Origin: a virus
Virus record (IMG/VR): IMGVR_UViG_3300045997_000112
Span: 1 to 64,000 of that record
DNA length: 64,000 nt
Reading direction: 5' to 3' (one strand)
Positions 1-64,000 of this stretch are shown here, piece after piece. Made by a program: the position numbers and the translations under genes. Under the pieces are notes generated by a model. It did not search any database and was not told where the DNA came from. It saw only the letters and a program-made list of their open reading frames with translations. Each line of letters opens with the position of its first letter. Within the stretch, counting starts at the first letter, position 1.

Positions 1-114
1 TTGGGCGTCACCAAGACCGTCAAGGTTGAGGCGACCGTCGACCCCATGGCACAGCTCAAGGCCGCCGCCGCCATCAAGAAGGCCAAGGCCAAGGCCGCGA
101 AGAAGTCCGCATGA
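1..114 (+). CDS. 3' end of hypothetical protein with Lys/Ala-rich tail (partial)
   Basis: Open frame from window edge with GC3 codon bias; stop overlaps next ATG (ATGA). Confidence 0.55.
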   Translation: MGVTKTVKVEATVDPMAQLKAAAAIKKAKAKAAKKSA

Positions 115-263
115 ACGACGACATCAAACTCTTCCTCATCAATCAGGCGCTCAAGGCAATCTGGGCGATCGATGACGTGATGGAGGCAGCAACCAGTCGG
201 GTGTCCAAGCGGCTCTACCGCGCTGAGCGCAAGATCCTCGCATCCCAGCGGGAGGTCTCATGA
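111..263 (+). CDS. small hypothetical protein (50 aa)
   Basis: ATGA overlaps at both ends, GC3 bias. Confidence 0.6.
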   Translation: MNDDIKLFLINQALKAIWAIDDVMEAATSRVSKRLYRAERKILASQREVS

Positions 264-475
264 GCTGGCAGGTGCGGGACATCGCGTGGACTGTCCAGAT
301 CGAGTGGAACGACTCGGAGGGCTCACCTGGTGTGGGCCTGTACGGCCCGTTCAAGACCCGTGAGGACGCAGAGGACTTCGCCCAGACCTGGGGCGAGGAC
401 GACACCGAGATCGGCGACACGTTCGTCGAGTTCATCAACACCGTGGAGAAGGAGGAAGACGATGGCGAAGGGTGA
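260..475 (+). CDS. acidic hypothetical protein
   Basis: GGAGG RBS, ATGA coupling, codon bias. Confidence 0.7.
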   Translation: MSWQVRDIAWTVQIEWNDSEGSPGVGLYGPFKTREDAEDFAQTWGEDDTEIGDTFVEFINTVEKEEDDGEG

Positions 476-1541
476 CATCGCCTACACCGGCGATGGCTCC
501 AACCATCAGTGGAGCATGCAGGGTTCGGGCAAGAGCCCGTACCTGGTGAAGTACATCAACACCGTGTGGTCCTGCTCGTGCCCTGCGTGGCGCAACCAGA
601 GCAAGCCCATCGACCAGCGCAGCTGCAAGCACTGTGTGGCCGTGGCCGGGTTCGCTGGCATGGTGGCCACGCTCCCGTCCGGGACATCGCAGCTGGCGGC
701 TGCGGCCCAACCCAAAGACGTGCCGCCCGTGCAGCTGGCTGAGAAGTGGGAGGGACAGGATCCCACCGGCTACTACGCCAGCGAGAAGCTCGACGGGGTG
801 CGTGCGTGGTGGGATGGCAAGAACTTCATCAGCCGCCAGGGCAACATCTTCAACGCCCCTGACTGGTTCAAGAATGGCTTGCCGCACAACACGCTGGATG
901 GGGAGCTCTGGACCGGCCGTGGCAAGTTCCAGGAGACCGTCAGCATCGTGCGTCAGGCTGACGCCGGGGACCTGTGGGCGAGCGTGTTCTACATGGTCTT
1001 CGACATGCCCAAGACCGGCACCAACCTGAACATGGACTTCGAGGCACGGTGGACCACGCTGGTGGGCTACGCCAGGACCAACTTCCCACAGGCTGGGGAC
1101 ACTCAGCCCATCCGGTTGGCCGACAAGGCGTACGTCCTCCCGCAGAACCGCTGTGGCGACGAGGACGACCTCATGAAGCGGATGGACGAGGTCATGGCCA
1201 AGGGCGGTGAGGGCCTGATGCTCAAGAAGGCAGGCTCGCTGTACACCGCAGGCCGCACCACTGACCTGCTCAAGGTGAAGCGCTTCCACGATGCTGAGGC
1301 CGTGGTGACGGGGCACCAGCCGGGCAAGGGCAGGCACGACGGAGTCATGGGCGCTCTCGAGCTCCTCGACTACCCCGAGTGCAAGGTGGCGTTCAAGGTG
1401 GGGAGCGGGTTCACGGATGAGCAGCGTCGCAACGCGCTGCACTACTTCCCCGTGGGCACGATCATCACCTACCGGTACCAGGAGCTCACCAACGATGGGG
1501 TGCCCCGCTTCCCCACGTTCGTGCGGAACTACCAGCCATGA
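462..1541 (+). CDS. lig: ATP-dependent DNA ligase with N-terminal SWIM zinc finger
   Basis: Motif I SEKLDGVRA, LDGELW, EGLML, LLKVK, C-terminal OB fold (FKVGSG, PRFP); N-terminal CSC...CKH; AGGAGG RBS before ATG 462. Confidence 0.93.
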   Translation: MAKGDIAYTGDGSNHQWSMQGSGKSPYLVKYINTVWSCSCPAWRNQSKPIDQRSCKHCVAVAGFAGMVATLPSGTSQLAAAAQPKDVPPVQLAEKWEGQDPTGYYASEKLDGVRAWWDGKNFISRQGNIFNAPDWFKNGLPHNTLDGELWTGRGKFQETVSIVRQADAGDLWASVFYMVFDMPKTGTNLNMDFEARWTTLVGYARTNFPQAGDTQPIRLADKAYVLPQNRCGDEDDLMKRMDEVMAKGGEGLMLKKAGSLYTAGRTTDLLKVKRFHDAEAVVTGHQPGKGRHDGVMGALELLDYPECKVAFKVGSGFTDEQRRNALHYFPVGTIITYRYQELTNDGVPRFPTFVRNYQP

Positions 1542-2017
1542 CGTACCGCATCGAGAGCATCGAGGTCACCGACTTCAGCCTGGCCGATCGTGATGCCCTT
1601 GGTGTGATCCTGCTCGTGGACAGTGGGAGCTACACGTCGGAGCTGAGGTTCGGCTACACCTGCCTCCACGAGGAGACCGGTGTGGAGCTCAAGGGCATGT
1701 CGAACGAGGACATCGTGTTCTCAGACTTCATCGAGAACAACCCCGACCCCGACGGCTACATCCTGGCCACCAAGAACGGCAAGGGTGAGTGGGAGGCTGT
1801 CGAGGACAGTCTCTTCCTGACCGAGGACGACTACCTCACCCTCATCGACCGGCTGGAGATCCTGCTCACCCAACATTGGATGGAGTGCGAGGACGAGGCT
1901 CAGGCCACGTTCGCGCGCCTCATCCATGAGGTCAAGCACCCCGAGGAGAAGATCGACAAGGATCCCTGGTCGATCGATCACGGAGGGATCATCTGGGAGA
2001 TGGAGAGCCCCTTCTAG
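1538..2017 (+). CDS. acidic hypothetical protein
   Basis: ATGA coupling to ligase, codon bias. Confidence 0.75.
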   Translation: MTYRIESIEVTDFSLADRDALGVILLVDSGSYTSELRFGYTCLHEETGVELKGMSNEDIVFSDFIENNPDPDGYILATKNGKGEWEAVEDSLFLTEDDYLTLIDRLEILLTQHWMECEDEAQATFARLIHEVKHPEEKIDKDPWSIDHGGIIWEMESPF

Positions 2018-2135
2018 GGCCAAGGATGTTCTGTGGTCATGAGGCCCCGGACAGTGACAACCGCATGGGCGCAACTCCATCATTGGGAGCCCACATCGCC
2101 ACGTCGATTAGCCCACTGCACCACGAACATCCACA

Positions 2136-2201
2136 GCTCGGAGGTAGTACTCACGCCCACCGCCAACCCAAAAGTCGGTGGGCGTGCAGGTGCATCCGAG
2201 C
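2136..2201 (+). promoter_or_regulatory. extended stem-loop presenting CAACCCAAAAG in its loop
   Basis: CACGCCCACCG (2152-2162) pairs with CGGTGGGCGTG (2176-2186); outer stem GCTCGGA/TCCGAGC. Confidence 0.6.
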
Positions 2202-2258
2202 ACCACGGCAATGTCAGACGGCACTGCCAACATTGAAGTATCACTGAAGGAGAACAGA

Positions 2259-3632
2259 ATGAAGATCACCATCCCCGTCGCCGTCAGCATCCCCAACGGC
2301 GAGGGTCACATGCTCCAGATCGCGCTCACGCCCGAGGGCGTGCTCGGGCGGCTGGACACCGGCGTCAAGGGCCGTGCCAACCGCATCGCGCTGTACGCCG
2401 ACGACCGTGGCCACAAGACCACCGACCTGCCCGAGAACGAGATCCTGCTCATGCGGATCGGCGACGTCGAGATGGACGCGGACATGCTCCGTGCGCTCGT
2501 CGAGCGTGGCTACGCCACCGGTGACGAGGCCAGCATCGTGAACGCGCTCAAGAAGGCGTGGGAGCACGCGCCCATCCGGGTGCAGGACGGCATCAAGACC
2601 CAGGAGTGGATCGGCTCCACCACCACGCCGTCGTGGCCCGTCGAGGCCGCGCCCGTGGTCACCGCACCCGTCGTGCAGGTCACCGAGGCCAGCCCGGTCG
2701 AGGTCATCGCCCCCGTGGGCGAGCTGCCGAACATCGTCATGGACGCTGACACGGCCTCCTCGGCGCTCAAGGTGCACGACAACATGGCGGCCTACAAGGT
2801 GCCCGTCGCCGTCGAGGAGTGGGTGCCGGTCAAGTTCACGGACACCGACATCGACAGCATCGAGTACCTCGAGCGCGCCAAGAACGGCGGCTGGAACATC
2901 GCCATCACCGGCTCGACCGGCTGTGGCAAGTCCGCCCTGTGCTACAACACGGCGGTCAAGTGGGGCACCGCGTACGCGGCCATCCCGTTCTCGGAGGCCA
3001 CGGACACCACCGCGCTCTGGGACGACTCCCTGCTCGTGCCGGACGGCATGGGCGGCACCCGTTCGATGCGCGTGCTCACCGCTGCGGGCATGGTCGCCAA
3101 GTACGGCGGCGTCATGGAGTGGCAGGAGATCAACGGTGCGGCTGACGCCATGCTGACCGCCATCTACGGCGTGCTCGACTTCGGTCGGCAGATCACCCTG
3201 TCCAACGGGTCCACCATCCCGCTGCACAAGGACTGCATCATCATCGCCACCCAGAACCCGGTGGACGCCGCGCACAGCCACGCGTCGCACATGTCCACCG
3301 CGCTCGACCGCCGCTTCTGGCACGTCGAGATGGGCTACATGACCGAGATCGAGGAGAAGCTGGTCCCGGTCAAGGCGCTGCGTGAGATCGCGCAGGAGAT
3401 CCGCCGCTCCGACATCCAGCAGCCCTTCGGCACCGACTCCCTGGTCAAGGTCCACAAGGCCATCCAGGACTTCGGTCTCAAGCAGGGCGTCACCGGCATG
3501 ATCACCATGTTCCGCGACTCGGCTGCCCGAGAGATCGTGCGTCCCATCATTGACGTGCGGCTCACCGAGCTGGGCACCGCCTACAACCAGGAGGTCGAGT
3601 CCGACGTCGAAGAGGCCGACCTTTCTTGGTGA
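2259..3632 (+). CDS. MoxR/CobS-like AAA+ ATPase
   Basis: Walker A GSTGCGKS, variant Walker B VMEWQE, sensor IIATQNP, ALDRRF; GAAGGAG RBS before ATG 2259. Confidence 0.85.
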   Translation: MKITIPVAVSIPNGEGHMLQIALTPEGVLGRLDTGVKGRANRIALYADDRGHKTTDLPENEILLMRIGDVEMDADMLRALVERGYATGDEASIVNALKKAWEHAPIRVQDGIKTQEWIGSTTTPSWPVEAAPVVTAPVVQVTEASPVEVIAPVGELPNIVMDADTASSALKVHDNMAAYKVPVAVEEWVPVKFTDTDIDSIEYLERAKNGGWNIAITGSTGCGKSALCYNTAVKWGTAYAAIPFSEATDTTALWDDSLLVPDGMGGTRSMRVLTAAGMVAKYGGVMEWQEINGAADAMLTAIYGVLDFGRQITLSNGSTIPLHKDCIIIATQNPVDAAHSHASHMSTALDRRFWHVEMGYMTEIEEKLVPVKALREIAQEIRRSDIQQPFGTDSLVKVHKAIQDFGLKQGVTGMITMFRDSAAREIVRPIIDVRLTELGTAYNQEVESDVEEADLSW

Positions 3633-3636
3633 AAGG

Positions 3637-4068
3637 TCAGGGAAGGTGCGCCCACAACCGCCGAGTCTTGATCCGGTAGACGGTGTCTCGACTCTGAAGC
3701 CCGTACTCGGCCATGATCTCTTTCTGTGGCCGAGGGTCATCACGGATGGCCCGCACCTGTTCATTGGTAAGCCGAGCGTTGGGATGCCTTCGCTTGGCGT
3801 ACATGTCCTGCTGATTCTTGGCGGGCGTGCCAATGAACAGGTGCCCCGGGTTCACACACGACGGGTTGTCACAGCTGTGACAGACGTACATCCCTTCAGG
3901 AATGGGCCCAACGTGGATCTCGTAGGAGAAGCGATGGGCGTACATCTTGATTCCGGGTGCACCATTGAAGATCCCGTACCCGCTGCCGTTAGAAGCACGG
4001 GTCCAAAGCCAACACTCAGTTGGCTGACCCTTGACAACACCAAGCCAGAACCGCTCAATGGCATTCAT
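3637..4068 (-). CDS. HNH homing endonuclease
   Basis: CWLW...GYG...AHRFSY...VCHSCDNPSCVNPGHL...NQQDM signature; lower GC; opposite orientation to neighbours. Confidence 0.92.
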   Translation of the reverse strand: MNAIERFWLGVVKGQPTECWLWTRASNGSGYGIFNGAPGIKMYAHRFSYEIHVGPIPEGMYVCHSCDNPSCVNPGHLFIGTPAKNQQDMYAKRRHPNARLTNEQVRAIRDDPRPQKEIMAEYGLQSRDTVYRIKTRRLWAHLP

Positions 4069-4086
4069 TGGAGAATGCTATCCCCC

Positions 4087-4123
4087 GGTAGCCCGTCCAA
4101 CCCAAAAGCGCGGGCGGGCTACC
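4087..4123 (+). promoter_or_regulatory. hairpin with AACCCAAAAG loop upstream of vWA gene
   Basis: GGTAGCCCGTCC pairs with GGGCGGGCTACC (one G-U). Confidence 0.6.
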
Positions 4124-4142
4124 ACCAACCCCTGAAGGAGCA

Positions 4143-6200
4143 ATGATGGATTCCCGTCGCAACGCCGATCACGACATCGATCCGGCGATCGCGGCCCAAG
4201 GCAGAAGCCTCGGCCGCTACAACATCAGCTGGGCGCCCAAGAAGCAGAATGACGAGGCCCTGCGCGCCGTCACCAAGCAATGGGCCCAGGCCCTGGCCAA
4301 GGCGTGGAACGGTGGCCGCCCGGTCACCGTCAAGCACGGCAACGTTGGCGTGGGCGCCAGCACCACCACCGAGGATGACCTCGACATGATCTGGCTCGAC
4401 GACGCAGTGCTGCTGCCCCGTTCGGCCAAGGACCTCGCGGCTGCCGTCGGCATCGTGGTCCATGAGATCGGGCACCTGTTCTACACGCCCAAGCTCAGTG
4501 ACCGCTTCATCCAGGAGATCAACGCCCAGGGGCTGTTCCCGACCTTCAACATGGTCGAGGACGGCAAGCAGGAGATGAAGCTGCTGGCCTACCGGCCGGG
4601 CTTCGAGAAGTACCTGCGCTGGGCCATCCTGCGTCACCTGCTCGCCACCGTGCAGCCACAGACCATCCAGGCCCTGTACCCGGTCATCGCGGGGCGCACG
4701 TACCTCCCGGAGAACCTGAGGGCCAAGGCCCGAATGTTCTGCGCTATGGCATATGGCGACGACGTTGTCGATGAGTTCGACGACCTGCTGCAGGACTTCT
4801 ACGCCATTGACGTGTACGCCAACCCGATGGAGGCGGCCCAGATCATCTCCGACATCAAGAACCTGTTCCCCACTCAGGTGGGCTGCGGTTCGGCTCCCAC
4901 CAATGGGGACACCAAGGAGGACCCCAAGGACTGGAACCCGATCAAGGACCGCAAGAAGAAGTCCAAGAAGAAGGACAAGGACAAGGTCAGCAAGGACAAG
5001 GAGAAGAAGCCCGGGTCCGATGACGATGCCGAGCACGACGACCAGGAGAAGGACGCTGGCGGCGGCGACGAGGACATGGACTGGCTGGACGAGGACTTCG
5101 AGGAGGGTGAGGGCGAGGAGCAGGAGGGCGAGAAGGCCAAGGCCAAGTCCGATGCCGACCTCGACGTCTCCTCCGACTCTGACAGTGACGGTGACGGTGA
5201 CGAGGAGGACGAGAGCTCTGGCGAGTCCGAGGACGCCTCCAACGAGTCGGGTGGCGAGGGCGCTGGTGGTGCCTCCGATGCCCCGCCGCCGGATGCTCAG
5301 GGCGACGGGGGTGCTCCCGAGGAGAACTCCATCGCGCCCGAGGACCTGGGCACGCCCGAGGAGCTGCTGGAGAAGCTCCAGACCATGTCGGACTCGCTGC
5401 AGGACCGCATCGCCCAGGACTACGAGGAGGACTTCGAGCTGATCAAGTCCGAGGCGTTCGGCGATGGCAACATCCGCAAGCCGCTGTGGAACGAGACCGC
5501 CATGCAGCGCAACATGGTGGCGGCTCTCAAGCAGCTGGCCGAGCAGGCCAAGGGCGGGCTCGATCGTCGCCGTCCCAAGGGCAGGCTCAACGTTGGCCGC
5601 TATGCGCGTGGCCGGGACCGCATGGACATCGAGAAGATCGTGTTCGACAAGTTCCGTCCCAATGTTCAGGACGCGCTGGACATGGAGGTCGTCCTGCTCG
5701 TGGACAACTCCGGCTCCATCTACCACGTCCAGAACGAGCTCTCCGGCGTGATGTGGGCGCTGGTCACGGCGCTCGAGTCCGTCGGTGGTCCGGCTGTCAC
5801 CGTGGTGCTGTGGAACAGCAACTTCCAGCTCTGGAAGGTGCCCTCGGAGAAGTGGCGCGCCAAGTACGTGCCCACCATCCAGGCGACCGGTGGCACGTCT
5901 CCGGGTGAGGCCATCAAGTTCGCGGGCAAGCTGTTCAAGAACAGCCGCAAGAAGCAGAAGGTGTGCTTCATCCTCACCGACGGTTGGTGGTCCAACATGC
6001 AGGAGGCCAAGCTGCTGATCGAGGGCATGAAGAAGGCGTCCGACGTGGACACCTACATCCTCGGCTTCGGTGGCTTCGACCCGGCCAACATCAACGACTA
6101 CGGTGCCGTGGACGGCTCCGGGGGTGGCGTGGAGTCCGTGACCGACTTCATCTTCAAGGTGGTCGAGAAGCGCATTCAGCAGAAGATCGCCAACAGCTGA
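4143..6200 (+). CDS. CobT-like vWA domain protein (partner of the AAA+ ATPase)
   Basis: N-terminal HEIGH...FNMVED, long acidic linker, MIDAS elements LLVDNSGS, GGT, LTDG. Confidence 0.87.
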   Translation: MMDSRRNADHDIDPAIAAQGRSLGRYNISWAPKKQNDEALRAVTKQWAQALAKAWNGGRPVTVKHGNVGVGASTTTEDDLDMIWLDDAVLLPRSAKDLAAAVGIVVHEIGHLFYTPKLSDRFIQEINAQGLFPTFNMVEDGKQEMKLLAYRPGFEKYLRWAILRHLLATVQPQTIQALYPVIAGRTYLPENLRAKARMFCAMAYGDDVVDEFDDLLQDFYAIDVYANPMEAAQIISDIKNLFPTQVGCGSAPTNGDTKEDPKDWNPIKDRKKKSKKKDKDKVSKDKEKKPGSDDDAEHDDQEKDAGGGDEDMDWLDEDFEEGEGEEQEGEKAKAKSDADLDVSSDSDSDGDGDEEDESSGESEDASNESGGEGAGGASDAPPPDAQGDGGAPEENSIAPEDLGTPEELLEKLQTMSDSLQDRIAQDYEEDFELIKSEAFGDGNIRKPLWNETAMQRNMVAALKQLAEQAKGGLDRRRPKGRLNVGRYARGRDRMDIEKIVFDKFRPNVQDALDMEVVLLVDNSGSIYHVQNELSGVMWALVTALESVGGPAVTVVLWNSNFQLWKVPSEKWRAKYVPTIQATGGTSPGEAIKFAGKLFKNSRKKQKVCFILTDGWWSNMQEAKLLIEGMKKASDVDTYILGFGGFDPANINDYGAVDGSGGGVESVTDFIFKVVEKRIQQKIANS

Positions 6201-6208
6201 GCGCGCGT

Positions 6209-6238
6209 GGAGCACTGGGGCGCAAGTCCCAGTGTTCC
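6209..6238 (+). terminator. 13-bp hairpin with GCAA tetraloop after vWA gene
   Basis: GGAGCACTGGGGC-GCAA-GTCCCAGTGTTCC; no U tract. Confidence 0.5.
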
Positions 6239-6274
6239 CCGGGCAACTCAGCCCAACCCAAAATTGAAGGAGCA

Positions 6275-7198
6275 ATGATGAGTACGGAGAAGACCCACAA
6301 CGACATCAAGGTCAAGACGGTCTATGTCTCTGGCAGCCAGCTGTACTACGTGCACGGGCGCTACGCCAAGGGCGAGACCCCCAAGCTGTCCGGCGATGCC
6401 ATCCAGATGCCCAAGGGCCTCGACACGATCTGCGGGCCCAACTGCGAGCTGCTCAAGGGCCAGGGGAGCTGCAAGACCCACGGCGGAGCGGGCAAGCTCA
6501 GCGTCTCGTTCAGCGGATCCACCGCCCCCATGGTCAGCTACGTGGTCAGCCAGATCGGTGTGTCCGTCGACAAGACCATGAACCAGCTGTGGACACTGAA
6601 CACCCAGCAGGTCACCTCCCGATCGGTGGGCAACATCCTCTACCTGCCGTCCCTCGACGACATGGAGTGGGACCGCACGGACTGGGAGCACAAGAACAAC
6701 CCCATCAACAACCTGCACGCGCACGTCTGGAACGTGCTGCGCCAGCCCCCGAGCAAGTCCTCCCAGCTGGAGAAGGTGGCCGCACACAACCACGAGCGAG
6801 CCAAGAAGCTGTTCGAGGACCTGGTCAAGAAGATGACCCCGGCCGACGTGAAGAGCGCCCAGTACAAGCAGGGCATCGACGTGTTCTCCAACCGGAACAA
6901 CTTCCTCGCCTCATTGATGGGGGCCGTCAACACCTACCAGGGCTACTCGGCCCTGCAGCCCGCGCAGACCGCGTTCATCCACTCGACCATCCTCAAGATG
7001 GGCCAGCGGCAGTTCCCGGATGACGTGGCCAAGATCCTCGACTGCTACAAGAAGGTCGAGCTGGCCAAGGCGCATGAGGACGTCCCGTTCACCTACGACG
7101 AGGCCACCGTCAAGCGCGTCATGCTGTCCGGTCTGTACAAGAAGCCGGTGGAGAAGCCCAAGGTCGACCTCGCCAACGCGGTCGCTCTCCCTTTCTGA
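6275..7198 (+). CDS. hypothetical protein (~307 aa)
   Basis: GAAGGAG RBS, strong codon bias. Confidence 0.8.
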   Translation: MMSTEKTHNDIKVKTVYVSGSQLYYVHGRYAKGETPKLSGDAIQMPKGLDTICGPNCELLKGQGSCKTHGGAGKLSVSFSGSTAPMVSYVVSQIGVSVDKTMNQLWTLNTQQVTSRSVGNILYLPSLDDMEWDRTDWEHKNNPINNLHAHVWNVLRQPPSKSSQLEKVAAHNHERAKKLFEDLVKKMTPADVKSAQYKQGIDVFSNRNNFLASLMGAVNTYQGYSALQPAQTAFIHSTILKMGQRQFPDDVAKILDCYKKVELAKAHEDVPFTYDEATVKRVMLSGLYKKPVEKPKVDLANAVALPF

Positions 7199-7329
7199 GT
7201 GAGGCAGATGTCGACCTGTTGAAGCATCAGCTCATCAGGAACGTCACCACGGAGCAGGGCGAATTCATCCTCCGGCACTACGGGGAGCGGGCATACGCCA
7301 CCTGGCTGGCCCTAGGAGGAGGGGTGTAG
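7195..7329 (+). CDS. short coding frame without a clear start (possible -1 frameshift extension of upstream gene)
   Basis: GC3-biased open frame directly after C CCT TTC; only CTG/TTG starts available. Confidence 0.4.
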   Translation: MSEADVDLLKHQLIRNVTTEQGEFILRHYGERAYATWLALGGGV

Positions 7330-7331
7330 CG

Positions 7332-7535
7332 ATGGCAACCCAAAAGCGCCATCGCCTCCCCCGCCGACGTCACTGCAGCACTGGCAAGCTCCGCTTGCCC
7401 GACAGGGCATCTGCCCTCAGGAAGATCGAAACCCTCAAGCACGCCAACCCAGATCGGGGCTACCTCCCAACAAGGACGTACCACTGCCCGACGTGCAACG
7501 GTTGGCATCTCACAAGTAAGGAGTACGGATGGTGA
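7332..7535 (+). CDS. small basic zinc-finger protein
   Basis: RTYHCPTCNGWHLTSK motif, GGAGGAGG RBS. Confidence 0.75.
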   Translation: MATQKRHRLPRRRHCSTGKLRLPDRASALRKIETLKHANPDRGYLPTRTYHCPTCNGWHLTSKEYGW

Positions 7536-7837
7536 TCAACATCCAGATCGCCGGGTTCGCCCTCGAGGTGAACCTCCTCGGCAATGAGCTCCAACGAGCC
7601 CTCAATGTTGAGTGGAAGACCCCATGGGCCGATGGTGGCCTGCACACCGGCTTCGACCGGTCCAAGTCCGCCAAGGTCTGTGTGGTCTGCGCCAAGCTCT
7701 CGCGCAACTGCAAGTGCGACAAGGAGACCCGCGTGCTGGTCACCCCAGCACTGCTCGGCCACACCCTCATGTCGATGGACCACGAGATGTACCACCACAT
7801 GACCGAGACCGTCTGTGGAGAGGAGGACGACGAGTGA
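7529..7837 (+). CDS. hypothetical protein with CxxC...CxC
   Basis: AAGGAG RBS, overlap with previous gene. Confidence 0.7.
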   Translation: MVINIQIAGFALEVNLLGNELQRALNVEWKTPWADGGLHTGFDRSKSAKVCVVCAKLSRNCKCDKETRVLVTPALLGHTLMSMDHEMYHHMTETVCGEEDDE

Positions 7838-7953
7838 TCGAGAGCCCGTTGTACGTGCCCTGCCCCACCTGTCATGCAGATGCCAACCAGCGCTGCATCG
7901 ACATGGTGACGGGCGCGCCCATGTTCGAGTACCACAACACCAGGACGGCCTGA
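7834..7953 (+). CDS. zinc-finger microprotein
   Basis: GTGA coupling; VPCPTCHA...RC...H pattern. Confidence 0.65.
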   Translation: MIESPLYVPCPTCHADANQRCIDMVTGAPMFEYHNTRTA

Positions 7954-7987
7954 CCGTCCACATCAATGAAGGAGCACTGAAGTAGCA

Positions 7988-8314
7988 ATGATCACAGTTC
8001 CAATGCACAGGCAAGCGGTCATCCATGTGGAGACCTGGGTCAATGGCGAGGAGCGCCAGTACCGGAAGGTCCATGCGATGTTCCTCGATGACGTGAACCA
8101 GTGGCGGCTGAACGCGTTCGACTACGCCACTCGCACCCAGAAGAAGACGTGGACCGTTCGGGAGAAGTGGCACCTCACGAACAACATCCACAACCAGGGA
8201 GTCCTGGTCCCGCCCGAGGTCATGGCCGCCGGAACGCAGGCGATCCTGGACCAGATCAAGGACGACCTCAAGGTCCTCGAGGCCCAGCGCGCGTCCATCG
8301 AGGGGAGCCTCTGA
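7988..8314 (+). CDS. hypothetical protein
   Basis: codon bias, RBS. Confidence 0.7.
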   Translation: MITVPMHRQAVIHVETWVNGEERQYRKVHAMFLDDVNQWRLNAFDYATRTQKKTWTVREKWHLTNNIHNQGVLVPPEVMAAGTQAILDQIKDDLKVLEAQRASIEGSL

Positions 8315-8490
8315 TGGCCTGGGCCGTGACGCAGACCGTGAAGAAGTACTACCCCGAAGACGATCGGGACCGCGCGGAGACCGACCAGTTCACCTACTGG
8401 ATCTACGCCACCAAGGAGGCCGCAGACGCGGCCATCGAGAAGCTGGGCAAGGGCTTCGCCCTGTCCGAGACCGAGAAGGAGGCGTGGTGA
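8314..8490 (+). CDS. hypothetical protein
   Basis: TGATG coupling. Confidence 0.65.
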   Translation: MAWAVTQTVKKYYPEDDRDRAETDQFTYWIYATKEAADAAIEKLGKGFALSETEKEAW

Positions 8491-8660
8491 CGCACCCCCT
8501 GAGTACCCCAGACATCTGGATCGAGTGCAGCAACTGTGACGAGGAGACCCTCCATGTCGAGGAGGGTGACGAGCGCACCTGCACCAAGTGCGGCCAGGTC
8601 AACGAGTACCTGGACTGGGACTACAACGCCGAGCACTACTACTGGACGGCCAGCAGCTGA
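8487..8660 (+). CDS. zinc-ribbon microprotein
   Basis: GTGA coupling; CSNC...CTKC. Confidence 0.65.
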   Translation: MTHPLSTPDIWIECSNCDEETLHVEEGDERTCTKCGQVNEYLDWDYNAEHYYWTASS

Positions 8661-8998
8661 TGCCTGAGTTCGAGAGCAAGGTTGAGAGGGAGCTCGCGGG
8701 CTCGTTCACGCTGGCAATGTTGGCCGAGGGCATCGAGATCGAGATGGTCAACCGGATCCTGCTAACTGTGCAGGACGCCGTGGACAACAACGACTCCGAC
8801 GAGTGCACCCATGGCACCTGGACCATGACCGAGCGCGGCTACATCCGCTACTGGGCGGCCGAGACCGACGAGAAGGGTGAGCTCTGGGCCTCCCACAAGG
8901 GCTGGACCGAAGACGGTGACGAGGTCTACCACCTGGAGTGTGACCACTGCGGGTTCAAGACCACCGTGGACAGTGACACCGTCATCCACTGGGACTGA
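8660..8998 (+). CDS. hypothetical protein
   Basis: TGATG coupling; C-terminal CDHC. Confidence 0.7.
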   Translation: MPEFESKVERELAGSFTLAMLAEGIEIEMVNRILLTVQDAVDNNDSDECTHGTWTMTERGYIRYWAAETDEKGELWASHKGWTEDGDEVYHLECDHCGFKTTVDSDTVIHWD

Positions 8999-8999
8999 G

Positions 9000-9048
9000 T
9001 TGTCCACACATCAATAGAGTTCTAGACTCTAGACACACTAGAAGGAGA
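9000..9048 (+). promoter_or_regulatory. AT-rich intergenic promoter/RBS region
   Basis: TAGAGT and TAGACT (TAnnnT) hexamers, three CTAG, GAAGGAG RBS. Confidence 0.45.
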
Positions 9049-9052
9049 ACTG

Positions 9053-9271
9053 ATGGACAACCCCGACGAGCGCGAGCCGCTCATCGACATCATCGAGGAT
9101 CTGGTGAAGCAAGCATGCTGGCTTCCCGCAGAGCTCGATCGTCCGGCAATGCTGGACTCCATGGCACTGAGCACCTATGCCAATGCCATCCGGTTCCTCG
9201 CCAATGAGGGCCGGGTCACCATCACCCACGAGTACGGGCGGCGGGTCATCGCCACCGTCCCCGAGCCCTGA
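9053..9271 (+). CDS. hypothetical protein
   Basis: strong RBS. Confidence 0.7.
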   Translation: MDNPDEREPLIDIIEDLVKQACWLPAELDRPAMLDSMALSTYANAIRFLANEGRVTITHEYGRRVIATVPEP

Positions 9272-9681
9272 TGCAGACGTTCCTGCCCTATGCCGACTTC
9301 GATCTGTCGGCGCAAGCACTCGATCGTCAACGACTGGGCAAGCAGCGGGTGGAGAACCTGCAGATCCTCAAGGCCCTTCTCATCGGTGGAGGCTGGCAGA
9401 ACCACCCCGCCGTCAGGATGTGGCGTGGGTACGAGGGCTCGCTGCTGCAGTACCAGATCCGCATCTGCGCGGAGTGGTCACGGCGTGGCTACGCAGACAC
9501 CTGCTTGGCCAAGTCGTTGCTACTCGCAGACGGACTGTCCTCCCAGGCGCCGCCCTGGTTGGGACGACAGGAGCTCCACCTGTCCCACCAGTCCAACCTG
9601 GTTCGCAAGGACCCACAGCACTACGGACCGATGTTCCCCAATGTCGGTCCTGATCTGGCCTACTACTGGCCCCAACAATGA
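9271..9681 (+). CDS. pyrimidine-dimer DNA glycosylase-like protein (MSMEG_6728 family)
   Basis: MQTFLPY...LD..RLGKQRVE, GWQNHPAV.MW.G, PPWLG, SHQSNL.RKDP, YYWP. Confidence 0.9.
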   Translation: MQTFLPYADFDLSAQALDRQRLGKQRVENLQILKALLIGGGWQNHPAVRMWRGYEGSLLQYQIRICAEWSRRGYADTCLAKSLLLADGLSSQAPPWLGRQELHLSHQSNLVRKDPQHYGPMFPNVGPDLAYYWPQQ

Positions 9682-9693
9682 AGGAGAACTGAA

Positions 9694-9933
9694 GTGGCAA
9701 AGGACGTTTTCATCATCGCGTGGTGCGATGAGCCCGGGTGTCGGGACGAGCACCACGACGAGATGGGCCAGACGGTCCAGACCATCGAGATCTGGGTCAA
9801 CGTCAAGGGCGGTCGCAAGACCCACCCCATCAAGGTGGACATGTGCGCCGAGCACATCGCCCAGTACCGAGGCTGGTTCACCAAGCTGGCCAAGTACGAC
9901 CAGACCAACGACCCGATCGAGGTGGAGAGCTGA
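9694..9933 (+). CDS. Lsr2 dimerisation-domain-like protein
   Basis: MAK-beta strand...TIEIWVN...IKVDMCAEHIAQYR resembles the Lsr2 N-domain; no RGR domain. Confidence 0.45.
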   Translation: MAKDVFIIAWCDEPGCRDEHHDEMGQTVQTIEIWVNVKGGRKTHPIKVDMCAEHIAQYRGWFTKLAKYDQTNDPIEVES

Positions 9934-10199
9934 TGTCAACCCAAAAGCCCACGTACGCCCACGCTGTCGCGTGGCACGCCTACGTCCAGGCCCCCGCGTA
10001 CGCCTCCAAGGCGAGCCTCAAGGAACTGGAGGAGAAGGAGGCCCCTGCGACCGCCCTCTTCGAGATCTGGCGCGAGGACGAGGAGGACGGGAAGGTGCGC
10101 CCCACCGGCCAGTGGTTCGTCTACGAGAAGGTGACCTGCCCGGTGGCCATCAAGTCCATCGAAGACAGGTTCGCGTCTGAAGGTTGGGGCAAGCCATGA
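9933..10199 (+). CDS. hypothetical protein
   Basis: TGATG coupling. Confidence 0.7.
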   Translation: MSTQKPTYAHAVAWHAYVQAPAYASKASLKELEEKEAPATALFEIWREDEEDGKVRPTGQWFVYEKVTCPVAIKSIEDRFASEGWGKP

Positions 10200-10501
10200 G
10201 CACGCAGGAGATCAGCTCCATCAGCCTGGAGTGCCGGGACATGCGCCACGCATGGCGCCGCCTCGGCGACAACATCCTCGTCGAGCGCAAGGGCAAGATT
10301 CGCGTGTTCACCCGAACGTTGGAGTGCCCACGCTGCGAGACCCTCCGCATTGACACGTACCGGATCACGGCCCAGAGCGTGGAGCGTGTGCACAGCCGGT
10401 ACGCCTACCCCAAGGGCTACCACGTCAAGGGCGGCCTCAAGGTTGGGGACGCTCGGTACCTGCTGTTCAAGGACATGACGTTCAAGGAGGAGCTGAAGTG
10501 A
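10196..10501 (+). CDS. Cys/His zinc-binding hypothetical protein
   Basis: CRD.RHAW...CPRC...Y.YP.GY pattern. Confidence 0.75.
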   Translation: MSTQEISSISLECRDMRHAWRRLGDNILVERKGKIRVFTRTLECPRCETLRIDTYRITAQSVERVHSRYAYPKGYHVKGGLKVGDARYLLFKDMTFKEELK

Positions 10502-10740
10502 GTCTCATCTCAGCTCCGGAGCAGCCCTTCGGCCCTGGTGCCCTGTGTGGCAACTGCGGGCACATGGCGATGCGCCACGACGAGAAGGGCTGCCATGGAG
10601 TCGACCCCGCAGTCGGCTGCCGGTTCGGCAGCAGGGGCACCGAGGCCCGTCCGCACAAGTGCTCGGCATTCCTCTGGAACGGGATCCGCTGGCCTCGGCC
10701 GTGGGAGTCCTCTGGCTACGAACAGGAGAAGAAGAAGTGA
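10498..10740 (+). CDS. Cys/His-rich hypothetical protein
   Basis: CGNCGH...H...C...C...C. Confidence 0.7.
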   Translation: MSLISAPEQPFGPGALCGNCGHMAMRHDEKGCHGVDPAVGCRFGSRGTEARPHKCSAFLWNGIRWPRPWESSGYEQEKKK

Positions 10741-10844
10741 ACCTCATCCGAGACATCAAGACGGTGTTCGCGGCCGTCATCTGCATCATCTGGTTCGCCA
10801 TCCTCCCCGAGGATGAGGACGACGATTGGCAGGGGATCACATGA
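10737..10844 (+). CDS. small membrane protein
   Basis: GTGA coupling; one hydrophobic helix. Confidence 0.55.
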   Translation: MNLIRDIKTVFAAVICIIWFAILPEDEDDDWQGIT

Positions 10845-10954
10845 GCAGCCTGCGCTGTCCCTGCTGCGACCACCTGTGGCCGGATCAGGCGACCTATCAG
10901 GACCACCGCGAGTACATGGCCAAGTTCGGCATGTGGCCGGAGGTGGAGGAATGA
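10841..10954 (+). CDS. C2H2-like microprotein
   Basis: ATGA coupling at both ends; CPCC...H. Confidence 0.55.
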   Translation: MSSLRCPCCDHLWPDQATYQDHREYMAKFGMWPEVEE

Positions 10955-11460
10955 CCGACGAAGAGCTCAAGACGTACGTCTACACCGGTGTGGGTGCAGC
11001 CTCCGTCTGCTGGGAGGGTGGCACAGGGTCGGCAGTCTTCCGCGAGGACCTGGCGACCGAGGTGGCCGAGCATCTGCTCAAGGTGATCCGTCGCCACGAG
11101 CAGGACGTCATGGAGGACATCGCCAGGCGCATCCGGAAGATGAAGCCCGGATACCCGCAGACGTGGGACGGCAAGGTCCTGGTCGGTCGATCGATGGCCG
11201 CCAAGGTTGCCCTTGAGGGCTCCTACGTGGAGGACGCCATGGTGGAGAAGCCCGTCGTCGAGGATGAGGGGTGCGGGTGCTGGCTGTGCGTCAACGACCG
11301 CGCCGAGCTGATCGAGGACGTAACCCAGAGGCTCACCTACCGCAGCCGGATGATCGTGTGTGCCCTCTGTGGCAACAAGCGCTGTCCCAAGGCCACCAAC
11401 CATGAGCTGGACTGCACCCTGTCCAATGATCCGGGGCAACCAGGGTCGAGGTTCGCATGA
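10951..11460 (+). CDS. hypothetical protein with C-terminal Cys cluster
   Basis: CGCWLC...MIVCALCGNKRCPKATNHELDCT.SN.PGQPGS. Confidence 0.75.
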   Translation: MTDEELKTYVYTGVGAASVCWEGGTGSAVFREDLATEVAEHLLKVIRRHEQDVMEDIARRIRKMKPGYPQTWDGKVLVGRSMAAKVALEGSYVEDAMVEKPVVEDEGCGCWLCVNDRAELIEDVTQRLTYRSRMIVCALCGNKRCPKATNHELDCTLSNDPGQPGSRFA

Positions 11461-11792
11461 GCCTCCGAGAGAAGTGCATCGAAGTCGGTCGTGAGGCCAT
11501 GGGCCGGAGTTCCAACTGGCGCTGGTGGGCTCCTCGGCACCTGGAGAGGCTGTTCGATCTCTGGGAGCCGATGATCCGCTCCGACGAGCGAGAGCGGCAG
11601 GAGATCGACTTCAATGGCCCAGCCCGCGAGGACATCCGGCGCGCACTCCGCGCCCAGATCGCCGCCGACATTGAGGCGCGCTGCGACAAGCTCTCGCACA
11701 GGGATCGCATCGCGACGCCGCCCGAGTGGCCGGTATGCGCGAAGTGCGTGCCGTACTTCAACATCGCCCAAGGTGAGTCCAGTGGGGACTGA
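11457..11792 (+). CDS. hypothetical protein
   Basis: ATGA coupling. Confidence 0.65.
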   Translation: MSLREKCIEVGREAMGRSSNWRWWAPRHLERLFDLWEPMIRSDERERQEIDFNGPAREDIRRALRAQIAADIEARCDKLSHRDRIATPPEWPVCAKCVPYFNIAQGESSGD

Positions 11793-11979
11793 ACGCCGAC
11801 CCACCGGATGGAGCCCCAGTGGTGGGCGTTTCGACAACCCGGCCCGACGGCCCCGCGTATCGGACGACGAGATCTTGTACCCCATTGGATCTCACGAGTG
11901 CTGGTGCGGGAAGCCCCAGGGGCATGACTGGCCGGGCAAGGCTGATGGCGCACCACACCCGAAGGAGGAGAAGCCGTGA
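11782..11979 (+). CDS. hypothetical protein
   Basis: CWCG...HDW motif; start uncertain. Confidence 0.5.
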   Translation: MGTERRPTGWSPSGGRFDNPARRPRVSDDEILYPIGSHECWCGKPQGHDWPGKADGAPHPKEEKP

Positions 11980-12308
11980 GGGACTACCGAGTCGAACGGG
12001 TGCAGGACGTGGCCCGTACTGAGATGGGCTACTGCGTGCAGGATCGGGACGCCAACTGGTGCACCGCCCACAACGCGCTGAAGTTCCCGGGCGAGGAGGC
12101 ATGCCGAGTGATGACGGTGGCCTACGTCCTCGCGGAGTCGGTCGCCGAAGCCATGGAGGACCTCATCAGTGCCGAGATCCGCGCCATCATTCCCGTCGTC
12201 CGGCGCAACGCCGACCCAGTCGACGTGTTCATCTCCGTCCAGGAGATGTGCGCCCGCACCGCCAGTACCGCAGGAAGAAAGACCGACACAACAGGAGTAC
12301 CCAACTGA
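11976..12308 (+). CDS. hypothetical protein
   Basis: GTGA coupling, RBS. Confidence 0.65.
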   Translation: MRDYRVERVQDVARTEMGYCVQDRDANWCTAHNALKFPGEEACRVMTVAYVLAESVAEAMEDLISAEIRAIIPVVRRNADPVDVFISVQEMCARTASTAGRKTDTTGVPN

Positions 12309-12568
12309 TGAGCTATCCCGTGATGTTCGTCCTCGAGATCGAGGTCAACAATGACGCCTTCTTCACCCAGTACGCGTCATCCGACCACGAGAACCCGGAC
12401 GAGCCAGAGTTCGCCCCCGAGCTGGAGGTGGCCCGACTGCTGCGCGAGGCCGCCACGCAGATCGAGAACCGGGGCATCGAGGCCCGCTACCTGCACGACT
12501 ACAACGGCAACCCCGTCGGGTCCTACGGCTTCGTCAACTCCGATGGTGAGCGGAAGGAGCCGTCGTGA
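12308..12568 (+). CDS. hypothetical protein
   Basis: IEVNNDAF...EVARLLR...DYNGNPVG pattern, TGATG coupling. Confidence 0.75.
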   Translation: MSYPVMFVLEIEVNNDAFFTQYASSDHENPDEPEFAPELEVARLLREAATQIENRGIEARYLHDYNGNPVGSYGFVNSDGERKEPS

Positions 12569-12810
12569 CGCTGCGGAAGAAGACGAGTGGCAAGACGGTG
12601 TGCAAGGAGTGCCCCACCCGCGTGGAGCTCAGCCCTGCCCAGATGAGCAGGCTCATGTTCGAGGCCCGTGAACTGATCTCCATGTTCCGCGACGTGGTCC
12701 AGAGCCAGACCGGACAGGACGACCAGTGGTGTGCGCGGGTGATCGAGGAGATCGACGCATACCGAGCGGGACAGGGCTGGTCCCCTGACGGATTCGGAGG
12801 GGAGTCATGA
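12565..12810 (+). CDS. hypothetical protein
   Basis: GTGA coupling. Confidence 0.65.
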   Translation: MTLRKKTSGKTVCKECPTRVELSPAQMSRLMFEARELISMFRDVVQSQTGQDDQWCARVIEEIDAYRAGQGWSPDGFGGES

Positions 12811-12998
12811 CCGACCCAAAATCCTGCCTGGTGTGCGGGGCTGATGCGGCCGACTGGGGCATCTGTGGGCCCTGCGAGGATGCCTACCGCCTCCACCAGC
12901 AGATCGACAAGAACCGGAAGGCCATGGGCCTGACCGGCGGGTGCTACCGGTGCGGGTCCAAGTTCCCGGATCACCGCTGCTCCATGGTGACGTCATGA
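12807..12998 (+). CDS. Cys-rich microprotein
   Basis: three CxxC pairs. Confidence 0.65.
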   Translation: MTDPKSCLVCGADAADWGICGPCEDAYRLHQQIDKNRKAMGLTGGCYRCGSKFPDHRCSMVTS

Positions 12999-13267
12999 AC
13001 GGGCGGCCCGACGAGTACCGGATGCGCTGCTCCGTGTGTCACAAGGGAGTGAAGCTCCTGGTGAATCCCGGGGAGACCAGGGCCAGTGCCCTGGAGAAGC
13101 TCTCTCGCCAACCGGGATGGACCGTGATCGATGGGGAGGTCATCTGCTCCGACAGCCACGATCGGGAGGGCATCTCCCTGCGCGGGGTCTTCTGGGGCCT
13201 GGGCATCTCGATGATCCTGTGGGGCCTCATCATGCTCACGGCCTGGGCGGTGCTCCAGTGGCTCTGA
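12995..13267 (+). CDS. zinc-finger membrane protein
   Basis: CSVC...C..H plus C-terminal TM helix. Confidence 0.65.
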   Translation: MNGRPDEYRMRCSVCHKGVKLLVNPGETRASALEKLSRQPGWTVIDGEVICSDSHDREGISLRGVFWGLGISMILWGLIMLTAWAVLQWL

Positions 13268-13527
13268 AGCGGATGTGCGACTGCAGCTGCACGATCGACT
13301 TCCCGGGCCAGCACGAGGTTGGCGAGGACTACGTCGTCTACGGCGGCAGGGACATCTGCCAGCAGTGTCTGGAGCTCTGCCGGGAGTGGCGGCCCTGGGG
13401 AGGCGAGCGGGTTCTCACCGAGATGGAGAAGTCGATCGCCACTGTCTTCGGCCCGTTGATCACCCAGCAGCTCGAGGCCACGTCCACATTCAGGAAGTGG
13501 ATGGGGCGTGAATCAAATCCAAGCTAA
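13258..13527 (+). CDS. Cys-rich hypothetical protein
   Basis: CDCSC...CQQC. Confidence 0.6.
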   Translation: MALKRMCDCSCTIDFPGQHEVGEDYVVYGGRDICQQCLELCREWRPWGGERVLTEMEKSIATVFGPLITQQLEATSTFRKWMGRESNPS

Positions 13528-13583
13528 CCGTAGAGCCATCATTGGTAGTACCATGGTTGGGATGGCTATATCTAGGAGGCGTC

Positions 13584-13841
13584 ATGGCCGAAGTGCTTGA
13601 GGACTTCAGCTTCACCAGCCGGGCCGAGGGATTCCCCGTCCGATACGACTGGGATGCATGGCTGGACGGCCGCGTGTGGAAGCTCCAGCACGGAGTCGAC
13701 TTCACCATCTCGCTGGCCAACCTGCGGAACTCCGTGTTCGTCGCAGCCAGCAAGCGGAACCTGAAGGTCCGCACGACCACCAACAAGGACGAGGGAACCG
13801 TCATCATCCAGGCGTTCCCCCAGGACGGTCACGCCGTCTAA
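13584..13841 (+). CDS. small putative DNA-binding protein
   Basis: AGGAGG RBS; YDWDAWLDG..W.L..G.DF pattern; AT-rich upstream region with TACCAT. Confidence 0.7.
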   Translation: MAEVLEDFSFTSRAEGFPVRYDWDAWLDGRVWKLQHGVDFTISLANLRNSVFVAASKRNLKVRTTTNKDEGTVIIQAFPQDGHAV

Positions 13842-13849
13842 CCCCAGAC

Positions 13850-13891
13850 CAGCCCCCGGCGCGTCTCGTCCCCCGTGCGCGCCGGGGGCTG
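13850..13891. terminator. bidirectional terminator hairpin where the two arms converge
   Basis: CAGCCCCCGGCGCG / CGCGCCGGGGGCTG 14-bp inverted repeat between convergent stops. Confidence 0.8.
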
Positions 13892-13904
13892 CTCCATCTG
13901 ATAG

Positions 13905-15338
13905 TTACTCGTCGGACGCCGACTGAACCTTCTGCCCGAAGATCTGGCTGAGAACACCGCCCTGAGTCGTTCGGGATGCCTCGATGCGAACGGTCTCCTT
14001 GGACTCCCCCAACTTGGCGAAGACGGCGGCCAGCTTGGCGAACCGATCCATCTCCTTGCCTACGACTGGGTCGTGGTAGCCAGAGGTCTCCTCGGCGAAC
14101 TGGGCGAACATCACCCGGGACGCCTGCATCTCGAGGATCGCTTCCGTGAGGGCGGCCATCTGCTCCCGAGTCCGAATCTGGACTGGCACATGGAACTTGC
14201 ACTGAGCCCCAGGCTGGAACGCTGGGCAGTTGGACGAGAGTGAGCAGGTGTTGCAGGACCTGACTGGAACAGCCGATCGCCGCAGGAGCGGTTGGTCGCT
14301 GATGACCATCCTGCCTTCCTCATCTGGCTGGAAGGACCGCACCACCTCAGTTTGGATGCCCGGCAGACTGGTGCCCGTTATCGGATAAGTGTCATTGGAT
14401 GTAATGGGATAGCGCTCGGGCAGCAATGGGATGACATTTTGGACTTGATCCAGACCCTCACTATCCGAAACCAAGGGAGTGGGTGCGGAAGATCGGGTAG
14501 GAGCCGATTCGTCCGAACTCTCGGATAGTACGTCGAGTATGGAAGAGTAGCCGGACTCCAGCCACCGGAACAGCCGGATGGTGTAGAGCTCGCGCTCGGC
14601 CGCGTTGCCGTCGATCAGCATCTGCAGGTCGCACCCCATGTCCTCGACGAACTTGGCGTGGCGCTTGAGCTGAGCGGCCTGCTCATTCTTGGGCGCACGG
14701 ACGACCCAGTTCCCTCCTGTGGGGACGTAGATATCACTGTGACGAAGAGCGGAGGACCAGGTGGACATGAAGATCGTGTCGAAGAGCTCGTGCCTGACGT
14801 CTCGGTCGAGGCTGAACCCGTGACAGTGGAAGGAAGTCTGGTACTCCCGCTTCAAGATTCCAATGACATTCAATGTCTGCCGGTCTTGAAGGGACGAAAC
14901 TGGTACAACTACATCCGTGTAGGACTCTCCAAGGTACTTCAGGTGGTCCAGGCCGTAGGACGGATTCCACGAGACCCAGAACTTCTCCGCGAACCGATCC
15001 TCGTCGTAGAAGTCCTCCCTCCGCTCGAGGATGTACTCCTTGCCCAAGGTTGGGGCGTCGAACTCGGTGAAGGCGAAGAACTTGCCGTACCACTGATGCA
15101 GGAACTTCTCGTAGCCCTCGGCGCCCGCGATCAGGTCGTCCTGGGTGGCATCCGTGGCCCATGCCGCACTGTCGTACAGGTAGAGCCGGACGTCATCAGG
15201 GAACCGATCGAGGTTGTTCTGAGGCGACTTGACCCGCCGCCGGAAGGAGCTGAGGGACAGGCCCATGTCGCGGACGCCCGCCCCGTAGAGCAGGTCCACA
15301 TCATTGGGAGCCTCAGCGCCCATCCAGATGAACTTCAC
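13905..15338 (-). CDS. putative TGT/DpdA-like TIM-barrel protein with C-terminal four-Cys domain
   Basis: LYLYDS, FTEFD, FHCHGF, STWS echo TGT-like barrel strands; CNTC-x4-C-x8-C followed by a helical region. Confidence 0.5.
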   Translation of the reverse strand: MKFIWMGAEAPNDVDLLYGAGVRDMGLSLSSFRRRVKSPQNNLDRFPDDVRLYLYDSAAWATDATQDDLIAGAEGYEKFLHQWYGKFFAFTEFDAPTLGKEYILERREDFYDEDRFAEKFWVSWNPSYGLDHLKYLGESYTDVVVPVSSLQDRQTLNVIGILKREYQTSFHCHGFSLDRDVRHELFDTIFMSTWSSALRHSDIYVPTGGNWVVRAPKNEQAAQLKRHAKFVEDMGCDLQMLIDGNAAERELYTIRLFRWLESGYSSILDVLSESSDESAPTRSSAPTPLVSDSEGLDQVQNVIPLLPERYPITSNDTYPITGTSLPGIQTEVVRSFQPDEEGRMVISDQPLLRRSAVPVRSCNTCSLSSNCPAFQPGAQCKFHVPVQIRTREQMAALTEAILEMQASRVMFAQFAEETSGYHDPVVGKEMDRFAKLAAVFAKLGESKETVRIEASRTTQGGVLSQIFGQKVQSASDE

Positions 15339-15386
15339 TTAGGACACCTGCAGAGGTCCTCGCGCTGCTCACATTTCTCGCACCAG

Positions 15387-15788
15387 TCATCCGAGATCAT
15401 GCTCGACTCCCTTCATCAACTGGCCCCAGGTGGGACGCTCCGGCCGCCATCGGGGATCCACGAAGTCAGAGGCGCCCACCAGCAGGACAGTGATGCCCTG
15501 CTCGAAGATCTTCCGAGCCTCCATGTCGTCAGGGGTCATGGCGAAATGGACGTGTGCCTGCACCCTCTCGTAGGCCAGGGCCTCAAGGACGGTCCCCTCG
15601 TGGATGCGTGCCCAACCCAAAAGCCCGTTGCGCTTGAGGTAGCCCTCGGTCTGGTCCTGGGTGAGGCTGCTGGCGAGGACCACCCGGTAGTTGCCCACCA
15701 GCACCTTGTAGAGCACCTGGCCGAGCTGGAACGGGTGTCCTTGGTCCGTCCTGATCAGCCCGTCGAACGGGACAACGACCGTCGACAT
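15387..15788 (-). CDS. HAD-like fold protein (degenerate)
   Basis: N-terminal VVVPFDGLI resembles hhhDxDG. Confidence 0.5.
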   Translation of the reverse strand: MSTVVVPFDGLIRTDQGHPFQLGQVLYKVLVGNYRVVLASSLTQDQTEGYLKRNGLLGWARIHEGTVLEALAYERVQAHVHFAMTPDDMEARKIFEQGITVLLVGASDFVDPRWRPERPTWGQLMKGVEHDLG

Positions 15789-15789
15789 G

Positions 15790-16689
15790 TCACCGCTCGT
15801 CCTGGTACATCATTGCCCGGATCACGAGCTCCTTCACGTCTGGGAAGGCCATCCCGTACTGCGCCATGGCCTGCTCCGAGATGCCCTTCCGGTGCTGCTC
15901 GGAGAGGACCCTCAGGGCAGGAACCACCCCACTGGCCTTGGCCGTCTGCCAGCGCACGTTGGCCGGATCGCTGTACCCGTGCCCTCCGGGACCGAACGCC
16001 GCCTTGCGGTTGCTGTGGATGCTCTCGAACAGGGCGTGCCCCTGGGCCATGGCGGCGCTCAGAGAGCTCGCGTGGGCCTTCCTCAGCTCCGGGCGCAGGT
16101 CGCGGCGCTCCAGGGCCGTACGGGCCCGTGTGTAGCGATCCAGGATCTCCTGGGCCTTGGTGGTGTCCCCGAAGGCGTTCGGATCGAAGGACGGCGGGGC
16201 CTGCAACGTCGGCTGGACGTGCCAGACGTCCTTGGTGAGGCTGTAGGCCGCGTAGGGGTTCATCTTCCGGATGTCCGGCTCCGGGTTGTTGTACCAAGTC
16301 ATCTCGTAGCGGTCCCACCAGTTGTCCTGGTTGAGGTTCTTCCGCATGTGACTGTTGAGGACCCAGGCGATCTCGTTGTCCGTGAGGCCCCGAAGGTTGG
16401 CGTTGTGGGCGCGGAACTCGGGGTAGTCCACGCTCACCAGCATGTCGAGGTCCGCGTGCGGGCCCTCCTGCCATTGGTAGGACGCCCCGGACCCGGCGAG
16501 GTGGACCTCGGCCCACGCCGACGGGTTGTTGTACCCGATGTTCTTGTGGAAGTGCTCGAGCAGCTGCTTCCGGACATGTGCATGCATCCGGCCCTCGGCG
16601 AAGAGGTCCGGGTCCAACGATGGCTTGCCCGGGGAGAACATTGAGGAGCTCCCCGGGGTAAGGGCAACGTCGGGCAGGTCACTCGGCAT
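15790..16689 (-). CDS. Pol-beta-family nucleotidyltransferase
   Basis: LAGSGASYQW...DLDMLV (hGS...DxD). Confidence 0.75.
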   Translation of the reverse strand: MPSDLPDVALTPGSSSMFSPGKPSLDPDLFAEGRMHAHVRKQLLEHFHKNIGYNNPSAWAEVHLAGSGASYQWQEGPHADLDMLVSVDYPEFRAHNANLRGLTDNEIAWVLNSHMRKNLNQDNWWDRYEMTWYNNPEPDIRKMNPYAAYSLTKDVWHVQPTLQAPPSFDPNAFGDTTKAQEILDRYTRARTALERRDLRPELRKAHASSLSAAMAQGHALFESIHSNRKAAFGPGGHGYSDPANVRWQTAKASGVVPALRVLSEQHRKGISEQAMAQYGMAFPDVKELVIRAMMYQDER

Positions 16690-16882
16690 TGATGCTGCCC
16701 GCCTTCATCAGATCGTGGACGTACCCGCTGGTCATCACGATGTCTGACGCAACCGCCTCTCGCTGGGCGTCGAAGGGCAGGCGACTGATCACCTTCACCT
16801 CACCGCTGGGCATCATCACCACGGCATACACGTACACCGGGATGGGCTGCTCCTCAGTGGGCTGCTCGGGTGCCTCACTCAC
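16679..16882 (-). CDS. hypothetical protein
   Basis: overlap coupling. Confidence 0.65.
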   Translation of the reverse strand: MSEAPEQPTEEQPIPVYVYAVVMMPSGEVKVISRLPFDAQREAVASDIVMTSGYVHDLMKAGSINAE

Positions 16883-17060
16883 TGGGCACCTCCGCAGCCA
16901 TCAGCTCCAACCATGCACCGGGGGCGTAGAGATGCAGGATGGACCGGTTCTCCCCCATCAGCCACAGGGCGCCATCCTGCAGCTGGATGGAGTGCACGTC
17001 GTGGTAGTCATGAAGGTCCCCGTCGCTGTCCACGACGATGAACGATCCGGTCTCAGGCAT
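16875..17060 (-). CDS. hypothetical protein
   Basis: overlap coupling, RBS. Confidence 0.6.
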   Translation of the reverse strand: MPETGSFIVVDSDGDLHDYHDVHSIQLQDGALWLMGENRSILHLYAPGAWLELMAAEVPSE

Positions 17061-17217
17061 GGAACTCCTCGGCCTTCTTCTCGATGTAGCAGGTGCAGAC
17101 CTTGACTCGTGTCAACGCCTCGTACGCCAACGTGAGCTCCGCCTCGAGGTCCCGAACCTTCTTCTCCAGCTGACTGATCTTGGCGTCACGAACGTCCAAC
17201 GTTGAGTTCTGGATCAT
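17053..17217 (-). CDS. small coiled-coil protein (54 aa)
   Basis: ATGA coupling; MIQNSTLDVRDAKISQLEKKVRDLE. Confidence 0.6.
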   Translation of the reverse strand: MIQNSTLDVRDAKISQLEKKVRDLEAELTLAYEALTRVKVCTCYIEKKAEEFHA

Positions 17218-17708
17218 TGTGCCGCCATCTTCTCGTAGTGCAGGCGCACGGGGCAGAACGAACAGAGGTGGATCTTGGGGAGTGCGCGAGTGCTGAGCCC
17301 GGCCTCTTTGCGCTCGGCCGCCGTCTTGGGCTTCAGCTCCTTCTTCTCACTGTTGAAGTCACCGCAGCCACCCTTGGGGCGGTTGTGCGCCTTGAAGCAG
17401 ATGAGGGCGTCCTCCTTGAAGGTGTTCCGCACCTCGTAGAACGAGGGATCGAACGCGGCCAGACCCTCGTTGAACCCCATCATCTGCTTGATCAGGGTGT
17501 CCCGGGCCTCGGGCATCATCCAGATCCCAATGGGGAGCCTGAACAGCTGGCCCATGTGGTTGGGGTGCTCCTGCACGACGTACTCCAGGAACACGTCGTC
17601 ATCCGGATGGCCCTGGAAGTCCGGGAGCTCCTCGAGGTTCCGGCAGTCCCGGCAGACCAGGACGCGCATGTGTGGAGCATCAGCGTAAGCATCTGGAGCA
17701 ACAGTCAT
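17214..17708 (-). CDS. Cys/His-rich hypothetical protein
   Basis: LVCRDC..LEELP, C...H.RP..C, LCSFCPV; TAGCAT 7 nt before ATG. Confidence 0.75.
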   Translation of the reverse strand: MTVAPDAYADAPHMRVLVCRDCRNLEELPDFQGHPDDDVFLEYVVQEHPNHMGQLFRLPIGIWMMPEARDTLIKQMMGFNEGLAAFDPSFYEVRNTFKEDALICFKAHNRPKGGCGDFNSEKKELKPKTAAERKEAGLSTRALPKIHLCSFCPVRLHYEKMAAQ

Positions 17709-17736
17709 GGTTGGAATGCTACCCAACCTTTGGAGA

Positions 17737-17964
17737 TTAGCTACCGATGCCGGGGTACTTCTTCCGAACGGCGTTCTTGACGCGGCGCTGCTCCGCCTCG
17801 CTGCCATGCTTGGCCACCATCGCCAGCGCCAGGCGCGCGTGCTTCGCATCGGGGATCGGGTAGCTGCCCGGCTCCTTCTTGCCCTTGACCGACTTGGCCG
17901 CTGGCTTGTTGGCGAAATCAGACTTGGGGAGCTTCGCCCGCTCCGCTGCTGTGAGCCTGGCCAT
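17737..17964 (-). CDS. small basic protein
   Basis: LPKSDFA...SYPIPDAKHARLALA...V.KKYP motif. Confidence 0.75.
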   Translation of the reverse strand: MARLTAAERAKLPKSDFANKPAAKSVKGKKEPGSYPIPDAKHARLALAMVAKHGSEAEQRRVKNAVRKKYPGIGS

Positions 17965-17965
17965 G

Positions 17966-18166
17966 TCAGCGCCCCGGGCTGTCCTTGGACGGGGCCTCCT
18001 GCGAGGTGTACCCATCCCACATGTTCAGCGTGGCGCGATCGGCCAACGTTGCCGCCGTGTTCCGGCCCTGGGGATCCTCGGTGTCCGGCCGGGCGTAGAA
18101 GTACTTGCCCTCGGTGGTCCCCTTGAGGAGCGCGGCTTCCTTGCTGCGGGATGGTGCGTACGACAT
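17966..18166 (-). CDS. hypothetical protein
   Basis: AGGAG RBS. Confidence 0.65.
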   Translation of the reverse strand: MSYAPSRSKEAALLKGTTEGKYFYARPDTEDPQGRNTAATLADRATLNMWDGYTSQEAPSKDSPGR

Positions 18167-18174
18167 GCGATCTC

Positions 18175-18528
18175 CTAGAGGTTTCCGAAGGTGGCGTCAT
18201 AGTTCGAGTACGTGCTCGAGCTGTTGGTCTCCGGCGGTCCTCCGGAGTACCACGCCCCGGTGTTGGGCGGCTGGAACAGTTGGTCAACATTGAGGACGTC
18301 GTCTATCCCATAGGCACCGACCCGGTACCCGAACCGTGGCCTGAACAACCGGACAGTTGGCGGGACAGCTTGTGCGAGAAGGGCGTTCTGGAGGCGTTCT
18401 CCCGTTATTCGCTCAACATTGGAGCGATCGGGGCCCACCGCCTGGTTGGGCACACCCATTCCCTCATCGGGCATCCCCCATGGCTTTTCGGCATAGCGCC
18501 CGGATGCAGTGTTGCTGTTGGCAATCAC
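18175..18528 (-). CDS. hypothetical protein
   Basis: GTGA coupling. Confidence 0.6.
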   Translation of the reverse strand: MIANSNTASGRYAEKPWGMPDEGMGVPNQAVGPDRSNVERITGERLQNALLAQAVPPTVRLFRPRFGYRVGAYGIDDVLNVDQLFQPPNTGAWYSGGPPETNSSSTYSNYDATFGNL

Positions 18529-18842
18529 GGCTTCCTCCTGGGAGTGGTCTTCTTCTTGGGCCTGGCCGCGTTCGCCTGAGCGTCGAGCTCCTTCTGGTGC
18601 AGGTCAGCGTAGTGCTGGGCCACGCTCTTCGTCGGGTCAACGCCCGCCTTCGCCTCGGCGGTCTTCATCCACGCGCGATGCTTGTGGTAGATCGCCACGC
18701 CCTCGTTGCGGTCCTTCGCCTTGGCCTTCTCAGACCCGTAGCGCTTGTTCCACTCGGCGCTGGCCTCGCGGCGCACCTTCTGGTGGAACTCGGACGGCTT
18801 GGTGCCGGGGGGATAGTGATGCGACCAGTGTGGAGCAGCCAT
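18525..18842 (-). CDS. basic hypothetical protein
   Basis: GGAGG RBS, codon bias. Confidence 0.7.
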   Translation of the reverse strand: MAAPHWSHHYPPGTKPSEFHQKVRREASAEWNKRYGSEKAKAKDRNEGVAIYHKHRAWMKTAEAKAGVDPTKSVAQHYADLHQKELDAQANAARPKKKTTPRRKP

Positions 18843-18845
18843 GGG

Positions 18846-19340
18846 TCACCTCCACGGAGGCCGCAGCGCAGACAGCTGCGACGCCCGGAAGGGATCGATG
18901 ACGCCCGGCTCGTTGCCGACAACACTGGGACCGGCCTTCCCATCGTTCACCAGATGGGGAGGGTCCACGAGCTCGGCCAGCGGGACATTGCGGCTACCGC
19001 CTCGAGCCTGGTTACGCAGGCCCCGAACAGGGTCCATGTCCGTGGGCCAGATGTACTGGGCGGGATCGATGCGCTCACCCTTGTGCACGCCCCTCTGGTA
19101 GGCCCGTTGGTTCTCCCGATTCTTGATCGAGTCCAGCAACCGATCATCCTGGCGCGACCGGATCGTTCCCAGGTACCCATCCGGGTAGCTCCCGGTGGGG
19201 ATGTTCATGTTGTTGCCCGACTGGGCCATCCTCAACCGATCGAGGAAGTCTCGAGACACCACAGAACCGGTTCCCGACGCGTTGGCGTCCTGGAACCCTC
19301 CGGCCGCAAGGGCCTGCCAGTTCTGGTGCGGTGCGCTCAT
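18846..19340 (-). CDS. hypothetical protein
   Basis: YPDGYLGTI.SR.DDRLL...YQRGVHKGERID...P.W; codon bias. Confidence 0.75.
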   Translation of the reverse strand: MSAPHQNWQALAAGGFQDANASGTGSVVSRDFLDRLRMAQSGNNMNIPTGSYPDGYLGTIRSRQDDRLLDSIKNRENQRAYQRGVHKGERIDPAQYIWPTDMDPVRGLRNQARGGSRNVPLAELVDPPHLVNDGKAGPSVVGNEPGVIDPFRASQLSALRPPWR

Positions 19341-19571
19341 CTACCCCTGCTTCATCGGGCTCTTGTCGAGCTTGTCCCACGACGTGAACGACCCATGCCC
19401 CTGACCGACCAGGTTGAGGTCCGAGGTGTTCATGCCCTTGAGCGCTGAGTTGGACCCGAACGACTCGCCGTAGGAGAACCGACCGTACGCCTCGATCCCA
19501 TGCTTGGCAGCGCCCGACACCCCCGTGCCGTAGTCATTGGGGGCGAACGCTGACCGCTCCGACGTGGACAT
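19341..19571 (-). CDS. hypothetical protein
   Basis: tight packing. Confidence 0.6.
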   Translation of the reverse strand: MSTSERSAFAPNDYGTGVSGAAKHGIEAYGRFSYGESFGSNSALKGMNTSDLNLVGQGHGSFTSWDKLDKSPMKQG

Positions 19572-19573
19572 CG

Positions 19574-19867
19574 TCAGATGCCCTCGTCGAACCGCCGACG
19601 GACGATGGCGGGCGAAAGGGTGCGGACTCCCGAGCCACGCTCGTGCTCGTAGGGATCCCCGACGCGGGTGACGTCGATGCCCTTCATGGTCGCCGGGCGC
19701 CCGGGAGCCATCTCCACCCCAGGATCGCCAACATTGGCGTTGTACCGGGGCCGCCTGATGCCACCGGTGGCGCCGTGCGGGTTGGCGACCATCCCGAGGA
19801 TGGAGCCCATGGTCTCGCCGAGCGAGTTCTTGATCGGGGTCAGCGGTGCAATCGTGTTCTCAGCCAT
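19574..19867 (-). CDS. hypothetical protein (likely leaderless)
   Basis: TAGCAT 6 nt upstream of ATG. Confidence 0.65.
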   Translation of the reverse strand: MAENTIAPLTPIKNSLGETMGSILGMVANPHGATGGIRRPRYNANVGDPGVEMAPGRPATMKGIDVTRVGDPYEHERGSGVRTLSPAIVRRRFDEGI

Positions 19868-19905
19868 GGACCCATGCTAGAGCGGCAGGCTCACGATTGG
19901 GGCGG

Positions 19906-20823
19906 CTAACCCTCAACCGTGTTGGCGATCTCCTCGAGCCTCGCCGCCTGAGCTCGCAGCGCCTGAGCCTCGGTGCGGATGGCGGCCGCCGCCAGCGTCG
20001 TATCGGGAACGGTCGGGTGTACTGGCGGCGGGGTCACCGGGGGCGTCACCACCGGCGGGGTCACGACCGGAGGCGGGGTCACGACCTCAGGCGTCCGCTC
20101 CTCGGCCGCGTGGGCGTCGTAGATGCGCTTCAGCTCCGCGTCGGTGAGCACCCGGTTGAAGAACGCCACCCGACGGATGCGCCCCACTAGGAACCCGGTG
20201 CTGTCACCGCGCGTCCCGATGCACACCGGGGTGGAGGTGTTCGCCGGGACCGTCTTGTACGAGGTGAACATGTCCTTGTCCCGCTGGACCCCGTTGCAGT
20301 AGATCGCCGAGTACCCGGGCGTGGGCCCGCTGCCCTTGGTGGTGGCCACTCCACCGATGACCTGCTCGACATGCTCGGCCGCGTGCGGGTCCTGCACGTA
20401 CGACCCGGTGCCCAGGCCGCCGTTGGGCACGAAGTTGTAGAACGAGATGCGCCGCTTGCGCGCCGGGGCCTCGCCACCGCCACCGTCGATGTAGGTCCGG
20501 AACGTCCACTCGTGGGCGTTGGGCCTGCCCTTGCCCATCCAGTGCAGGTACTCGTTGTTGTTGGAGACCCGCTTCCAGTCATCCACCGTCAGGAAGGCGA
20601 TGATGGTCAGCTCCTTGGTGGTGGGCACCGAGAAGTCCGGGCTGTCCGCGAGCTCGATCCACGACCGGCCATCGAAGTGGGCACCGTCGGCAGCGAAGGT
20701 GACGTTGCCGTGGGCCACGCCGTCAATGTTGCCGATCACGTCCCGCGCCCGACCGACATCATCGAGGGGGTAGTAGTGCGTGAGACCCGGAATGGCCTTG
20801 ATGGTGTCCTGGAAGCTGGTCAT
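19906..20823 (-). CDS. LamG/concanavalin-A-like lectin-domain protein with Pro-rich linker and coiled-coil tail
   Basis: YYPLDD, AHFDG, IYCNG, VCIG, GRIRRVAFFNRVLT..E; (VVTPP)n; GGAG RBS before 20823. Confidence 0.8.
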   Translation of the reverse strand: MTSFQDTIKAIPGLTHYYPLDDVGRARDVIGNIDGVAHGNVTFAADGAHFDGRSWIELADSPDFSVPTTKELTIIAFLTVDDWKRVSNNNEYLHWMGKGRPNAHEWTFRTYIDGGGGEAPARKRRISFYNFVPNGGLGTGSYVQDPHAAEHVEQVIGGVATTKGSGPTPGYSAIYCNGVQRDKDMFTSYKTVPANTSTPVCIGTRGDSTGFLVGRIRRVAFFNRVLTDAELKRIYDAHAAEERTPEVVTPPPVVTPPVVTPPVTPPPVHPTVPDTTLAAAAIRTEAQALRAQAARLEEIANTVEG

Positions 20824-20981
20824 GGTGAAGGCTCCTATGGGTGAGTAGAAGAACTGTATCGGCTGGGGTTCGCAGCTGTCCCCGCCGATGTCAGCGCCCC
20901 CACCACCGTGTGTCTCCGGTGATGGGGGCGCCAACGTTGTGAGGATGAGGCCCGCTGCGAGTAGCCAGACCCACCTCAATC

Positions 20982-22055
20982 TCAGAGGCCGTCGGTGGCG
21001 CTGATCAAGGTAACGGTGTTCCCTGCGATGGTGATCTTGGCGGTTGCCGAGTTGTTGTTCTCGTTCGTCTCCTTCCAGAAGTTCTGCCAGTCAGCAGTGA
21101 CCTTCACGGTGTATGTGTCATCAGGAAGGGTGGTGATGTCAATGGCCTGATCCGGAAGCGTTGCCGGGTAGGTGTCCGACCATCCGACCGACAACCCGTG
21201 CATGATGCTCGTCGCGTTCGGGTCCCCGACACCGCAGACGTTGTCGTGGGTGTAGACCGGGTTCAGGGGCGACGCCGGGTAGCTGGGGTTGCCCGGCCAG
21301 TTCCGGTACGAGGTGTTGTCCTCGAAGCAGAACCCATGCTTCTCGCCGTCGCGGAGCTTCTTCCCGTTCTTGTTGTAGATCTCGTAGGCGTCGAAGTCCT
21401 TGATGTGCCAGTGCGTGTGCCCGTCACCCGCGTAGTAGAAGGTGGCCGCAGCTGCCGGAAGCGTCTTCTTGGTGCCGTCCGACATGTACACGACCTGGTT
21501 GGCGACCCAATCCGTCGAGGTGGACGAGGAGCGCTTGCCCAGGATCTCGAGTGGGCCCTTGCCCACGTTGGCGGTCACACCCGGGAACTTGAGCAGCTTC
21601 TTGCCGCCGGTGTTGACGATGGTGAACTGACGCAGGGTGCGGATGCCCGTGTCCGGCAGGAGCTCGGTGGCGCCCGACGGCGGGGGCGGCGGAGTGCCTC
21701 CGATGGTGACGGTGGCGCCCACCTTGGCGTTGGCCTTGAGCCACGTCCTCGACGTGCCATGCCCGGAGAGCACATACCCGTTGGCGGGGATGGCCATGTT
21801 GCCAACGCCATCCTCGGCCTTGGTGATGACACCCCCCACCACAGCGGCCTCGTACCCGTAGATGTTGGTCCCCGTGGTGGCCCCGTAGGCGGGGGTGTAC
21901 TGCACGAAGGCGTTGGTGGACCGGTAGACGTTGACCCCGGTCAGCGCGAGCGTCTGCCCATTGATGGTGACGTCGTTGGCCGCTGCCTGTGCTGGGGCGA
22001 CGGACATCCCCAGAATCACGGCCATGGCAGCGAATAGAACGGATAGCTTCCTCAT
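20982..22055 (-). CDS. secreted lysyl-oxidase-family copper amine oxidase
   Basis: Signal peptide ending AQA; NVGKGP; Cu site HTHWH; GEKHGFCFED (LTQ Lys); GLSVGWSDTY (LTQ Tyr); QAIDIT; ETNENNN. Confidence 0.88.
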   Translation of the reverse strand: MRKLSVLFAAMAVILGMSVAPAQAAANDVTINGQTLALTGVNVYRSTNAFVQYTPAYGATTGTNIYGYEAAVVGGVITKAEDGVGNMAIPANGYVLSGHGTSRTWLKANAKVGATVTIGGTPPPPPSGATELLPDTGIRTLRQFTIVNTGGKKLLKFPGVTANVGKGPLEILGKRSSSTSTDWVANQVVYMSDGTKKTLPAAAATFYYAGDGHTHWHIKDFDAYEIYNKNGKKLRDGEKHGFCFEDNTSYRNWPGNPSYPASPLNPVYTHDNVCGVGDPNATSIMHGLSVGWSDTYPATLPDQAIDITTLPDDTYTVKVTADWQNFWKETNENNNSATAKITIAGNTVTLISATDGL

Positions 22056-23398
22056 GACTCCTCAATCTTCGACATGGATGTGATCTCTTCGACGCTGAAG
22101 TCTGGAGTGTAGCTAGACACTCCAACCTTCTCAGGCTCAGGTGCCCCTGCTCCACGAGTGCCCCAGGACTGGTCCCCAAGGGTGAGGACTGCCTTGTACA
22201 CGGCCACCCGCAGGAGGAACAGACCCCAGAGCGGGTACAGCGTCCCCGCCAGGAACACCTGGAGGATCTTGTTGCCCAAGGACATCGACGGACGGGATGC
22301 GTAGGCAGCCCCCGCCATGCAGAACGAGGTGACGAACCAGAAGGCCACGCCGTACATCAGGGTGGGCTCCCCGAACCTGATCCACACGGTGCTCAACACC
22401 GCCACGGCGAAGGGGAACGCCAGGGCGAACACCAGCGGGTAGCAGTAGAAGAACACCACCAGCGGCCGAAGGTTGGTGACCACGAACGGGGCCCCCAACC
22501 ATGCGGACTTCGACCACCGGGTGCGCTGCTTGAAGATGCCCCGGGGTGTCTCCGGGAGGTGCGTCTCGCACGCCGCCTCGTTGACCGTGACCACCTTGCC
22601 CTTCATCAGGGCGTAGAAGCTCAGGCGCCGGTCATCTCCGATGCTGCCCGAGTTCAGGTAGTCCTCCATGTTGTCGAAGAACACCCAGGGGCGATACACC
22701 GCGATCGCTCCCGAGGTGGGCGTCACGATGGACATGCGGGAGCGGAGCATCCGCATCTGCAAGGTTGAGATCTGCAGGTTGATGTCCGTTAGCCTCGTCA
22801 TGAGGTTGTGCCGCCAGTTGGCGGTGTAGCAGATGGCCGTGGTGGCCATCACCTCCGGATCGTGGAACGCCCGCATCAGGTGCTCGACGGCGTCCAGATC
22901 GAACACCGAGTCCGAGTCCACCGTCACGATCAGGTCGTAGTCATCCTTGGTGAACTGGGCCAGCATCGCCGCCTGCGCGTGCCGCTTGCCCGCGTTCTCC
23001 TGCCGCATCCAGGTGACCAGCGGGTGGTCGAACCCCATGAGCGGGAACTCCGACCCGTCGTCCATGACGTAGATGTGGTCCGGTGGCCGGGTCTGGCGAA
23101 TCAGCGACCACACCACCTCGTGAACCCGCTCCTCGTTCTCCTCGTAGATGGGCACGATCGCCACCACGCGAGCCTCGGGGACCGGGTTGTTCTTGAAGGT
23201 GCGCCACCAGAACCCCGAGATGATGTTGGCCGTGGTGATGCAGGCGAAGAAGGAGAAGAACCCGGCCAGGAACCAGGAGTTCCACCCGATCCACCCACTC
23301 ATCGTCCACACGAAGTAGGTCACGAACAGCCCGAGGAAGAGCAGCGCGACAACCAATGACCACCCGCGAGCGGGCCTGTTCCGTCCGATGTACGTCAC
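22052..23398 (-). CDS. hyaluronan-synthase/NodC-like processive GT2 glycosyltransferase
   Basis: Two N-terminal TMs, DDGS, AGKR.AQ, VTVDSDS, GDDRRL, QRTRWSKS, C-terminal TMs, WGTRG. Confidence 0.88.
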   Translation of the reverse strand: MTYIGRNRPARGWSLVVALLFLGLFVTYFVWTMSGWIGWNSWFLAGFFSFFACITTANIISGFWWRTFKNNPVPEARVVAIVPIYEENEERVHEVVWSLIRQTRPPDHIYVMDDGSEFPLMGFDHPLVTWMRQENAGKRHAQAAMLAQFTKDDYDLIVTVDSDSVFDLDAVEHLMRAFHDPEVMATTAICYTANWRHNLMTRLTDINLQISTLQMRMLRSRMSIVTPTSGAIAVYRPWVFFDNMEDYLNSGSIGDDRRLSFYALMKGKVVTVNEAACETHLPETPRGIFKQRTRWSKSAWLGAPFVVTNLRPLVVFFYCYPLVFALAFPFAVAVLSTVWIRFGEPTLMYGVAFWFVTSFCMAGAAYASRPSMSLGNKILQVFLAGTLYPLWGLFLLRVAVYKAVLTLGDQSWGTRGAGAPEPEKVGVSSYTPDFSVEEITSMSKIEES

Positions 23399-23553
23399 GA
23401 GTTCCCCTTGTACTTGTTGTTGCGGGTCTTGAACCGGTACCCGACGACCACGATGACCGCCGTGAGCACGAACACGGCGATGATGAAGCCCTGACCGATC
23501 TGGATGGGGCCCACGTTGAACGCCCCCCGGGCCACGGGGCAGAACGCCGTCAC
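23395..23553 (-). CDS. small single-pass membrane protein
   Basis: GTGA coupling on both sides; hydrophobic helix followed by basic tail. Confidence 0.6.
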   Translation of the reverse strand: MTAFCPVARGAFNVGPIQIGQGFIIAVFVLTAVIVVVGYRFKTRNNKYKGNS

Positions 23554-24815
23554 AGCTTGTGGACCTTGTCGGCACCCTGCGGGTAGACGTTGCGGGTGTC
23601 CAGGATCTGCTCCGCGTTCTCGTGGATGAGACCCCAATCGAAGACCGCATGGTCCGTGAGCACGATCACCAGATCGAACGACCCGGCGGCCTTGGCGGCA
23701 AGCTCGGCGTCGCTGATCGAGTAGACGTGGGGATCGGACACCGTGACATCCGCACCGGCCTCCCGGAGCAGGCGCACCACCTCCAGCGCCGGGGACTCCC
23801 GGGTGTCGGCAACATTGGGCTTGTAGGCCACCCCGAGGCACAGGATGCGCGCCTGCCACAGCTTGATGTCCCGCTCCGCGAGCAGCGACCTCGATCGGCA
23901 CACGACATGTCCGGGCATCCCGTTGTTGATCTCGTCGGCCAGCTCGGCGAACTTGAACGCCTTGCCGTGATGGTTGCGCCGCATCCAGGTCAGGTACAGC
24001 GGGTCCACCGCGATGCAGTGCCCGCCCACACCTGGTCCCGGCCGGAACCGCATGATGGCGTGGCCCTTGGTGGCCGCCGCGTCGAGGACCTCGTCCACGT
24101 CCAGCCCCAGCTCGGAGCACACCACGGCCATCTCGTTGACCAGGGCGATGTTGACCTGGGCGAACGTGTTCTCGAACACCTTGGCCAGCTCGGCGGCACG
24201 GGGGCTGGAGACCGGGACCACGGTGTCTACCAACGTCGAGTAGAACTCCTGAACCTGAGCCAACGCCTCGTCACCCAGTCCCGACACGATCTTCGGGATG
24301 CGCTGAAAGGTGTTGACCTTGTCCCCTGGGTTGATCCGCTCGGGGCTGTACCCGATCTCGTAGTCCCGCTCCGGACGCATCCCGTTGACGTACCCGATGG
24401 TCTGGACCACGACATCCTCAGTGGTGCCGGGGTAGGTGGTGGACTCCAGCACGATCAGCTCCCCGCCACGCATGTGCTTGGCGATGAAGGAGGCGGCGCT
24501 CTTGATGTAGGTCAGGTCCGGATGCTTGAGCTCATCCACCGGGGTGGGCACCGTGATCAGTGCGATGTCGAATGGCTGGTGGGGCGCCACGAACTCGGTG
24601 TACGCCGTGTCGGTGTACGCCTTGAACCACCCACTGCGCTGCATCTTGGCCAGGCGCTCGTCGGACACGTCCTCGACATAGGACTGCTCGTTGTGCAGGG
24701 CGTCGATCTTGCTCTTGTCCACGTCGACGCCGACGACAACGTGACCGGCCTCAGCCGCTCGGATGGCGATGGGCAGACCGACGTAGCCCATGCCGACGAT
24801 CAGGACGTTACTCAC
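23550..24815 (-). CDS. UDP-N-acetylhexosamine dehydrogenase (WecC/WbpA type)
   Basis: GMGYVGLP, VPTP, ESTTYPGTT, SPERINPG, AE.AKVFENT, PGPGVGGHCI, GVAYK..V.DTRESP. Confidence 0.93.
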   Translation of the reverse strand: MSNVLIVGMGYVGLPIAIRAAEAGHVVVGVDVDKSKIDALHNEQSYVEDVSDERLAKMQRSGWFKAYTDTAYTEFVAPHQPFDIALITVPTPVDELKHPDLTYIKSAASFIAKHMRGGELIVLESTTYPGTTEDVVVQTIGYVNGMRPERDYEIGYSPERINPGDKVNTFQRIPKIVSGLGDEALAQVQEFYSTLVDTVVPVSSPRAAELAKVFENTFAQVNIALVNEMAVVCSELGLDVDEVLDAAATKGHAIMRFRPGPGVGGHCIAVDPLYLTWMRRNHHGKAFKFAELADEINNGMPGHVVCRSRSLLAERDIKLWQARILCLGVAYKPNVADTRESPALEVVRLLREAGADVTVSDPHVYSISDAELAAKAAGSFDLVIVLTDHAVFDWGLIHENAEQILDTRNVYPQGADKVHKL

Positions 24816-24900
24816 TGCGCTTCTCCTCCTTGCCGCAGATGATGCAGAACTGCTGCACACCTTTTCGGCTGAACACCATGCAACCTCGCTTGCACTTCAC
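24808..24900 (-). CDS. 30-aa zinc-ribbon microprotein
   Basis: GTGA coupling; CKRGC...CIIC. Confidence 0.45.
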   Translation of the reverse strand: MKCKRGCMVFSRKGVQQFCIICGKEEKRSE

Positions 24901-25538
24901 TGTTCCTCCAACATGACGAGCTCGATGGGGTTGTCGTAGTCCATGAGCAGGGTGACGATGCTGTCGTTCGTGGTGGCGTGATGCCGCGACCACTCGACCT
25001 TGATCCCCGCTTCCTCGAAGATGGTGGTGTCCCCCATGTATGCCCTGGCTCCGGTTCCGGAGAGGTAGACGTCCATCTGGGGGTAGGCACGGAAGGTGCT
25101 GAGAAGGCCCTCGGCCTTGGTCCCGATGGAGTCCAGACCGAGAGCGAACGGGGTAGTGATACCCAGAAGATCCCGCACGTACACGAGCAGGTCAAGATTG
25201 AACTGCCAGAGGTAGGGGCTCTCGAGGCTCATCGCGTAGTCCACGAGATCCGCCCCGCGCGTCTTGTAGTGGGGCGCCCCGGAGTACCGGCCGTGCATGA
25301 TCTTGGGGAACATCTCCCGGAACTTGGGGATGTCGAGCATGACCTCATTGATGGGCTCGTAGCGGTACTTCTGTGCCAATGGCAGAGTGCACCAGTTGTC
25401 CCGCATCATCACGCGGCGCTGGTAGCCGCGCTCGTGGAGCTGGGCCCGGTAGCGGATGTCCATGATGTCTGCGCGGGCGGTCTTGTACCAGAACCGCGAG
25501 TTGGGCAAGAAGTTCGGCTGATGTCCGGCGACGATCAT
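24897..25538 (-). CDS. WbqC-like protein (putative glycyl transferase)
   Basis: HQPNFLP, Y..APHY, YLSGTGARAY, SIV.LL. Confidence 0.87.
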   Translation of the reverse strand: MIVAGHQPNFLPNSRFWYKTARADIMDIRYRAQLHERGYQRRVMMRDNWCTLPLAQKYRYEPINEVMLDIPKFREMFPKIMHGRYSGAPHYKTRGADLVDYAMSLESPYLWQFNLDLLVYVRDLLGITTPFALGLDSIGTKAEGLLSTFRAYPQMDVYLSGTGARAYMGDTTIFEEAGIKVEWSRHHATTNDSIVTLLMDYDNPIELVMLEEQ

Positions 25539-26155
25539 GAGCGCACCTCACGAACCACGGCGAACTGCTCGGCGAAGGGCAGGTTGCGCCCGGACCCGAT
25601 CCAGCGACCGTGCTCGAATGCCAGCTTGGCGGGATCGAATGACCCGTTGGCCTGGGACTCGTACGCCCGGATGGCGGCCATCTTGGTCTCCATCTGCGCC
25701 TCGGTCAGTCCCTCGAACCGGTTCCACTGGTAGGGGATGGTGTAGAGGTCCGTGGTGTAGCTGGGGATCTCGTACAGCAGGACCGTGGGCACGTACCAGG
25801 CGTCCTTGTTGGTGTAGGACAACCGTGAGGCGCGGATCCCGGCCTCGTAGGCGGCGATGTGGTCCTGATGGGCGCCCGGGGTGGGCAGGTAGATCTCGAC
25901 CGGCTGGAGCGCACTGATGACTGAGTCCAGCCAGGTGACGAGCATCCGGGCGTTGCCCGTGAGCGTTCCGGTTTGGAACTCCGCGAGGTAGGTGCGCTCG
26001 TACCCCAAGATTCCCTTGGCGCGGTAGTACTCCTCCATCCTCCCGTCTCCCTTGTCGGAGAGGATGGCGACGGCGATGTCCTGTGGATCCTTGGCGATGA
26101 GCCCTCCACAGCCGAGAACCTCGTCGTCGGCGTGTGGCGATACGATCAACTTCAT
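25535..26155 (-). CDS. PIG-L/LmbE family N-deacetylase
   Basis: SPHADDEVLGCGG, HQDH, K..AI..Y.SQ, AEQF. Confidence 0.92.
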   Translation of the reverse strand: MKLIVSPHADDEVLGCGGLIAKDPQDIAVAILSDKGDGRMEEYYRAKGILGYERTYLAEFQTGTLTGNARMLVTWLDSVISALQPVEIYLPTPGAHQDHIAAYEAGIRASRLSYTNKDAWYVPTVLLYEIPSYTTDLYTIPYQWNRFEGLTEAQMETKMAAIRAYESQANGSFDPAKLAFEHGRWIGSGRNLPFAEQFAVVREVRS

Positions 26156-26199
26156 TAGTCCCTCAATTGTTGTGTGTGGTGGGTCTAGCGCACTCTAGA
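26156..26199 (-). promoter_or_regulatory. putative promoter/leader of the polysaccharide operon
   Basis: TAGAGT hexamer on minus strand, A/C-rich leader, GAGGGA RBS. Confidence 0.45.
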
Positions 26200-26466
26200 C
26201 TACCTGACTTCTACATAGAACACGACAGCACTGATGGTGCCGTCGCCGTTGGCGTTGTCCACGTTGGTGAACCCGATCTTGGTCCACAGGTCCTTGCCCC
26301 GTGGGGCGATCAGCCCGCGAGCGATGGCCACGGACTTGGCCGCTTGGCTGACTGCACTGGCTCCGACGGCTCGAACCTCAGCCTCGTCGGCATGGTCCAG
26401 CGACCGGGCGATGCTCCCGGCCACCTCCTTGACGTTGGAATCTCCACGTACCTTGATTAGCTCCAT
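26200..26466 (-). CDS. spoVS: SpoVS-like protein
   Basis: IKV...SN...VAGSIA...RAVGASAVSQAAKSVAIARG...GF..V...ISA. Confidence 0.9.
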   Translation of the reverse strand: MELIKVRGDSNVKEVAGSIARSLDHADEAEVRAVGASAVSQAAKSVAIARGLIAPRGKDLWTKIGFTNVDNANGDGTISAVVFYVEVR

Positions 26467-26471
26467 CACTG

Positions 26472-27047
26472 CTACTCCCTGAACTTCGGATCGGACAACT
26501 TCTCGATCACGGACTTCTCCACTGCGCCTTGTGGTACCCCACGAACGATACGGGCAATCCCGTACGCGTCGATGGCATTGTCGTTGGGGATGTCCACGCC
26601 GTACCTCTTGTACGCCGCCAAGAGCATATGGCTCTTCTGTGAAGACTTCGCGTTCCCGATCACGAACTTCTTCAGGGTGAGGGGCGGAACGATCAGGGGC
26701 TGATGGGCGTGCTCGAACAGGGTCACCTTGACCACCCCGGCGAGCTCTCCCAACACTGAGGCGCTGGCCGAGTGCACGACAGTGCCCTCCATGGCCACGT
26801 CGTCGTAGTTCCACCCCTTCAGCACCAGCTGCAGGTACTGCTTGATCTCGAACAGCCGCTCAGCGCCCCGGGCCTTCGACTGGAGCACCCCGATCTCGTA
26901 GTGGTCGAAGGAGTCCAACGCGCAAACCGCAAACCCGGTCAGAGATTGGTCGATGCCCAGCCAGATGCCCTCCTCATCATTGAGGCCAGCGCCGTCATGG
27001 TTGGTGTACTGCTGCACGACGGGCTTGCTGATGACGCTCACCTTCAT
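26472..27047 (-). CDS. ruvC: RuvC-like Holliday junction resolvase
   Basis: LGIDQSLT, VAMEG, LGELAG, P.TLKKF..G, DNAIDA. Confidence 0.88.
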   Translation of the reverse strand: MKVSVISKPVVQQYTNHDGAGLNDEEGIWLGIDQSLTGFAVCALDSFDHYEIGVLQSKARGAERLFEIKQYLQLVLKGWNYDDVAMEGTVVHSASASVLGELAGVVKVTLFEHAHQPLIVPPLTLKKFVIGNAKSSQKSHMLLAAYKRYGVDIPNDNAIDAYGIARIVRGVPQGAVEKSVIEKLSDPKFRE

Positions 27048-27355
27048 CGAGGATCCACCCGCGCCACGCAGATATCGGATCCACCGTTCAGACCGGTCCA
27101 CGTACCGCCGCTGGTGAGGCATGCCAGCTCCGCCTTCTGGCCACGGTTCCCGGCGTCCTGCTGCCAGAAGAACACCAGCGCCGCGACGATGCCCACGACC
27201 AGCACGATGCCGAAGCCCCACATGAACGCGACGAGCCGCTCGGTCAGGTTGTCCCGGCGTCTCCGGTCCACGTCCTCCTTGAGCGAGGCCATCCGGTACT
27301 CGTGGTCCCGTTCCTGCTGGACCCAGTCCCCATCGACACTGCTCATGGCTGCCAC
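27044..27355 (-). CDS. membrane protein
   Basis: single TM, C...GG.W...C tail. Confidence 0.65.
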   Translation of the reverse strand: MAAMSSVDGDWVQQERDHEYRMASLKEDVDRRRRDNLTERLVAFMWGFGIVLVVGIVAALVFFWQQDAGNRGQKAELACLTSGGTWTGLNGGSDICVARVDPR

Positions 27356-27807
27356 GTCCGCTGGCGGCTCTTCACGTCACCCGTCCGACGGGTCAGCTCC
27401 CGGCTGAGCAGGGCAGCGTCCCGGTCGTAGTTGTTGAACAGGGCCTCCAGGAGCTTCCGGTACGCCTCGGCCTCCAGCCACTCCTGGGCCAGCTTCTCGT
27501 GCTCGTCGGACGCCTTGATCTCGGCCCGGGCGACGGTGACCTTGTCTCCCTTGAGGAGGGCCCGCTGCTCCATCCGCTCGATCTTCTTGGCCAGCCGCTT
27601 CTCGTCAGAGTAGGCGATCGCCACCTGCACGGCCATGTAGTCCGTCCACGCCGTGAACTCAGTCCAGATCCCCATCAATGAGGCGTCATCCAGCTCCGTG
27701 GGATCCCGAGGCAGGTCCGGAGGCTGGTGCTTGGGCTGGGTGGGCAGGGCGATCCCCTGCTGGATGACCTGGGCCTCGCCGGTGTTGCGCTTGATCAGTC
27801 CCATCAT
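27343..27807 (-). CDS. helical coiled-coil protein (possible recombination mediator)
   Basis: GAAGGAG RBS; AYRKL...LSRELTRR. Confidence 0.7.
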   Translation of the reverse strand: MMGLIKRNTGEAQVIQQGIALPTQPKHQPPDLPRDPTELDDASLMGIWTEFTAWTDYMAVQVAIAYSDEKRLAKKIERMEQRALLKGDKVTVARAEIKASDEHEKLAQEWLEAEAYRKLLEALFNNYDRDAALLSRELTRRTGDVKSRQRTWQP

Positions 27808-28019
27808 TGCTCCTTCAGTCTCATGATCTCTCTGCGGATGTACCACGCCGCCTTCTCGAGGTCCTCGATCTCCGCATCCCTGGTGGGGTTCTTCAGGCCA
27901 GCGCGGGCGATGTACTTCACGGCATTGCCTCTGTTGAAATTCATCTGCTCCGTGAGGTCGATGATCTCCAGGCCCTTGTACGCGGTGTAGTGGCTGGGGT
28001 GGTTTACCGGGTCGTTCAT
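27804..28019 (-). CDS. DUF3310-like protein
   Basis: DPVNHPSHY, FNRGNAVKY..RAG.K, EDLEKAAWY. Confidence 0.9.
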   Translation of the reverse strand: MNDPVNHPSHYTAYKGLEIIDLTEQMNFNRGNAVKYIARAGLKNPTRDAEIEDLEKAAWYIRREIMRLKEQ

Positions 28020-28162
28020 CGTCCTCCTCGGAACGCAGTGACCTCGAGGGCCACATGGAAGTTGTGGTGCTGGAAGGGGTCCCGGATGAGCGCCCCGCAC
28101 TTCTTGCACACCCACCAGTCCGGGTGTCCCTCCAGGACGATGTGACTGTTCGCCCACTCCAT
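28016..28162 (-). CDS. C2H2-type microprotein
   Basis: CKKCGALI...H..FH; coupled on both sides. Confidence 0.6.
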   Translation of the reverse strand: MEWANSHIVLEGHPDWWVCKKCGALIRDPFQHHNFHVALEVTAFRGGR

Positions 28163-28902
28163 CAGTACGCCTCGCAAGGGCAGTCATCGGCGAACGAGCA
28201 GACCGGCGGGGAGCTCACCAGCACCCCGTCGTGGTCAGGGAACAAGGTGGCCAGCTTCTCGAGCGTGACGGCGATCCAGTCCTCGTCGTACTTGGCCGTG
28301 AACTCCCGGGCCGCCTGGTCCTCCTTGCACTCGTACAGGAAGATCAGGTCCTCGAGATCCGGGAAGGGTCCCTGGCGCAGGACCCAGGCGTAGAACATCG
28401 CCTGACGCATGTGATCGTTGAACGGCCGCGTGATCATTCGGAACGAGGCGCTCAACCCTCCCTGGATCGGGAAGTTGTTCATCCGCAGGGTGCCGAGACC
28501 GATCGACTTGATCTCCAGCAGGTAGGGCTTGTCGACGAACACCACCCCATCGGCCCGGCCGTCCACCCGATAGTTCGGGTACTTCACCGGCACCTCGGCA
28601 CCGATCAGGATCTCAGCGCCCTCCAGCCAACGTTGCCACTTCTCGTGGATGGCATGGCCCTCCTCGAAGATGGAGAGCATCTGCATCCCGGGCTTGGCCT
28701 CAACCTTGGTGTGGCCCGAGAGCAGGTACCACCCCTCGCGGGGGCACCACGAGGGCTTGGTGATCTCTGATGGATGAAGGACATCCGAGGCCCTGGGATC
28801 TCGAGGCTGGCTGAGCAGGTACCGCTCAACTAGCCCAAGCATCACCGTCGGCTTCTTCTTCGTCTCCAGGTGCTTCCTCAAGCTGTTCTTCGCCTGCGCC
28901 AT
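28162..28902 (-). CDS. Cas4-like PD-(D/E)xK exonuclease
   Basis: HPSE...CPR, GHAIH, GRADG, LEIKS, Q...Y, C-terminal Cys cluster. Confidence 0.85.
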   Translation of the reverse strand: MAQAKNSLRKHLETKKKPTVMLGLVERYLLSQPRDPRASDVLHPSEITKPSWCPREGWYLLSGHTKVEAKPGMQMLSIFEEGHAIHEKWQRWLEGAEILIGAEVPVKYPNYRVDGRADGVVFVDKPYLLEIKSIGLGTLRMNNFPIQGGLSASFRMITRPFNDHMRQAMFYAWVLRQGPFPDLEDLIFLYECKEDQAAREFTAKYDEDWIAVTLEKLATLFPDHDGVLVSSPPVCSFADDCPCEAY

Positions 28903-29200
28903 CGAGTAGTCCCAACCTCTCAAGGTCCTCACGGGTCACGTAGTCCGGCAGGTCCTTGCGCCGATGGAGTGTCTTGCGCTCCCGCGAGGACATCCCTCCC
29001 CAGACCCCGTGCTGGTCTGGCATGACTAGAGCATATAGCAGGCATTCTCTAATGACTGGACACCTAGGGTTCCCCAACGTTGGATTCCCATGGCATACCG
29101 CACGGGCCTGGTCAGCGTGCTTCGAGTACGTGGAATCCCGGGGCGGGTAGAACAGCTCGGTATCGTGCCCATCACACTTCGCCTGCTCCTGCCATGCCAT
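28826..29200 (-). CDS. whiB: WhiB family transcription factor
   Basis: W...AKC...D.ELFYP, C...CPV..ECL.YAL, GVWGG...RER. Confidence 0.93.
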   Translation of the reverse strand: MAWQEQAKCDGHDTELFYPPRDSTYSKHADQARAVCHGNPTLGNPRCPVIRECLLYALVMPDQHGVWGGMSSRERKTLHRRKDLPDYVTREDLERLGLLDGAGEEQLEEAPGDEEEADGDAWAS

Positions 29201-29513
29201 AGGCGCGCTCCGTCAGCTCGTCGAAGTCATCCTCGGACAGGATGAAGTAGTCCTTCCCATCCAGATGGAACGCCAGAATGGGCATCTTCGACTCCATTAG
29301 ACCAATGTTGTGAATGGTCCTCAACCACTCGGCCTTGATGGAGATGGACTTCTTGGCACCGGTGTACTTGTGCTCGATCACGTACCGGAGTGCTCGGACA
29401 TCTCCCTTGCGACTCCAGAACGATCCGGATCCTGCGTTCGTTGTTCCGTCGTACCGCTTGGCCAACCGGCGCTCGTGCTTCTGCGACTGGATCTGGCCCT
29501 CTGTCTTCGCCAC
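29172..29513 (-). CDS. Hjc-like PD-(D/E)xK endonuclease
   Basis: HE.RLA, GSG...KGDV, IEHKYT. Confidence 0.75.
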   Translation of the reverse strand: MAKTEGQIQSQKHERRLAKRYDGTTNAGSGSFWSRKGDVRALRYVIEHKYTGAKKSISIKAEWLRTIHNIGLMESKMPILAFHLDGKDYFILSEDDFDELTERAYGMAGAGEV

Positions 29514-29520
29514 TGTTCTC

Positions 29521-31515
29521 CTACGAGTTGCTGACCACCCTGCCCGCTCCATCGGCGGATGCGCTCCAGGTGTTGTCCCGACATTGATAGTTGGAGACCG
29601 TACCCGACGGAGCCGCTTCCGACCCGTGGATCCGGTTCCCGTCCTTCCCGGTGTAGTTGGCGTTCCCGATGAGTCCCCAGAAGTTGTTGGCGTTGACCTG
29701 CAGGGTGTCCACGTCGTTGCACCGGATCAGCCAGGTGGCCTGAGCTGCACCCACGGTGGCGGTGAACTTGTTGCCCCAGACGTAGAAGCCCGAGATCCGG
29801 CCGCCGGTGTTGTCGTTCACGTCGGTGTCCAGCCATGGGTAGTTCTTGGACACCCACCCACCGGCATGGTTCTTCATGTGCCCGTTCGCGGTGAACGTGT
29901 TGTCGTGGACGAAGATGCTGTGCTGGGTCTGCGGGACGTTCGATCGGCTCTCGAAGGCGAACCCCCGAACATTGTGGTTGAAGTGGTTGGCCTTGACCTG
30001 CACCTCCCGGAAGGCGATGAGGTGCACCGTCCCTCGAGAGGCCATGGTCGCCGACATGATGGTGTCGCTGCCCGGGTTGGAGCAGGCACCCACCTGGTCG
30101 AAGTGGTTGCCGTCGATCCGGATGTGCGAGTGGAGCTGGCTCAGACCTGGGTCGCCCACGCTGTACTTGTGGTTGCCGATGCTCGTCGGGTACGGGTATG
30201 TCCTCCAGCGCCGGAAGTGGCAGCCCCGGATCAGAATGTTGTGGCACACCGTGCCATCCGGATAGGTGCCCGCAGCCGTCGCGCCGTCCCAGGCGTAGTC
30301 GAAGTGCACCGCCTCGTCGTAGCCGGTGTCCCGAGGCGTCTGGTCCATGCCCGAGAACGTGCACCCGATGATCTTGATCTTGAAGTCCGAGTCGGCCATG
30401 TTCCGGACATCGCCGCCGTACGCCGCGCTGCCCGAGGAGTTGATCTCGATCCCGTGGCCCTTGGTGGTGGTGTTCCAGATGTGGGCGCCCTCAAGGTGGA
30501 ACGAGGGACAGTGCGAGATGGACCACGCGGTGCTCTTGGAGTTCCACTGGTCGAAGGCCCCGCCGTACCAGACGATGCCCCCGGCCCGGTTGTACCCGCC
30601 GTCGCCACGCGCCCCGTAGTTGGTCCGGTTGTCGTTGAAGAACTGGATGTTCTGGAAGGTGGCGGCGTTCGCATCCACCGTGATGCCACCCGGAACTCGA
30701 ACGGAGCTCGGGTTGCCTCCGTAGAAGGTGCCCCCGAGTCGAGCCTTCTTGTGCGCCGAGTTGTACGCCGCGTCCAAGCACGCCTGGATGGTCTGGGCGT
30801 TGCCCCCCGAGAGGGCCGTCACCTCGGTTGCCACTGGGATAGCGGTCACGGTGATGGGCACGGGCGCCGAGGTGGTCGATGCGCCGCCGTAGAGCTTGTT
30901 GGCGCGCACCCGCCACTGCCACGCCCCTGGCGTGTTGACGGTCCATGACTTGGTCTTGGCCGGGGAGGCGGTGTCCTGTCCAGCCCAGTACGTCCAGCCA
31001 CCACCGGGGGGCAGGTACTCCCAGGAGTAGGAGGACACCAGAGCGGGGGCCCCTGCGGTGGCCGTGAGGGTGACCACGGTCCCGTCCTGTGCCGAGGACG
31101 CTGAGATGCTCATGGACAGGGTCATGTGGGTGACCGTCGTGTCCACCGGAGCTGACTCGACCCGAGTGCCGTCGTATTGGATAGCGACGACCTTCCACTG
31201 CCACGCTCCCGGGCCCCAGGCCGTCCACGCGAACGAGGCGCCCAAGGGCCCGTGCTGGACCCAGGCACCACCGGGAACCTTGTACCACCACTCGTAGCTC
31301 TCCACGAATGATGGGATAGAAGGCACGGCGGTGTAGGTGACGCTGGCGCCCTCTGCGAGGGAGGCGACACTGGCCGAAATGGCCACGGTGCACCGGGCCA
31401 GTGATGTCCAGGTCCCGCCCTGGAACCGCTGGATGGACTTCACCGGACGGTACCCACCGTTGTACGCCTGGACGCTCTTCACATCCGAGTAGGTGCCGCC
31501 CAAGAAGCCCTTCAT
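29521..31515 (-). CDS. right-handed beta-helix (pectate-lyase-like) protein with two Ig/FN3-like repeats; putative depolymerase
   Basis: Two ~95-aa W-rich repeats (SY.W.Y..PGG.W...PGAWQW.V.A), IQACLDAA cap, HGIEINS, repeated I..N.F rungs. Confidence 0.75.
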   Translation of the reverse strand: MKGFLGGTYSDVKSVQAYNGGYRPVKSIQRFQGGTWTSLARCTVAISASVASLAEGASVTYTAVPSIPSFVESYEWWYKVPGGAWVQHGPLGASFAWTAWGPGAWQWKVVAIQYDGTRVESAPVDTTVTHMTLSMSISASSAQDGTVVTLTATAGAPALVSSYSWEYLPPGGGWTYWAGQDTASPAKTKSWTVNTPGAWQWRVRANKLYGGASTTSAPVPITVTAIPVATEVTALSGGNAQTIQACLDAAYNSAHKKARLGGTFYGGNPSSVRVPGGITVDANAATFQNIQFFNDNRTNYGARGDGGYNRAGGIVWYGGAFDQWNSKSTAWSISHCPSFHLEGAHIWNTTTKGHGIEINSSGSAAYGGDVRNMADSDFKIKIIGCTFSGMDQTPRDTGYDEAVHFDYAWDGATAAGTYPDGTVCHNILIRGCHFRRWRTYPYPTSIGNHKYSVGDPGLSQLHSHIRIDGNHFDQVGACSNPGSDTIMSATMASRGTVHLIAFREVQVKANHFNHNVRGFAFESRSNVPQTQHSIFVHDNTFTANGHMKNHAGGWVSKNYPWLDTDVNDNTGGRISGFYVWGNKFTATVGAAQATWLIRCNDVDTLQVNANNFWGLIGNANYTGKDGNRIHGSEAAPSGTVSNYQCRDNTWSASADGAGRVVSNS

Positions 31516-31520
31516 GCGGG

Positions 31521-32567
31521 TCAGTCTACGGAGCCCACATCTGGCAGCGTGGGGCTAAGAGCCCGGATCTCCTTCTCCAGGGACTCCCGAAGATCGGGTA
31601 GCTGACGCACGTCCGGAGGGATGCTGTCGATGCCCTGCCACTTGTGCTCGCCGTAGGAGTACCACGATCCGGCCCGCTCGATCACGCCCAGCATCACCCC
31701 GATGGCGGTCAGCTCCTTGCCGAAGTCGTAGTCCCCGGCGGCGCAGTCGATGGAGTCCGTGAAGTAGAAGTCCACGTAGGCGGTCTGCTGCGGCCGGGAG
31801 CTCTTGTTCTTGATGGTGCGGACCCGAATGTTCTGGCCGACCTTGACCTTGGCGGTCTTGGGGCCCTCCTCGATCCAGGCGTCCCGCTTCACCTCGACTC
31901 GAGCGAAGTAGGCGTAGTTCTTGCCCTGACCTCCCGGGGTGGTCTTGTCCGGCCCGTACATCACCCCGATCTTGGAGCGGTACTGCTGGATGACCAGGCC
32001 AAGGATGGGGCGCTCGTGCTCGATCAGGCTGCGCTTCATCACGGCGCCGGTCTTCCGGAAGAACTTGTTCACGATCCGGGCCTGCTGGCCCATCGTGTTG
32101 CCCTCCATGTCCTTCTCGTCCTCCGGTGAGGGGATGAGCGCAGGCATGCTGTCGATGACGATGCAGTCGATGTTCTTGGTCTCGGCGAACTTGAGCGCCG
32201 CGTCGAAGGCGTGCTCGCTGATGTTGGTCTCCACCACGAACACCCGGGTGGGATCGACGCCCAGCATCTCGGCGTAGCTCGGCACCCACTCCTCGGCCGC
32301 GATCCACACCGTGGTGAAGTCCGGGTCCAGGGCCTGGTTGGCGGCGATGGTCTTCATGGCGATGGCCGTCTTGCCGGACGACTCCTCGCCCACGATCTCG
32401 TTCCACTGGTTGCCCGGCCACCCACCGCCAAGGATGAGGTCCATCCCCAATGATCCGGTGGTGAACCGGGGAGTCATGTCACTCGTGATCTCGGACGCCC
32501 GGACCACCGTCCCGTGACCGTGCTTCTTGTTCAGGTCCTTCACGACCTGCATGACCAGTGGGTCCAT
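31521..32567 (-). CDS. recA: RecA recombinase
   Basis: TGSL..D..LGGG.P, GEESSGKT, VIDS, KIGVMYG, TPGG, IKNK, AGSWYSY. Confidence 0.95.
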   Translation of the reverse strand: MDPLVMQVVKDLNKKHGHGTVVRASEITSDMTPRFTTGSLGMDLILGGGWPGNQWNEIVGEESSGKTAIAMKTIAANQALDPDFTTVWIAAEEWVPSYAEMLGVDPTRVFVVETNISEHAFDAALKFAETKNIDCIVIDSMPALIPSPEDEKDMEGNTMGQQARIVNKFFRKTGAVMKRSLIEHERPILGLVIQQYRSKIGVMYGPDKTTPGGQGKNYAYFARVEVKRDAWIEEGPKTAKVKVGQNIRVRTIKNKSSRPQQTAYVDFYFTDSIDCAAGDYDFGKELTAIGVMLGVIERAGSWYSYGEHKWQGIDSIPPDVRQLPDLRESLEKEIRALSPTLPDVGSVD

Positions 32568-32734
32568 CAGAGCTCCTCGTCCTTCATGTGGGTGATCGTG
32601 CTGAGCATGTCCGTCAACGCGTCGATGTACCCGTCACGGTAGTCCGGGGATCTGACACCGCTGTTCTTCTTCTGCCAGACCGCCTTCTGCCGGGTGATCC
32701 AGACCCAGAGCTCGTTGAGGGTGTCCTCATCCAC
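32567..32734 (-). CDS. hypothetical protein
   Basis: overlap coupling. Confidence 0.6.
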   Translation of the reverse strand: MDEDTLNELWVWITRQKAVWQKKNSGVRSPDYRDGYIDALTDMLSTITHMKDEEL

Positions 32735-33108
32735 TACTGGACCTTGCCCACGATCTGCTGTGGGTTGTATCCAGCCGTGGGAACCTGGACCGCCGGGGTG
32801 GCCGGGCCGTCTGAGGTGGAGCCAGACAGGCCCTGGGTGCTGTTCTGGATGGCGAGGCCCTCCCCACACTCGAAGCACCGGGGCAGCATGTTCTTGCTCG
32901 GCGCCCCGTAGTTGGGACTGCCACAGTTGGGGCAGCCTCCACCCTGGGAGGGCACCGAGCCCAGCGGCTGCCGCGAGGGCTGCTGGAGCTGCTGATGGAC
33001 CTGCTGCGGGACCTGGGGCCGGGCCACCGGGATGGGCGGCAGCGGCTCCTGACGGACCGTCGGCTCGCCACGGAGCTTGCGGGCGTACCAATCGGCGCTG
33101 CTGCTCAT
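32734..33108 (-). CDS. zinc-ribbon protein
   Basis: CPNCGS.NY...RCFECG. Confidence 0.75.
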   Translation of the reverse strand: MSSSADWYARKLRGEPTVRQEPLPPIPVARPQVPQQVHQQLQQPSRQPLGSVPSQGGGCPNCGSPNYGAPSKNMLPRCFECGEGLAIQNSTQGLSGSTSDGPATPAVQVPTAGYNPQQIVGKVQ

Positions 33109-33281
33109 GAGGAGGGATCCAACTTCAGCTGGATCTCACCCTCGAGACAGGCGCCGCAGTAGTCCCGGCCCTGAATCTTGGCCCACCCGATGGGCATGCT
33201 CATCTTGTTGTAGATGAACTCGAACATGTGGCAGCCCTCGCACTGCCGCTTCATCACCTGGCCCACCTGGACGACACTCAC
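33105..33281 (-). CDS. zinc-finger microprotein
   Basis: CEGC...P.GW...DYCGAC. Confidence 0.65.
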   Translation of the reverse strand: MSVVQVGQVMKRQCEGCHMFEFIYNKMSMPIGWAKIQGRDYCGACLEGEIQLKLDPSS

Positions 33282-33859
33282 GCGATGTCCTTCCCGTTCA
33301 GCTTGATCTTGGGAACGTCCTTGACCCGGTACGCATCGATGAACTCCTGGGGGATGTCCCCGGCACCCTGAATCTCGTCCATCCAGATCCCACCGGTCAG
33401 CTTGAGGCCATCGATCTTCTTGGTGGCCAGCTCCTTCAGGGCCTTGGCCTTGGCCAGCTCCCGCTCATTGTCCAGGGCATCCCGGATGCGTCGGGCCTCC
33501 TCCTCGCGGAGTGCTCCCATCAGGAAGGACTCACTGTGAGTCCGGGGCGCCAACATTGACTTCAGCTCCTGGAGGTGGCGCTCAGTCTGAGCAGGGGTCT
33601 CCATGCGAAAGAACGCAGGGTCCTTCTCCACCCTGGGGTTGGTGGGATCGATCGGCGTCAGCCGCACGCTGACCCGGACGGCATCCCGGGACCCGTCATC
33701 CTCGTGCCGGATCTGGACGCGGAAGTCACGGGGGAAGTCTGCCCTCTCGTAGACCTCGGCGATCAGCTTCCGCTCCGCCTCCACGAGGGCCATGTCCTGC
33801 GACCGCTCGATGTACTCCTTGTTGACCCAGACATCCGAGCCATACCTGTTCTCCGTCAT
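33278..33859 (-). CDS. hypothetical protein
   Basis: codon bias, RBS. Confidence 0.7.
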   Translation of the reverse strand: MTENRYGSDVWVNKEYIERSQDMALVEAERKLIAEVYERADFPRDFRVQIRHEDDGSRDAVRVSVRLTPIDPTNPRVEKDPAFFRMETPAQTERHLQELKSMLAPRTHSESFLMGALREEEARRIRDALDNERELAKAKALKELATKKIDGLKLTGGIWMDEIQGAGDIPQEFIDAYRVKDVPKIKLNGKDIA

Positions 33860-33861
33860 GA

Positions 33862-35829
33862 TCACTTTCCTTCCGCCCATGTGTTCCCGATGCCAACCTC
33901 GGCGATGAGAGGAACCTTCATCGCTCCGATGCTGACACCCTCCATGGCCTCCTTCAAGGCGACGCGAGTTTCCTCGGCGATCGCATCGGGGGCCAGGACG
34001 ACCAACTCGTCGTGTACCGTCAATAGAAGTCTAGCCTCGTCTGGGACCATCCTGTACGCCCGGACCATCCCGATCTTCATGATGTCAGCGGCGCTGCCCT
34101 GGATCAGGGTGTTGAACGCCTTGCGCTGCCCGGACCCGAACTGGCCGCGATCCCGGGACAGCAACTCCGGGATGTACCGCCGCCGCCCGACCACCGTGGT
34201 GACGTAGGGCATGGGGCGCTTGGCCCGGGCATCCCGGATCACTCGGGCTTTGAGGCGACCGACCGCCGGGAATCGGTGCTCGAAGTCATCGAGCAACTCC
34301 TTGGCCTTCCCCACGGTGACACCATCAATGCGGTCGGCCAGCTTGTCCGGCCCGATGCCGTACGACATCGAGAGGACGAGCTCCTTGCCCGCCGCTCGAG
34401 TGATGTCCAGCGTGTCCGCGATCTCCTGGTACAGATCCCGGCCCGACAGGTAGGCCGCCATCATGACCGGGTCCTCGGAGAGGCTGGCAATGATGCGGGG
34501 CTCGATCTGGGAGTAGTCGCCCACGACCACCTTGCAGCCGGGGTCCGCGATGAACAGTCCCCGGACCACCTTGCCGTACTTGCCCCGACTGGGGATGTTC
34601 TGCAGGTTGGGGTTGGACGAGGACATGCGCCCGGTCTCGGTACCGGTCTGGTTGAACTGGGTGTGCACCCGGCCGTTGCGGAGGTGGGGCTCCTTCACCT
34701 TGCCTGCCGTGGTGGTCCCGCCGAGGTAGGGCACCAGGTAGGTGTCCATCAGCTTGGCGTACTCCGCGTGCTCCAACATTGACTTGACCAACGGGTTGCG
34801 GGAGTGGTGCTCCAGGGAGTCCGCATCCGTGCTGGGCTGGCCGTTCTTCTTGGTCATCTTGTACGGCTTGAGTCCCTGGCCCTGTGGTTTGGGAGAGTAG
34901 AGCACGCTGATCTTGTCGGCCGGAGAGGCGAAGTTGAACTCCCGGCCCGCCCGGCGGTACGCCTCCTGACGGCACCGATCGAGTTCCGCCTGGATCTCGG
35001 CCTGGAACACGAGCATGGCGCCCCGGTCCACGAGGGTCCCGGTCATCATCATGGCCATCACGGGTTCGAGGACGTCCATCTCAAGCTTGAGCAGGTGCTC
35101 GACGCCCAACTCCTTGATGAGCTGCATCTGCCTTTGGTACAGAAGCCAGTCCATCTTGGCGTCGAGCAGGCTGTACTTGGCGACATCCCCGAAGGAGTGC
35201 AGCAGGATGTTCTCGCCGATGCCCTTGTCCATGGCATAGCCCAACCGGCGCTTCACGGCGGACTGCAGCTTCAGGTACTGGTGCTGGATCCTGGAGTCAA
35301 TGATGGTCTCCATGATCTGGGTGCAGGCGTAAGGCGGCGTGGGTATGCCGGGCAGGTACTTGGCGATGCTGGGAGCGTCGAACTTCATGTTGTGGGCGAC
35401 CTTGATCTGGTCTCCCATGAACAGGGGCTCGAGCGTGGTGAACACCTCGGTGCGGCTCAGCTGCTCAGGCGGGGGCCCGAAGACTGGGCGCATCCGGGAG
35501 TCGGCCTGGCTCACGTCACTGGCACGGAGGGACTTGCCCTCCTTCAACCGGGCCAGACCGGACTTGAGCACCGGCGTGCGGTACTCGAGGAGGTCCCCGT
35601 TGCGGAAGCCCATGGGGATGACGTCAGCCCGGCCATAGGTGGCAAGGCTGAGCCACGCCACGTCATTGATGGCCGGGTCCAGCCGGTCCCGGGGATCCTC
35701 TGCCTGCGTCTCGATGTCGAAGGCGAAGGCGTCCTGCTTGCGGTAGTACGCGAGCAGAGACGCCAACTGTTCGGAGGTGGAGACGACAGGAACGGCGGGC
35801 CGCATGCGACCCGCCGTCCCCAGTGCCAT
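33862..35829 (-). CDS. polA: family A DNA polymerase (3'-5' exonuclease plus polymerase; start may be 35805)
   Basis: FDIET, AHNMKFD, TGRMSS..PNLQNIP, DYSQIEPR, K...LSMSYG, IQGSAADIMK, VHDE. Confidence 0.95.
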   Translation of the reverse strand: MALGTAGRMRPAVPVVSTSEQLASLLAYYRKQDAFAFDIETQAEDPRDRLDPAINDVAWLSLATYGRADVIPMGFRNGDLLEYRTPVLKSGLARLKEGKSLRASDVSQADSRMRPVFGPPPEQLSRTEVFTTLEPLFMGDQIKVAHNMKFDAPSIAKYLPGIPTPPYACTQIMETIIDSRIQHQYLKLQSAVKRRLGYAMDKGIGENILLHSFGDVAKYSLLDAKMDWLLYQRQMQLIKELGVEHLLKLEMDVLEPVMAMMMTGTLVDRGAMLVFQAEIQAELDRCRQEAYRRAGREFNFASPADKISVLYSPKPQGQGLKPYKMTKKNGQPSTDADSLEHHSRNPLVKSMLEHAEYAKLMDTYLVPYLGGTTTAGKVKEPHLRNGRVHTQFNQTGTETGRMSSSNPNLQNIPSRGKYGKVVRGLFIADPGCKVVVGDYSQIEPRIIASLSEDPVMMAAYLSGRDLYQEIADTLDITRAAGKELVLSMSYGIGPDKLADRIDGVTVGKAKELLDDFEHRFPAVGRLKARVIRDARAKRPMPYVTTVVGRRRYIPELLSRDRGQFGSGQRKAFNTLIQGSAADIMKIGMVRAYRMVPDEARLLLTVHDELVVLAPDAIAEETRVALKEAMEGVSIGAMKVPLIAEVGIGNTWAEGK

Positions 35830-36563
35830 CAGCCGTGACGCTTCATGTACGCGGCGGCAGCCTCGACATCCTCGATGTTCGGGATGAAGAGACGGGGCTC
35901 GCCCTTCGCAGCGAGCTCCTCCACGGCCTTGCGACCGTCGGCCGCGCTCAGGCCCCAGTCCTCCTCAAGGTCACGATCCTTGACCCGGGAGACGTGGTAC
36001 TGGGTGGTCTGCTTCTTGCCCGTGCGGTGCGCGGAGAAGAAGTTGCCGTCCAGCGGGCCACCCTTGCGGGGCTCGGCGTTCATGTCCTTGAGGGTGTTCT
36101 TGAGCTTGGTGCCGACCTCCCAGACGCGGGTGTCGTAGTCCACCTGCTCCTCCTTGATGGTGAACTCCACCACCCAGAAGGCGAACTTGGCGGCCGGGGA
36201 GTCGCCGATCTCGCAGAGCGCGCAGTCCCCATCCTCATCGGCACAGCGGAACGAGCGACGCCCATCCTTGGTGTCGACCCAGTGGACGAGGTACGAGTCG
36301 AACGGGGCCCCCTGCACGAAGCAGATGAGCGCCGGGTCCTCGGTCGGGGTGAAGAAGTCGCCCAGCGACTTGACCTTCTTCTGGACCTCATCGGCCGCGT
36401 CCCATCCAGCACGGGCCTTCACCGGGATCCGGGTCGACTCGAAGGACTCCTCCTCGAACACCTCCGACTCCTCGGCGCCCTCAGGGGCGAAGTCGGGGGC
36501 CGGGCGACCCTTGGGGGTGTAGTCATCCGCCGTTGGGGTGGCGGTCTTGCGGGCAATAGGCAT
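35829..36563 (-). CDS. gp32-like single-stranded DNA-binding protein
   Basis: HWV...SF.C...C.LC motif, RTGK...T.Y; position next to polA. Confidence 0.7.
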   Translation of the reverse strand: MPIARKTATPTADDYTPKGRPAPDFAPEGAEESEVFEEESFESTRIPVKARAGWDAADEVQKKVKSLGDFFTPTEDPALICFVQGAPFDSYLVHWVDTKDGRRSFRCADEDGDCALCEIGDSPAAKFAFWVVEFTIKEEQVDYDTRVWEVGTKLKNTLKDMNAEPRKGGPLDGNFFSAHRTGKKQTTQYHVSRVKDRDLEEDWGLSAADGRKAVEELAAKGEPRLFIPNIEDVEAAAAYMKRHG

Positions 36564-36581
36564 TGCCGGTTCTCCTCAGTT

Positions 36582-37097
36582 TCAGTGGGTTGTCAGTTTC
36601 TTCACTTCAGCGAGCCACTCGTCCCGGATGCGCTCCCACTCCTTGCGGATGAGGTCGGGCAGTTCGGGGAAGTGTGCCCAGTCGATGCGGTCGTCGTGCA
36701 GTTGGCCGCGCTCGTTGAGCAGTTTGAGGAAGGCCAGGATGGTCTCCTCGTTGTAGTAGTTCCGGACGGTGTTCTCGAACCGGAACCTGAACGGGGGCTT
36801 GGGGACGAACCCCTTCTGCTCCCAGAACTTGAGCGTCGGCCCCGACTTGCCGAGGATCTTGGCGAAGACGTTGGGCCGGTAGAACATGAAGACGTGGTCC
36901 GGGACCACCTCGATGGCGGTGGGCTTGCCCCAGTTCGCCTTGTTGAAGATGGGGTCGCTGGCCGGGCGGACCTTGAACTTGTCCACGTCCGGGGCGTCGT
37001 TCCCCCATCGGATGCGCTTGGTGGATCCGGGATAGGTCCGGATGACCTCCGGCTCCTCCTCGCTTCCCCCGAACATGGAGTCGATGACGTCAGGCAC
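36582..37097 (-). CDS. MerR-like HTH DNA-binding protein
   Basis: FAKILGKSGPTLKFWEQKG.VP...R.YY. Confidence 0.75.
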   Translation of the reverse strand: MPDVIDSMFGGSEEEPEVIRTYPGSTKRIRWGNDAPDVDKFKVRPASDPIFNKANWGKPTAIEVVPDHVFMFYRPNVFAKILGKSGPTLKFWEQKGFVPKPPFRFRFENTVRNYYNEETILAFLKLLNERGQLHDDRIDWAHFPELPDLIRKEWERIRDEWLAEVKKLTTH

Positions 37098-37527
37098 GCT
37101 TGACCACCACTGCGAACGTCTCCTTCTGCGGGTACATCTCGTTGAGCAGGACCTCAGGGAGCTGCTCGCTGTAGACCGCGTTCATGATGGCCTCCTCGTT
37201 GGGTACCCGAGTGACCTCGGTGCAGGAGTCGGTCAAGCCGTGCTCCTCCAGAATGGCGAGGATCCGCTCATTGTTGGGCACGATGCTGACTCGGCGCTGG
37301 TACTGCACGGCACCGTAGCCCATGACCGGCTCGTCGAGCCTGAGGGTCCGGTGCCCGTCGGCGTCGGGCTCGATCTGGGTGAGGATCGAAACCAGCTTGG
37401 GGCGAACATCTGCCTGCTCCGTCTTGGCCTCATCGGCCTTCACCTTCGCCATGATGTGGCGAACGATGACCATGCGCTCGTCAATGTTCACCCCACCCTG
37501 CTCGGGGGGCTTGATCCGAACCGCCAT
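37090..37527 (-). CDS. hypothetical protein
   Basis: GGAGG RBS, own upstream AT-rich region. Confidence 0.75.
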   Translation of the reverse strand: MAVRIKPPEQGGVNIDERMVIVRHIMAKVKADEAKTEQADVRPKLVSILTQIEPDADGHRTLRLDEPVMGYGAVQYQRRVSIVPNNERILAILEEHGLTDSCTEVTRVPNEEAIMNAVYSEQLPEVLLNEMYPQKETFAVVVKRA

Positions 37528-37579
37528 CGATCCTCCAATGTGTGGGTATATCCAAACCTAGTACCTCATAGGAGGCGGG

Positions 37580-39184
37580 TCAACTATCTGAGAGCAGGAA
37601 GTTTCTTAGCCCCTCCACCGTGTTCTCGATGTTGCCAGAGGGGTCCGACACCACCCCGTCCACGATGCCGCCAGAGACGCTCATCTTGAAGCCCAGCATG
37701 TCCCACTGGCGCACCTCGACCGACTTCTCCATGAGCAGCCGCTCGATCCGCACCTGCTTGTGCCCGGAGGAAGCCCTAATGATCCGGCTGTTCCGTTGGA
37801 GTGCGGTGCCTGCACTCCAAGGCAGGTTGTAGTTGACCAGGATGCTGGCCTGGGGCAGGTCCACCCCGTAGCCCCCGGCGTCACTGGACAGGAACACCCG
37901 GATGTCCTTGTCGTTCTGGAACTGGAGCTTGGCCTGGTGCTTGGCCGTGGCGCTCATCCCACCGTGGAATTGAACCACTCCAATCTTGGCCTTCTCCATG
38001 GCCTCCACGACGTAGGGGAACAGCCGGGTGAAGGTGGCGAACACCACGATCTTCACGTCCGGGTCCGCCTCCACCGCATCCTTGACGTACTCCATCAGCG
38101 ACTCGAGCTTGGGCGACTTCTGGTGGGCCATCAGCGAGACCGTGGGATCCCGGAGGAGCTCCCAGCAGTACCCGGATCCGGTGCCGTTGTCCGCCTCGAA
38201 CTCCAGGGCCGAGTCCATCAACAGCTGCGGGTGGTCGCACAACATTCGGAGCGCGGAGTAGGTGGACATGATCCGGCCCCGGATCTCGCTGGCCACGGCG
38301 TCGTGCTGCTGCACATCGGACTGGCCGTAGTGGAAGGCCGCGTTCCAGGTGAAGCTCGAGCCGAAGAGCTCCTGCGCCTCATCCAGGGCCAGCCTGCAGT
38401 CCTGGGAGATCCGGGCGTACATGCGCTTGGTATAGCGGTCCATCGAGACCAGCCGGGGTGCCATGTCCAGGACCTCGGGCAGGTAGTCCTTCACGTCCGG
38501 GTCCATCTGGCGCTTACGAGCAACGTGCGGCTGCAGCTTCTTGTGGAGCTCGGGCATGTTCCGGTACTTGGTCACCCACCCGTTGGGGTGCCGGGAGATG
38601 TACCGCTTGTCGAAGGTCCAGAACGAACCCAGGACCTTGGGATCCACGAACTCCATCAGGGAGAAGATCTCCTCGGCCTTGCCGTTGGTGATCGGCGTGC
38701 CCGTGAGCCCCACTCGGACGGGAATGTTGCGGGAAAGGTGCTTGATCGCCTTCGAGCGCTTGGCCCGGAAGGACTTGATCGCCGTCATCTCGTCGAGCAC
38801 GATCGCGCCCCAACAATGGGTCTCGTACCACGAGTAGTCCCGAACGATGAGGTCGTACGTGGTGATCACGTAGTCGGGCTGCTCCCCGGTGACGAACGCC
38901 ATCTCGTAGTTCGAGTAGAGCTCCTCACGCTTGGCCGGGGGCCCGTCGATCACCAGCGGAACCGAGTCCGGGGCCCACTTGCGGATCTCGTCCTGCCACT
39001 GGAACTTGAGGCTGGACAGCACCACCACCAGAACCGGGTGTCCGATGGTCCCGGCCGTCATCAGGTTCTCCATGGCCGTGATGGTGATCGGCGTCTTGCC
39101 CAGCCCCATCTCGTAGGCGATGAGAGCCCGATGGTTGTACGAGACCATGTCCACGGCCGCCTGCTGATACGGATACAGGCTCAC
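37580..39184 (-). CDS. SNF2-family helicase
   Basis: EMGLGKT, LDEMT.IK, LTGTP, AGGYGVDL, PWS, QRNSR..R. Confidence 0.93.
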   Translation of the reverse strand: MSLYPYQQAAVDMVSYNHRALIAYEMGLGKTPITITAMENLMTAGTIGHPVLVVVLSSLKFQWQDEIRKWAPDSVPLVIDGPPAKREELYSNYEMAFVTGEQPDYVITTYDLIVRDYSWYETHCWGAIVLDEMTAIKSFRAKRSKAIKHLSRNIPVRVGLTGTPITNGKAEEIFSLMEFVDPKVLGSFWTFDKRYISRHPNGWVTKYRNMPELHKKLQPHVARKRQMDPDVKDYLPEVLDMAPRLVSMDRYTKRMYARISQDCRLALDEAQELFGSSFTWNAAFHYGQSDVQQHDAVASEIRGRIMSTYSALRMLCDHPQLLMDSALEFEADNGTGSGYCWELLRDPTVSLMAHQKSPKLESLMEYVKDAVEADPDVKIVVFATFTRLFPYVVEAMEKAKIGVVQFHGGMSATAKHQAKLQFQNDKDIRVFLSSDAGGYGVDLPQASILVNYNLPWSAGTALQRNSRIIRASSGHKQVRIERLLMEKSVEVRQWDMLGFKMSVSGGIVDGVVSDPSGNIENTVEGLRNFLLSDS

Positions 39185-39588
39185 GCTGACCTCCTCCGAA
39201 CATTGGCGCCCGGCCTCAGGTGAGCCACCTCAGACCAATCAACACTGGGGACCTCGTCCGGCACCGCAGCGAGCTGCTGCTCCGGGGTCTCCGCCTTCTT
39301 GTAGGAGCGTCGGTTGCGCCCTGCCGCCCGGTTGTCGGACAGGAAGGCGCGGTACGCGTCCTCACACTCGTGGCACCGGCACCCATGCAGTCGCCACCCC
39401 TGGATCCCGTGGGTGAAGTTCTCCACCTTGTACTCGCCGTCGCGGATCGCCTGCTCCCGCTCCCGGTTGCGGCGATTGATCTCGTCCCCGGCCGCACAGC
39501 ACTCAGGGCACCTGCAGTGCCAGCGCTTGTACCCCGAGTTGCCCGGCTTGGTCTTGTGCCGGATCACGCCATCCCATTCGCGGTTCAT
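39181..39588 (-). CDS. protein with two CRCxxC zinc repeats
   Basis: GY...CRCPEC and HG..GW...CRCHEC. Confidence 0.75.
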   Translation of the reverse strand: MNREWDGVIRHKTKPGNSGYKRWHCRCPECCAAGDEINRRNREREQAIRDGEYKVENFTHGIQGWRLHGCRCHECEDAYRAFLSDNRAAGRNRRSYKKAETPEQQLAAVPDEVPSVDWSEVAHLRPGANVRRRSA

Positions 39589-39803
39589 GGCGCGGGCTCC
39601 ACGAGGCGCACGATCAGGTACCAGTCGTACTGGTAGTCGAAGCCGACAGGGCCCTGCGGCACCCACTTGTCGACGCTGAGGACACGGTTGGCCATCTCCT
39701 GCACGGTCTCGTCGGGGGACACCTCCACGGCACGCACCACATCCTGTGCGTGGTCCCCCATGTTCACGCCGACCTTGGTCAGCATCACGCTTACGTTCTT
39801 CAC
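39585..39803 (-). CDS. hypothetical protein
   Basis: GTGA/ATGA coupling. Confidence 0.6.
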   Translation of the reverse strand: MKNVSVMLTKVGVNMGDHAQDVVRAVEVSPDETVQEMANRVLSVDKWVPQGPVGFDYQYDWYLIVRLVEPAP

Positions 39804-40708
39804 CTGAATCTCCTCATGCGCTCTGCCAAACGGCTGGGCGCGTTCTCCGTCAGTTCTCGCATCTTCGCCCGGGCGTCTCCCGGATCCTTGATTCCGTCCG
39901 GCCACACGATAGAACGGTGGTCCGACACGACTGTGAGCAGTGCCTGCTCGACCTCCTTGGTCACCTCCCTCCCGGCGTCATCATTGTCGAACGCCAGGAC
40001 CAGGTGGTTCATCCTCTTGAGCTCCTGCATCTGGTACTCGGTGACGTTGGCCCCGTAGGTGGCCACCGCCTGCAGCCCGTGGGTGAAGCAGACCGCCACG
40101 TCCAGCGGGGACTCCACCACCAGCGTTGGGGCGTCCGAGTTGTGCTCGTACTCCGTGTTCAAGCCGAACAGGGAGAGCCCCTTCTTGATTCCCACCGGGG
40201 CGTTGCGGACGTACTTGCCGTCCTTGATCTGGATGCCCATCAGGATGCCGGAGGTGATGTGCCGAACGGGCAGGATCCAGGCGCCGCCGCTCGAGCGGAT
40301 CTCCAGCATCTCAGCCACGATCTTCGAGATCCCTCGGGACTCCAGCATCTCAACATTGGGACGCTGGAATGAGTCCAGATCAGCCTCGTCCATCACGGTG
40401 GGGACGTACAGCTCCCGGATGGGTACCCGCTCCAGTCGTCGTCGGAGCGCGGAGATCTGCTCATCCGGCTCGATCTCCTCGTCGATCTCGAGGTCCTCGC
40501 CCTTGAGGTCTCGCCACAGCAGGTAGGCGTTGGCCCGGTACCCGCAGGAGAAGCAGAAGCACAGCCCGCTCTCGACATTGAAGTAGAACGAGGGCTTGTG
40601 GTCCGGCTTGCCGGTGCGGGCCTCGTGGACCGGACAGAGCAGCCTGGCCTCGTCGCCGGACAGCTCGTAGTCATCGCCGACGAGACGGCGGAGGATCGGT
40701 TCGTACAT
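39800..40708 (-). CDS. dnaG: DNA primase (CHC2 zinc finger plus TOPRIM)
   Basis: CPVH...PSF...CFSCG, VVESPLD, FDNDDAG, KDPGD. Confidence 0.92.
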   Translation of the reverse strand: MYEPILRRLVGDDYELSGDEARLLCPVHEARTGKPDHKPSFYFNVESGLCFCFSCGYRANAYLLWRDLKGEDLEIDEEIEPDEQISALRRRLERVPIRELYVPTVMDEADLDSFQRPNVEMLESRGISKIVAEMLEIRSSGGAWILPVRHITSGILMGIQIKDGKYVRNAPVGIKKGLSLFGLNTEYEHNSDAPTLVVESPLDVAVCFTHGLQAVATYGANVTEYQMQELKRMNHLVLAFDNDDAGREVTKEVEQALLTVVSDHRSIVWPDGIKDPGDARAKMRELTENAPSRLAERMRRFR

Positions 40709-41955
40709 CAGGGCTGACCATAGACGTACGTCGGGGCGGAGGCCGAAACTTCCTCGAAGGTGCCGGTGGACCAGTCCCAATCGAGGTCGACCTCCGCTGG
40801 TCCACAGTTGCGGCTCGCCACAATCTTGAGCAGCCGGTACGCCTCATCCTCCTGGTCGCCACGCTCGAGACCGAAGATGACGTCCGAGTCCTGGTAGAAC
40901 GAGGACGAGTAGCCGATCGAGTTGGCGTCCAGCTTGTTCTTCTTCATCTTCCACGTCAGCGTCTGCGTGGTGATCACGATGGGGATGTTGAGGCGCTGGG
41001 CCAGCCGCTTGAGTGCCCGGGTGATGTTGGTCAGGGCCTGAGCGGTGTTGGACTCGCCGGTCACCTCGTCCACCATCAGGTAGACGCCGTCGATGAACAG
41101 CACGTCGGGCTTGTAGGACATGACCTGCGCGCCGATGGCGGACACCGTCTGGCCCTGCGTCGAGTCCATCAGGATGAATGGGTGAGCGCCCTTGAGGCTC
41201 TCGAGCCCCTTCTCGTACTTCTTCTCCTCGGACGCCACGAGGTCACCGTTGAGCAGGCGTCCGTGACTGAGCCCGAACTTCATCGCGTCGTAGCGCTTCT
41301 GCTGCTCCTCGTTGCTCATCTCGAAGGAGATGAAGGCGGGGGTGTACCCGGCCTCGTGCACGGTGGTGGCCATCCGGAGGGCCAGCTGGGACTTGCCGGT
41401 CTTGGGCGCGGCAATGATGGTGACCAACTGCTGGGGCTGGAGCCCCAACGTTGCCTTGTCGATGGTGGGGAACCCGGTGGAGATGCCGAGGAGCCCGCCC
41501 GGCCGGTTCTTCCGGGCCGTGTAGTCGTGGTACCGCTGCACCGGGTCATCGGTCAGGTTGACGATGCCGGTGTCGGTCATCGCGCCCTCGATCTCGGCGA
41601 TCGTCTTCATCGCCACCGCGAGGATGTCGTCGGCCGACCCGCGCTTCTCCAGCAGGGCCACCTGCCGCTCCACCATCTGGAACACGAGGTGGTGCCGGTG
41701 GTCGGCAAGGCTGGCATCGACAACCGCGTCGAGCCCGTCCTCAACCTTGACCAGCCGCAAGCTGGGGAACTCCCGCTTGATCATGGCGCCCGTGGGCACC
41801 TCGCTGTACTTGGCGTTGTGGCGACAGATGAAGTCGAAGGCGTCCCGGTAGTCCGGGCTCTTGAAGGTGTCCTTGGTGACGCCCCGGCGCAGGGGCGTGT
41901 CCACATCCCGCTCGAGAGCGATCCTGCTGATGAGCCGTGCATCTTGATCCGACAT
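40708..41955 (-). CDS. dnaB: DnaB-like replicative helicase
   Basis: ISTGF..ID, AAPKTGKS, SFEMS, FIDGVYLM, LK.LA, QDSD, SRN. Confidence 0.93.
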   Translation of the reverse strand: MSDQDARLISRIALERDVDTPLRRGVTKDTFKSPDYRDAFDFICRHNAKYSEVPTGAMIKREFPSLRLVKVEDGLDAVVDASLADHRHHLVFQMVERQVALLEKRGSADDILAVAMKTIAEIEGAMTDTGIVNLTDDPVQRYHDYTARKNRPGGLLGISTGFPTIDKATLGLQPQQLVTIIAAPKTGKSQLALRMATTVHEAGYTPAFISFEMSNEEQQKRYDAMKFGLSHGRLLNGDLVASEEKKYEKGLESLKGAHPFILMDSTQGQTVSAIGAQVMSYKPDVLFIDGVYLMVDEVTGESNTAQALTNITRALKRLAQRLNIPIVITTQTLTWKMKKNKLDANSIGYSSSFYQDSDVIFGLERGDQEDEAYRLLKIVASRNCGPAEVDLDWDWSTGTFEEVSASAPTYVYGQP

Positions 41956-41966
41956 TGATCCAACTC

Positions 41967-42350
41967 CTAGACGTTGAGCGACCGGGCCCCGAACGCTAAC
42001 GGACGGCGGCGGTCGATGATGTGCCGCACGTCGCTCTGCATGGCCACGTAGTGCATGGCCTGGGTCAGGTCCGCGAACACCAACCACTCATTGAACGGGT
42101 GGCTGTAGTGGTCGATGAACTTGATGACCTCCTCTGGGGTTACCGGGTCGTCCTCGTAGCCGAAGAGGACCATCTTCAAGCCTCGATCCCGCAGGTCGTT
42201 CACCAGGGCGATGTCCACGTCGTGGAGCATCATCTGGTGGCCAACCTTGGGGAAGAACCTGCCGGTGACGGCGGGCATCGCATCCACCACGGTGCTGGAG
42301 TGAACCAGGCACCGTGGTGGAGCGGTGTCGTCGAGGTCGTTGTGCAGCAT
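41967..42350 (-). CDS. hypothetical protein
   Basis: TGATG coupling. Confidence 0.7.
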   Translation of the reverse strand: MLHNDLDDTAPPRCLVHSSTVVDAMPAVTGRFFPKVGHQMMLHDVDIALVNDLRDRGLKMVLFGYEDDPVTPEEVIKFIDHYSHPFNEWLVFADLTQAMHYVAMQSDVRHIIDRRRPLAFGARSLNV

Positions 42351-42934
42351 CAGTTGACGAAGATCGGGGCAATGCCCAGACCAAGGTCGATCCCATCCCA
42401 CATCGAGTAGTTGCTCGGGGTGGCATACAGGACCGTGATGTTCCGGTGAGCACGCTTGGACCGAGAGTCGATGAGTGCCCGCTGGGACGTGTAGTACATC
42501 CGGTCAGCGGGATCCCGAACCTCGGTGACCAGCACGCGAGCGGACTCCAACCACCGACGGACCTCCCGGTCATCCCGGTTGTCCCGACGATGAGCCGTCA
42601 CCTGATTGGGATCGGTCCACGCGAGGTACTCCTCGAAGCCGTACCGGGCGTAGACGCCCTCCTGCCGGACGAGGTCCAGAACGAGGGCGGCCGCGTACTC
42701 GTCCGCGTGGTCGCCCACGAGGAAGATGCTCTCGGTGAGGGACTGCGCGTTGGTGAGGACCCAGTCGTAGAGCTCGTCGGTCAGGTACTCAGAGCTGACC
42801 CACCGGCCCTTGTCCTTCCGGAGCAGGGTTGCGTTTCGGAGAGCGACCGGGATCTCCCAGTACCCCTGCCGACGGGCACCGGCCCAGTCCGACTCGGTAC
42901 GGGCGAGCATGTCGCCGCGTGTCATGGTGCTCAT
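42350..42934 (-). CDS. degenerate DnaC/helicase-loader-like protein
   Basis: Position between initiator-like gene and DnaB; SIFLVG, VLVTEV, LIDSR spacing without intact Walker motifs. Confidence 0.45.
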   Translation of the reverse strand: MSTMTRGDMLARTESDWAGARRQGYWEIPVALRNATLLRKDKGRWVSSEYLTDELYDWVLTNAQSLTESIFLVGDHADEYAAALVLDLVRQEGVYARYGFEEYLAWTDPNQVTAHRRDNRDDREVRRWLESARVLVTEVRDPADRMYYTSQRALIDSRSKRAHRNITVLYATPSNYSMWDGIDLGLGIAPIFVN

Positions 42935-43557
42935 GCTCCCTCCTCAATCCGCTGTCGTGTTCGATCTACGAGCAACTTTAGGGTAGCGATTGAGTTCTGT
43001 CCATGATTGGCCAAGTACAACTCTTCGTCTTCCAGAGCGACATCCAACCGGGTCTGGTACTCCTCCAACCTCAAACGGAGATCCTCCACGGATGGACCCT
43101 GGTTGGGGACAGGCTTCTCGGAACTCACCGAAGCGACATGCTGCTTCTCCTGCTGACGGACGTAGTCGTTCTCATCCTTGGGCCGAGTGTCCCGAACCTT
43201 CCAGAGCCACTTCTTCCACGCGGGGTACTCCCGCTTGCCGCGATCCAAGTGCTGAGCGTAGAAATCGTCGATCGCCCGCACCATGTGCTGGACGGTGACG
43301 CCCTCATTCCTCAGCTTGCCGAGGATCTTCACCAGCGTGACGTAGTTTCCCAGTTCATCCGGGCTGTGCTGCGGGTACTTGTTCCGATACCGCTCGCGGA
43401 ACTCGTCCACCGCGTCCTTGACCGACCACTCTGACACAGGAAGGTCCTTCCGCCGAATGGACCTGAGACGTTTCCCGGCCGCCGCATCCCTGTCTCTGGC
43501 ATAGCGCGGATCGTCCTTGAACACGTCGTAGGGCACTTCCCCTCCATCTCCTGACAC
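42931..43557 (-). CDS. putative replication-initiator-like protein
   Basis: First gene of replication block; function inferred from position only. Confidence 0.5.
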   Translation of the reverse strand: MSGDGGEVPYDVFKDDPRYARDRDAAAGKRLRSIRRKDLPVSEWSVKDAVDEFRERYRNKYPQHSPDELGNYVTLVKILGKLRNEGVTVQHMVRAIDDFYAQHLDRGKREYPAWKKWLWKVRDTRPKDENDYVRQQEKQHVASVSSEKPVPNQGPSVEDLRLRLEEYQTRLDVALEDEELYLANHGQNSIATLKLLVDRTRQRIEEGA

Positions 43558-43573
43558 CTCTGGCCAAACACCG

Positions 43574-43821
43574 GGGGTGAGCTTCGCTCACCCCGCTTCG
43601 CCTACCCGCTCCCGAAGGATCCGACCAAGTTCACCACCCCCGTAACCGAAGGGCCCTCCGCCGCAGGCGGGGGCAGGTTTTCTTGGCGGGAGAGGACATA
43701 GCTCTCCTGCCGCGAGGTGGTGAACTGAATCAGCGCCGTGCCAGCGTCCCGGGTTAGTTGACTCGCAGCGCCTTAGCTGGCCCAGGGGGAACACGGAGGC
43801 ATCCTTCAGAACCGGGTAGGC
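43574..43821 (-). ncRNA. putative multibranched structured RNA/leader
   Basis: Nested long-range pairings (see findings). Confidence 0.5.
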
Positions 43822-44141
43822 CCCCCATCCCTCGCAGCGGGCTTCGCGCTGTAGCCCGCCTTCGTGGGAAGCAAGTCTCGATCCCCCACCTGTACGGGGT
43901 ATCCCGCGTCCAGAAGGATGGTGACGATCTTCCGGGCATGCAGAACCGAGAGACTCACCTTGGCCTGCTTCAGCAGGTACTTGACCTGCGGAGTGGGGGC
44001 GGGTGCGCGGACCACCCATGTGTGCTCTTTCTTGTCCCACCAGCAGCCGTGCTGCTTCAACAGGGTGTTCACGTTCGGGTCGTAGGGGAAGTCCACCACC
44101 ACTCGACCCATGTCATCCCGAAGGATTCGTACTTGAGTCAT
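43806..44141 (-). CDS. HARP/DUF5710-like small protein
   Basis: VDFPYD...LK..G.WWD....W.V. Confidence 0.65.
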   Translation of the reverse strand: MTQVRILRDDMGRVVVDFPYDPNVNTLLKQHGCWWDKKEHTWVVRAPAPTPQVKYLLKQAKVSLSVLHARKIVTILLDAGYPVQVGDRDLLPTKAGYSAKPAARDGGPTRF

Positions 44142-44174
44142 GTACTATTGCTCCATTCAATCTTCGCGGATTGA

Positions 44175-44224
44175 GAAGAGGGACCCCGTCGGCGTGATGA
44201 CCCGACAGAGTGGGGTCCCTCTTC
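44175..44224. terminator. inverted-repeat hairpin
   Basis: GAAGAGGGACCCC / GGGGTCCCTCTTC arms with inner GTCGG/CCGAC. Confidence 0.65.
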
Positions 44225-44246
44225 ATTTGTGCGGGTGAGACTACAC

Positions 44247-44522
44247 CTACTGGTCGTCCCGATCGAAGACGTGCCAGACCAGTGCGCCGCCGAAGGCGAT
44301 CACGGTGCCCAGGAACGTCCCCAGAGGGCCGTCCGGGATGGGGTTGCCCGTCCCGAAGATGCTGATGTGACGGGTCTCGAGCTCGGGCTCATTGGTCTCG
44401 CAGCCGAACCAGAGGCAGATGGCCTCCCGCTGCTCGCCGACGGAGAGGATCACCGAGCCCTTGGGGATGGTGATCCACTGGTCGTCCACCACGTTCAGCA
44501 CGATCTTGTGGATAGTCCTCAC
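44247..44522 (-). CDS. hypothetical protein
   Basis: TIHK...ILSV..Q...LW...GTG...FLGTV...LVWHVF. Confidence 0.75.
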   Translation of the reverse strand: MRTIHKIVLNVVDDQWITIPKGSVILSVGEQREAICLWFGCETNEPELETRHISIFGTGNPIPDGPLGTFLGTVIAFGGALVWHVFDRDDQ

Positions 44523-44731
44523 TGCTGCTCCCCCATGACCTTGCGGACGACCCGCTCGATGTCGGCGTCAGAAGGCATGGGCCCCACGATCCCTACAGGT
44601 CCGGGAGGGCCCTGTGCCCCCGTGGCGCCCGCCTGCCCGATGAGCCCGACAGGTCCGGTCTTGCCCTTCCAGATCACGTACCCGCTCAGGACGATCAGCC
44701 AGAGCAACATCAGGGCTACCAGCGCGTCCAC
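44519..44731 (-). CDS. membrane-anchored collagen-like microprotein
   Basis: N-terminal TM then ten G-X-Y triplets. Confidence 0.7.
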   Translation of the reverse strand: MDALVALMLLWLIVLSGYVIWKGKTGPVGLIGQAGATGAQGPPGPVGIVGPMPSDADIERVVRKVMGEQQ

Positions 44732-44982
44732 TAGAACCACACCCATTCCATCTTGACCCAGTTGAACCGCTCTGGCTGGAGCATGGCGTAGGTGGCCCAT
44801 GCGCTCGCCTTCCCAGCGAGGTCGGACAGCAGGTGCGCCTGATCCTCTCCGTCGTTGGCGTACCACTCCTCGCTGGTGATGAACCACTGGCGCGACCACT
44901 CCGGCTCCGGGGAACCGGGAACCACGCCGACCATCACGTCCACTCCGCAGCGCGCTGTTGCCTCCGTCACTTGCCGCACCAC
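44731..44982 (-). CDS. hypothetical protein
   Basis: overlap coupling. Confidence 0.6.
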   Translation of the reverse strand: MVRQVTEATARCGVDVMVGVVPGSPEPEWSRQWFITSEEWYANDGEDQAHLLSDLAGKASAWATYAMLQPERFNWVKMEWVWF

Positions 44983-45248
44983 CCGTCAGCGGAGGCGTCC
45001 CACTCCGGGACGCGCTGGAGGGCTGCCTGGGAGGCGTCGCGGGTCGTGGCCGCGAACCCGGCCCCGTGGACGCAGATCGCCACGATGTTGGGGAACTGGT
45101 CGACGTTGACGAACAACTCGACCTTCTCCGGGTCCTGCACCGGCACGCCCTCAAGGTCGCGCACGGTCTGGTTGCTGCACCCGGTGAGCTGAACCGTGAG
45201 GAGCAGCCCGGCGACGGCGGCGATGCCAATGCGATCTCGACGCCTCAC
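44967..45248 (-). CDS. small lipoprotein
   Basis: basic N-terminus, hydrophobic stretch, LTGC lipobox. Confidence 0.8.
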   Translation of the reverse strand: MRRRDRIGIAAVAGLLLTVQLTGCSNQTVRDLEGVPVQDPEKVELFVNVDQFPNIVAICVHGAGFAATTRDASQAALQRVPEWDASADGWCGK

Positions 45249-46282
45249 TTGATCACGCCCCGAACGGACGCGGCGATCTGCCAGAGCTGGTCCTCGTCGG
45301 CCATCTCCAGCATGACGCCGATCAGGTCCCGAAGGATGGCGTCGATGCCCCGCTGCGGGCGCCAGGCGGGATCCCCGAAGTTGTACGTGACGTACCCCTC
45401 GGGGCGCACGCTCTCCGTGATGGTGGTCTCGATGACCACGTCCTTGGCCTTGTCGGCGATGCGCTCGGCCTCAACCATGCCGTCCACGTAGCCCTCAAGG
45501 TGGGCCTCCATGTAGACGTCGGTGGAGACGGGCAGGCGGCCCTTCTCGTCGCGGGTCTCGGCCTTGGCGGCTGCAGCGGCGGTCGTTCCACTGTCCCGGA
45601 ACCCGACCTTGCCCTTCTCGCGGATGCTGTCCACGGTGATCGCCTTCTCGACGATCGCCTGCGTGACCGGGAGGGTCTCCGGCTCCATCATCTCCTTGGA
45701 CAGGGTGACGGGCTCGGCAACCTTGAGGGCCTCATCCACCGCCTTCTCGAACTCGGGGTTGGCCTCCTCGACCACCTTGGGCGCGGCCTTCTTGCGCGGC
45801 GCTCGGCGCTTCGGGACAGCGGGGACTTCGGGCAGCACTTCGGCCACGGGGGGCTCCTCTTCCTTGGGGATGTCCATGTGCTCGGGACCATCGCTGTGGT
45901 CCCCCTCCTGGCCGACATCGGACGGGATGTCGGGGACGACCTCGACCTCCGGCTCGTCGGGGACGATCTCGAGCTCCATGAGCCCGTCGTCGAGGGCGAG
46001 GTAGGTGGCACCAACCTTGGTGGCCTCCTTGACCAGGTCCTCATCAGTGGGGCCGAGGACGACCCAGCCCTTCTCCAGGGTGTCGAAGTCGGTGACGACC
46101 GGGACGTCGATGACGTCGAAGATCTCCTGGGCCCAGGAGTCCAAGTTCTCGCCGTCGTAGTTGAAGAAGACGATCTCGTGACTCTCGCTCCAGAGGGAGG
46201 GATCTCCCAGCAGGTCGAACAGGGTAGCCGTGGCCAGTGCGCGGTCCACGGTCTGGGGTGCGCCAACAATGCAGTACTTCAT
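45245..46282 (-). CDS. hypothetical protein with acidic/Pro-rich linker
   Basis: AGGAG RBS, codon bias. Confidence 0.75.
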   Translation of the reverse strand: MKYCIVGAPQTVDRALATATLFDLLGDPSLWSESHEIVFFNYDGENLDSWAQEIFDVIDVPVVTDFDTLEKGWVVLGPTDEDLVKEATKVGATYLALDDGLMELEIVPDEPEVEVVPDIPSDVGQEGDHSDGPEHMDIPKEEEPPVAEVLPEVPAVPKRRAPRKKAAPKVVEEANPEFEKAVDEALKVAEPVTLSKEMMEPETLPVTQAIVEKAITVDSIREKGKVGFRDSGTTAAAAAKAETRDEKGRLPVSTDVYMEAHLEGYVDGMVEAERIADKAKDVVIETTITESVRPEGYVTYNFGDPAWRPQRGIDAILRDLIGVMLEMADEDQLWQIAASVRGVIK

Positions 46283-46284
46283 TG

Positions 46285-46325
46285 GTCTCCTATGGTGGGT
46301 TGGACTAGCCCACCATACACCCACC
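46285..46325 (-). promoter_or_regulatory. putative promoter with palindromic operator
   Basis: TATGGT -10-like hexamer inside TATGGTGGG...CCCACCATA inverted repeat. Confidence 0.5.
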
Positions 46326-46338
46326 TATCCCATAGGCA

Positions 46339-47499
46339 TCAGACCGCGAGCCAGTTCACCTCGACCGTCTCAGCCTGGGATCCGATGTTCTCCAGGACCA
46401 GCACGAACCCCTGCGAGGTCACCTTGCGGACCCCGGCGAGCACCGGACGGGAGTTGACCTCCTGGGTGGAACCCGGCGTGGTGAGCGTGTAGGTGAGGGA
46501 CACGGACACCGAGGCACCCACCACACCGCCGTAGTTGGCCTCGTTCGCGGTGTCGTTGGGACCGAAGGCGATGGCGTTGTAGGTCCCGGCTGCGAACCCG
46601 GCCGCCCACTCGAGTGGAAGATCCACGGTATGCGTGGTGCCCGACGCGAAGTTCTTCACCACGTTGAGCTTGGGCGTGGCTGCCGGGTTGAACGACCCGG
46701 GAAGCCCTGCCGCGACGTTGTTGTACGGCCGGAAGGTGATGGAGTCCAGCGCATGCCCGGCCGCCGAGCCGATCTTGAACGTGACCTGGAGCTTGGTGGG
46801 CTGGGCTCCCGCAGGCAGGGCGAAGCCCCCGGGAAGGAGCACGAGGCCCCTCTGGTTGCCGTTGGACGTGGAGAACTGGCCGACGAGGAAGGTGGTCTTG
46901 TCGCCCTGCCAGGTGGTCGAGGCGCTCTCCCCGTAGGGCGAGTTGCCCGAGTAGCACCGGAAGGACCCCGCCGTGGCCGTCTTCACGCTGGAGGTGGTGC
47001 CCCCAGCGGACTGACCCACAGTCTTCTGCACCGGGGAGACCAGCACCTTGGGCGGCGTGGTGAACGATCCGGCTGGGAAGGAGACGTCGATGCCCTGAGG
47101 GCCAAGGTTGGGCGCCAGGAGGCGCTCCGCCAGTACCCCGGAGACGATCGATGCATCCTTGCCCGGGGCTCCGTTGGTGCCATCCCGACCTCGAGGGATC
47201 TCGAAGGTGAGCTGCCCCGTGGCTCCGTCCCAGAGGGCCTTCGCCGGGGAGGTGGCCTCAACACTGGTGGCCGACGCCCCATTGATGGGAGTGGCGGCCG
47301 CCTTCTCCAGCGCGTCGATGCGGAGACGCAGGGAGCCCGTCTTCTCGCCCGCGATCTTGATGCCGATGTCCCGCTGTACAGCCAGGACCCAGTCGATCGC
47401 GTTCTGGTGCAGCGTGGTGTGCTGAGACGCGTCCAGCGTGGCGCTGGGAAGGAGTGCTGCCCCAGTCGGATCCAGGGCGTCGGGGAACCGGCTGGCCAT
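46339..47499 (-). CDS. minor tail/fibre protein
   Basis: FP..LD N-terminus, short G-X-Y, VSFP..FTTPP.V and VT..GF...VNWLAV lectin-like elements. Confidence 0.7.
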   Translation of the reverse strand: MASRFPDALDPTGAALLPSATLDASQHTTLHQNAIDWVLAVQRDIGIKIAGEKTGSLRLRIDALEKAAATPINGASATSVEATSPAKALWDGATGQLTFEIPRGRDGTNGAPGKDASIVSGVLAERLLAPNLGPQGIDVSFPAGSFTTPPKVLVSPVQKTVGQSAGGTTSSVKTATAGSFRCYSGNSPYGESASTTWQGDKTTFLVGQFSTSNGNQRGLVLLPGGFALPAGAQPTKLQVTFKIGSAAGHALDSITFRPYNNVAAGLPGSFNPAATPKLNVVKNFASGTTHTVDLPLEWAAGFAAGTYNAIAFGPNDTANEANYGGVVGASVSVSLTYTLTTPGSTQEVNSRPVLAGVRKVTSQGFVLVLENIGSQAETVEVNWLAV

Positions 47500-47502
47500 G
47501 TC

Positions 47503-47706
47503 TTACCCGCCTGCGGCTGCAGCCTTGAGGGCCGCGACGTCCGTCTTGAGGGTCTCGATCTCGGCGTTCATGGCCGCGATGTTGTCGTTGGCCTGGGTGA
47601 CCCCGGCCTTGAGCCAGACCACGTACTTGAAGTGGCCCGGCTGCCCGGCGACGGGGTCGGTACCGTCAGGGCTGCCCTTGTCCCAGGTCAGAGTGAGTGC
47701 TGCCAT
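47503..47706 (-). CDS. small coiled-coil protein (fibre associated?)
   Basis: AGGAGG RBS, heptad C-terminus. Confidence 0.65.
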   Translation of the reverse strand: MAALTLTWDKGSPDGTDPVAGQPGHFKYVVWLKAGVTQANDNIAAMNAEIETLKTDVAALKAAAAGG

Positions 47707-47725
47707 GGAGTCCTCCTAGATTGGA

Positions 47726-49597
47726 TCAACTGTATTCGACCTCGCCCACCCAGAGTTGGCTGAACTCCGGGTCGTCTGAGGTGATCATCTGAGCGCCCAC
47801 CCCACTGGGGAGGTAGGCCGGGAGGGTCCCGTACAGCTTGGCGATGAGGACCCGCTCGAACGAATCCAGCGAGGACTCCCCCGAGGGGTCGCGCTCCCGA
47901 GCCTCCATGGTCACGTTGGGGTCGTCCATGACCGCGGTGGTGTCATCCATGACGACCATGCCGGACACCAATGTTGAGACCCCGGTGTCCATGACGACGG
48001 CAACCGACCGAGGGTCCCGGAACGCGTAGGGGCGCCCCGTCGACAGCGAGATGCACCCCAGGCTGACGACTGCGTCCCCGGTGACATTGACGCTCCACAC
48101 CACGTACCGGCTGCCTGCCGGGGCGAGCACCGGCTCGAACAGCGCGCCATCCCAAAGGCCGTCGTGGACGGTGTCCACCGCCAGGTTCTCGCTGTACAGC
48201 GGATCTCCCTGATCATCGAGGAACCCGATGTCGGCCGAGATGGTGCACGGTGCCGAGGCGTAGTAGCGGAACCGGAACTGGTACAGCTGCCCGGGTGTGG
48301 CCTTGGCGGCGAACTCCGGGACGAACTGGCCATTGATCTTCTTGGACCCGAACCGCAGGGTCTCCCCGGAACGGGGCTGGAGTCGGTGGACCCACCCCAC
48401 CGCAGGCGACGGGAACCGGGAGTCCCACCACGGGTCGTCCACCCCGGGGATCAGCGGGGGATTGAGGAGCACGCCCATCGCGGGGCTGGAGTCGAACGAG
48501 TCCCACTCGTCGAACCACACGCCCTCGCCGTCGTAGACGTCCTCCCAGACGTCCACCCATTCATGCAGCCGGTTGATGGGCCACTGGCTCTGGAAGTTCT
48601 CCTCGTACCCCACGCACGGGATCGAGGTCCATTCCCCGCCCTCGGCCGAGACGCTGTACTCGTCTGCCGGGGTGTTGGACGGGATGTTCCACGGGTTGTC
48701 CGGGCAGGTGTCCGATCGGTCGAGGAGCAGGTTGAGCGGCCCCACCACCTGGGTGGGGAACCCGGTGACGGTCTCCACGTACCGCTCGAGCCCGGCGTAG
48801 CTGCCCTTGGCCATGGTGATCTGCCGGTAGTTGGCCAGGATGTGCTTGAGCCGGTGGCTGACCACCCGGTCGGTGAAGAACGCCTCCTCGGTGGGGCCCA
48901 TGCCGAAGGACCTCAACAATGGGAGCACCATGTTCGGGTGGATCCGCTCCGGGGTGTCCACCATGAGCTCGCCATCGGTGATGATCGTGTCCAGGACGTA
49001 CCCGACATCGGCCATGAACGAGGTCTGCGGGTTCATCATGTGCTCGCCGTAGATCATCCCGCCGGTCATGACGCCACGGGGCAGTGCGTCCATCCCGTTG
49101 ATGATGCCGCCGTAGTTGCCGGGGATGACCTTCCACCCACGCCCCCGGTAGTCCCAGGGGAGCCACTTCACGAAGTCGCCGGTGGCCGGGTCGAGCAGCG
49201 GCTCCGACACGTAGACGGACAGGTACAGGACCGTTCCTGGCGCCACGGGTCCCAAAGACGCGTCACCGGAGCGGAAGGAGAAGGTGCGCCCCGACGGCAG
49301 CTCCTCGTCCACCAGAACCGGAGTCCGGTCCTCGAAGACCAGCTTCAGGTCCCCACCCTCGTCGGTCCAGTGAGCGAACCGGTCCGGGTTGGGCGGGAAG
49401 TACGTGGAGCTCTTCAGCACCACCACGCGGGAGTTGCCCGGGTAGTCCCAGGAGATAGGGCCAACCTGAACCAGGACGTCGGCGCCGTTCAACCCCTCGG
49501 GGTCGTACCCAAGGTTGGTGATCTTGACCGCCACCTCAGGACGGACGCGGTCGCCATAGACGTCCTCGCCGTATCCGAAGTCCTGGTACTTGGCCAT
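47726..49597 (-). CDS. baseplate wedge/tail protein (P2 gpI-like core)
   Basis: LP.L...FG, KGS..GL..YV..VTG motif; position after baseplate J. Confidence 0.7.
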   Translation of the reverse strand: MAKYQDFGYGEDVYGDRVRPEVAVKITNLGYDPEGLNGADVLVQVGPISWDYPGNSRVVVLKSSTYFPPNPDRFAHWTDEGGDLKLVFEDRTPVLVDEELPSGRTFSFRSGDASLGPVAPGTVLYLSVYVSEPLLDPATGDFVKWLPWDYRGRGWKVIPGNYGGIINGMDALPRGVMTGGMIYGEHMMNPQTSFMADVGYVLDTIITDGELMVDTPERIHPNMVLPLLRSFGMGPTEEAFFTDRVVSHRLKHILANYRQITMAKGSYAGLERYVETVTGFPTQVVGPLNLLLDRSDTCPDNPWNIPSNTPADEYSVSAEGGEWTSIPCVGYEENFQSQWPINRLHEWVDVWEDVYDGEGVWFDEWDSFDSSPAMGVLLNPPLIPGVDDPWWDSRFPSPAVGWVHRLQPRSGETLRFGSKKINGQFVPEFAAKATPGQLYQFRFRYYASAPCTISADIGFLDDQGDPLYSENLAVDTVHDGLWDGALFEPVLAPAGSRYVVWSVNVTGDAVVSLGCISLSTGRPYAFRDPRSVAVVMDTGVSTLVSGMVVMDDTTAVMDDPNVTMEARERDPSGESSLDSFERVLIAKLYGTLPAYLPSGVGAQMITSDDPEFSQLWVGEVEYS

Positions 49598-49598
49598 G

Positions 49599-51182
49599 TC
49601 AGGTCGCAATCTCCCCAGTGACCAGCGAGGTCATGAGCGGCTTGATGATGACGCGGCACCCGGACGCCTGGATCCACCGGAGGTTCCGCTCCGAGTACCC
49701 GGGGTCCGCAGCACGGCAGACCACCCGCAGCTGGTACTCCCGGCCTGGGGTCAGGCCGCCGACGACGTGGAAGTTCGCCGACCGGACCTGATCCACGTCC
49801 GTCTGCTCCGCCACTGCCCGGGCGCCATTGTTGACGCACCCGTGCCGATCGTTGGCAGCCAGGATGACGTTGGTGGGAGTGGCCTTCTCGAAGATCTCGT
49901 AGGACACCCAGGTGGGCCTCGAGAACGAACGGATCTCCACCGACAGCTGGATCTCGACGGCACCAGTGGCCGGACCGACGAAGTCCATGACGATCTTGCG
50001 CCGGTAGTTGACGTTGCTGTTCTCCCGATCGGACGGAGACGCGTACCGGCCCTCGGCTGCAGCGGTGTGCCCGCCCGGGTTGTACGGCGGCACCGGGATG
50101 AACATCGTGCCCCCAACGTTGTAGAGCCACGTCTTCATGCCCCGGGCGATCATCCCGCCGGAGAACTCCGCGAGCGCGGTGTCGACGACGAGGTTCTTGT
50201 TCTTCGAGGTGATGCTGCCACCCTCGAGGGTCAGCGTGGTCGGGCTGAGCCCGCCGCCATCCTTGAAGACCAGCCCGTTCGGGCGGTACTCCCCGCCCGC
50301 GTGGAAGACCAGCCCATTCTTGTCCAGGGTCAGTCCATCGAACTCGATCGGCCGGTCGAGGGTGTCCCCGTTGATGCTCTTGCAGGTGACGTTGCCCTCG
50401 GAGTCGATCAGGAACACCGTGCTGTCCGACGCGTCGGCGATGCGGAACACGTTCCGGGCCCGACCCTTGATCAGGGCGTTGTTGAGGTAGATGGTCTCGT
50501 CGGTGCCGATCACCAGGGACAGGACCGGAGCCGCCGTCCCAACCGTGAACGAGCTGCCGCCAACCCCGAGGGACCCCGGGGAGAGCAGGATCTCGTGCCC
50601 CACCCGGACGATCCCGGTCTTGGAGTCCAGGGAGATGGTGTGCTCGGAGTCGAGGACCACGGACTGCGCCGTGATCGCGCCCGAGCTCCACAGCGCCACC
50701 GCCGAGCTGGCGGACCAGTTCTTGTCCGAGGACCACCTCTTCGCATCCAGGATGGCGAGGGCAGGCTGGGCGTCCGCTGCCGACTGGAGGATGGCCACCC
50801 CACCGGTACCCGGAGGGCGGAAGTCGTTGCGAGTGGGATCCACCACCCCGGCGCCGAGGAGGGAGACGTAGTTCTGGTCCAGGTCCCTCAGGGCCGCCCG
50901 CTCAATGTTGGTGATCCGCTCGTGAAGAGAGGGCCACACGAGCGGGTCGCTGGTGCCGTCGTAGGAGATGAACAAGTTGGGCGTGCCCACCGGGTGGGCG
51001 CTCGTGCTGCCGTACCAGACCCGCTTGGCATCCTGCGGGGTCTCGTTGACGAACAGCCCGAGCGTGAACTGGGTGGCCTCGAGCTCGTACTGGAGCTTGT
51101 TGACGTGATCGGACTCGACCACCTCACCCTGAATCTTGGGCTCCCACCGGGGGAACGCACCGGGGTACAAGGAGTTGGCCAT
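49599..51182 (-). CDS. tail fibre/minor tail protein
   Basis: YP...V...HVN.LQ.E..A.Q..LG N-terminal motif; beta-rich repeats. Confidence 0.7.
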   Translation of the reverse strand: MANSLYPGAFPRWEPKIQGEVVESDHVNKLQYELEATQFTLGLFVNETPQDAKRVWYGSTSAHPVGTPNLFISYDGTSDPLVWPSLHERITNIERAALRDLDQNYVSLLGAGVVDPTRNDFRPPGTGGVAILQSAADAQPALAILDAKRWSSDKNWSASSAVALWSSGAITAQSVVLDSEHTISLDSKTGIVRVGHEILLSPGSLGVGGSSFTVGTAAPVLSLVIGTDETIYLNNALIKGRARNVFRIADASDSTVFLIDSEGNVTCKSINGDTLDRPIEFDGLTLDKNGLVFHAGGEYRPNGLVFKDGGGLSPTTLTLEGGSITSKNKNLVVDTALAEFSGGMIARGMKTWLYNVGGTMFIPVPPYNPGGHTAAAEGRYASPSDRENSNVNYRRKIVMDFVGPATGAVEIQLSVEIRSFSRPTWVSYEIFEKATPTNVILAANDRHGCVNNGARAVAEQTDVDQVRSANFHVVGGLTPGREYQLRVVCRAADPGYSERNLRWIQASGCRVIIKPLMTSLVTGEIAT

Positions 51183-52660
51183 CAGAATCGAGTCCTTCCA
51201 GTGGTGACGTTCTTGGTGACCGTGACGACGACCGAGGATGGATCGGGCAGCACGGCGATCTCGTTCCGGTCGGGATCGATCTCCGCCACCGAGGACGTTC
51301 CGGTGGAGAACCCGATGACCCGGGCGAACTGGACCACCGACGTGGGAATGGCCTCACTGATCGCACGAATGATGTGGTCCGCCGACACAACCTCGCCGAA
51401 CACCCCACTCTCGTAGGAGAACTTCGCGTACAGGGCCTCCTGGACGGCAAAGGCCACGTAGTCCACATCCACCGACGGGGCGGCGATGACCTCCACCTCC
51501 ACCCCGAAGTCGAGGGTCCTGCCCGCCCGGACCACGGGCTCCACTCCCGCCAGGGCAACCTTGGTGAGGGAATCCTCTGTCACCCGGACCAGCTCCTCCA
51601 GCATCTCCGGAGACCCGTACAGGGACTGGTCCCGAGGCGCGATCCAGATGGTGGGCCGGGACCACACCGAGGACTCGCACCGCGCGTCGAGGATCCGGGA
51701 GTCGGCACGAGCGATCGCCTCGTAGTCCCCGGCCGTCACCGCGCGACGCTGGGTCTTGGTCAGGTTCACCGTGCCGGAGCGGATGGAGTCCATCGACTCC
51801 AGGTCCCGTCCACCCGATGGGGAGGACAGGGAGTGCACCGTGACGTCGGAGTACTGGGCGAGCGCCGGGTCGTCCCAGGAGACGAGGAACCGGGTGAGGT
51901 CTGCTCCTGGGGCGTTCCCAGCCGAGCCATTCGTGATCCGGTACATCACCCCGACGGTCCACCCCTTGATGGGCACCCGACCGGCCACCCCATCCCCGAA
52001 CGCGATGTACGTGGTCCCATCCGGATCCACCACCGCGCTGAACACGTAGTCCCCGGATGGGCTGTCCAGAAGTAGCTCGGTATGAGTCCAGAACTCGCGT
52101 CGGGTGGCGTCGTCGGGGTGCTGGGTGAGCACAGCGAGCGCGCCGAGGCGCCCATCCACCCCGGTGTCCTGAAGGAGGAACCGCTGGTTGCCGGTGCCAT
52201 CGGACACCCCGAGCTCGACGTAGCGGGTGTTGCCCTCCCAGGCATCCAGCACCCGGGAGTCGCCCGGCTCGAGCGTCACCTCGGACTGGAGCTCATAGGC
52301 GAGGCCACCGGACTGCGCGCCCACCATGGTGTGCTCGGCAACCGTGACGGTCTGGGTCCCATTGTTGGTGAGCTCCACCGGGCACCACGCGCTGACGGCC
52401 AGACCGGGGGAGTACCCGAACAGCCTGGCGAGGGCGTAGATGTTGCGCGGGCTGTTGGCCGTCAGGATGTTGGACTCCTGGGCCGCCCGGTCGACGTAGT
52501 AGCTCATCATGTCGCCGATGTAGGACATGCCCTCGACCAGGGAGTAGGCGAAGTCCGAGGGATCCGGGCTCCACCCGGGAACCCGGTCCTTCAGGAAGGT
52601 GATCATCTGGTTGCGGAGGGACACGTAGTCACGGTCCGTGTAGTCGAAGGGGTTACTCAT
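51182..52660 (-). CDS. baseplate J-like (gp6-like) wedge protein
   Basis: DYTDRDY.SLR, LSYYVDRAA.E-like, FGDG..G..P, G.AGN, RAVT..DYE. Confidence 0.92.
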   Translation of the reverse strand: MSNPFDYTDRDYVSLRNQMITFLKDRVPGWSPDPSDFAYSLVEGMSYIGDMMSYYVDRAAQESNILTANSPRNIYALARLFGYSPGLAVSAWCPVELTNNGTQTVTVAEHTMVGAQSGGLAYELQSEVTLEPGDSRVLDAWEGNTRYVELGVSDGTGNQRFLLQDTGVDGRLGALAVLTQHPDDATRREFWTHTELLLDSPSGDYVFSAVVDPDGTTYIAFGDGVAGRVPIKGWTVGVMYRITNGSAGNAPGADLTRFLVSWDDPALAQYSDVTVHSLSSPSGGRDLESMDSIRSGTVNLTKTQRRAVTAGDYEAIARADSRILDARCESSVWSRPTIWIAPRDQSLYGSPEMLEELVRVTEDSLTKVALAGVEPVVRAGRTLDFGVEVEVIAAPSVDVDYVAFAVQEALYAKFSYESGVFGEVVSADHIIRAISEAIPTSVVQFARVIGFSTGTSSVAEIDPDRNEIAVLPDPSSVVVTVTKNVTTGRTRF

Positions 52661-53009
52661 GAGGACTCTCAATCCCGACCGTGGTCGTCAAGAGGCTGCT
52701 GTCCGGTGTCGTGTAGATGACCTCAACCTCGTACGTGTCCTGGACCTGGTTCACGGACACCGACTCCACCTTGATGTGCGGGAGCCACTTCTTCAGCGCC
52801 TCCCGGACGGACTCCTCGGGCTGGATCAGCGCGTTCTCGAACAATGAGGCGACGAGGTTGGTCCCGTAGTCGTCCCGCATGACCCGCTCACCCATGCGCG
52901 CACAGAGCACCTGGCTCACTCGTCCGGCCCACACCTCATCGGGAGTTCGGGCCACGACGAAGCGCCCATCAGGACCCAACTGCATGGGCCACTTCAGGTA
53001 CGTCGCCAT
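52653..53009 (-). CDS. gp25/GPW-like baseplate wedge subunit
   Basis: GERVMR.DYGT, W.P.I.V. Confidence 0.88.
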   Translation of the reverse strand: MATYLKWPMQLGPDGRFVVARTPDEVWAGRVSQVLCARMGERVMRDDYGTNLVASLFENALIQPEESVREALKKWLPHIKVESVSVNQVQDTYEVEVIYTTPDSSLLTTTVGIESPHE

Positions 53010-53028
53010 GGCGCCAATCCTCTCGTAC

Positions 53029-53286
53029 TCATGGGGCCCTCGTCCCATAGAACCCGACCCACACCGGGTACGCCCGGTCCCCGCCCTCGAACATGATCCA
53101 GACCCCGTCCCCGGTGCGTACCTCAGGTCGCTTCTTCGGATCGGGGTCCGAGAAGCACGGGAACGCCCACACCGATCCCGTCCCGGTGATGAGCGGGATG
53201 CTGACCTTGAGTCGGGCCAGACCGGAGTCATCCCGAGCGTCGGTCACGACCCCTCGATACAGCCCGGTCAGCGCTGTGCTCGCCAT
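53029..53286 (-). CDS. baseplate spike OB-fold protein (gp5/gpV N-domain only)
   Basis: GLYRGVV...D....RLKV.IP...WA.P...G..VWIMFEGGD..YPVW.G. Confidence 0.88.
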   Translation of the reverse strand: MASTALTGLYRGVVTDARDDSGLARLKVSIPLITGTGSVWAFPCFSDPDPKKRPEVRTGDGVWIMFEGGDRAYPVWVGFYGTRAP

Positions 53287-54425
53287 CGCGCCCCCTCCCG
53301 CCACATGGTCGCGCCCCGGACCCGCTGGGGCGGCACGTACAGGACCGGCTCGTTCTCAAGGTTGACGGCCTCCCCGAAGTCGCCCACCCGGTGAATGTTG
53401 CGCTCAGGTGCGAAGACCTCCGGGCTCAACCTCCGGAGGTCCTCGGCCCGGTGCAGCTCGAGGCTCATGTCGTAGGCGTTCTGCTCCATGTCGTACTCGT
53501 GGCAGACCGAGTTGACCAGCCACCACGGTCCCGGATCCGATCCCCGGACGAACACCGGCTTCCCGGCCGTGATCCCGATGTGCCCGGTGCCCTGAGCCTG
53601 AGCCACATGCGTGACCGTGGATCCGGACAGACGATCGACCACGTTCCCATAGGACTGGGCGACGTATCCCGGGTACCGGGAGAACATGGAGTCGCCCTCC
53701 TCCCGCTGGGTCACTCGTGCGGTGTGCGGATCTACCCCAAAGGCAATGCGGTGATCAGGAACTACCCCAAGGGCACCGGTGTTGTCCGTGGTCGGGATCT
53801 TGAACTGGCGCAGCACGAACTGGTTGGTGGAGTGTGCGGCCCCGCCCATCCACACCAGCGTCACGGCCTCCTGCCGGTACATGTCGATGATGTCCTTGAG
53901 CTGCATCGCATGGACCGTGGTCCCGGTGGTGAACAGGTACTGGCTGTACTCCTTGGCCGTCTCGGCGAGCACCTCCCACTGGGAGCGCCCACCCAAAAGC
54001 ATCTGCCGCTCGGAGTCCGGGCCCCGCACGATCGGCACCAGTCCGTTCCGGCGGATGATCTGACGCTGGCCATCCCGCACCTTGCCCGCCACAACATTGG
54101 TGGGCTCCTTGAGCGGGTAGGTGAGCCCCACCCCGACGACCCGGGTGTACGGGGCGTTCGATCCCGGCTCCTCGTAGGGCGTCACCGAGTCCACGTACCC
54201 GTGCCACCGGCGCCGCCCCTTGCGCGACGTGATCGAGACCGTCATCGGGGCGCCAGAGCGGAGGCTCTCCTGTGCGTACTTGGCGTGCCCGGCATGCCTG
54301 ACCACGAAGATCGTGTGCTTGCCGCACTCCTCCAACACCTGCAGATGGGTCGCCCCGCCCAGGAACCCGGTGGTCACTGAGGCGGGATAGCGAACCTCGC
54401 TGCGGAGATGAAGGCTGGGGATCAT
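53268..54425 (-). CDS. baseplate hub (gp27/gpD-like)
   Basis: WHGYV, S.WE.L...A, G...I..G.PV, W.V.SV.H; synteny. Confidence 0.75.
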   Translation of the reverse strand: MIPSLHLRSEVRYPASVTTGFLGGATHLQVLEECGKHTIFVVRHAGHAKYAQESLRSGAPMTVSITSRKGRRRWHGYVDSVTPYEEPGSNAPYTRVVGVGLTYPLKEPTNVVAGKVRDGQRQIIRRNGLVPIVRGPDSERQMLLGGRSQWEVLAETAKEYSQYLFTTGTTVHAMQLKDIIDMYRQEAVTLVWMGGAAHSTNQFVLRQFKIPTTDNTGALGVVPDHRIAFGVDPHTARVTQREEGDSMFSRYPGYVAQSYGNVVDRLSGSTVTHVAQAQGTGHIGITAGKPVFVRGSDPGPWWLVNSVCHEYDMEQNAYDMSLELHRAEDLRRLSPEVFAPERNIHRVGDFGEAVNLENEPVLYVPPQRVRGATMWREGARWRAQR

Positions 54426-54691
54426 GTGACGATCCTCGGGATCTTGATCACGTCACCCGGCCGGATCATGGTGGGGCACCGAAGGGTGGGGTTGGCGTCG
54501 AGCACCATCCACCACTTCAGGCGTGGGATCCCCAGGGCCTGGGAGATCCAGTCGATGCGGTCCCCGGCCTTCCACCGGTACAGCAGGAAGTCTCCCTGGA
54601 TGGGGAACTCCCGATCCACGGTGTAGACCACCTCACCGTTGAGGTCAGCAGACCTGACCGCCCCGGTCACGTAGCGCGAGTTCAGGTACAT
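54422..54691 (-). CDS. LysM/tail-X-like baseplate protein
   Basis: SRY, GDRID.I....G....WW.V.DANP...I.PG..I.IP. Confidence 0.88.
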   Translation of the reverse strand: MYLNSRYVTGAVRSADLNGEVVYTVDREFPIQGDFLLYRWKAGDRIDWISQALGIPRLKWWMVLDANPTLRCPTMIRPGDVIKIPRIVT

Positions 54692-54692
54692 G

Positions 54693-56198
54693 TCATCTCC
54701 TCAGGGCGTGCGGGCTCTTGTTGGTCCAACCTTGGGAGCTCTTGTTGAGCAGCCACATGGCCGGATCCTGGAACACGGACCAGGACTTCCTCCAGGCCAC
54801 CTCGTTCCGGACCTCGAAGTGCAGATGAGCTGCAGCTCCGGAGGACATCCCGGACTTGCCCACGAACCCGATGTGGCGCCCCTTCGTCACCGACATCCCA
54901 ACCTTGATGCCCGATGCCACCCCCTGCATGTGCCCATAGCAGGCGTACGGGCCCGCCTTGGTCTTGAGCACGAGCTCGGTTCCCAGGGCCCCACCCTGGT
55001 GGATGGCCGCGATGGTCCCGTCATCGACGGCGTACAGGAGACCACCTGAGGAGTCGGCATTCTTGGGAGCCCAGATGTCGATCCCGGTGTGCGCCCCGAG
55101 GGCATAGTTGGTGGCGCCCCGGGTCTTGAACCCGAGGTAGACCAGCCAGTCCGACTTGGTCGGCATCGCCCAGTTCTGCCGGACTACGCCCGGGCCCTGG
55201 ACCTGCCCCGCTCCGGTGCCCTGCGGGCCACTGTTGGGATCACCCGGAATGTTGCCCGCAACCGCGCTGTCTGATCCGGCGCCAACGGTGGTGTACCCGG
55301 CCAGGCCATACATGTCCGTGGTCCGGAGGAAGTTGATGGACAGGAAGGAGTAGACCGGGATCATGCCCGGCGCGTACTGCTGGTGCTGGACGCTCATGCT
55401 CGCCACGATGCCCCGGTACTTCCGGCAGCCCTCCGAGTCGCCCACGCTCATGATCACCGGGGTGGCCATGAGCATGCCCCAGTCGGACGTCTCCTCCCGC
55501 CAGGTGTTCACCGGGTCGAGGTTGATCACCCGGAACAGGTACTCGATGTCGTACTGGGTGCCCCGCGCCAGGATCTCGGCCCGGTCCTCCTCCGTGGGCC
55601 GGTCCAACAATGGGTACTGCTGCTGCCAGTCGTCCCGGAGCAGGACGCGCATGTCCTCAGCTCGAGACAGCAGCAGCTTGACGGTGATCGTGGCCCCGGT
55701 GTTGCACGACATCAGCAGCAGGGGGTTGGCTGCGATGTCCCGGATGAAGTCGGCGTACGCGATGTCCATCGGAGCCGTGAACGACTCCTGGATCTCCGAC
55801 GGGTTGTAGTGGAACTGGAAGCCCCACCTACCTGAGGTGCTGGCCCATCCGGAGTCCGCCGCCTTGAGGCGCTCGTTCATGTTGAAGTCGCGGACGATCA
55901 TCCCACGCTCGTTGAACCCGGCCTCCCGGTAGATGGGCTTGGCCCCGTTGCCGTAGGGGACCCGGCCCTTGTAGAGCGACTGGGAGTGCAGCTGCGTCGG
56001 GATGGCGGCGTTGAACTTGAGGTACGCCCCGTCCTGCCTGCGAAGGTTGGTGTCCCCGGGGAGCGGGTACGCCTCACCCTCCACGGGCGCGGTGGGACTG
56101 GTGCCCGGCTGAGTGACCTCACCCGTCGGTGGATTGGCCCAATCGGGCGTGTTGATGGGATAGCTGGGCGCTGGTGTGTCCGGGAGGAAGTTGACCAT
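54693..56198 (-). CDS. tail tube-initiator-like protein with C-terminal M23 peptidase
   Basis: GFQFHYNP core; HTGID, YGHM, HLHFEV. Confidence 0.82.
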   Translation of the reverse strand: MVNFLPDTPAPSYPINTPDWANPPTGEVTQPGTSPTAPVEGEAYPLPGDTNLRRQDGAYLKFNAAIPTQLHSQSLYKGRVPYGNGAKPIYREAGFNERGMIVRDFNMNERLKAADSGWASTSGRWGFQFHYNPSEIQESFTAPMDIAYADFIRDIAANPLLLMSCNTGATITVKLLLSRAEDMRVLLRDDWQQQYPLLDRPTEEDRAEILARGTQYDIEYLFRVINLDPVNTWREETSDWGMLMATPVIMSVGDSEGCRKYRGIVASMSVQHQQYAPGMIPVYSFLSINFLRTTDMYGLAGYTTVGAGSDSAVAGNIPGDPNSGPQGTGAGQVQGPGVVRQNWAMPTKSDWLVYLGFKTRGATNYALGAHTGIDIWAPKNADSSGGLLYAVDDGTIAAIHQGGALGTELVLKTKAGPYACYGHMQGVASGIKVGMSVTKGRHIGFVGKSGMSSGAAAHLHFEVRNEVAWRKSWSVFQDPAMWLLNKSSQGWTNKSPHALRR

Positions 56199-56199
56199 G

Positions 56200-58101
56200 T
56201 CAGTACCAGTGCGGCTTCCGTGAGAGCCAGGTCGAGTAGGCGCGGGACGGGCGCCCGTACGGGGTGCCCTTGTTGGACTCGCGGGACTTCACCCGGATGT
56301 ACTCCAGGCCCCAGGCGATCTGCTTGGCCGGGGTCTTCCTCCACGCGTCATTGTTGGTCTCCGGGTGCCACCGGGGAATGGCCTGCGGGATCCCGGTGGC
56401 GTTGGAGGACGGGTTCTTGGCCAGGTGGTTCCAGCTCGACTCCCCGTCCCAGAGCTTGATCAGGGCCGTCCAGTCGGCGTCGTTCCACCCGTACTTCGAC
56501 CGGTAGGTGTCGAAGATGGGCTTGGCGATCGCAATGTTCTGGTCCCGACGGGATCCCGGCTTGCTGGATCCGTACCCGGGGACGTTGTCCGGCGTGGGCG
56601 CGGGGATGTGCACGCCTCCTGCGGGGCCCTCGACACCCGGCACCGTGACGCTGCCCGAGGACCCGGCGGCCGAGTCGTCCTTGCTCTCGCCCTCCGTGCT
56701 CTCGTTGGTGTACCAGGAGTCCGAGTGCCGGGAGATGCCCAAGGACACCTGGGTGCGGATCGGGATCATCCCGGGCGCGAACATCGTGTGGTGGAACGAC
56801 GCCTGCATGATCGAGCCACGGATGCGCCGAACCTTGGGGCCGTCACCGATGGACACCAGCACCGGGTAGGGCACGAGCACCCCGAAGTCGGACGTCTTCC
56901 GGCCGTGCCACATGGTCGCTCCGGGCGGCTGGCCGTTGACGCAACGGAACAGGTACTCGAGGTCCCACATGGTGCCGTACTTGAGCAGGCCCTCGTAGTC
57001 GTCCTCGTTCCACCCCTGGATCCCGATCGCCTCGTAGAACTTTTGAGTCCGTGCCCGGTCATTGATCCCGTAGAGGGAGAACATCTTGTGGTCCATCTGC
57101 CGGTCCAGCAGAAGGTTGAGCGTCATGGAGGACCCGGTGTTCTGCACCACAGGTGGCGCGTCAGCTGCTGCCACGTCCGCGAGGTACTGGCCCGTGTCCA
57201 CCCCGGACGGGGTGGCGTAGTTCTCCGAGTTGGTGCCCGGGTTGAACAGGAACCGGAACCCATACAAGGGCCCGGCGCTCGGTCGGTAGTTGTCGACGTG
57301 GATCACCTCGGTGCGGATGGTGCTCGGCGCGAACTCCTCCACCTCTCCGGTCTCCGGATCGATCGGGCCCTCGTAGTGGTCGTGCTCGGGGAGCCCCGCC
57401 ACGCTCTCGAGCGCGGCCGGGTCACGGGTGATCCACCCCTTGCCGAACGCCTCAGGACCGTGGATTCCGCTCCACCAATCTTGGGAGCCCTGACCCTCCT
57501 TGAGCTGGGCGTTGTACATCCGGGCCTGCCGGAGGTTGTCCCACAGCGGTGGGTTGAACACGGTCTGGCGCCGGAGGTGCTGGATGTCGATCAGGTCCCG
57601 AACCGCGTCGAAGTTCCCGGCCGCCTCGCTGGATCCCGCAGAGCCAGAGCCAGAGGACGACCCCGTGGACCCGGAGGCCGACCCGTCCTCCTCCGGAGGC
57701 GGCGGCAGGACCATGCCCTCCCGCCACTTGATCGCACCGGCCGGGTTCACCGATCGACCGTTGATCTGGACCTCGAAATGCAGGTGGTTGCCCGTGGAGT
57801 TGCCCAGCGTGCCGACCTCACCCAGCTTCTGCCCGGCCTGCACCCGCTGCCCGGCGGAGACGGTCTTGGACCTCATGTGGGCGTAGATGTCCTTCTGACC
57901 GCCGCCAACATTGACGATCACCATGTTGGGTCCGGCCCACCCCTGGGGCTTGATCTCCACGATGCCCGGGCGCGCGGCCACCACGTTGCGACCTGCGGGC
58001 GCCGCGAAGTCGCACCCCGTGTGGTACCCGGACGACCATGACGAGCCCTTCTGCCCGTACGGCGTGGTGATCCTCGTCTGGGAGGGGACCGGGGCAACCA
58101 T
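56200..58101 (-). CDS. tail protein: N-terminal M23 peptidase, initiator-like core, C-terminal lytic transglycosylase-like domain
   Basis: HTGCD, YAHM, HLHFEV; GFRFLFNP; W..ESSWN..A.NPSS.A.GIPQA...QI.WGL.YI. Confidence 0.85.
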   Translation of the reverse strand: MVAPVPSQTRITTPYGQKGSSWSSGYHTGCDFAAPAGRNVVAARPGIVEIKPQGWAGPNMVIVNVGGGQKDIYAHMRSKTVSAGQRVQAGQKLGEVGTLGNSTGNHLHFEVQINGRSVNPAGAIKWREGMVLPPPPEEDGSASGSTGSSSGSGSAGSSEAAGNFDAVRDLIDIQHLRRQTVFNPPLWDNLRQARMYNAQLKEGQGSQDWWSGIHGPEAFGKGWITRDPAALESVAGLPEHDHYEGPIDPETGEVEEFAPSTIRTEVIHVDNYRPSAGPLYGFRFLFNPGTNSENYATPSGVDTGQYLADVAAADAPPVVQNTGSSMTLNLLLDRQMDHKMFSLYGINDRARTQKFYEAIGIQGWNEDDYEGLLKYGTMWDLEYLFRCVNGQPPGATMWHGRKTSDFGVLVPYPVLVSIGDGPKVRRIRGSIMQASFHHTMFAPGMIPIRTQVSLGISRHSDSWYTNESTEGESKDDSAAGSSGSVTVPGVEGPAGGVHIPAPTPDNVPGYGSSKPGSRRDQNIAIAKPIFDTYRSKYGWNDADWTALIKLWDGESSWNHLAKNPSSNATGIPQAIPRWHPETNNDAWRKTPAKQIAWGLEYIRVKSRESNKGTPYGRPSRAYSTWLSRKPHWY

Positions 58102-59999
58102 CAGACGCTCGCAAGCGCGTTGAGGGACTGGGAGGTCTCCACAGCCTCCTTGACCGTCTGCACGAGCCGCTGGGCCTCACCCCAGGAGGCGTTCTTGAGC
58201 TCGACGTACACGTTGACCTGACCGGACCGCTGCTGCTGGTCTCCACCGCCCATGTGCTTCTGGACAGAAGAGCGGAAGCTCTCGGCGACATCAGCGGGCA
58301 GGATCGTCTCGCCCTCGTGGATCTTGGCCAGATGAGCACGGGAGACGTTCCACACGCCCTCGGCATGGCGCTGGGTGCCCATGCCCGTGCCGTCGGAGGC
58401 CGCCGAGTAGTCCGCCCCGCCGTTGAACAGAGATCCGGCCGCGTAGCCCGCGCTGTGGCTGACGAACCCACCCGCCGCGCCACCGAGGGCACCCAGGGCC
58501 ATGCCTGCGGGCCCGCCGGGGATCCCCAGGAGCATGCCGCCGAGCGCCCCGCCGAGGGTGGAGCCCAACGCCCCGCCCCAAAAGCCCTCCCCATTCTTGG
58601 CGTCCATGAAGCCGAACCCGCCGCTGACCAGGGCGCCCAGGCCGGGGATGGCCCGGGATCCCAGCTTCCCAGCTGTCTTCCCCGCTGCCTTTAGGCCAGC
58701 TCGACCGCCAACTTTGGCACCAATCTTGGACACGAGGCTGCCTGCCGCCTTGCCCGCCCGGCCGCCGCCCTTCCCCTTCATCATGGAGCGAAGCATCATC
58801 ACGTCGGCCACGTCCCCGGCAGCGTCCAGCAGGTTGCCTCCTGCACCGCTGAGCGCGTTGCCCATGAAGGAGTTGTTCCACCCCACGCCCGCGCCATTCA
58901 GCTGCTGCAGCAGGGCCGTGGCCGGACCCAGCGCCTGGTAGAACGCGGTCAGCCCCTCGGTGGCTGTCTCGAGCGCCCCGTTCATGATGCCGAAGCCCGC
59001 CACAGCGTCCTTGGTGCCCGCCTCGACGTACTTGTCCTCCGCAGTCACCCGGGACAGAATCCCGGCCAGCGGGTTGACGTTCCGGTCGGTGGCCTCCTTC
59101 CCCGGGGTGGCCATCGAGTAGCCCGTGCCCTGGGAGCGGCGGTTGAGCATGTAGGTCTTGGCCATCTCCAGGTCCTCGCCCTGGAAGACCTGCGAGAGGG
59201 AGTAGTGGCCCGCGCCACCCACCTGCAGGGAGCGGCGCATCTGCTCCGGCGTCATGTTCTCGAAGCCGAGGCGCCGGTACCAGCTGGCGTATGCCTGCTC
59301 CCCAACGATGCGGTTGCCCTGAGCGTCGGTGGTCCGCACGCCTGCCATCAATGAGGCGTTCTGGTACTGCGCGCTGCTCACCGAGTTCAGGTGGGCCTGA
59401 GCGGCGGCGCTGTTGTCGTACCCGAGGGTCAGCGCAGCCCATCCGCCGAAGTTGCCCAGGTTCTGAGCCTGGGAGCTGCCGAGGAACGCTCCGGAGGCGA
59501 CGGCCGCTGTCCGCTGGATCTCATTGATCCCGCTGACCCGGTTGCCGATGCCCGCCTGCACTCCGGACTCGTACCCGAGGCCCGCCTGGTAGCCCCCGGC
59601 CATGACCCCGGTGTGGTACCTGATCTGCTGCCGGTTGATCCCGGACACCGCGTTGGGCAGGAGACCGACCCCGGCCGCCACCGCGTTGGCGCTCGCCGAC
59701 ATGATCCCGGCGGCCATGGATGCCCGATACGCGCCCGGCGACATCCCGGCGGCAGCCGGTCCCACCGGGGGTGGCATCGCGGGGCCCCCACCATTGGGGC
59801 CGCCCATGATCATCTGGGGAGTGGCGAACCCGCCGCGCCCGCCCGCGCTCTGCCCGAGCATCCGCTGGACTTCGCGCGCGTCCTTCTTGGCCTGCGCGAG
59901 GTTGTCCTTGACCTTCTCGGAGTTGTTCACCAACCCCGTGGTGCTGTTGATGGGCTGCATGGCGGAACTGGCCCGAGCGGCTGGGAGGTTGTCAGCCAT
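58101..59999 (-). CDS. tape measure protein
   Basis: Ala/Gly-rich helical protein after chaperones; LH.GE.ILPA-like motif near C-terminus. Confidence 0.8.
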   Translation of the reverse strand: MADNLPAARASSAMQPINSTTGLVNNSEKVKDNLAQAKKDAREVQRMLGQSAGGRGGFATPQMIMGGPNGGGPAMPPPVGPAAAGMSPGAYRASMAAGIMSASANAVAAGVGLLPNAVSGINRQQIRYHTGVMAGGYQAGLGYESGVQAGIGNRVSGINEIQRTAAVASGAFLGSSQAQNLGNFGGWAALTLGYDNSAAAQAHLNSVSSAQYQNASLMAGVRTTDAQGNRIVGEQAYASWYRRLGFENMTPEQMRRSLQVGGAGHYSLSQVFQGEDLEMAKTYMLNRRSQGTGYSMATPGKEATDRNVNPLAGILSRVTAEDKYVEAGTKDAVAGFGIMNGALETATEGLTAFYQALGPATALLQQLNGAGVGWNNSFMGNALSGAGGNLLDAAGDVADVMMLRSMMKGKGGGRAGKAAGSLVSKIGAKVGGRAGLKAAGKTAGKLGSRAIPGLGALVSGGFGFMDAKNGEGFWGGALGSTLGGALGGMLLGIPGGPAGMALGALGGAAGGFVSHSAGYAAGSLFNGGADYSAASDGTGMGTQRHAEGVWNVSRAHLAKIHEGETILPADVAESFRSSVQKHMGGGDQQQRSGQVNVYVELKNASWGEAQRLVQTVKEAVETSQSLNALASV

Positions 60000-60151
60000 T
60001 CCGCCACTCCCTCTCTGCTATCCGGTAGGCAGCCCATGCCACCCACTCCCTGCGCTCCCTGATGGTCAGGGCCTTGCACTCACTCGGTGTCCAGCGGTAG
60101 ATCTTGGTGATCGCCTCGATCTCCTCGAACAGCGACCCGTACTCAGAGTGG
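59992..60151 (-). CDS. tail assembly chaperone extension (gpT-like), probably reached by +1 frameshift
   Basis: W...E...LT.RER..W motif; no ATG/GTG/TTG start near the 5' end of its frame. Confidence 0.65.
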
Positions 60152-60910
60152 AAACAGATCTCCGACCGTCAGGACGGCGGAGACCTCCTTCCCGCAGGAC
60201 GGACAGTTCGCCGTCGTGAGGTCGAACCGGGGTCCCACCACGTTCTTCTGGATTGCCTCCACCAGCTCCTTCCGGTCCCGCACCGACAGGGTCCGAGCGG
60301 CATCCCCCAACAGTGGGATCCCATCCAGCTCATCGACGCACCGGTTGATCAGCACCGTCCGGAACTCCGCCTGGTTGTCCATGTCCGCGTGCGCCAGGGC
60401 CTCCTGCACATCTCCCTTGGGCCAGTGGCACGAGGCCAACTTCCCCGACTTGAGCCGGATGTCGAAGTACCCCTCCCTCGGTGACCCCAGGACGACGGAC
60501 AGATCGTTGAGGTCGTAGTCGATCTCGTTGTTCTCCGAGCAGAAGGGACAGGCCAGGTCGATGACGACATTGGCGCCCCAGGTGCACCGACTGATCCCCA
60601 CGAGGATGGCCAGACGATCGCCGAGGAACAGCTCCCGGAGCAGCGCCGGAGATGAAGGCTCATCCCCGATCCGAACAGTGGCGCGCTCCAAGATTGTGAG
60701 CAGCGCGGCCCCGATGGTCTTGGACCGCGCCACCGCCTCCTCGTCGAATCCGTTCAGTTCCCTCACCTGCACTCGAGTGACAACCCCGGCCGGTGTCTGA
60801 AGCCCCACGGGGAGCTCGAGCCAGTCCGGCTCGGGCGCCATCGGGATGGGGGTCTCAGGCTTGGTTGCCGCTTCGATCGCCTGCAGGTCCTCTTCAATGC
60901 CAGTGGACAA
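60143..60910 (-). CDS. tail assembly chaperone / T4 gp26-like baseplate assembly protein
   Basis: LP.G, VRELNG.DEE, GDR, CPFC, RDR, GP, CPSCG. Confidence 0.8.
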   Translation of the reverse strand: MSTGIEEDLQAIEAATKPETPIPMAPEPDWLELPVGLQTPAGVVTRVQVRELNGFDEEAVARSKTIGAALLTILERATVRIGDEPSSPALLRELFLGDRLAILVGISRCTWGANVVIDLACPFCSENNEIDYDLNDLSVVLGSPREGYFDIRLKSGKLASCHWPKGDVQEALAHADMDNQAEFRTVLINRCVDELDGIPLLGDAARTLSVRDRKELVEAIQKNVVGPRFDLTTANCPSCGKEVSAVLTVGDLFPL

Positions 60911-60929
60911 CGGATTCTCCTAGATGTGG

Positions 60930-61568
60930 TTAGACATCCCCACGCGGAATGGCATTCCATGTCGGGTCTGTTGAGCTGATGGGCTTTGCCCATTCAACAC
61001 TAAGCCCCTCGTGGACCAGCGTGATCTGCTCGACCAGCACGGCGTTGTCGGCCGCGTTGAGGTCGGAGTAGGAGATGTTCGTGATCCAGGAGTTCATGAG
61101 GTAGAACTTCTGGACCACCGGATCGTTGCCCCGGCCATCGTTGTAGCCCCGGTCATTGATCAGCGGCTGTGGGTGCCCGAGCACCGAGATGCTCACCGTG
61201 CACCGGAAGTTGCCGGTCAGCACCCCGGAGTCGGCCTTCTTGCCGTAGCCGACGTCGAAGAGCTGCTGGAACCACTTCCAGTTCTGGGCGCTGCCAAGGT
61301 TGACGCCGCGCTGGAGGCTGACCGGGGAGAAGGTCTGCTGACCCGGGAGGTAGTGGACCGTGGTGTTGAACCCACCCTCGCGGTACGGGATCGCCTCCGT
61401 GGTCATGGCCAGACCGGAGACCGCCATGAAGCCCAGCGTGGCGCTGAACTTCACCGCGTCCTTCAGGGCGTCGTCCGGCGGGGTGAACTTCACGATGAAC
61501 CGGAAGTTCCGGATGGGGTCAGACGCCGCGTGCGACCTCTGGTTCAAGTAGAGCTGCTGAGTGGCCAT
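60930..61568 (-). CDS. tail tube protein (T4 gp19-like)
   Basis: DPIRNFRF, GF..VSGL, YREGG, LPGQ, L.RGV, W....YSDL.A, E...LVHEG. Confidence 0.93.
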   Translation of the reverse strand: MATQQLYLNQRSHAASDPIRNFRFIVKFTPPDDALKDAVKFSATLGFMAVSGLAMTTEAIPYREGGFNTTVHYLPGQQTFSPVSLQRGVNLGSAQNWKWFQQLFDVGYGKKADSGVLTGNFRCTVSISVLGHPQPLINDRGYNDGRGNDPVVQKFYLMNSWITNISYSDLNAADNAVLVEQITLVHEGLSVEWAKPISSTDPTWNAIPRGDV

Positions 61569-61578
61569 TCGCTATCTC

Positions 61579-63159
61579 CTAGTCGACTCGGACCGAGGTC
61601 TGGTTGTGGGTGAGCTTGATGACGATGAACTCGGCCGGGTACTCGATGGCCACGCCCACCTCGATGTGCACCTCGCCTGCCGCGATGGTGTTCGAGTTGT
61701 TGTTGGTGCCGTCGCAGAGGACATAGAACGCCTCGTACTCCCGCGCGCCCCGGAGCGCACCCTGCTGGTAGTACAGGCCGAGGAAGTTCTCGAGCCGAAT
61801 GTTGATGGTCTCCCACAGGTCCGGGCCATTGACCTCGAACACCGCGAACTCGGTGAGCGCCTGCAACCGCGAGCGGATGTAGGAGAACGACCGGCGCACG
61901 CCCACGTACCGATCGGCGTGGGTCTGGTCCAGCGTGCGGCCGCCCATGATGCACGGGCCGACGCCGGTGACCACCCGGATCGGGTTGACCGGGTGGATGA
62001 GCGTGTTCAGCTCGTCCAGCTGCGGGTTGGTGAACCGGTAGGCCGGGGTCACGATGCCCCGGATCCCCGCCGTGACCCCGGCCGGGGTCTTCCACATGCC
62101 GTAGCTGGCGTCGTTGGAGGCGAACACCCCGAGCACCGCACCGCCGCAGGGAGCCTGGCGGCGAATGTTGTTGGGGCCCGCTGCCGGGTCGTTGATGATG
62201 ACCGGCGGGTAGTACGCGGCCGAGTAGGCGTTCTTGTCGTTCAGGTCGTTGACCCAGTCCGCCACGTTGCTGACGCTGGAGCCCAGGTCAGGGGTGTCGA
62301 TGACGTGGAACGAGTCGCCCCGCTCCTTGCAGTACTGCGAGACCAGCGCCAGGTCGGCCTGGTTCCAGTGGCCGGAGTACGAGATGGCCAGCGCGCCCTC
62401 GTAGAAGTCCAGGGAGTGCAGCGTCTCGGCCAGGTCGGCCGGGTTCTGTCCGTCGCTGCCGCCCCGGAGGACGACCTCACGGTTGTCCGTGATCTCCAGC
62501 TTCCCGGCCCCAACCTTGAGGTCGATGTACGACGAGGCGCCGGTGACGACGAACTCGGCGTAGCGCCGATCGGTCTGATCCAGGCTCAGCCCGGGGAAGC
62601 GCTCGACGACCTGGTCGACGCCGTACTTGTCCTTCAGCGAGACGACGACCTCCAGCGTGCCCACGCCATACCCGGACGGGGTCTTGAAGTCGGCGTTGGT
62701 GAAGTCGGCCGGGTCGAACGGACCGGCGACGCCGTAGTTGCCCGACAGCGTGACCTTCAGCCGGTCTCCCCACAGTCCGGGGGCGATCGCCGTCGCGCTC
62801 ACAACCACCTGACCAGTGGTGTCGAGGATCTCCCCACGGGAGAACTCGGCGTCCCGGTTGGCCACGCGGAGCACGGTCAGCGGGGAGCCCCCGGCCGAGC
62901 CGTTGGCGAAGAACAGGAACGCGGCGTCCACCGAGGCGTTCCGTCGATGCCCGAACGCAGTCCGGGGCTGGTTGTCGACCCAGTCCCCGAAGATGGTGCG
63001 GAACTCGTGCCACGACCCCACCGTGGTGGGGATGACGGGACCCCGGTCGAGGTCGGCCAGCAGCACGGCCCGGGAGGCGAGGTTGGAGGTGAACCCGGTG
63101 TCACGAGGAGCCTGAACCTCCGTGATTGTGACCCCGGGACGCCCGTAGGTGTTGGTCAT
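61579..63159 (-). CDS. contractile tail sheath protein
   Basis: RPGV.I.E, AAYYP, G.WK.PAG, VNPIR, GGRTL, RYV.VRR, FAVFE.N, AFYV.CD, YPAEFIVI. Confidence 0.95.
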   Translation of the reverse strand: MTNTYGRPGVTITEVQAPRDTGFTSNLASRAVLLADLDRGPVIPTTVGSWHEFRTIFGDWVDNQPRTAFGHRRNASVDAAFLFFANGSAGGSPLTVLRVANRDAEFSRGEILDTTGQVVVSATAIAPGLWGDRLKVTLSGNYGVAGPFDPADFTNADFKTPSGYGVGTLEVVVSLKDKYGVDQVVERFPGLSLDQTDRRYAEFVVTGASSYIDLKVGAGKLEITDNREVVLRGGSDGQNPADLAETLHSLDFYEGALAISYSGHWNQADLALVSQYCKERGDSFHVIDTPDLGSSVSNVADWVNDLNDKNAYSAAYYPPVIINDPAAGPNNIRRQAPCGGAVLGVFASNDASYGMWKTPAGVTAGIRGIVTPAYRFTNPQLDELNTLIHPVNPIRVVTGVGPCIMGGRTLDQTHADRYVGVRRSFSYIRSRLQALTEFAVFEVNGPDLWETINIRLENFLGLYYQQGALRGAREYEAFYVLCDGTNNNSNTIAAGEVHIEVGVAIEYPAEFIVIKLTHNQTSVRVD

Positions 63160-63161
63160 GT

Positions 63162-63968
63162 TCATACTCCTTCGTAGGGGTCGATTTCCTCAGGACGCTC
63201 ATTGATCCACCCGCCCTTGATGACGGTGGGTCCGTACTCCGGGTCACGCTCGCGCATGAACAGGGTGCCGAGGACCCGCAGGACGTCTGCGCCCTCGACC
63301 ACCAGCACGTCACCGGCGGGCATGAACGAGTCCACCCGGACGGTGAACACGCTCATGAACAGTCGCTTGCCCATCTCCATGGTCTCGGAGTGGCCAACAT
63401 TGAGCAGCTCCATCCGGCGGTTGGTGCCGTCGATGTCGGCCATCGGCAGCCACGAGTACCTGTAGTTGAGCTTCCGGCTCAGGAACTGGCCGATGATCTC
63501 CCGGTCATGACGGGGGTGCCTCGAGTACGCCCGGACGGTGTAGTCGATCTGCACCGGGATGGGCTTCTCCGCGAACATCTTCAGCGGGTAGGAGCTCTTG
63601 TCGTACCAGATGTCGTTCCAGAGCCCAGCTCCGTTGTAGACCTGCCCGTCCTCCCCGACGAAGGCACTCTCCGGGAGGGCCCAGAGCGGGACGCTCGCGT
63701 TCTCCCAGGTCCGCACGCCGGACATGGTCCGGTTGCTGGCCTCGGTGATGTCGATGAGCGAGATGATCATGTACGGGTAGCGCTGCTCCCGGATCTCCCG
63801 ATCAGGATGGCCGAACCAGACCCCAACCTTGCGCGGGTTGCCCGTGGCATCCCAGACCTGCAGGGCGGGCTCCTTCAGGTACCGATGCAGTGCCCGGTCC
63901 TCATCGAGGACGAAGCCCTCGGACAGGTTGGGGTACAGCGGCGCCTGGAACTTCTCGGGGATCCTCAC
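63162..63968 (-). CDS. tail completion/terminator (neck) protein
   Basis: VWFGHPD.E.R...YP, P.PV.IDY....SRHPRHDR; position upstream of sheath. Confidence 0.7.
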   Translation of the reverse strand: MRIPEKFQAPLYPNLSEGFVLDEDRALHRYLKEPALQVWDATGNPRKVGVWFGHPDREIREQRYPYMIISLIDITEASNRTMSGVRTWENASVPLWALPESAFVGEDGQVYNGAGLWNDIWYDKSSYPLKMFAEKPIPVQIDYTVRAYSRHPRHDREIIGQFLSRKLNYRYSWLPMADIDGTNRRMELLNVGHSETMEMGKRLFMSVFTVRVDSFMPAGDVLVVEGADVLRVLGTLFMRERDPEYGPTVIKGGWINERPEEIDPYEGV

Positions 63969-64000
63969 ATCATCACCGCCAACTGGGAGTCGACGAGTGC

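Follow-up and report, generated by a model that had tools for sequence, protein, structure and literature searches.

An 11-nucleotide plus-strand motif at gene starts of a phage's probable early block, and its possible role as an RNA signal

A strand-specific motif in the rightward gene block

The 11-letter motif CAACCCAAAAG adjoins the starts of about nine genes in a single block of rightward genes in a phage genome of 105,425 bp, where it occurs in eight exact copies, all on the + strand. We tentatively favour reading it as an element of early transcripts, a single-stranded RNA operator or a processing signal, at somewhat under an even chance. The source is a metagenome of freshwater sediment, and the window, the whole stretch that was analysed, comprises positions 1 to 64,000 of IMG/VR record IMGVR_UViG_3300045997_000112. 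The phage is GC-rich, its closest cultured relatives infect actinobacteria, and it is a large myovirus of apparently lytic lifestyle.

Gene maps based on GC3 and codon log-odds, together with Pfam matches, delimit a 17.1-kb rightward block on the + strand, running from genome position 102135 across the contig end to 13841 (positions 1 to 13841 of the window). One gene spans the contig junction, so the block continues over the contig ends, and all remaining genes of the genome are leftward. The block contains small genes of no known function, a DNA ligase, an AAA ATPase, a VWA protein, and a DenV-like glycosylase (Pfam). It is the probable early region, a timing assumed from gene content. A palindromic operator candidate separate from CAACCCAAAAG, TTCAC(C/G)GTGAA, is present in three copies at the start of the block.

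The exact copies in the window begin at 2164, 4098, 7336, 9937, and 15613, five where shuffled sequences predict 0.02, and a whole-genome scan found three more + strand copies beyond the window, at 103735, 104148, and 105217. The genome total of eight compares with 0.003 expected under an order-3 Markov model, and the reverse complement of CAACCCAAAAG has no exact copy in the whole genome. The preliminary description had reported the five window copies and their single orientation; both hold, and at the scale of the whole genome the motif is far above background. It is the top k-mer of the genome by over-representation, and with up to one mismatch allowed there are 11 copies on the + strand and none on the − strand, where 0.1 is expected per strand. 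The motif can be extended to (g)C-CAACCCAAAAG-y; this is the only conserved block, with no second block or partner at a fixed spacing beside it. The motif is absent from distant relatives of the phage, which have early-block repeats of their own, and the equivalent region of those genomes carries promoter-like cassettes in repeated copies.

The near copies of the preliminary description, at 708, 6254, ~53989, and 12813, were also recovered, the last with its start corrected to 12812. One mismatch separates the copies at 6254 and 53989 from CAACCCAAAAG, and two mismatches those at 708 and 12812. The 708 copy (CAACCCAAAGA, + strand, 708 to 718) lies inside the ligase gene and uses the rare codons CAA (6%) and AAA (1%). 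The 12812 copy (CGACCCAAAAT, + strand, 12812 to 12822) lies 5 nt after the ATG at 12807 and likewise uses rare codons, CCA (8%) and AAA (1%), although at two mismatches its status is uncertain. The rightward block holds 7 exact copies and the 6254 near copy, and its sites, about ten, are spaced 0.4 to 2.6 kb apart.

Position of the motif relative to start codons

All 8 block copies, the 7 exact ones and that at 6254, begin between −95 and +4 nt from a start codon with a strong ribosome-binding site, a zone that was picked after seeing the data and that covers 21% of block positions. The 2164 copy begins 95 nt upstream of the ATG at 2259, which starts the AAA ATPase gene, and the 4098 copy begins 48 nt upstream of the VWA start codon, ATG 4146; a leftward HNH gene starts 30 nt away from this copy. 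The near copy CAACCCAAAAT (+ strand, 6254 to 6264) lies 1 nt upstream of GAAGGAG, the ribosome-binding site of the gene at 6278–7198. Two exact copies form codons 2 to 5 of their genes: the 7336 copy in a 67-aa zinc-binding protein (ATG 7332), and the 9937 copy (+ strand, 9937 to 9947) in the gene at 9933–10199, whose ATG overlaps the preceding TGA. A hairpin lies 11 nt downstream of this last copy.

An ATG stands 4 to 5 nt upstream in 3 of the 8 exact copies and in the 12812 near copy, against a background of 3.1% (P about 1.4e-3). The earlier placement of copies before a ribosome-binding site (4098, 6254) or directly after a start codon (7332, 9933, 12807) also holds. The reading frame through the ATG-adjacent copies is not constant between sites. 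N-termini vary among relatives of the 7332 protein, and the 7336 copy is therefore not imposed by the protein.

Hairpin display of the motif

Three exact copies lie in the loops of strong hairpins on the + strand. At 2152–2186, an 11-bp perfect stem carries a 13-nt loop with the motif at 2164–2174 (dG −23.6, z −4.9); at 4087–4123, a 12-bp stem with a U4096.G4114 wobble among its pairs carries a 13-nt loop with the motif at 4098–4108 (dG −24.8, z −4.3); and at 7329–7355, an 8-bp stem holding the ATG at 7332 carries an 11-nt loop with the motif at 7336–7346 (z −4.8). The three stem sequences are unrelated to one another. Folding thus reproduces both the display on stems of 8 to 12 bp and the enclosed ATG of the preliminary description, but the display is not general: significant hairpins surround only 3 of the 8 exact copies. 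Folding gave no significant enclosing stem at 9937, 6254, 103735, 104148, 105217, or 15613, and the 708 copy occupies the loop of a hairpin with an imperfect stem (~690–737), whose fold is not stronger than that of shuffles (z −0.8).

Enclosing stems are nonetheless more frequent than the background predicts. Stems of at least 5 bp enclose 4 of 10 copies versus 3.4%, and stems of at least 7 bp enclose 2 of 10, whereas only 0.29% of random 11-nt stretches are so enclosed; the motif-bearing loops are 11 to 15 nt long. Motif accessibility is 0.78 in the native contexts versus 0.69 when the motif is implanted at random positions (P 0.02).

The 4098 stem is unbroken only if its U.G pair is allowed, and a strain variant of the 7329–7355 hairpin (C7330>T) retains its pair as U.G. 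Both favor RNA as the folded molecule, since the opposite strand would give A.C mismatches. The same variant also carries G7346>A, a change of the final motif base. Rfam covariance models gave no match at gathering score and none with an E of 5 or less at the sites. Several terminator-like hairpins occur near the copies. A terminator scan found no intrinsic terminators at the sites, where the hairpins are without U tracts and the downstream sequence is not T-rich.

Copies within leftward genes

Three + strand copies lie inside leftward genes. The exact copy at 15613–15623, ~1.8 kb past the end of the rightward block, is in the gene at 15387–15788. The one-mismatch copy CCACCCAAAAG at 53989–53999 is in the gene at 53268–54425, and a sister one-mismatch copy, CGACCCAAAAG, lies beyond the window at genome position 74597, again in a leftward gene. 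On the coding strand the 15613 and 53989 copies read CTT TTG GGT, codons that make up 6%, 9%, and 16%, respectively, of those for their amino acids, as rare as had first been claimed. Synonymous shuffling predicts 0.17 antisense copies where these three are found, and codon bias opposes them. Since copies in leftward genes are outside the sense mRNAs, any model in which the motif acts on mRNA needs either antisense transcripts running rightward or an additional role at the DNA level.

A possible RNA signal on early transcripts

The preliminary description inferred a regulatory element and listed five mechanisms without choosing among them; what stands is a selected, strand-specific cis-element at rightward gene starts. 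Under the tentatively favored reading, the motif would be a cis-acting signal of the rightward block, read single-stranded on the + strand transcript and displayed either in an 11- to 15-nt hairpin loop or in an unstructured patch, each near a translation start. It would be bound by a sequence-specific factor, most probably a protein of the phage, which would tune or shut off the translation or stability of about nine cistrons. The motif with its strand and positions, the hairpins, and the wobble pairs are observed, whereas we infer RNA as the target, a protein as the reader, and the direction of the effect. The logic would resemble that of one of two T4 proteins: RegA, a repressor at initiation regions, or RegB, which cleaves an unpaired motif of 11 nt. 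The leftward-gene copies count against an RNA operator, as do two further observations: 5 of the 8 exact copies are without a significant enclosing stem, and four copies lie 43 to 95 nt upstream of the start codon, too distant for plain ribosome blocking. Scans of proteins of the genome with Pfam or PHROGs identified no RNA-binding protein or nuclease as motif reader, and the proteins of the block gave no PHROG or Pfam match to regA or regB homologs.

Alternative readings

The RNA operator or processing-site reading is ranked above that of a polar DNA operator, its chief rival, which we consider unlikely. In such a stoperator-like system, a monomeric protein on an asymmetric double-stranded site would block rightward RNA polymerase, switching off the early block and preventing read-through into leftward genes. 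The site is asymmetric, 11 to 13 bp, near-exact, and of one orientation, with about ten copies that are intergenic or over start codons, and so fits the published description of the L5 type (PMC9283540; PMC3203893). The copies at 15613, 53989, and 74597 could also be accounted for as blocks to antisense rightward transcription. Left unexplained, however, are the display in three loops on unrelated stems, the U.G pairs, and the adjacency to ATG. The orientation of cluster A stoperators tracks transcription in both arms, whereas the leftward-gene copies here oppose it. No monomeric two-domain HTH repressor of the stoperator type was seen among about 90 of the proteins, scanned with Pfam or PHROGs, and no integrase among the proteins scanned, and the block start already has another operator candidate in the palindrome described above.

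Rather improbable is a signal that acts during transcription by loading an elongation factor onto RNA polymerase, read either on nascent RNA in the manner of nut/boxB or on DNA in the manner of ops/RfaH. RfaH recognizes ops in the transcription bubble, on non-template DNA in single-stranded form, and the + strand, to which the motif is confined, is the non-template strand and the same as the RNA. A single-strand reader would suit looped and open copies alike, the leftward-gene copies would still act on any rightward polymerase, and the sites lie in leaders and intercistronic regions with several terminator-like hairpins close by. Those hairpins are without U tracts, though, so the object of any read-through is not evident, and the about ten sites are far above the number in known systems. 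There is neither a boxA partner nor a GNRA-like pentaloop, and no N-like or NusG-like gene was found among the proteins scanned. The lack of boxA, the about ten sites, and the loops of 11 to 15 nt speak against the boxB-like antitermination that had been proposed for the motif.

There is also a small chance of a new kind of regulon, built on the recognition of a single 11-nt word in single-stranded nucleic acid wherever the + strand carries it. Its targets would be loops and open patches of early mRNAs, plus rightward antisense transcripts or the non-template strand in late genes, and one dedicated reader would control the timing of early translation while also policing antisense transcription. 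That reader could be among the block's many small zinc-binding proteins; one such protein starts within a hairpin of this kind. If true, this would be a loop-displayed operator family without a described counterpart.

A single-element or hairpin promoter for the early genes is quite doubtful. Copies do lie 21 to 95 nt upstream of start codons, many of them following terminator-like hairpins, and the repeated cassettes in the equivalent region of distant relatives are promoter-like. Against this, the motif has no second element at a fixed spacing and does not resemble a sigma-70-type consensus. The copies at 7336, 9937, and 12812 are just within genes, the 6254 copy is 1 nt from a ribosome-binding site and leaves no space for a leader, and the 708 and 15613 copies have no gene to serve. 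Scans found no phage RNA polymerase domain, sigma factor, or DxDGD-bearing large protein. The hairpin promoter of the preliminary description is further disfavored by the lack of a hairpin at most copies.

We regard as very improbable a polar mark at the DNA level outside transcription, such as a single-strand nick site as in T5-like phages, a Chi-like nuclease signal, or a primase or replication signal. Confinement to one strand genome-wide regardless of gene direction would suit such a mark; T5-type phages have specific nicks in one of the strands (PMC10644984), and the genome here has two HNH genes. The complement of the motif resembles the NrS-1 primase site TTTGGTTA (PMC8718748), but the primase here is DnaG-type and not an AEP prim-pol. 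The copies cluster in 17 kb beside start codons, 11 bases is long for a Chi site, and the loop display and ATG adjacency are left unaccounted for. RNA–RNA pairing, in which leftward (late) mRNAs with the exact complement would pair to early-mRNA loops, is the least probable of all: three leftward genes contain the complement in spite of codon bias, and base pairing would fit copies as nearly identical as these, yet such sites number only three, the complement is mostly paired in the leftward mRNAs (predicted 0.12–0.28 unpaired versus a null of 0.35), and no further complement of at least 8 nt occurs on any transcribed strand.

Significance

Phage early blocks consist mostly of genes of no known function under lineage-specific control, and, except in T4, lambda, T7, and the mycobacteriophages, few control signals have been understood. 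The signal here is very clean, with eight identical copies, strict strand use, and a start-codon context. An RNA operator would mean a post-transcriptional regulon in a GC-rich phage with actinobacterial-phage relatives and could yield a compact orthogonal operator-and-reader pair; a DNA stoperator would extend that mechanism past cluster A temperate phages to an apparently lytic large myovirus. The natural variation of the stems round a fixed loop is a ready design for loop and compensatory-stem reporters, the practical limit being that phage and host are both uncultured.

Comparison with known systems

As with T4 RegB/S1 and RegA, the signals lie at intergenic and initiation regions of many early mRNAs, some within coding sequence. 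RegB targets an unpaired 11-nt motif at intergenic and initiation regions of early mRNAs, the consensus of its strong sites is 11 nt long, as is the motif here, and the outcome in T4 is a coordinated post-transcriptional shut-off of early genes (PMC3014915). RegB and RegA both require the unpaired state, and here too the motif is offered unpaired, early timing being assumed from gene content. The RegB core GGAG, however, lies in the ribosome-binding site, from which the motif here is separate, and RegA has an AU-rich operator over the AUG, a different sequence. The T4 sites are not displayed in hairpin loops, and the antisense-strand copies in other genes are without a T4 parallel.

The stoperators of cluster A phages (L5 gp71; PMC9283540) are likewise asymmetric (~13 bp), near-exact, numerous, and oriented. 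Both they and the motif lie in short intergenic spaces or over starts and stops. Stoperators follow transcription in both arms, whereas here the copies at 15613, 53989, and 74597 keep the + orientation within leftward genes; they are genome-wide in a temperate phage with a known repressor, whereas the copies here are concentrated in one block, three of them in RNA-type hairpin loops. The SAS/ESAS of cluster K phages (PMC3203893) are lineage-specific, of one orientation, and at translation starts of some non-structural genes, and like the motif here they are obscure in mechanism and sometimes have inverted repeats alongside. SAS contain the ribosome-binding site at a narrow, close upstream spacing, in contrast to a separate motif at −95 to +4, and the inverted repeats of ESAS are conserved, whereas here the stems are unrelated and the loop is conserved.

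N4-type hairpin promoters have loops of 3 nt on stems of 5 to 7 bp and are used by a virion RNA polymerase, whereas the loops here are of 11 to 15 nt and such a polymerase was not found in the scans. Lambda nut pairs a five-base loop with boxA at one site per operon; here the loops are longer, there is no second block, and about ten sites are present. A hairpin at or near a start codon or leader is shared with Mu Com-mom, the MS2 coat operator, and lambda N-boxB, each of which is read by a small phage protein; the MS2 operator hairpin contains the AUG, as the 7329–7355 hairpin does. Mu Com, a small zinc protein, acts as an activator of translation (PMC6483171). Each of these systems relies on one or two sites in which the stem is defined and the loop short, whereas the motif here has about ten sites, mostly stemless, with long loops. 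Most likely, then, the general type of control signal is one already known in phages, and this particular signal is new.

An over-represented, strand-specific motif

The 11-nt motif CAACCCAAAAG occurs in 8 exact copies in the genome, where an order-3 Markov model predicts 0.003, and it tops over-representation among all genome words of length 9 to 12. Five of these copies lie in the window, at 2164, 4098, 7336, 9937, and 15613. The preliminary description had placed the copies on the + strand, and this holds beyond the window as well, with 3 further exact + strand copies at genome positions 103735, 104148, and 105217. Sequences with at most 1 mismatch number 11 on the + strand and 0 on the − strand (0.1 expected per strand), and those with at most 2 mismatches number 21 and 5 (4.2 expected). 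The 9-base core CAACCCAAA is found 10 times, adding the near copies at 708 and 6254 to the exact set. Conservation is restricted to (g)C-CAACCCAAAAG-y-c, and no second element was found at fixed or loose spacing from the motif. The copy at 105217 forms the end of a 64-nt structured repeat, with a sister repeat at 104875 that carries a degenerate motif; with this sole exception, membership in a larger mobile repeat unit was rejected.

Genome organization and the rightward gene block

The genome, that of an uncultured phage, was recovered from a freshwater sediment metagenome as a single contig of 105,425 bp, complete according to CheckV, with a GC content of 63-68%; the window is its first 64 kb. 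Genes for tail sheath, baseplate J, portal, family A DNA polymerase, DnaB helicase, a DnaG-type primase, RecA, and collagen-like fibres were detected, and we therefore assign the phage to the myoviruses. Its nearest cultured relatives are distant actinobacteriophages, namely Streptomyces phage BRock (sheath 34% identical) and Gordonia phages (CobT-like protein approximately 30%).

Gene maps drawn from GC3 and codon log-odds show a single rightward block of about 17.1 kb, running from genome position 102135 over the contig end to 13841, while from 13905 to 102080 all genes point leftward. The right end (105275-105425) truncates a coiled-coil gene that resumes at the left end (1-114) in a shifted frame, so the block is continuous, and the record must have been cut within this gene, a few bases being lost or doubled there. 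The contig ends carry no terminal repeat. The block holds some 35 mostly small genes of unknown function together with a ligase, an AAA ATPase, a VWA protein, and a DenV-like glycosylase, and from this content we take it to be an early, accessory block. Its small basic zinc proteins include those at 7332 and 10241, and a 306-aa protein is encoded at 6278. A free-standing HNH endonuclease gene (3637-4068, − strand; PF13392, E 1e-11) sits between the AAA ATPase and VWA genes; their counterparts in Gordonia phage ChisanaKitsune have just 38 nt between them. Genome 101472-102080 (− strand) contains another HNH gene. Contigs of 4 DNA sequencing runs were compared with the window, and among the differences listed, strains in 2 other sediment runs have 264-361 swapped for 445 other bases and lack 10495-10733 (gene 10498-10740) and 11248-11782. 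Near-identical strains differ in which small early genes they carry.

Association with start codons

Seven exact copies and the near copy at 6254 fall within the rightward block, at offsets of −43, −67, −58, −95, −48, −24, +4, and +4 from a start codon with a strong ribosome-binding site. The range from −95 to +4 covers only 21% of block positions, a range picked post hoc with the data already seen. An ATG stands 4 to 5 nt upstream of the exact copies at 7336, 9937, and 103735 and of the degenerate copy at 12812, against a background of 3.1% (P ~1.4e-3). The reading frame through the motif is not constant among these ATG-adjacent sites, and N-termini vary among relatives of the protein that starts at 7332; the link to start codons therefore lies at the nucleotide level, with no shared peptide.

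Display in hairpin loops

The motif had been described as exposed in the loops of 3 hairpins with unrelated stems, and folding bears this out. The hairpins at 2152-2186 (11 bp, −23.6 kcal/mol, z −4.9), 4087-4123 (12 bp, −24.8 kcal/mol, z −4.3), and 7329-7355 (8 bp, with an AUG within the stem; −14.0 kcal/mol, z −4.8) were each matched by 0 of 200 shuffles, and a perfect stem of at least 7 bp closes a random 11-nt stretch in only 0.29% of cases. The near copy at 708 is looped too, yet its fold is no better than shuffles. No significant enclosing stem was present at 9937, 6254, 103735, 104148, 105217, or 15613. Several copies of this kind have a hairpin 3 to 11 nt downstream, and the copy at 105217 has its first half paired with a GTTGG that lies upstream. 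Display in a loop is thus a real, non-random feature, confined to a minority of copies.

Two wobble pairs bear on which nucleic acid is folded. The 4098 stem is unbroken only with a T4096-G4114 pair, and in a ~99.5% identical strain (contigs from 2 other sediment runs), C7330>T converts a C-G pair of the 7329 stem to U.G. Both would be A.C mismatches on the opposite strand, which favours a + strand RNA structure; this is modest evidence. The same strain also has G7346>A, which alters the final motif base and changes AAG to AAA synonymously. Predicted accessibility of the motif is slightly higher in its real contexts (0.78) than when implanted at random block positions (0.69, P 0.02).

Candidate functions

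Start-codon context, ATG adjacency, loop display on unrelated stems, and the wobble pairs lead us to read CAACCCAAAAG, tentatively, as an element of early transcripts that works in single-stranded RNA, either as an operator or as a processing signal. A dedicated factor would recognize it there and affect translation or stability. The regulatory interpretation in the preliminary description is to this extent partly supported, and the observation beneath it is confirmed and extended. No trans-factor was identified.

The main rival, which we regard as rather unlikely, is a stoperator-type polar DNA operator (PMC9283540). It leaves the hairpins unexplained but accounts for the genome-wide strand rule and for the copies in leftward genes. 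These copies, the exact one at 15613 and those with 1 mismatch at 53989 and 74597, all lie on the + strand, and their number (3) compares with 0.17 expected after synonymous shuffling of all leftward genes. As had been proposed, they force rare codons (CTT 6%, TTG 9%, GGT 16%, and TTT 3% of the respective amino acids); the copy at 708 is likewise written with CAA (6%) and AAA (1%). A model confined to mRNA does not predict the leftward-gene copies, and an RNA operator would require either antisense transcripts running rightward or an additional DNA-level role.

A nut/ops-like loading site appears improbable. Rfam matched no family, and a rut-like, C-rich Rho-utilisation site was rejected as C does not clearly outnumber G in the flanks. 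A promoter is less probable still. The motif is neither a sigma-70-type promoter nor an intrinsic terminator, a two-part promoter was dropped for want of a co-occurring element, and no phage RNA polymerase was found, the 2 large proteins that open the leftward arm being of low complexity. A DNA nick site or other polar mark, which the strand rule would allow, has very little probability. The complement of CAACCCAAAAG resembles the NrS-1 primase site (PMC8718748); a prim-pol recognition site was dropped, as the primase is of DnaG type and there is no AEP prim-pol. RNA-RNA pairing through the exposed loops is the least credible reading: no complement of at least 8 nt occurs on other transcripts, which argues against a phage-encoded antisense partner, and pairing of leftward mRNAs with early loops is unsupported, since folding predictions place the complement mostly in paired regions. 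A partner in 16S rRNA helix 16 or in the tRNA-Pro anticodon loop is a further idea, on which we place no weight. A −1 frameshift site was dropped: C CCA AAA does have the form of a slippery heptamer, yet the majority of copies lie outside coding sequence or are out of frame for it.

The 67-aa protein encoded at 7332

The AUG in the 7329 hairpin starts a 67-aa basic protein (7332-7535, + strand), itself only a candidate trans-factor for CAACCCAAAAG. It belongs to a very large family of proteins of 60 to 70 aa (336 clusters at E <=0.001) with the conserved pattern C-x-TGK-x-R ... P-x-R-x-Y-x-C-P-x-C-x-G-W-H-L-T-S, which suggests C-C-C-H zinc binding. PHROG matches are to entries of unknown function, and no Pfam family was found. 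A weak sequence match to ribosomal protein bL32 (E 0.047) was rejected when the family profile did not recover it. The AlphaFold model is confident (pLDDT 82), with no fold match in the PDB.

Other repeated elements

The palindrome TTCAC(C/G)GTGAA has 3 exact copies, at genome 102935-102945, 103701-103711, and 104483-104493 (1935-1945, 2701-2711, and 3483-3493 in the numbering of locus L083). All occupy non-coding gaps no more than 2.4 kb into the rightward block, one of them 23 nt upstream of CAACCCAAAAG at 103735, and the palindrome looks like a classical dimeric operator at early promoters. An extended ribosome-binding region, GAAGGAG[AC]A[AC], is common to 7 rightward-block genes (window 2246, 4134, 6266, 7968, 9041, and 9680; genome 105264), with TGAAGGAGCAATGATG identical in 2 of them. 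The extended pattern occurs once on the other strand and is itself reminiscent of a start-associated sequence.

At the divergent junction, about 1.1 kb (genome 102081-103166) contains no convincing gene; it carries direct repeats TATCGCGGCATACA (2 copies) and a candidate promoter, TTGGCA-N16-TAACCT, and a similarly sized gap occupies the equivalent place in ChisanaKitsune. At the convergent junction of the 2 arms, a GC-rich hairpin (CCCCGGCGCGC ... GCGCGCCGGGG; 13842-13905) is probably a bidirectional terminator, and has a weak, sub-threshold Rfam match to the Streptomyces sRNA Scr3202 (E 1.1). The second most over-represented word family genome-wide, CAACATTG and related CAANNTTG words, occurs on both strands; an example is 2228-2235. 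One member separates the hairpin at 2164 from the AAA gene's ribosome-binding site. CCAACATTG is found 11 times on the + strand and 5 times on the − strand (0.6 expected).

Comparison with other phages

A near-identity DNA search of phage records gave no match, and a related-locus search of viral and metagenome contigs gave no relative. Relatives of the VWA protein were found at 48-54% identity, one of them (P0003) on a 107.8-kb contig. Scanning viral contigs for the motif with a ribosome-binding site returned only chance matches on unrelated, mostly AT-rich contigs, in which tblastn with the block proteins found nothing. CAACCCAAAAG is absent from 5 distant relatives (DNA polymerase ~45% identical). 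One of these, G002 (L085; 46% GC), carries in 12258-19270 a strand-specific two-part cassette, CCTGTGAGTTT-N10/11-(TC)GGCGTGTCG, about 7 times in 7 kb and 60 to 110 nt upstream of gene starts, a pattern suggestive of a family of early promoters or operators specific to the phage. In ChisanaKitsune, a block of this kind, with small genes ahead of those for an AAA ATPase and a CobT-like protein, contains cassettes of CTCCGGGTG plus a terminator. Lineage-specific repeated signals are thus the rule in such a block, while the particular form described here is seen in neither phage. With its unusually clean signal, CAACCCAAAAG falls among the polar or start-associated regulatory repeats that phages are known to carry in lineage-specific forms. 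Under the RNA-operator reading, its closest functional precedents are T4 RegA and T4 RegB, the latter acting with an 11-nt unpaired motif in early intergenic regions (PMC3014915).

Follow-up and report, generated by a model that had tools for sequence, protein, structure and literature searches.

A phage gene cassette with Nocardioidaceae relatives, probably for making and cross-linking a hyaluronan/chitin-like surface polymer

Chloroviruses are lytic viruses whose infected cells extrude a HexNAc-containing polysaccharide, and their hyaluronan/chitin genes comprise HAS or CHS together with UDP-glucose dehydrogenase and GFAT. Lysyl oxidase (LOX) enzymes classically oxidise peptidyl lysine. In bacillithiol synthesis, BshC acts after the PIG-L-family deacetylase BshB; enzymes of that family, such as MshB, BshB and diacetylchitobiose deacetylase, typically act on terminal or aglycone-linked GlcNAc. 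Streptomyces CslA and GlxA (with CslZ/LpmP), a processive GT2 and a secreted copper oxidase, are both required to deposit a surface glycan (PMC11022532, PMC9040799). Bacterial LOX proteins have been surveyed and their function left open, with collagen-like proteins raised as substrate candidates and judged unlikely (PMC4448552). A Streptomyces operon holds a WbqC and lmbE pair with ProRSx (a ProRS paralogue), a tRNA, GT4 and murG (PMC10404621).

We analysed a window of 64,000 nucleotides, positions 1 to 64,000 of IMG/VR record IMGVR_UViG_3300045997_000112, and found in it a cassette of eight ORFs, all on the minus strand (Table 1). The genes probably amount to a complete set, derived from a host, that builds a hyaluronan/chitin-like surface polymer, decorates it with amino acids and probably cross-links it oxidatively. 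The whole record (105,425 bp, CheckV completeness 100%) is a metagenome assembly without end repeats. It encodes DNA polymerase, helicases, a tailspike-like protein, tail sheath and baseplate wedge proteins, and is a genuine myovirus-type phage of soil type.

Gene content of the cassette

Table 1. Features of the cassette region, in window coordinates
Feature	Position	Strand	Basis or remark
PIG-L/LmbE-family de-N-acetylase, 206 aa	25535..26155	-	PF02585 46.1 bits (cut-off 28.2)
WbqC-family protein, 213 aa	24897..25538	-	PF08889 76.2 bits (cut-off 21.3)
Zinc-ribbon ORF, 30 aa, CX4C...CX2C	24808..24900	-	read directly; GTGA overlap with WbqC stop
NDP-sugar 6-dehydrogenase, UDP-HexNAc (WecC/Cap5O/TviB-like) type	23550..24815	-	three UDPG_MGDP_dh domains
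Single-TM ORF, 39 aa	23395..23514	-	GTGA overlap with GT2 start
Processive membrane GT2 synthase (HAS/NodC/chitin-synthase-like), 448 aa	22052..23398	-	PF13641, PF13632, PF00535, PF03142
Secreted lysyl oxidase	20982..22055	-	PF01186 53.7 bits
19-bp GC-rich hairpin, LOX-LamG spacer	20889..20935 (approximate)	-	fold of 20815-20990
LamG/ConA-like lectin-fold protein, 305 aa	19906..20823	-	PF13385

The sequence-only reading had described one leftward run from PIG-L through LOX to LamG, and every gene that it listed was found on the minus strand. Stop and start codons overlap by 4 bases in four gene pairs (PIG-L/WbqC, WbqC/zinc ribbon, TM ORF/GT2 and GT2/LOX), and the cassette genes are translationally coupled. 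LamG does not overlap LOX: a 158-nt spacer with a strong hairpin separates the two, so LamG may be transcribed on its own. The spacer fold (-82 kcal/mol, z = -4.52, 0 of 200 shuffles as stable) suggests a possible terminator or stabiliser. A search of the cassette region for promoter-like sites found none. All frames are open, and catalytic motifs are intact in the four proteins checked (PIG-L, dehydrogenase, GT2 and LOX).

PIG-L has the PHADD and HQDH zinc/metal motifs, weak BshB1/BshB2 matches and no signal peptide; it is 66% identical to the copy in a second phage (G003, locus L003) and 41-45% identical to bacterial copies. A profile of 120 WbqC sequences did not detect BshC or MshC in the PDB. 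The AF2 model of WbqC (pLDDT 97.2) is closest to BshC 4wbd (Z 13.3 over 204 of 213 residues), also the top Foldseek match, followed by class I LysRS (Z 11.2), with MshC also among the matches. WbqC is thus a predicted BshC-like amino-acid ligase of class-I aaRS fold, and with such a fold PIG-L and WbqC would mirror BshB and BshC, that is, amino-sugar deacetylation and then amino-acid ligation. This modelled likeness gives independent support to the earlier proposal that PIG-L frees an amine to which WbqC adds an amino acid, as does the recurring WbqC and LmbE pair of the Streptomyces operon (PMC10404621). The likeness to BshB and BshC also supports the earlier logic of a putative amine-bearing, LOX-oxidised glycan. 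Three further viral contigs have PIG-L and WbqC next to GT4-type and ParB-like genes and lack the synthase, so the two can serve other pathways.

The zinc-ribbon ORF is phage-specific: L003 has a homologue at the equivalent place, and in the bacterial loci no such ORF separates WbqC from the dehydrogenase. The dehydrogenase starts at a GTG behind AGGAGG and carries its catalytic Cys in GGHCIAVDP. It scores 381 bits with TIGR03026 (cut-off 189.8) and falls below the cut-offs of the WecC and TviB equivalogs; its closest PDB matches are 4r16 and Cap5O 3ojl, and both the equivalogs and the structures most like it are UDP-ManNAc/UDP-GlcNAc dehydrogenases. Neither it nor the GT2 comes near the curated cut-off of any named equivalog. 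Longest-ORF coordinates, reaching 24860 for the dehydrogenase and 23650 for the GT2, over-extend the real genes and were rejected.

The best NCBIfam match of the GT2 is NodC, at 83.8 bits far under the cut-off of 550. Its motifs DDG, DSD, GDDRRL and QRTRWSKS are invariant in alignment A4, its relatives are named 'hyaluronan synthase' by JGI, and in metagenomes it belongs to a phage-type clade of 19 members with 100% support. The 39-aa ORF upstream has an IGQxxII-TM-YRxxTRxxxY motif in common with eight bacterial CE4 C-termini and an L003 mini-ORF, and so reads as the retained C-terminal membrane anchor of a lost CE4 deacetylase. The CE4 catalytic domain, present in every bacterial cluster, is missing from the phage cassette, whose product may therefore differ from that of the host. 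With both a signal peptide and an anchor at the C-terminus, the bacterial CE4 proteins are placed outside the cytoplasm, unlike NodB.

LOX consists of a signal peptide (a Sec-type leader ending in AQA), an N-domain of ~90 aa, a Pro linker and the catalytic domain, with motifs HTHWH, GEKHGFCFED and DTY. Residues H213, H215, H217, K239 and Y296 are invariant in alignment A1, and the protein aligns to the copper/LTQ-Lys segment of LOXL2 5ze3; copper and LTQ residues and export signal are all kept. The N-domain recurs on LamG proteins and CE4 deacetylases, and this sharing points to one extracellular target for all three. An independent contig carries a LOX of 95% identity, and tblastn found no LOX in 50,697 GenBank phage records.

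LamG has a Pro-rich linker and a C-terminal amphipathic helix, and is 61% identical to the L003 copy. Its start is most likely ATG 20823, since the L003 and G403 homologues begin at the equivalent Met and AGGAG lies upstream; the same points led us to reject TTG 20979. Bacterial LamG neighbours carry signal peptides; the phage protein has none and is thereby kept from any exported polymer until lysis.

Relatives in bacteria and other phages

Chromosomes of Nocardioidaceae (Nocardioides, Aeromicrobium and Marmoricola) carry an operon in the order PIG-L, WbqC, dehydrogenase, CE4 deacetylase, GT2, LOX, LamG. It is rare, its GT2 being found in 10 of 401 sampled genomes, and undescribed; carriers include Aeromicrobium sp. 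Root472D3 and Nocardioides rubriscoriae. We compared bacterial loci L005-L011 and L086-L088, which hold PIG-L, WbqC, dehydrogenase, CE4, GT2, usually LOX, and LamG. Their neighbours (a two-component system, GlmS and an MFS transporter) indicate chromosomal loci, not prophages. In Aeromicrobium, PIG-L, WbqC, dehydrogenase, CE4 and LamG are duplicated together.

At least two large phages besides this one have the cassette. G003, a complete large phage, has PIG-L, WbqC, zinc ribbon, dehydrogenase, TM ORF, GT2 and LamG at 59-73% identity, and lacks LOX; G403, a complete phage with direct terminal repeats, has the full set and two LOX genes. In all, the gene order recurs in no fewer than nine chromosomal loci of Nocardioidaceae type and in the complete genomes of three unrelated phages, which come from different samples, and the genes are kept as a unit in bacteria and phages alike. 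PIG-L, WbqC, dehydrogenase and GT2 are contiguous in every bacterial or phage copy seen, often with overlapping stops and starts.

LOX is the variable member. It is present here, as had been claimed, and has intact motifs, but is not part of an invariant core: it is absent from G003, and loci L086, L087 and L088 yielded none, some of these loci being short or truncated by the end of a contig. The phage LOX nests within the Nocardioidaceae bacterial LOX clade, so it was acquired separately from, and later than, the rest of the cassette, a departure from the earlier picture of one unit.

A misassembled host fragment, the outcome that would have undone the earlier interpretation, is ruled out by composition (GC 0.64 and GC3 0.84-0.88, both matching the remainder of the phage, against GC 0.69-0.73 in the bacterial loci) and by the only 40-52% identity of the cassette proteins to bacterial orthologues. 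Capture by phages from Nocardioidaceae-type actinobacteria, taken jointly with the single pathway proposed below, is a conclusion we hold with moderate confidence.

A proposed pathway and its alternatives

We think it somewhat better than an even bet that the captured genes form an auxiliary surface-glycan cassette working as one pathway in the infected cell. The dehydrogenase would convert UDP-HexNAc to a uronic acid. Cytoplasmic PIG-L would strip the N-acetyl group from a GlcNAc-type unit (a nucleotide sugar or chain end), and WbqC would join an amino acid to the freed amine by ATP-dependent ligation, in the manner of BshB/BshC. The HAS/NodC-like GT2, possibly aided by the 39-aa anchor, would polymerise and export a HexNAc/HexNAc-uronate chain. 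Outside the cell, LOX would turn primary amines on the polymer or on associated proteins into aldehydes, these would condense with other amines to harden or anchor the layer, and LamG and the shared N-domain would bind the polymer. We infer the polymer sugars, the added amino acid and the LOX substrate. The phage would probably benefit through a remodelled infected-cell surface that blocks further phage adsorption or changes aggregation, the least certain step of all. The earlier interpretation, export of an acidic, amine-bearing glycan that is oxidatively cross-linked outside the cell, is partly supported.

The genes may instead be neighbours that do not share one chemical pathway, with the GT2 and dehydrogenase making a plain acidic polymer, LOX acting on proteins, secreted LamG or peptidoglycan amines (free diaminopimelate, lysine or glycine-bridge amines), and PIG-L and WbqC modifying another acceptor (a small thiol-like metabolite, virion glycans or DNA). 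The established peptidyl-lysine chemistry of LOX, its variable presence and separate acquisition, the viral PIG-L and WbqC pairs that have no synthase, and the small-thiol product of BshC, the closest structural relative of WbqC, all fit such a division. Set against the unbroken contiguity of the four core genes, the joint Aeromicrobium duplication and the N-domain common to LOX, LamG and CE4, we give it a small but real chance. In our judgement it is quite unlikely that the cassette makes, in place of a matrix polymer, short chito-oligosaccharide-like molecules with a modified terminus, on the pattern of Nod factors: a NodC-like oligomer, a terminal amine freed by the deacetylase and acylated or aminoacylated by WbqC, and one reactive aldehyde per chain made by LOX, giving a wall tether or a signal. 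NodC is the best NCBIfam match, a NodB-family (CE4) deacetylase adjoins the GT2 in bacterial clusters, PIG-L-family enzymes favour terminal GlcNAc, and WbqC could by analogy take the NodA-like amine-modifying step. However, the NodC score is far from its cut-off, the RWSKS/GDDR motifs and JGI naming favour HAS-like polymerases, bacterial CE4 is extracytoplasmic, and a dedicated uronic-acid-forming dehydrogenase with GlmS suggests bulk polymer synthesis.

The phage also encodes 16 collagen-like (GXY)n stretches of at least 8 triplets each, mostly at 79-94 kb and many with GPKGD repeats, and LOX could cross-link these lysine-rich fibres as animal LOX does collagen, its position being inherited from the donor operon. 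Literature has raised this substrate and judged it unlikely (PMC4448552). The Sec signal peptide would take LOX out of the cytoplasm, the site of virion assembly; no collagen-like repeat occurs in the bacterial LOX loci examined or the G403 cassette region, and LOX retains its host architecture including the glycan-cluster N-domain. We regard this reading as very improbable. We find it scarcely credible that these genes are inert cargo, or a chimera created in assembly, and have no function in infection: the assembly lacks end repeats and the region a detectable promoter-like site, but composition is phage-like, frames are open with the checked motifs intact, the genes occur in three phage genomes, each from its own sample and one bearing direct terminal repeats, a 19-sequence phage-type GT2 clade exists in metagenomes, and the 95%-identical LOX is on an independent contig.

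Comparison with known systems

Like the chlorovirus genes, our proposed surface-glycan cassette pairs a virus-encoded membrane GT2 polymer synthase with a nucleotide-sugar dehydrogenase, and the donor bacterial operons include GlmS, the GFAT equivalent. It differs in that the virus is a tailed phage of a bacterium, the dehydrogenase is of UDP-HexNAc rather than UDP-glucose type, and the genes form one contiguous host-derived operon; chloroviruses lack the deacetylase/ligase pair, lysyl oxidase and lectin-fold protein that the cassette has. In CslA-GlxA, likewise, an actinobacterial GT2 synthase is encoded next to a secreted copper oxidase that generates its own redox cofactor. That oxidase, GlxA, is of the galactose-oxidase-like radical copper type and uses its Tyr-Cys cofactor on alcohols, whereas the cassette LOX would use LTQ on primary amines; the CslA-GlxA system makes a glucan and has no amine-installing enzymes. 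We know of no phage copy of CslA-GlxA.

PNAG and Nod systems (PgaC/PgaB, IcaA/IcaB, NodC/NodB) combine a GT2 HexNAc synthase with a CE4 de-N-acetylase that makes free amines, exactly the pair in the bacterial operon. The phage cassette no longer has the catalytic domain of CE4, of which the membrane anchor is all that is left; its GT2 is far under the PgaC and NodC cut-offs, and the cassette appears to add uronic-acid, aminoacylation and oxidation steps. In bacillithiol (BshB/BshC) and mycothiol (MshB/MshC) synthesis, a PIG-L/LmbE de-N-acetylase acts first, and a Rossmann (class-I aaRS-like) enzyme then attaches an amino acid to the GlcN amine so exposed; the cassette has a similar pair, in which WbqC is likened to the second enzyme by its structure model. 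WbqC has 213 aa against the 540 aa of the BshC chain, and its acceptor is presumably a nucleotide sugar or glycan instead of a small thiol precursor. With animal and other lysyl oxidases (PF01186) the phage LOX has in common the copper His triad, the LTQ Lys and Tyr, and secretion, and it belongs to the bacterial LOX radiation (PMC4448552). Unlike them, it is encoded by a phage and fused to a ~90-aa module common to glycan-operon LamG and CE4 proteins, and its genomic tie is to a polysaccharide synthase, not to collagen or elastin.

The phage and its cassette

The source IMG/VR virus record (G000) is 105,425 bp long and is rated complete by CheckV. It encodes an ATP-dependent DNA ligase, DNA polymerase I, two helicases and a tailspike-like protein, along with tail sheath, baseplate wedge and M23-peptidase tail proteins, and has RuvC and a Cas4-type exonuclease immediately upstream of the cassette; it is a real tailed phage. 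Its closest cultured relatives by DNA polymerase comparison, among them the Streptomyces phages Alone3 and BRock, share only ~36% identity with it.

Profile matches confirmed the cassette as described in the sequence-only reading: genes for PIG-L, WbqC, a zinc ribbon, a dehydrogenase, a small membrane protein (TM ORF), a GT2 synthase, a lysyl oxidase (LOX) and a LamG protein are all present on the minus strand and belong to the families named. That reading had also seen a run of overlapping stop and start codons. Gene boundaries, inspected by eye, bear this out for PIG-L/WbqC, WbqC/zinc ribbon, TM ORF/GT2 and GT2/LOX (four bases each), but the LamG start lies 158 nt beyond LOX. LamG homologues in two other phages begin at the Met equivalent to this ATG. 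An upstream TTG start was rejected because these relatives start at the internal Met, because GC3 is lower there (0.73) and because a strong hairpin lies there. The 158-nt spacer holds a 19-bp GC-rich hairpin (z = -4.5), so LOX is probably the last gene of the transcription unit. A promoter scan of the cassette region found none, and terminator-like sites in the region are no more numerous than in shuffles. In the phages and bacteria examined, the cassette has no tRNA genes nearby, and there is thus no local hint of a tRNA-dependent step.

The concern that the segment might be a host fragment was dispelled by its phage-like composition (GC ~0.64 and GC3 0.84-0.88, versus GC 0.69-0.73 and GC3 above 0.9 in the bacterial loci), by its divergence from bacterial proteins, the closest of which are only 40-52% identical, and by an independent metagenome contig that carries a LOX 95% identical to that of the phage.

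Several neighbours in the window were recorded as well. The SpoVS-domain protein directly upstream of the cassette is probably encoded by a gene of only ~90 codons, since the long ORF overlaps the RuvC gene. A DpdA-like domain elsewhere suggests 7-deazaguanine modification of the phage DNA. Large lytic phages have CobS/CobT-like pairs, and a CobS-like ATPase with a 685-aa protein after it recalls these.

Coordinates of the cassette, its start codons and other features discussed in the text
Feature	Sequence	Position	Strand	Details
Cassette, PIG-L to LamG	window	26155-19906	-	
Dehydrogenase start	window	24815	-	GTG, preceded by AGGAGG
GT2 start	window	23398	-	GTG
LamG start	window	20823	-	ATG
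LamG start, rejected	window	20979	-	TTG, hydrophobic leader
SpoVS-domain protein	window	26200-26814	-	PF04232, E 8e-19, residues 118-201
DpdA-like protein	window	13905-15338	-	477 aa; C-terminal queuine tRNA-ribosyltransferase domain, phrog_887, E 5e-25
CobS-like AAA ATPase	window	2178-3632	+	'porphyrin biosynthesis' phage family, phrog_249
685-aa protein	window	4143-6200	+	no PHROG match at E <= 1e-5
Collagen-like stretches	G000	44576-44665 and 79045-94128		mostly in the fibre gene region
Cassette of G403	L096	4294-17230		
LamG of G403	L096	9346-10509		
Neighbour ORF of G403 LamG	L096	10239-11489 (frame)		start uncertain
Second gene set, Aeromicrobium sp. Root472D3	L007	15705-20262		
Adjacent PIG-L and WbqC	L097	18-2706		
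Adjacent PIG-L and WbqC	L099	6353-10088		
Adjacent PIG-L and WbqC	L100	4883-10892		

Predicted enzymes

The LOX matches PF01186 with 53.7 bits (cut-off 20.4), and a genome search recovered the same match. The copper-binding His triad and the Lys and Tyr of the lysine tyrosylquinone (LTQ) cofactor (H213, H215, H217, K239 and Y296) are invariant in 12 homologues; the triad and the Lys align with human LOXL2 (5ze3), and Y296 is the residue that we take, from the human LOX sequence, to be the LTQ Tyr. By profile and cofactor residues the protein belongs to the LOX family, and amine-oxidase function is predicted. Its N-terminal domain of ~90 aa is common to the LOX, LamG and polysaccharide deacetylase (CE4) proteins at 43-72% identity. 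This domain matched no Pfam family even at E <= 1 and nothing in the Atlas, and its profile gave only a weak partial match in the PDB (E 0.013), to 6ozd, a protein of unknown function that Burkholderia exports. Searches of GenBank phages with the LOX (tblastn) and with the 19-27 kb region (megablast) gave no match. A single-sequence pattern scan of IMG/VR for LOX also found nothing, which reflects limited sensitivity rather than absence, since a later scan with the GT2 alignment recovered a phage (G403) that carries two divergent LOX genes.

The GT2 protein matches PF13641, PF13632, PF00535 and PF03142, its motifs DDG, DSD, GDDRRL and QRTRWSKS are invariant in the GT2 alignment, and hydrophobic segments read from the sequence flank the catalytic domain at both ends. 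It is thus predicted to be a processive membrane synthase of the HAS, NodC or chitin synthase type. Two narrower assignments were not upheld: it is NodC-like but not NodC (TIGR04242, 83.8 bits against a cut-off of 550), and it also scores below the cut-off of the PgaC/IcaA PNAG synthase equivalog (TIGR03937, 53.3 against 422.3). A phmmer search of PDB chains, HAS chains included, gave no match at E <= 0.001, and the only HAS-type label is 'hyaluronan synthase', the automatic JGI name of its relatives. Among cultured phages the sole related GT2 is that of Streptomyces phage Kromp (31% identity), which has none of the other cassette genes.

The dehydrogenase scores 381 bits against TIGR03026 (NDP-sugar 6-dehydrogenase, cut-off 189.8) and has the three Pfam domains, GxGxxG and the catalytic Cys in GGHCIAVDP. 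Its closest structures are 4r16 and Cap5O, and we class it as a predicted UDP-HexNAc dehydrogenase, assigned to neither the WecC equivalog (235.8 against 459) nor TviB (204.4 against 592).

PIG-L matches the PIG-L/LmbE family PF02585 (46.1 bits, cut-off 28.2) with zinc motifs PHADD and HQDH, and scores far under the cut-off of the BshB equivalogs. WbqC matches PF08889 (76.2 bits, cut-off 21.3); this uncharacterised family occurs often in phages and in clusters for O-antigen and EPS, and 1080 library representatives were found at E <= 0.001. A first WbqC model, built on 8 sequences, was set aside for its low quality (pLDDT 61), while the AF2 model from 120 diverse homologues reached pLDDT 97.2. 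Compared exhaustively with ~48,000 PDB representatives, this model is most like BshC (4wbd; Z 13.3, rmsd 3.2 A, 204 of 213 residues), followed by class I lysyl-tRNA synthetase (Z 11.2), other class I synthetase cores and nucleotidyltransferases (Z about 7.8 or lower) and MshC (Z 6.4). Foldseek independently ranked BshC first. PDB searches with the single sequence and with a 120-sequence profile found no relative, BshC included; because profiles do not connect the two, the likeness is one of fold and logic, short of established family membership. The lysyl-tRNA synthetase match is a lead and not evidence for lysine as the substrate.

In the BshC and MshC pathways, a PIG-L-family deacetylase (BshB or MshB) frees the amine of a glucosamine, to which BshC or MshC then adds cysteine. 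In a Streptomyces operon, WbqC and lmbE have a ProRS paralogue, a tRNA, a GT4 and murG as neighbours (PMC10404621). Given the BshC-like fold, the BshB/MshB logic and this operon, the PIG-L and WbqC pair is best read as de-N-acetylating and then ligating an amino acid.

Adjacent PIG-L and WbqC genes, 34-45% identical to those of the window, were also found in three further IMG/VR contigs (L097, L099 and L100). They sit amid weak GT4-type (Glycos_transf_1) glycosyltransferases with ParB_N-domain proteins near, and L100 also holds an RNase T-type exonuclease. Neither a dehydrogenase nor a GT2 synthase was found in the fetched loci (about 8 kb on each side where the contig allows). Here the pair seems to serve phages in another, distinct way, perhaps by acting on DNA or a different acceptor.

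A bacterial operon and its phage versions

A genome search with the LOX alignment led to Nocardioidaceae loci in Nocardioides rubriscoriae, Aeromicrobium sp. Root472D3, Marmoricola and several MAGs, in the order PIG-L, WbqC, dehydrogenase, CE4, GT2, one or two LOX and one to three secreted LamG. The whole cassette order is shared between bacteria and phages, but LOX is missing from some copies. In bacterial loci it is frequent, not universal: three have the core and LamG without the LOX catalytic domain, some of these on short contigs. The N. rubriscoriae set lies next to genes for a histidine kinase, two LuxR response regulators, GlmS and an MFS transporter, so it is an ordinary chromosomal operon and not a prophage. 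The operon is rare (GT2 orthologue in 10 of 401 sampled Nocardioidaceae genomes), and relatives also occur in Kineococcus and Cryptosporangium.

Two bacterial loci merit separate mention. In Aeromicrobium sp. Root472D3 a second, diverged set of PIG-L, WbqC, dehydrogenase, CE4 and LamG, without GT2 or LOX, sits 5 kb downstream of the main operon. Locus L010 (CALRVO020000019.1) is binned as a Sphingomonas paucimobilis MAG; its GT2, dehydrogenase and PIG-L are 86-91% identical to those of N. rubriscoriae, with lower identity in WbqC and LOX, and it is very likely a binning error since it groups with Nocardioidaceae in both trees.

Two other large phages carry versions of the cassette. G003, a virus record of 206 kb that includes a terminase, is rated 99% complete; its PIG-L, WbqC, zinc ribbon, dehydrogenase, TM ORF, GT2 and LamG are 59-73% identical to those of this phage, no LOX was found anywhere in it, and outside the cassette the two share almost nothing (60 kb examined). 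G403 (IMGVR_UViG_3300043313_001192) is 177 kb long with direct terminal repeats and is rated 100% complete. Its cassette is fuller and of the bacterial type: PIG-L, WbqC, dehydrogenase, a full CE4, GT2, two LamG, a second CE4 and two LOX, both with intact motifs, one with a Sec leader and the other with a lipoprotein-like leader. One G403 LamG and a neighbouring ORF end in the same helix, '(T/A)DYHAT...KHN..VD.L', as if it were a shared docking tag.

For PIG-L, WbqC, dehydrogenase and GT2, bacterial copies are 63-91% identical to one another, versus 40-54% between either this phage or G003 and bacteria. In the GT2 tree this phage, G003 and 17 metagenomic proteins form a long-stemmed clade with 100% support, and G403 falls among bacterial-type sequences. 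The simplest reading of this tree and these identities is at least two captures, one by G403 and one in the lineage of G000 and G003.

The LOX has another history. The phage LOX is 62-68% identical to bacterial LOXs, which are 62-74% identical among themselves, and it is nested within the clade of cluster-linked Nocardioidaceae LOXs; hence it joined this cassette later, from a Nocardioidaceae-type donor and at the same position as in bacteria. Its origin points to a Nocardioidaceae host.

The 30-aa zinc ribbon is a derived feature of the G000/G003 cassette, absent from the bacterial loci. In these two phages the CE4 catalytic domain has been lost, and in its place is a TM ORF of 36-39 aa with the motif IGQxxII-TM-YRxxTRxxxY, which is also the C-terminus of every bacterial CE4, directly before the GT2 start. 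Retention in two diverged phages suggests that the helix is needed, perhaps as a partner of the synthase. Cellulose synthase BcsA requires the C-terminal anchor of BcsB, an anchor-synthase comparison that for TM ORF and GT2 we only infer. Overall, the gene comparisons show remodelling after capture in the G000/G003 lineage, with CE4 loss, zinc-ribbon gain and LOX re-acquisition.

Proposed pathway, alternatives and known systems

From gene content, motifs, export signals, folds and co-conservation we infer all of the chemical steps that follow. In the cytoplasm the dehydrogenase would make a UDP-HexNAc-uronic acid, and PIG-L and WbqC would swap N-acetyl for N-aminoacyl groups on the nucleotide sugar or the chain end. 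GT2 would polymerise and export the chain. Outside, the anchored CE4 of bacteria would free further amines, and LOX would turn primary amines into aldehydes able to condense with amines nearby, in a polymer bound by LamG and the ~90-aa domain. The phage LamG proteins have no signal peptides and end in an amphipathic helix, and may act either after lysis or on the virion.

In the boldest form of this reading, we propose, tentatively and at less than even odds, that infected cells and operon-bearing Nocardioidaceae export a HexNAc/HexNAc-uronate polymer with an ATP-ligated amino acid (glycine and lysine are candidates) on de-N-acetylated residues, and that LOX natively uses glycan amines to cross-link this layer. 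The sequence-only reading had likewise suggested an exported, oxidatively cross-linked amine-bearing glycan; the amine logic of PIG-L and WbqC and the co-conservation of the genes support it in part, but LOX is not universal.

It is unlikely, in our judgement, that the neighbouring genes do not form one pathway and that LOX acts on wall or protein amines. The three viral contigs in which PIG-L and WbqC lie beside GT4-like and ParB-like genes without a synthase favour this and are the strongest caveat to a single pathway. That the product is Nod-factor-like oligomers instead of a polymer seems distinctly unlikely. We count as very improbable that LOX acts on the lysine-rich collagen-like fibres of the phage: G000 has sixteen (GXY)n stretches, each 8-37 triplets long and many of them with abundant GPKGD/GDKGP lysines, and they matter only as this low-odds substrate. 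We give scarcely any credence to the cassette being inert cargo.

Bacterial LOX has no known role, its function being stated as open (PMC4448552). In the conserved operon LOX is linked to a synthase, to amine-installing enzymes and to lectin-fold proteins. This provides a concrete hypothesis for that role, one that can be tested in two cultured strains, Aeromicrobium sp. Root472D3 and Nocardioides rubriscoriae DSM 23986; the operon offers a first testable role for both bacterial LOX and WbqC, and for the latter the BshC-like fold names an activity to assay. If the cross-linked glycan is real, this would be the first LOX known to have a polysaccharide substrate, bacterial LOX would gain its first functional context and the WbqC family its first biochemical role. 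The phage would build a covalently hardened coat around its host, and the chlorovirus idea of a virus that clothes its host with a novel polysaccharide would extend to tailed bacterial phages. For materials research, too, an amino-glycan that an enzyme can cross-link would be of interest.

In chloroviruses, HAS or chitin synthase genes are accompanied by genes for precursor enzymes, and in PNAG and Nod systems a GT2 has a CE4 as its partner. The phage genome likewise itself encodes a synthase and a precursor enzyme (GT2 and dehydrogenase), as in chlorovirus-type polysaccharide synthesis. In Streptomyces the GT2 CslA is paired with the secreted copper oxidase GlxA (PMC11022532). An amine-installing pair together with a lysyl oxidase occurs in none of these systems, none of which belongs to a tailed phage. 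The finding is thus a variation on the known theme of virus-encoded polysaccharide synthesis, based on an undescribed actinobacterial operon.

Follow-up and report, generated by a model that had tools for sequence, protein, structure and literature searches.

The lysyl oxidase (LOX) gene described here is not a stray acquisition of a phage genome but the last gene of a glycan operon that has counterparts on Nocardioidaceae chromosomes. It lies in a window of 64,000 nucleotides, the whole stretch of viral DNA analyzed (positions 1 to 64,000 of IMG/VR record IMGVR_UViG_3300045997_000112). The presence of LOX at the end of a host-derived sugar-polymer operon suggests a surface coat that is made by the phage and chemically cross-linked. 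In the reading we favor, with a probability of about 0.5, the secreted LOX would dock on the glycan produced by the captured operon and oxidize its amines, creating a cross-linked coat on the infected cell. The operon setting goes beyond the original prediction, which concerned LOX itself. The features are collected in Table 1.

Table 1. Features of the LOX gene and its surroundings (window coordinates).
Feature	Position	Strand	Basis
LOX gene P0001 (ORF, 357 aa)	20982..22055	-	ORF and translation; PF01186; Shine-Dalgarno and overlap with GT2
Sec-type signal peptide, residues 1-24 (predicted)	21984..22055	-	read off the sequence
N-domain, residues 26-120 (~95 aa)	21696..21980	-	homologue search, partner domains, fold matches
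Pro-rich linker TPPPPPS	21675..21695	-	sequence; pLDDT <50 at residues 120-127
LOX catalytic domain, residues 128-357	20985..21674	-	fold match to LOXL2
Copper-binding H213-T-H215-W-H217	21405..21419	-	aligned to LOXL2 H626/H628/H630
K239, LTQ lysine precursor	21339..21341	-	aligned to LOXL2 K653
Y296, LTQ tyrosine precursor and fourth metal ligand	21168..21170	-	aligned to LOXL2 Y689
Perfect 19-bp hairpin, ~50 nt past the LOX stop	20890..20935	-	RNA fold
LamG (concanavalin-like) protein, downstream of LOX	19906..20823	-	PF13385
Processive membrane GT2 synthase, NodC/PgaC/chitin-synthase-like, QRTRW motif	22052..23398, start provisional	-	Pfam
Nucleotide-sugar 6-dehydrogenase, UDP-ManNAc/UDP-GlcNAc dehydrogenase-like	23550..24860	-	Pfam, TIGR03026
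WbqC-family protein, BshC/class I aaRS-like fold	24897..25538	-	PF08889
PIG-L/LmbE-family deacetylase, BshB-like	25535..26155	-	PF02585

The product of the gene belongs to the lysyl oxidase family. The Pfam Lysyl_oxidase model matched at 53.7 bits (E 2.7e-14), above its cutoff of 20.4, and a profile search of the PDB returned LOXL2 (5ZE3) as the sole strong match (E 2.3e-10). The AF2 model (pLDDT 83.4) led to the same protein: its catalytic domain matched residues 545-750 of human LOXL2 with Z 16.3 and an rmsd of 2.3 Å over 174 residues in VIA, where LOXL2 was the top match by a wide margin over the rest, and Foldseek gave E 3e-8 for this pair. The ORF starts with ATG and has the codon bias of the phage (GC3 0.88); a 95%-identical copy (P0002) is present on another contig of 9.8 kb. 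The N-terminus is signal-peptide-like, with MRK followed by 17 hydrophobic residues and AQA/A (mean Kyte-Doolittle 2.4; pLDDT <50 at residues 1-25 of the model), and bacterial relatives have equivalent N-termini.

The catalytic residues are all in place. The motifs HTHWH (213-217), GEKHGFCFED (237-246) and GWSDTY (291-296) carry the three copper-binding histidines and the Lys and Tyr precursors of lysine tyrosylquinone (LTQ), the roles of the LOXL2 residues being taken from PMC5899467, and these five residues are invariant across 22 close and 15 distant bacterial relatives. The calcium site was compared with a reference set of LOXL2 D549, L550, E722, D724, N727 and N728: E329, N334 and N335, which are invariant in the relatives, correspond to E722, N727 and N728, and N331 stands in place of D724. 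Judging from where the structural alignment begins, D135 may be the equivalent of D549. A viral lysyl oxidase with a signal peptide, an intact copper triad and both LTQ precursors had been predicted at the outset, and each of these claims held. We infer that LOX is a secreted amine oxidase dependent on copper and LTQ. Its likeness to LOXL2 and other animal LOX covers the fold, the H-x-H-x-H copper site, the LTQ Lys and Tyr, the Cys adjoining the LTQ Lys, apparently most calcium ligands and, as predicted for the phage protein, secretion. In contrast to LOXL2, with which it has ~23% identity, the phage protein is devoid of SRCR domains and a propeptide, retains no more than one of the five disulfides of the catalytic domain, bears an N-terminal glycan-enzyme module, and is encoded in a polysaccharide operon, in an organism devoid of a collagen or elastin matrix.

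The domain preceding the linker is widespread: it was found in 954 representative proteins at E<=1e-3, in up to 10 tandem copies. GHL10 was the most frequent partner (24 of 57), followed by CE4 deacetylase (10), GHL6 (9) and GH18 (8); the partners also include Amidase_2. By this company the N-domain is an accessory module carried mostly by glycan-active enzymes and resembles a CBM. It belongs to no curated CBM or Pfam family; searches gave no Pfam match even at E 10, no NCBIfam match, and no usable match in the ESM Atlas. The fold matches, 5h3k (Z 13.3), which we take to be Slr0280, and 6ozd (Z 12.5), are both domains of uncharacterized proteins; the literature on Slr0280 gave no further clue. 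In sister cassettes, the LamG and CE4 proteins bear further copies, as does a LysM-bearing CE4 protein of a second phage (G004). Its occurrence on LOX as well as on these LamG and CE4 proteins is the pattern expected of a shared targeting module. The original prediction of an N-terminal domain of ~100 aa, reminiscent of modules attached to glycoside hydrolases and followed by a poly-Pro linker, is thereby borne out.

LOX is the terminal gene of the six-gene glycan operon, and its translation is coupled to that of GT2: its start overlaps the GT2 stop by 4 bp (ATGA), and a strong Shine-Dalgarno sequence, GAGGAG, is present. The hairpin past the LOX stop probably marks the operon end and may act as a terminator; the RNA fold of 20824-20984 on the minus strand had a free energy of -78.9 kcal/mol (z -4.8, equaled by 0 of 200 shuffles), and the hairpin has no U-tract. 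For the LamG gene, the probable start is the ATG at 20823, preceded by AGGAG; a TTG at 20979 was considered and rejected, homology to the L002 copies starting at residue 53. A scan of 17-28 kb revealed no sigma-70 promoters, as expected given the GC content and host type, and no terminator-like matches above shuffles. PHROGs contained no family for LOX, GT2 or most neighbors.

The GT2 protein passed the Pfam cutoffs for general GT2 families and Chitin_synth_2, and the translated sequence shows the QRTRW motif with hydrophobic stretches flanking it. Its best NCBIfam matches, NodC (83.8 bits vs. a cutoff of 550) and PgaC (53.3 vs. 422), indicate the same kind of enzyme as NodC, PgaC and class I HAS, but none of these by name. 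Among deposited phages (INPHARED), the only match was a 31%-identical glycosyltransferase of Streptomyces phage Kromp. The dehydrogenase scored 380.8 bits with TIGR03026, the nearest equivalogs being WecC-type and TviB, both under their cutoffs.

The two remaining genes bear on the chemistry of the polymer. The AF2 model of the WbqC-family protein (213 aa; pLDDT 95.4), compared VIA-wide, matched BshC with Z 13.5 over 204 of its 213 residues and class I lysyl-tRNA synthetase with Z 10.8, the next score being 7.5. The resemblance to BshC is one of fold only, and by sequence WbqC falls outside the BshC family; single-sequence and profile searches of the PDB gave nothing meaningful and no match to BshC 4wbd. 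The best NCBIfam matches of the PIG-L protein were BshB1 and BshB2, with scores far under the cutoffs. BshB/BshC and MshB/MshC are deacetylase-ligase pairs whose ligase member puts an amino acid on the freed sugar amine, and the 2015 review describing them noted no in vitro demonstration of BshC ligase activity (PMC4360819). The phage operon likewise pairs a PIG-L/LmbE deacetylase with a class I aaRS-like protein. It differs in that WbqC has 213 residues against 540 in BshC, with no sequence similarity, and in that the two genes accompany a polymer synthase instead of belonging to a bacillithiol- or mycothiol-type thiol pathway. Our literature search found no functional study of WbqC. Since WbqC is like BshC and class I lysyl-tRNA synthetase and PIG-L is like BshB, the pair may perform a deacetylate-then-aminoacylate step that gives the polymer its amines.

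The order PIG-L, WbqC, dehydrogenase, GT2, LOX is kept in Nocardioides rubriscoriae and four MAG loci (L003, L004, L008, L009 and L050 together). In the Aeromicrobium locus (L005), WbqC-dehydrogenase-GT2-LOX is retained with PIG-L downstream, and in L006 the cassette is truncated at the upstream end of the locus. The phage and bacterial loci have only the cassette genes in common. LOX is the best conserved of these (60-68% identity), the others being 33-52% identical (GT2, 47-51%); a 342-aa CE4 deacetylase occurs in the bacterial and G004 cassettes and is absent from the phage cassette. The bacterial flanks are chromosomal (LuxR regulator, GlmS, HflX), and a prophage origin of these cassettes was ruled out by the flanks and by the lack of any further phage gene in common. 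In the tree, phage LOX nests within a 54-row clade (SH-aLRT 98) whose named genomes are all Nocardioidaceae or Nocardioides-like MAGs, except for L008, a MAG titled Sphingomonas that is probably mis-binned. Metagenome contigs with WbqC homologues and those with LOX homologues match in size. Because the phage shares the LOX operon with Nocardioidaceae chromosomes, the phage LOX is best seen as a captured host module and not a phage invention.

Cassette-type LOX is nevertheless rare in that family, with a close copy in 2 of 121 sampled genomes. Full-length orthologues with the phage architecture, annotated "lysyl oxidase family protein", occur in Nocardioides, Aeromicrobium and Marmoricola at the same 60-68% identity, in line with the earlier remark that prokaryotic homologues are known. 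The 2015 survey of prokaryotic LOX lists mostly bare LOX domains and does not mention viruses or phages (Grau-Bove et al., PMC4448552). Our literature search found no paper on a phage-borne LOX, on the N-domain or on the operon setting, an absence that is not proof. The Marmoricola orthologue (L007) lies outside any cassette and adjoins genes for an aldehyde dehydrogenase, a saccharopine dehydrogenase and a class III aminotransferase, a neighborhood that hints at free-amine catabolism.

The viral record is a tailed phage of ~105 kb with terminase, portal and tail fibers, and is best explained as a virulent phage of soil actinobacteria. No integrase (tyrosine or serine recombinase) was found in the record, so lysogenic conversion has no support. 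As the original prediction had it, a phage LOX is unusual: none was detected in 50,697 deposited phages (INPHARED), where tblastn gave no match and 19-25 kb had no DNA match, and among 2.9 million IMG/VR contigs LOX was found on two others. One is G004, of 177 kb with terminal repeats, which has an expanded cassette with two LOX genes in the same gene order; on the other (L091), LOX stands alone with no glycan genes nearby. The LOX genes of the three viral contigs have at least two, and probably three, separate origins.

According to the cross-linked-coat reading, the operon would have been captured by the phage from Nocardioidaceae and would be expressed in the infected cell. The dehydrogenase, PIG-L and WbqC would convert UDP-HexNAc into an oxidized, de-N-acetylated sugar, which would probably be aminoacylated by WbqC as a BshC-like ligase, so that a primary amine is left free. 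Polymerization of this sugar and extrusion of the polymer would then fall to the membrane GT2 synthase. Outside the membrane, LOX would dock on this HexNAc-type glycan via its N-domain and turn the amines into aldehydes with release of H2O2 and NH3, whereupon aldehydes and neighboring amines would condense spontaneously into a covalently cross-linked coat, presumably to the benefit of the phage. The amine of a plain de-N-acetylated hexosamine is on a secondary carbon and fits LOX poorly, and the model therefore leans on the presumed aminoacylation. In a narrower version, possible and still rather doubtful, the glycan would carry an amide-linked amino acid and be cross-linked by LOX via allysine-type aldehydes, armoring or sealing the infected cell; the amino acid may be lysine, the two best fold matches of WbqC being BshC, which aminoacylates GlcN, and class I lysyl-tRNA synthetase. 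Counting against the mechanism are the phage cassette's lack of the CE4 deacetylase and the location of the L007 and L091 LOX genes outside glycan cassettes.

A precedent for virus-made coats is provided by the chloroviruses, where HAS or CHS acts with UDP-glucose dehydrogenase and GFAT and the infected cell extrudes hyaluronan or chitin (PMC5408694). The shared traits are a lytic virus, a processive membrane GT2 and a nucleotide-sugar dehydrogenase, as well as the GlmS/GFAT gene adjoining the bacterial cassette. The phage system differs in its bacterial host and in the UDP-HexNAc type of its dehydrogenase, and adds a deacetylase, a BshC-like protein and an oxidase. We know of none of these three in the chlorovirus trio.

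Other roles for LOX have to be weighed against a coat. It is unlikely, in our view, that LOX targets the host wall through an N-domain that binds peptidoglycan or a glycopolymer of the wall and there oxidizes free amines of the peptide stem or bridge (e.g., an N-terminal glycine), so that wall cross-linking would be altered or receptors masked during infection. The predicted export agrees with this, as do the ability of prokaryote-type LOX to oxidize glycine and varied amines (PMC6452851) and the association of the N-domain with Amidase_2 and the LysM-bearing G004 protein, both peptidoglycan-related; yet such a role does not account for the tight linkage of LOX, through translational coupling and synteny, to the operon of a polymer synthase, and GHL10 and GHL6, among the commonest N-domain partners, are not established peptidoglycan enzymes. 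Slightly less probable still is a secreted H2O2 generator or scavenger acting on free lysine, polyamines or other soluble amines, whose peroxide or ammonia would serve competitor killing, dispersal or nutrition (cf. the unrelated bacterial lysine epsilon-oxidases). The Marmoricola neighborhood and the solitary third viral LOX fit such a role, and the LOX of the archaeon Haloterrigena turkmenica (HTU-LOX) is active in vitro, BAPN-sensitive and relaxed in specificity, accepting small and diverse primary amines including aminoglycosides (PMC6452851). However, a polymer-bound substrate agrees better with the presumed targeting domain, of a kind carried by glycan enzymes, and with the place of LOX in the operon, and a lytic phage has no evident gain from peroxide.

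Two further roles seem very improbable. LOX might cross-link the phage's own collagen-like fibers in the way animal LOX acts on collagen, two of its tail-fiber proteins having long G-X-Y tracts in which GPKGD recurs; but LOX has a secretion signal whereas virions are assembled in the cytoplasm, the bacterial cassettes are chromosomal with no common phage genes nearby, and collagen-like fibers are widespread among phages, with many PHROG families, whereas phages almost never carry LOX. The chance that LOX is a passive or inactive passenger, a LOX-like sequence without function in the phage, is equally slight. Its horizontal acquisition and its scarcity in the host family would suit a passenger, but the intact ORF with phage codon bias, the retained catalytic residues and calcium-site E329, N334 and N335, the coupling to GT2, the 95%-identical copy and the status of LOX as the most conserved cassette gene all argue for function.

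The sole characterized prokaryotic LOX has been called "cryptic" (PMC6452851). The locus described here makes the native role of these enzymes testable, as it combines an intact LOX, endowed with a presumed targeting domain that is common to other proteins of the same operon, with the genes specifying a candidate substrate polymer; cultured carriers of the cassette exist (N. rubriscoriae DSM 23986 and Aeromicrobium sp. Root472D3). With an oxidative cross-linking step added, it would bring to phages the kind of virus-made polysaccharide coat known from chloroviruses, and it shows that LOX genes travel in viruses, which bears on the debated horizontal history of the family (PMC4448552). Two uncurated items also emerge, a widespread accessory domain of glycan enzymes that lacks a Pfam entry, and the BshC/aaRS-like fold of WbqC proteins, which occur in O-antigen and capsule loci. 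If the amino-acylated-glycan reading is true, the cassette would represent a prokaryotic equivalent of collagen/elastin cross-linking that is built on a glycan, giving a first native substrate for a prokaryotic LOX, a function for WbqC proteins and a possible vehicle for the patchy horizontal spread of LOX.

The predicted reading frame proved to be real. It starts with ATG, encodes 357 amino acids and has a GC3 of 0.88, which is typical for genes of this phage genome. All the motifs quoted for a viral lysyl oxidase (LOX) were found in its translation (HTHWH at 213-217, GEKHGFCFED at 237-246 and GWSDTY at 291-296), and the Pfam Lysyl_oxidase HMM matched it with 53.7 bits vs. a gathering score of 20.4 (E 2.7e-14). 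A profile built from 22 homologues gave human LOXL2 (5ZE3, E 2.3e-10) as its only strong match in a PDB search. After the LOXL2 chain indices had been converted to residue numbers, the copper His triad and the precursors of lysine tyrosylquinone were indeed seen to be intact: H213/H215/H217 align with H626/H628/H630, K239 with K653 and Y296 with Y689, the roles of the LOXL2 residues being checked against the structure paper (PMC5899467). These five residues show no variation in the close alignment of the 22 homologues. C243, the alignment partner of C657, and E329, N334 and N335, aligned with the LOXL2 calcium ligands E722, N727 and N728, are likewise invariant among the close homologues, and all of these residues are also invariant in bacterial LOX domains of 37-51% identity.

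The AlphaFold model, built on the alignment, had a mean pLDDT of 83.4, with low confidence in the signal peptide and the proline linker only. Foldseek put LOXL2 first (E 3e-8), and VIA-align superposed residues 131-357 of the predicted model on LOXL2 545-750 (Z 16.3, rmsd 2.3 Å, 174 residues). The N-terminus, composed of MRK, a 17-residue hydrophobic core and AQA before a further A, is Sec-like by inspection and reads as a predicted Sec signal peptide, in line with the original prediction. Since LOX homologues from bacteria and archaea have been on record since 2015 (PMC4448552) and full-length orthologues from Nocardioides and Aeromicrobium already bear the annotation of lysyl oxidase family protein, we count the protein as a clear member of the family.

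The domain preceding the linker (N-domain, residues ~26-120) belongs to no family in Pfam or NCBIfam. Of 1.84 billion representative proteins, searched exhaustively with HMMER, 954 carry it at E<=1e-3, frequently in tandem copies, with a maximum of ten per protein. The likeness to domains attached to glycoside hydrolases was borne out by its Pfam partners in 57 sampled carriers: GHL10 (24), CE4 polysaccharide deacetylase (10), GHL6 (9), GH18 (8) and DUF4015 (8), further GH66 and GH26, and an amidase and LOX once each. The ~95-aa repeat, with the signature YTP..G..TGTN..G.E.....IP..G.VLSGHG...WL, was also observed on NAGPA-like proteins. Its fold matches internal domains of two uncharacterised solved proteins, 5h3k (Z 13.3, rmsd 2.1 Å, 95 residues) and 6ozd (Z 12.5), the latter having the signature P.NGYVL.G.G.S..WL in common with it. 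Judging by these partners and fold matches, the N-domain serves glycan-active enzymes as an accessory module; the partners also point to a putative carbohydrate-binding role.

Features of the LOX cassette and of other genes in the phage (window positions, unless the record is named)
Feature	Position	Strand	Remarks
LamG-domain gene	start ATG at 20823 (probable)		next after LOX and hairpin
Hairpin	20890-20935	(-)	perfect, 19 bp, GC-rich; z -4.8
LOX	20982-22055	(-)	
N-domain module	21696-21980	(-)	
Membrane GT2 synthase	22052-~23398	(-)	directly upstream of LOX; nearest NodC, PgaC, chitin synthases; QRTRW motif
Nucleotide-sugar dehydrogenase	23550-24860	(-)	upstream of LOX; nearest UDP-ManNAc/UDP-GlcNAc dehydrogenases
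WbqC-family protein	24897-25538	(-)	upstream of LOX
PIG-L/LmbE deacetylase	25535-26155	(-)	upstream of LOX
RuvC-like resolvase	26472-27221	(-)	E 2e-4, just under Pfam cutoff
Cas4-like nuclease	28162-28932	(-)	29 bits vs. cutoff 65
664-aa protein	29521-31515	(-)	weak PHROG tailspike match, E 1.8e-7; no Pfam family
Tail-fibre protein	78241-80559 of the record (L075:14241-16559)	(-)	long collagen-like G-X-Y runs, GPKGD-rich
Tail-fibre protein	80845-82299 of the record (L075:16845-18299)	(-)	long collagen-like G-X-Y runs, GPKGD-rich

LOX closes a conserved glycan operon and is coupled to the gene before it: the GT2 stop and the LOX start overlap in ATGA, preceded by a GAGGAG ribosome-binding site. 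The hairpin, ~50 nt past the LOX stop and with no U-tract, probably acts as a terminator or stabilises the transcript. The cassette sits within the early/replication block, not among the structural genes; the RuvC-like and Cas4-like genes border it on the replication side. The 664-aa protein with the weak tailspike match, whose gene is surrounded by recombination genes at a distance of 3.4 kb from the cassette, is a candidate depolymerase for a phage-made polymer.

The literature yielded no functional study of WbqC proteins. The model of the window's WbqC protein (37 homologues, pLDDT 95.4) was searched against structure representatives, and its top match was BshC (4wbd; Z 13.5, rmsd 3.0 Å, 204 of 213 residues), followed by class I lysyl-tRNA synthetase (1irx, Z 10.8); both stood clear of the next matches, other class I synthetases (Z <=7.5) and MshC (6.2). 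Foldseek also put BshC first, weakly. The best NCBIfam matches of the PIG-L protein were BshB1 and BshB2, far under their cutoffs. The pathways to bacillithiol and mycothiol use a PIG-L-type deacetylase to unmask the amine of a GlcNAc derivative, and BshC or MshC then attaches an amino acid to this amine (PMC4360819). By analogy with these pairs, we infer that PIG-L and WbqC may together replace the acetyl group of an N-acetyl sugar by an aminoacyl group; sequence searches gave nothing linking WbqC to BshC, and it is the fold resemblance that points to this step. Because all four upstream enzymes are without signal peptides, the sugar would be modified while still bound to its nucleotide, ahead of polymerisation and export by the synthase. 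Going by the same model, the WbqC proteins encoded in O-antigen and capsule loci may be amino-acid ligases acting on amino sugars.

A scan for LOX relatives in one genome per prokaryotic species gave 72 loci, against which the phage proteins were compared by tblastn. The order PIG-L, WbqC, dehydrogenase, GT2, LOX is kept in Nocardioides rubriscoriae (L003) and in the MAG loci L004, L008, L009 and L050; it is identical in locus L006, where the upstream end is cut. Aeromicrobium sp. Root472D3 (L005) keeps WbqC-dehydrogenase-GT2-LOX, but there PIG-L is found downstream of LOX, as is a second WbqC. The bacterial cassettes and that of a second phage (G004) contain one more gene between dehydrogenase and GT2, for a cytoplasmic CE4 deacetylase; the window's phage cassette is without it. 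LOX is the best-conserved cassette gene between phage and bacterial loci (60-68% identity vs. 33-52% for the others), and metagenome contigs with WbqC homologues match those with LOX homologues in length. Non-cassette phage genes had no tblastn match in the cassette-bearing bacterial loci. The bacterial cassettes are chromosomal operons and not prophages, since genes for a LuxR response regulator, GlmS and HflX flank them. A LamG protein encoded next to the N. rubriscoriae cassette bears the N-domain as well, and so do the LamG and PKD-CE4-LysM proteins in the cassette of G004, as expected of a module bringing several secreted proteins to one target. In Marmoricola sp. RAF53 (L007:2944-9014), a full-length orthologue (N-domain and LOX, 65% identical) has no glycan cassette around it; the genes around it, for aldehyde dehydrogenase, saccharopine dehydrogenase and a class III aminotransferase, give the impression of a locus for the breakdown of lysine or amines.

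A maximum-likelihood tree places the window's LOX, together with a 95%-identical metagenomic twin, within a 54-row clade (SH-aLRT 98) whose named genomes are all Nocardioidaceae or Nocardioides-like MAGs. The sole exception, L008, titled Sphingomonas paucimobilis, is placed beside N. rubriscoriae and is probably mis-binned. Both LOX genes of G004 fall in a separate paralogue group (SH-aLRT 99) present in the same bacterial genomes, and LOX has therefore been taken up by phages at least twice from Nocardioidaceae. Within the host family, the cassette-type LOX counts among the accessory genes: of 121 genomes sampled from the family of N. rubriscoriae, 2 had a close copy and 17 had any LOX at E<=1e-15.

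The IMG/VR record in which the window lies (105,425 bp, rated complete by CheckV) encodes a large terminase, portal, collagen-like tail fibres, an M23/transglycosylase tail lysin, DNA polymerase A, helicases and RecA. It was searched for tyrosine and serine recombinases with no result, so the phage is probably virulent. A phage LOX with a possible glycan-targeting domain had been called unusual, and none of 50,697 deposited phage genomes matched the LOX by tblastn; two pattern scans covering 2.9 million IMG/VR contigs turned up just two further carriers. G004 (IMGVR_UViG_3300043313_001192; 176,996 bp, direct terminal repeats) has two LOX genes. Its expanded cassette was seen to run through WbqC, dehydrogenase, CE4, GT2, LamG with N-domain, a Pro-rich protein, PKD-PKD-CE4-LysM with N-domain, LamG and the two LOX paralogues to DNA polymerase A. 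The other carrier (IMGVR_UViG_3300022562_001652; 113,815 bp) encodes at L091:5704-6333 a compact LOX of 209 aa (PF01186, 98.7 bits) with a lipoprotein-like N-terminus (LAAC) and the motifs HGHVH, HKQSFCLRD and mammalian-like CQWLDVTD; it adjoins RusA, with no glycan genes nearby, and is probably of a third origin. The 2015 survey describes mostly bare LOX domains and does not mention viruses or phages (PMC4448552). We found no description in the literature of phage LOX carriage, of LOX fused to a glycan-enzyme module, or of LOX within a deacetylase/BshC-like/dehydrogenase/synthase operon.

LOX enzymes release H2O2 and NH3 as they convert primary amines into aldehydes, which go on to form cross-links spontaneously. 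Action on peptidoglycan amines seems unlikely for the phage enzyme, and oxidation of soluble amines as a source of peroxide or nitrogen slightly more so, even with the amine-metabolism genes that adjoin the Marmoricola orthologue in its favour. The GPKGD-rich fibres of the same phage make it attractive to imagine that LOX cross-links them, but both its export signal and the chromosomal cassettes contradict this, leaving the idea very improbable; collagen-like fibres beside a LOX are curious and probably unrelated. It is just as improbable that LOX is an inactive passenger.

Here, a lytic-looking phage carries a glycan operon, and an intact LOX-family protein combines a predicted export signal with a glycan-enzyme module. 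One prokaryote-type LOX is active, sensitive to beta-aminopropionitrile and broad in specificity, accepting aminoglycosides (PMC6452851), and chlorovirus-infected cells extrude hyaluronan or chitin via a synthase and a dehydrogenase (PMC5408694). We propose, with a probability of about one half for the whole mechanism, that the operon products make an amine-bearing HexNAc-type polymer, on which LOX would dock and convert the amines into cross-linking aldehydes. The infected cell would end up coated in a cross-linked matrix, and the phage may gain by the exclusion of other phages or by holding the envelope together.
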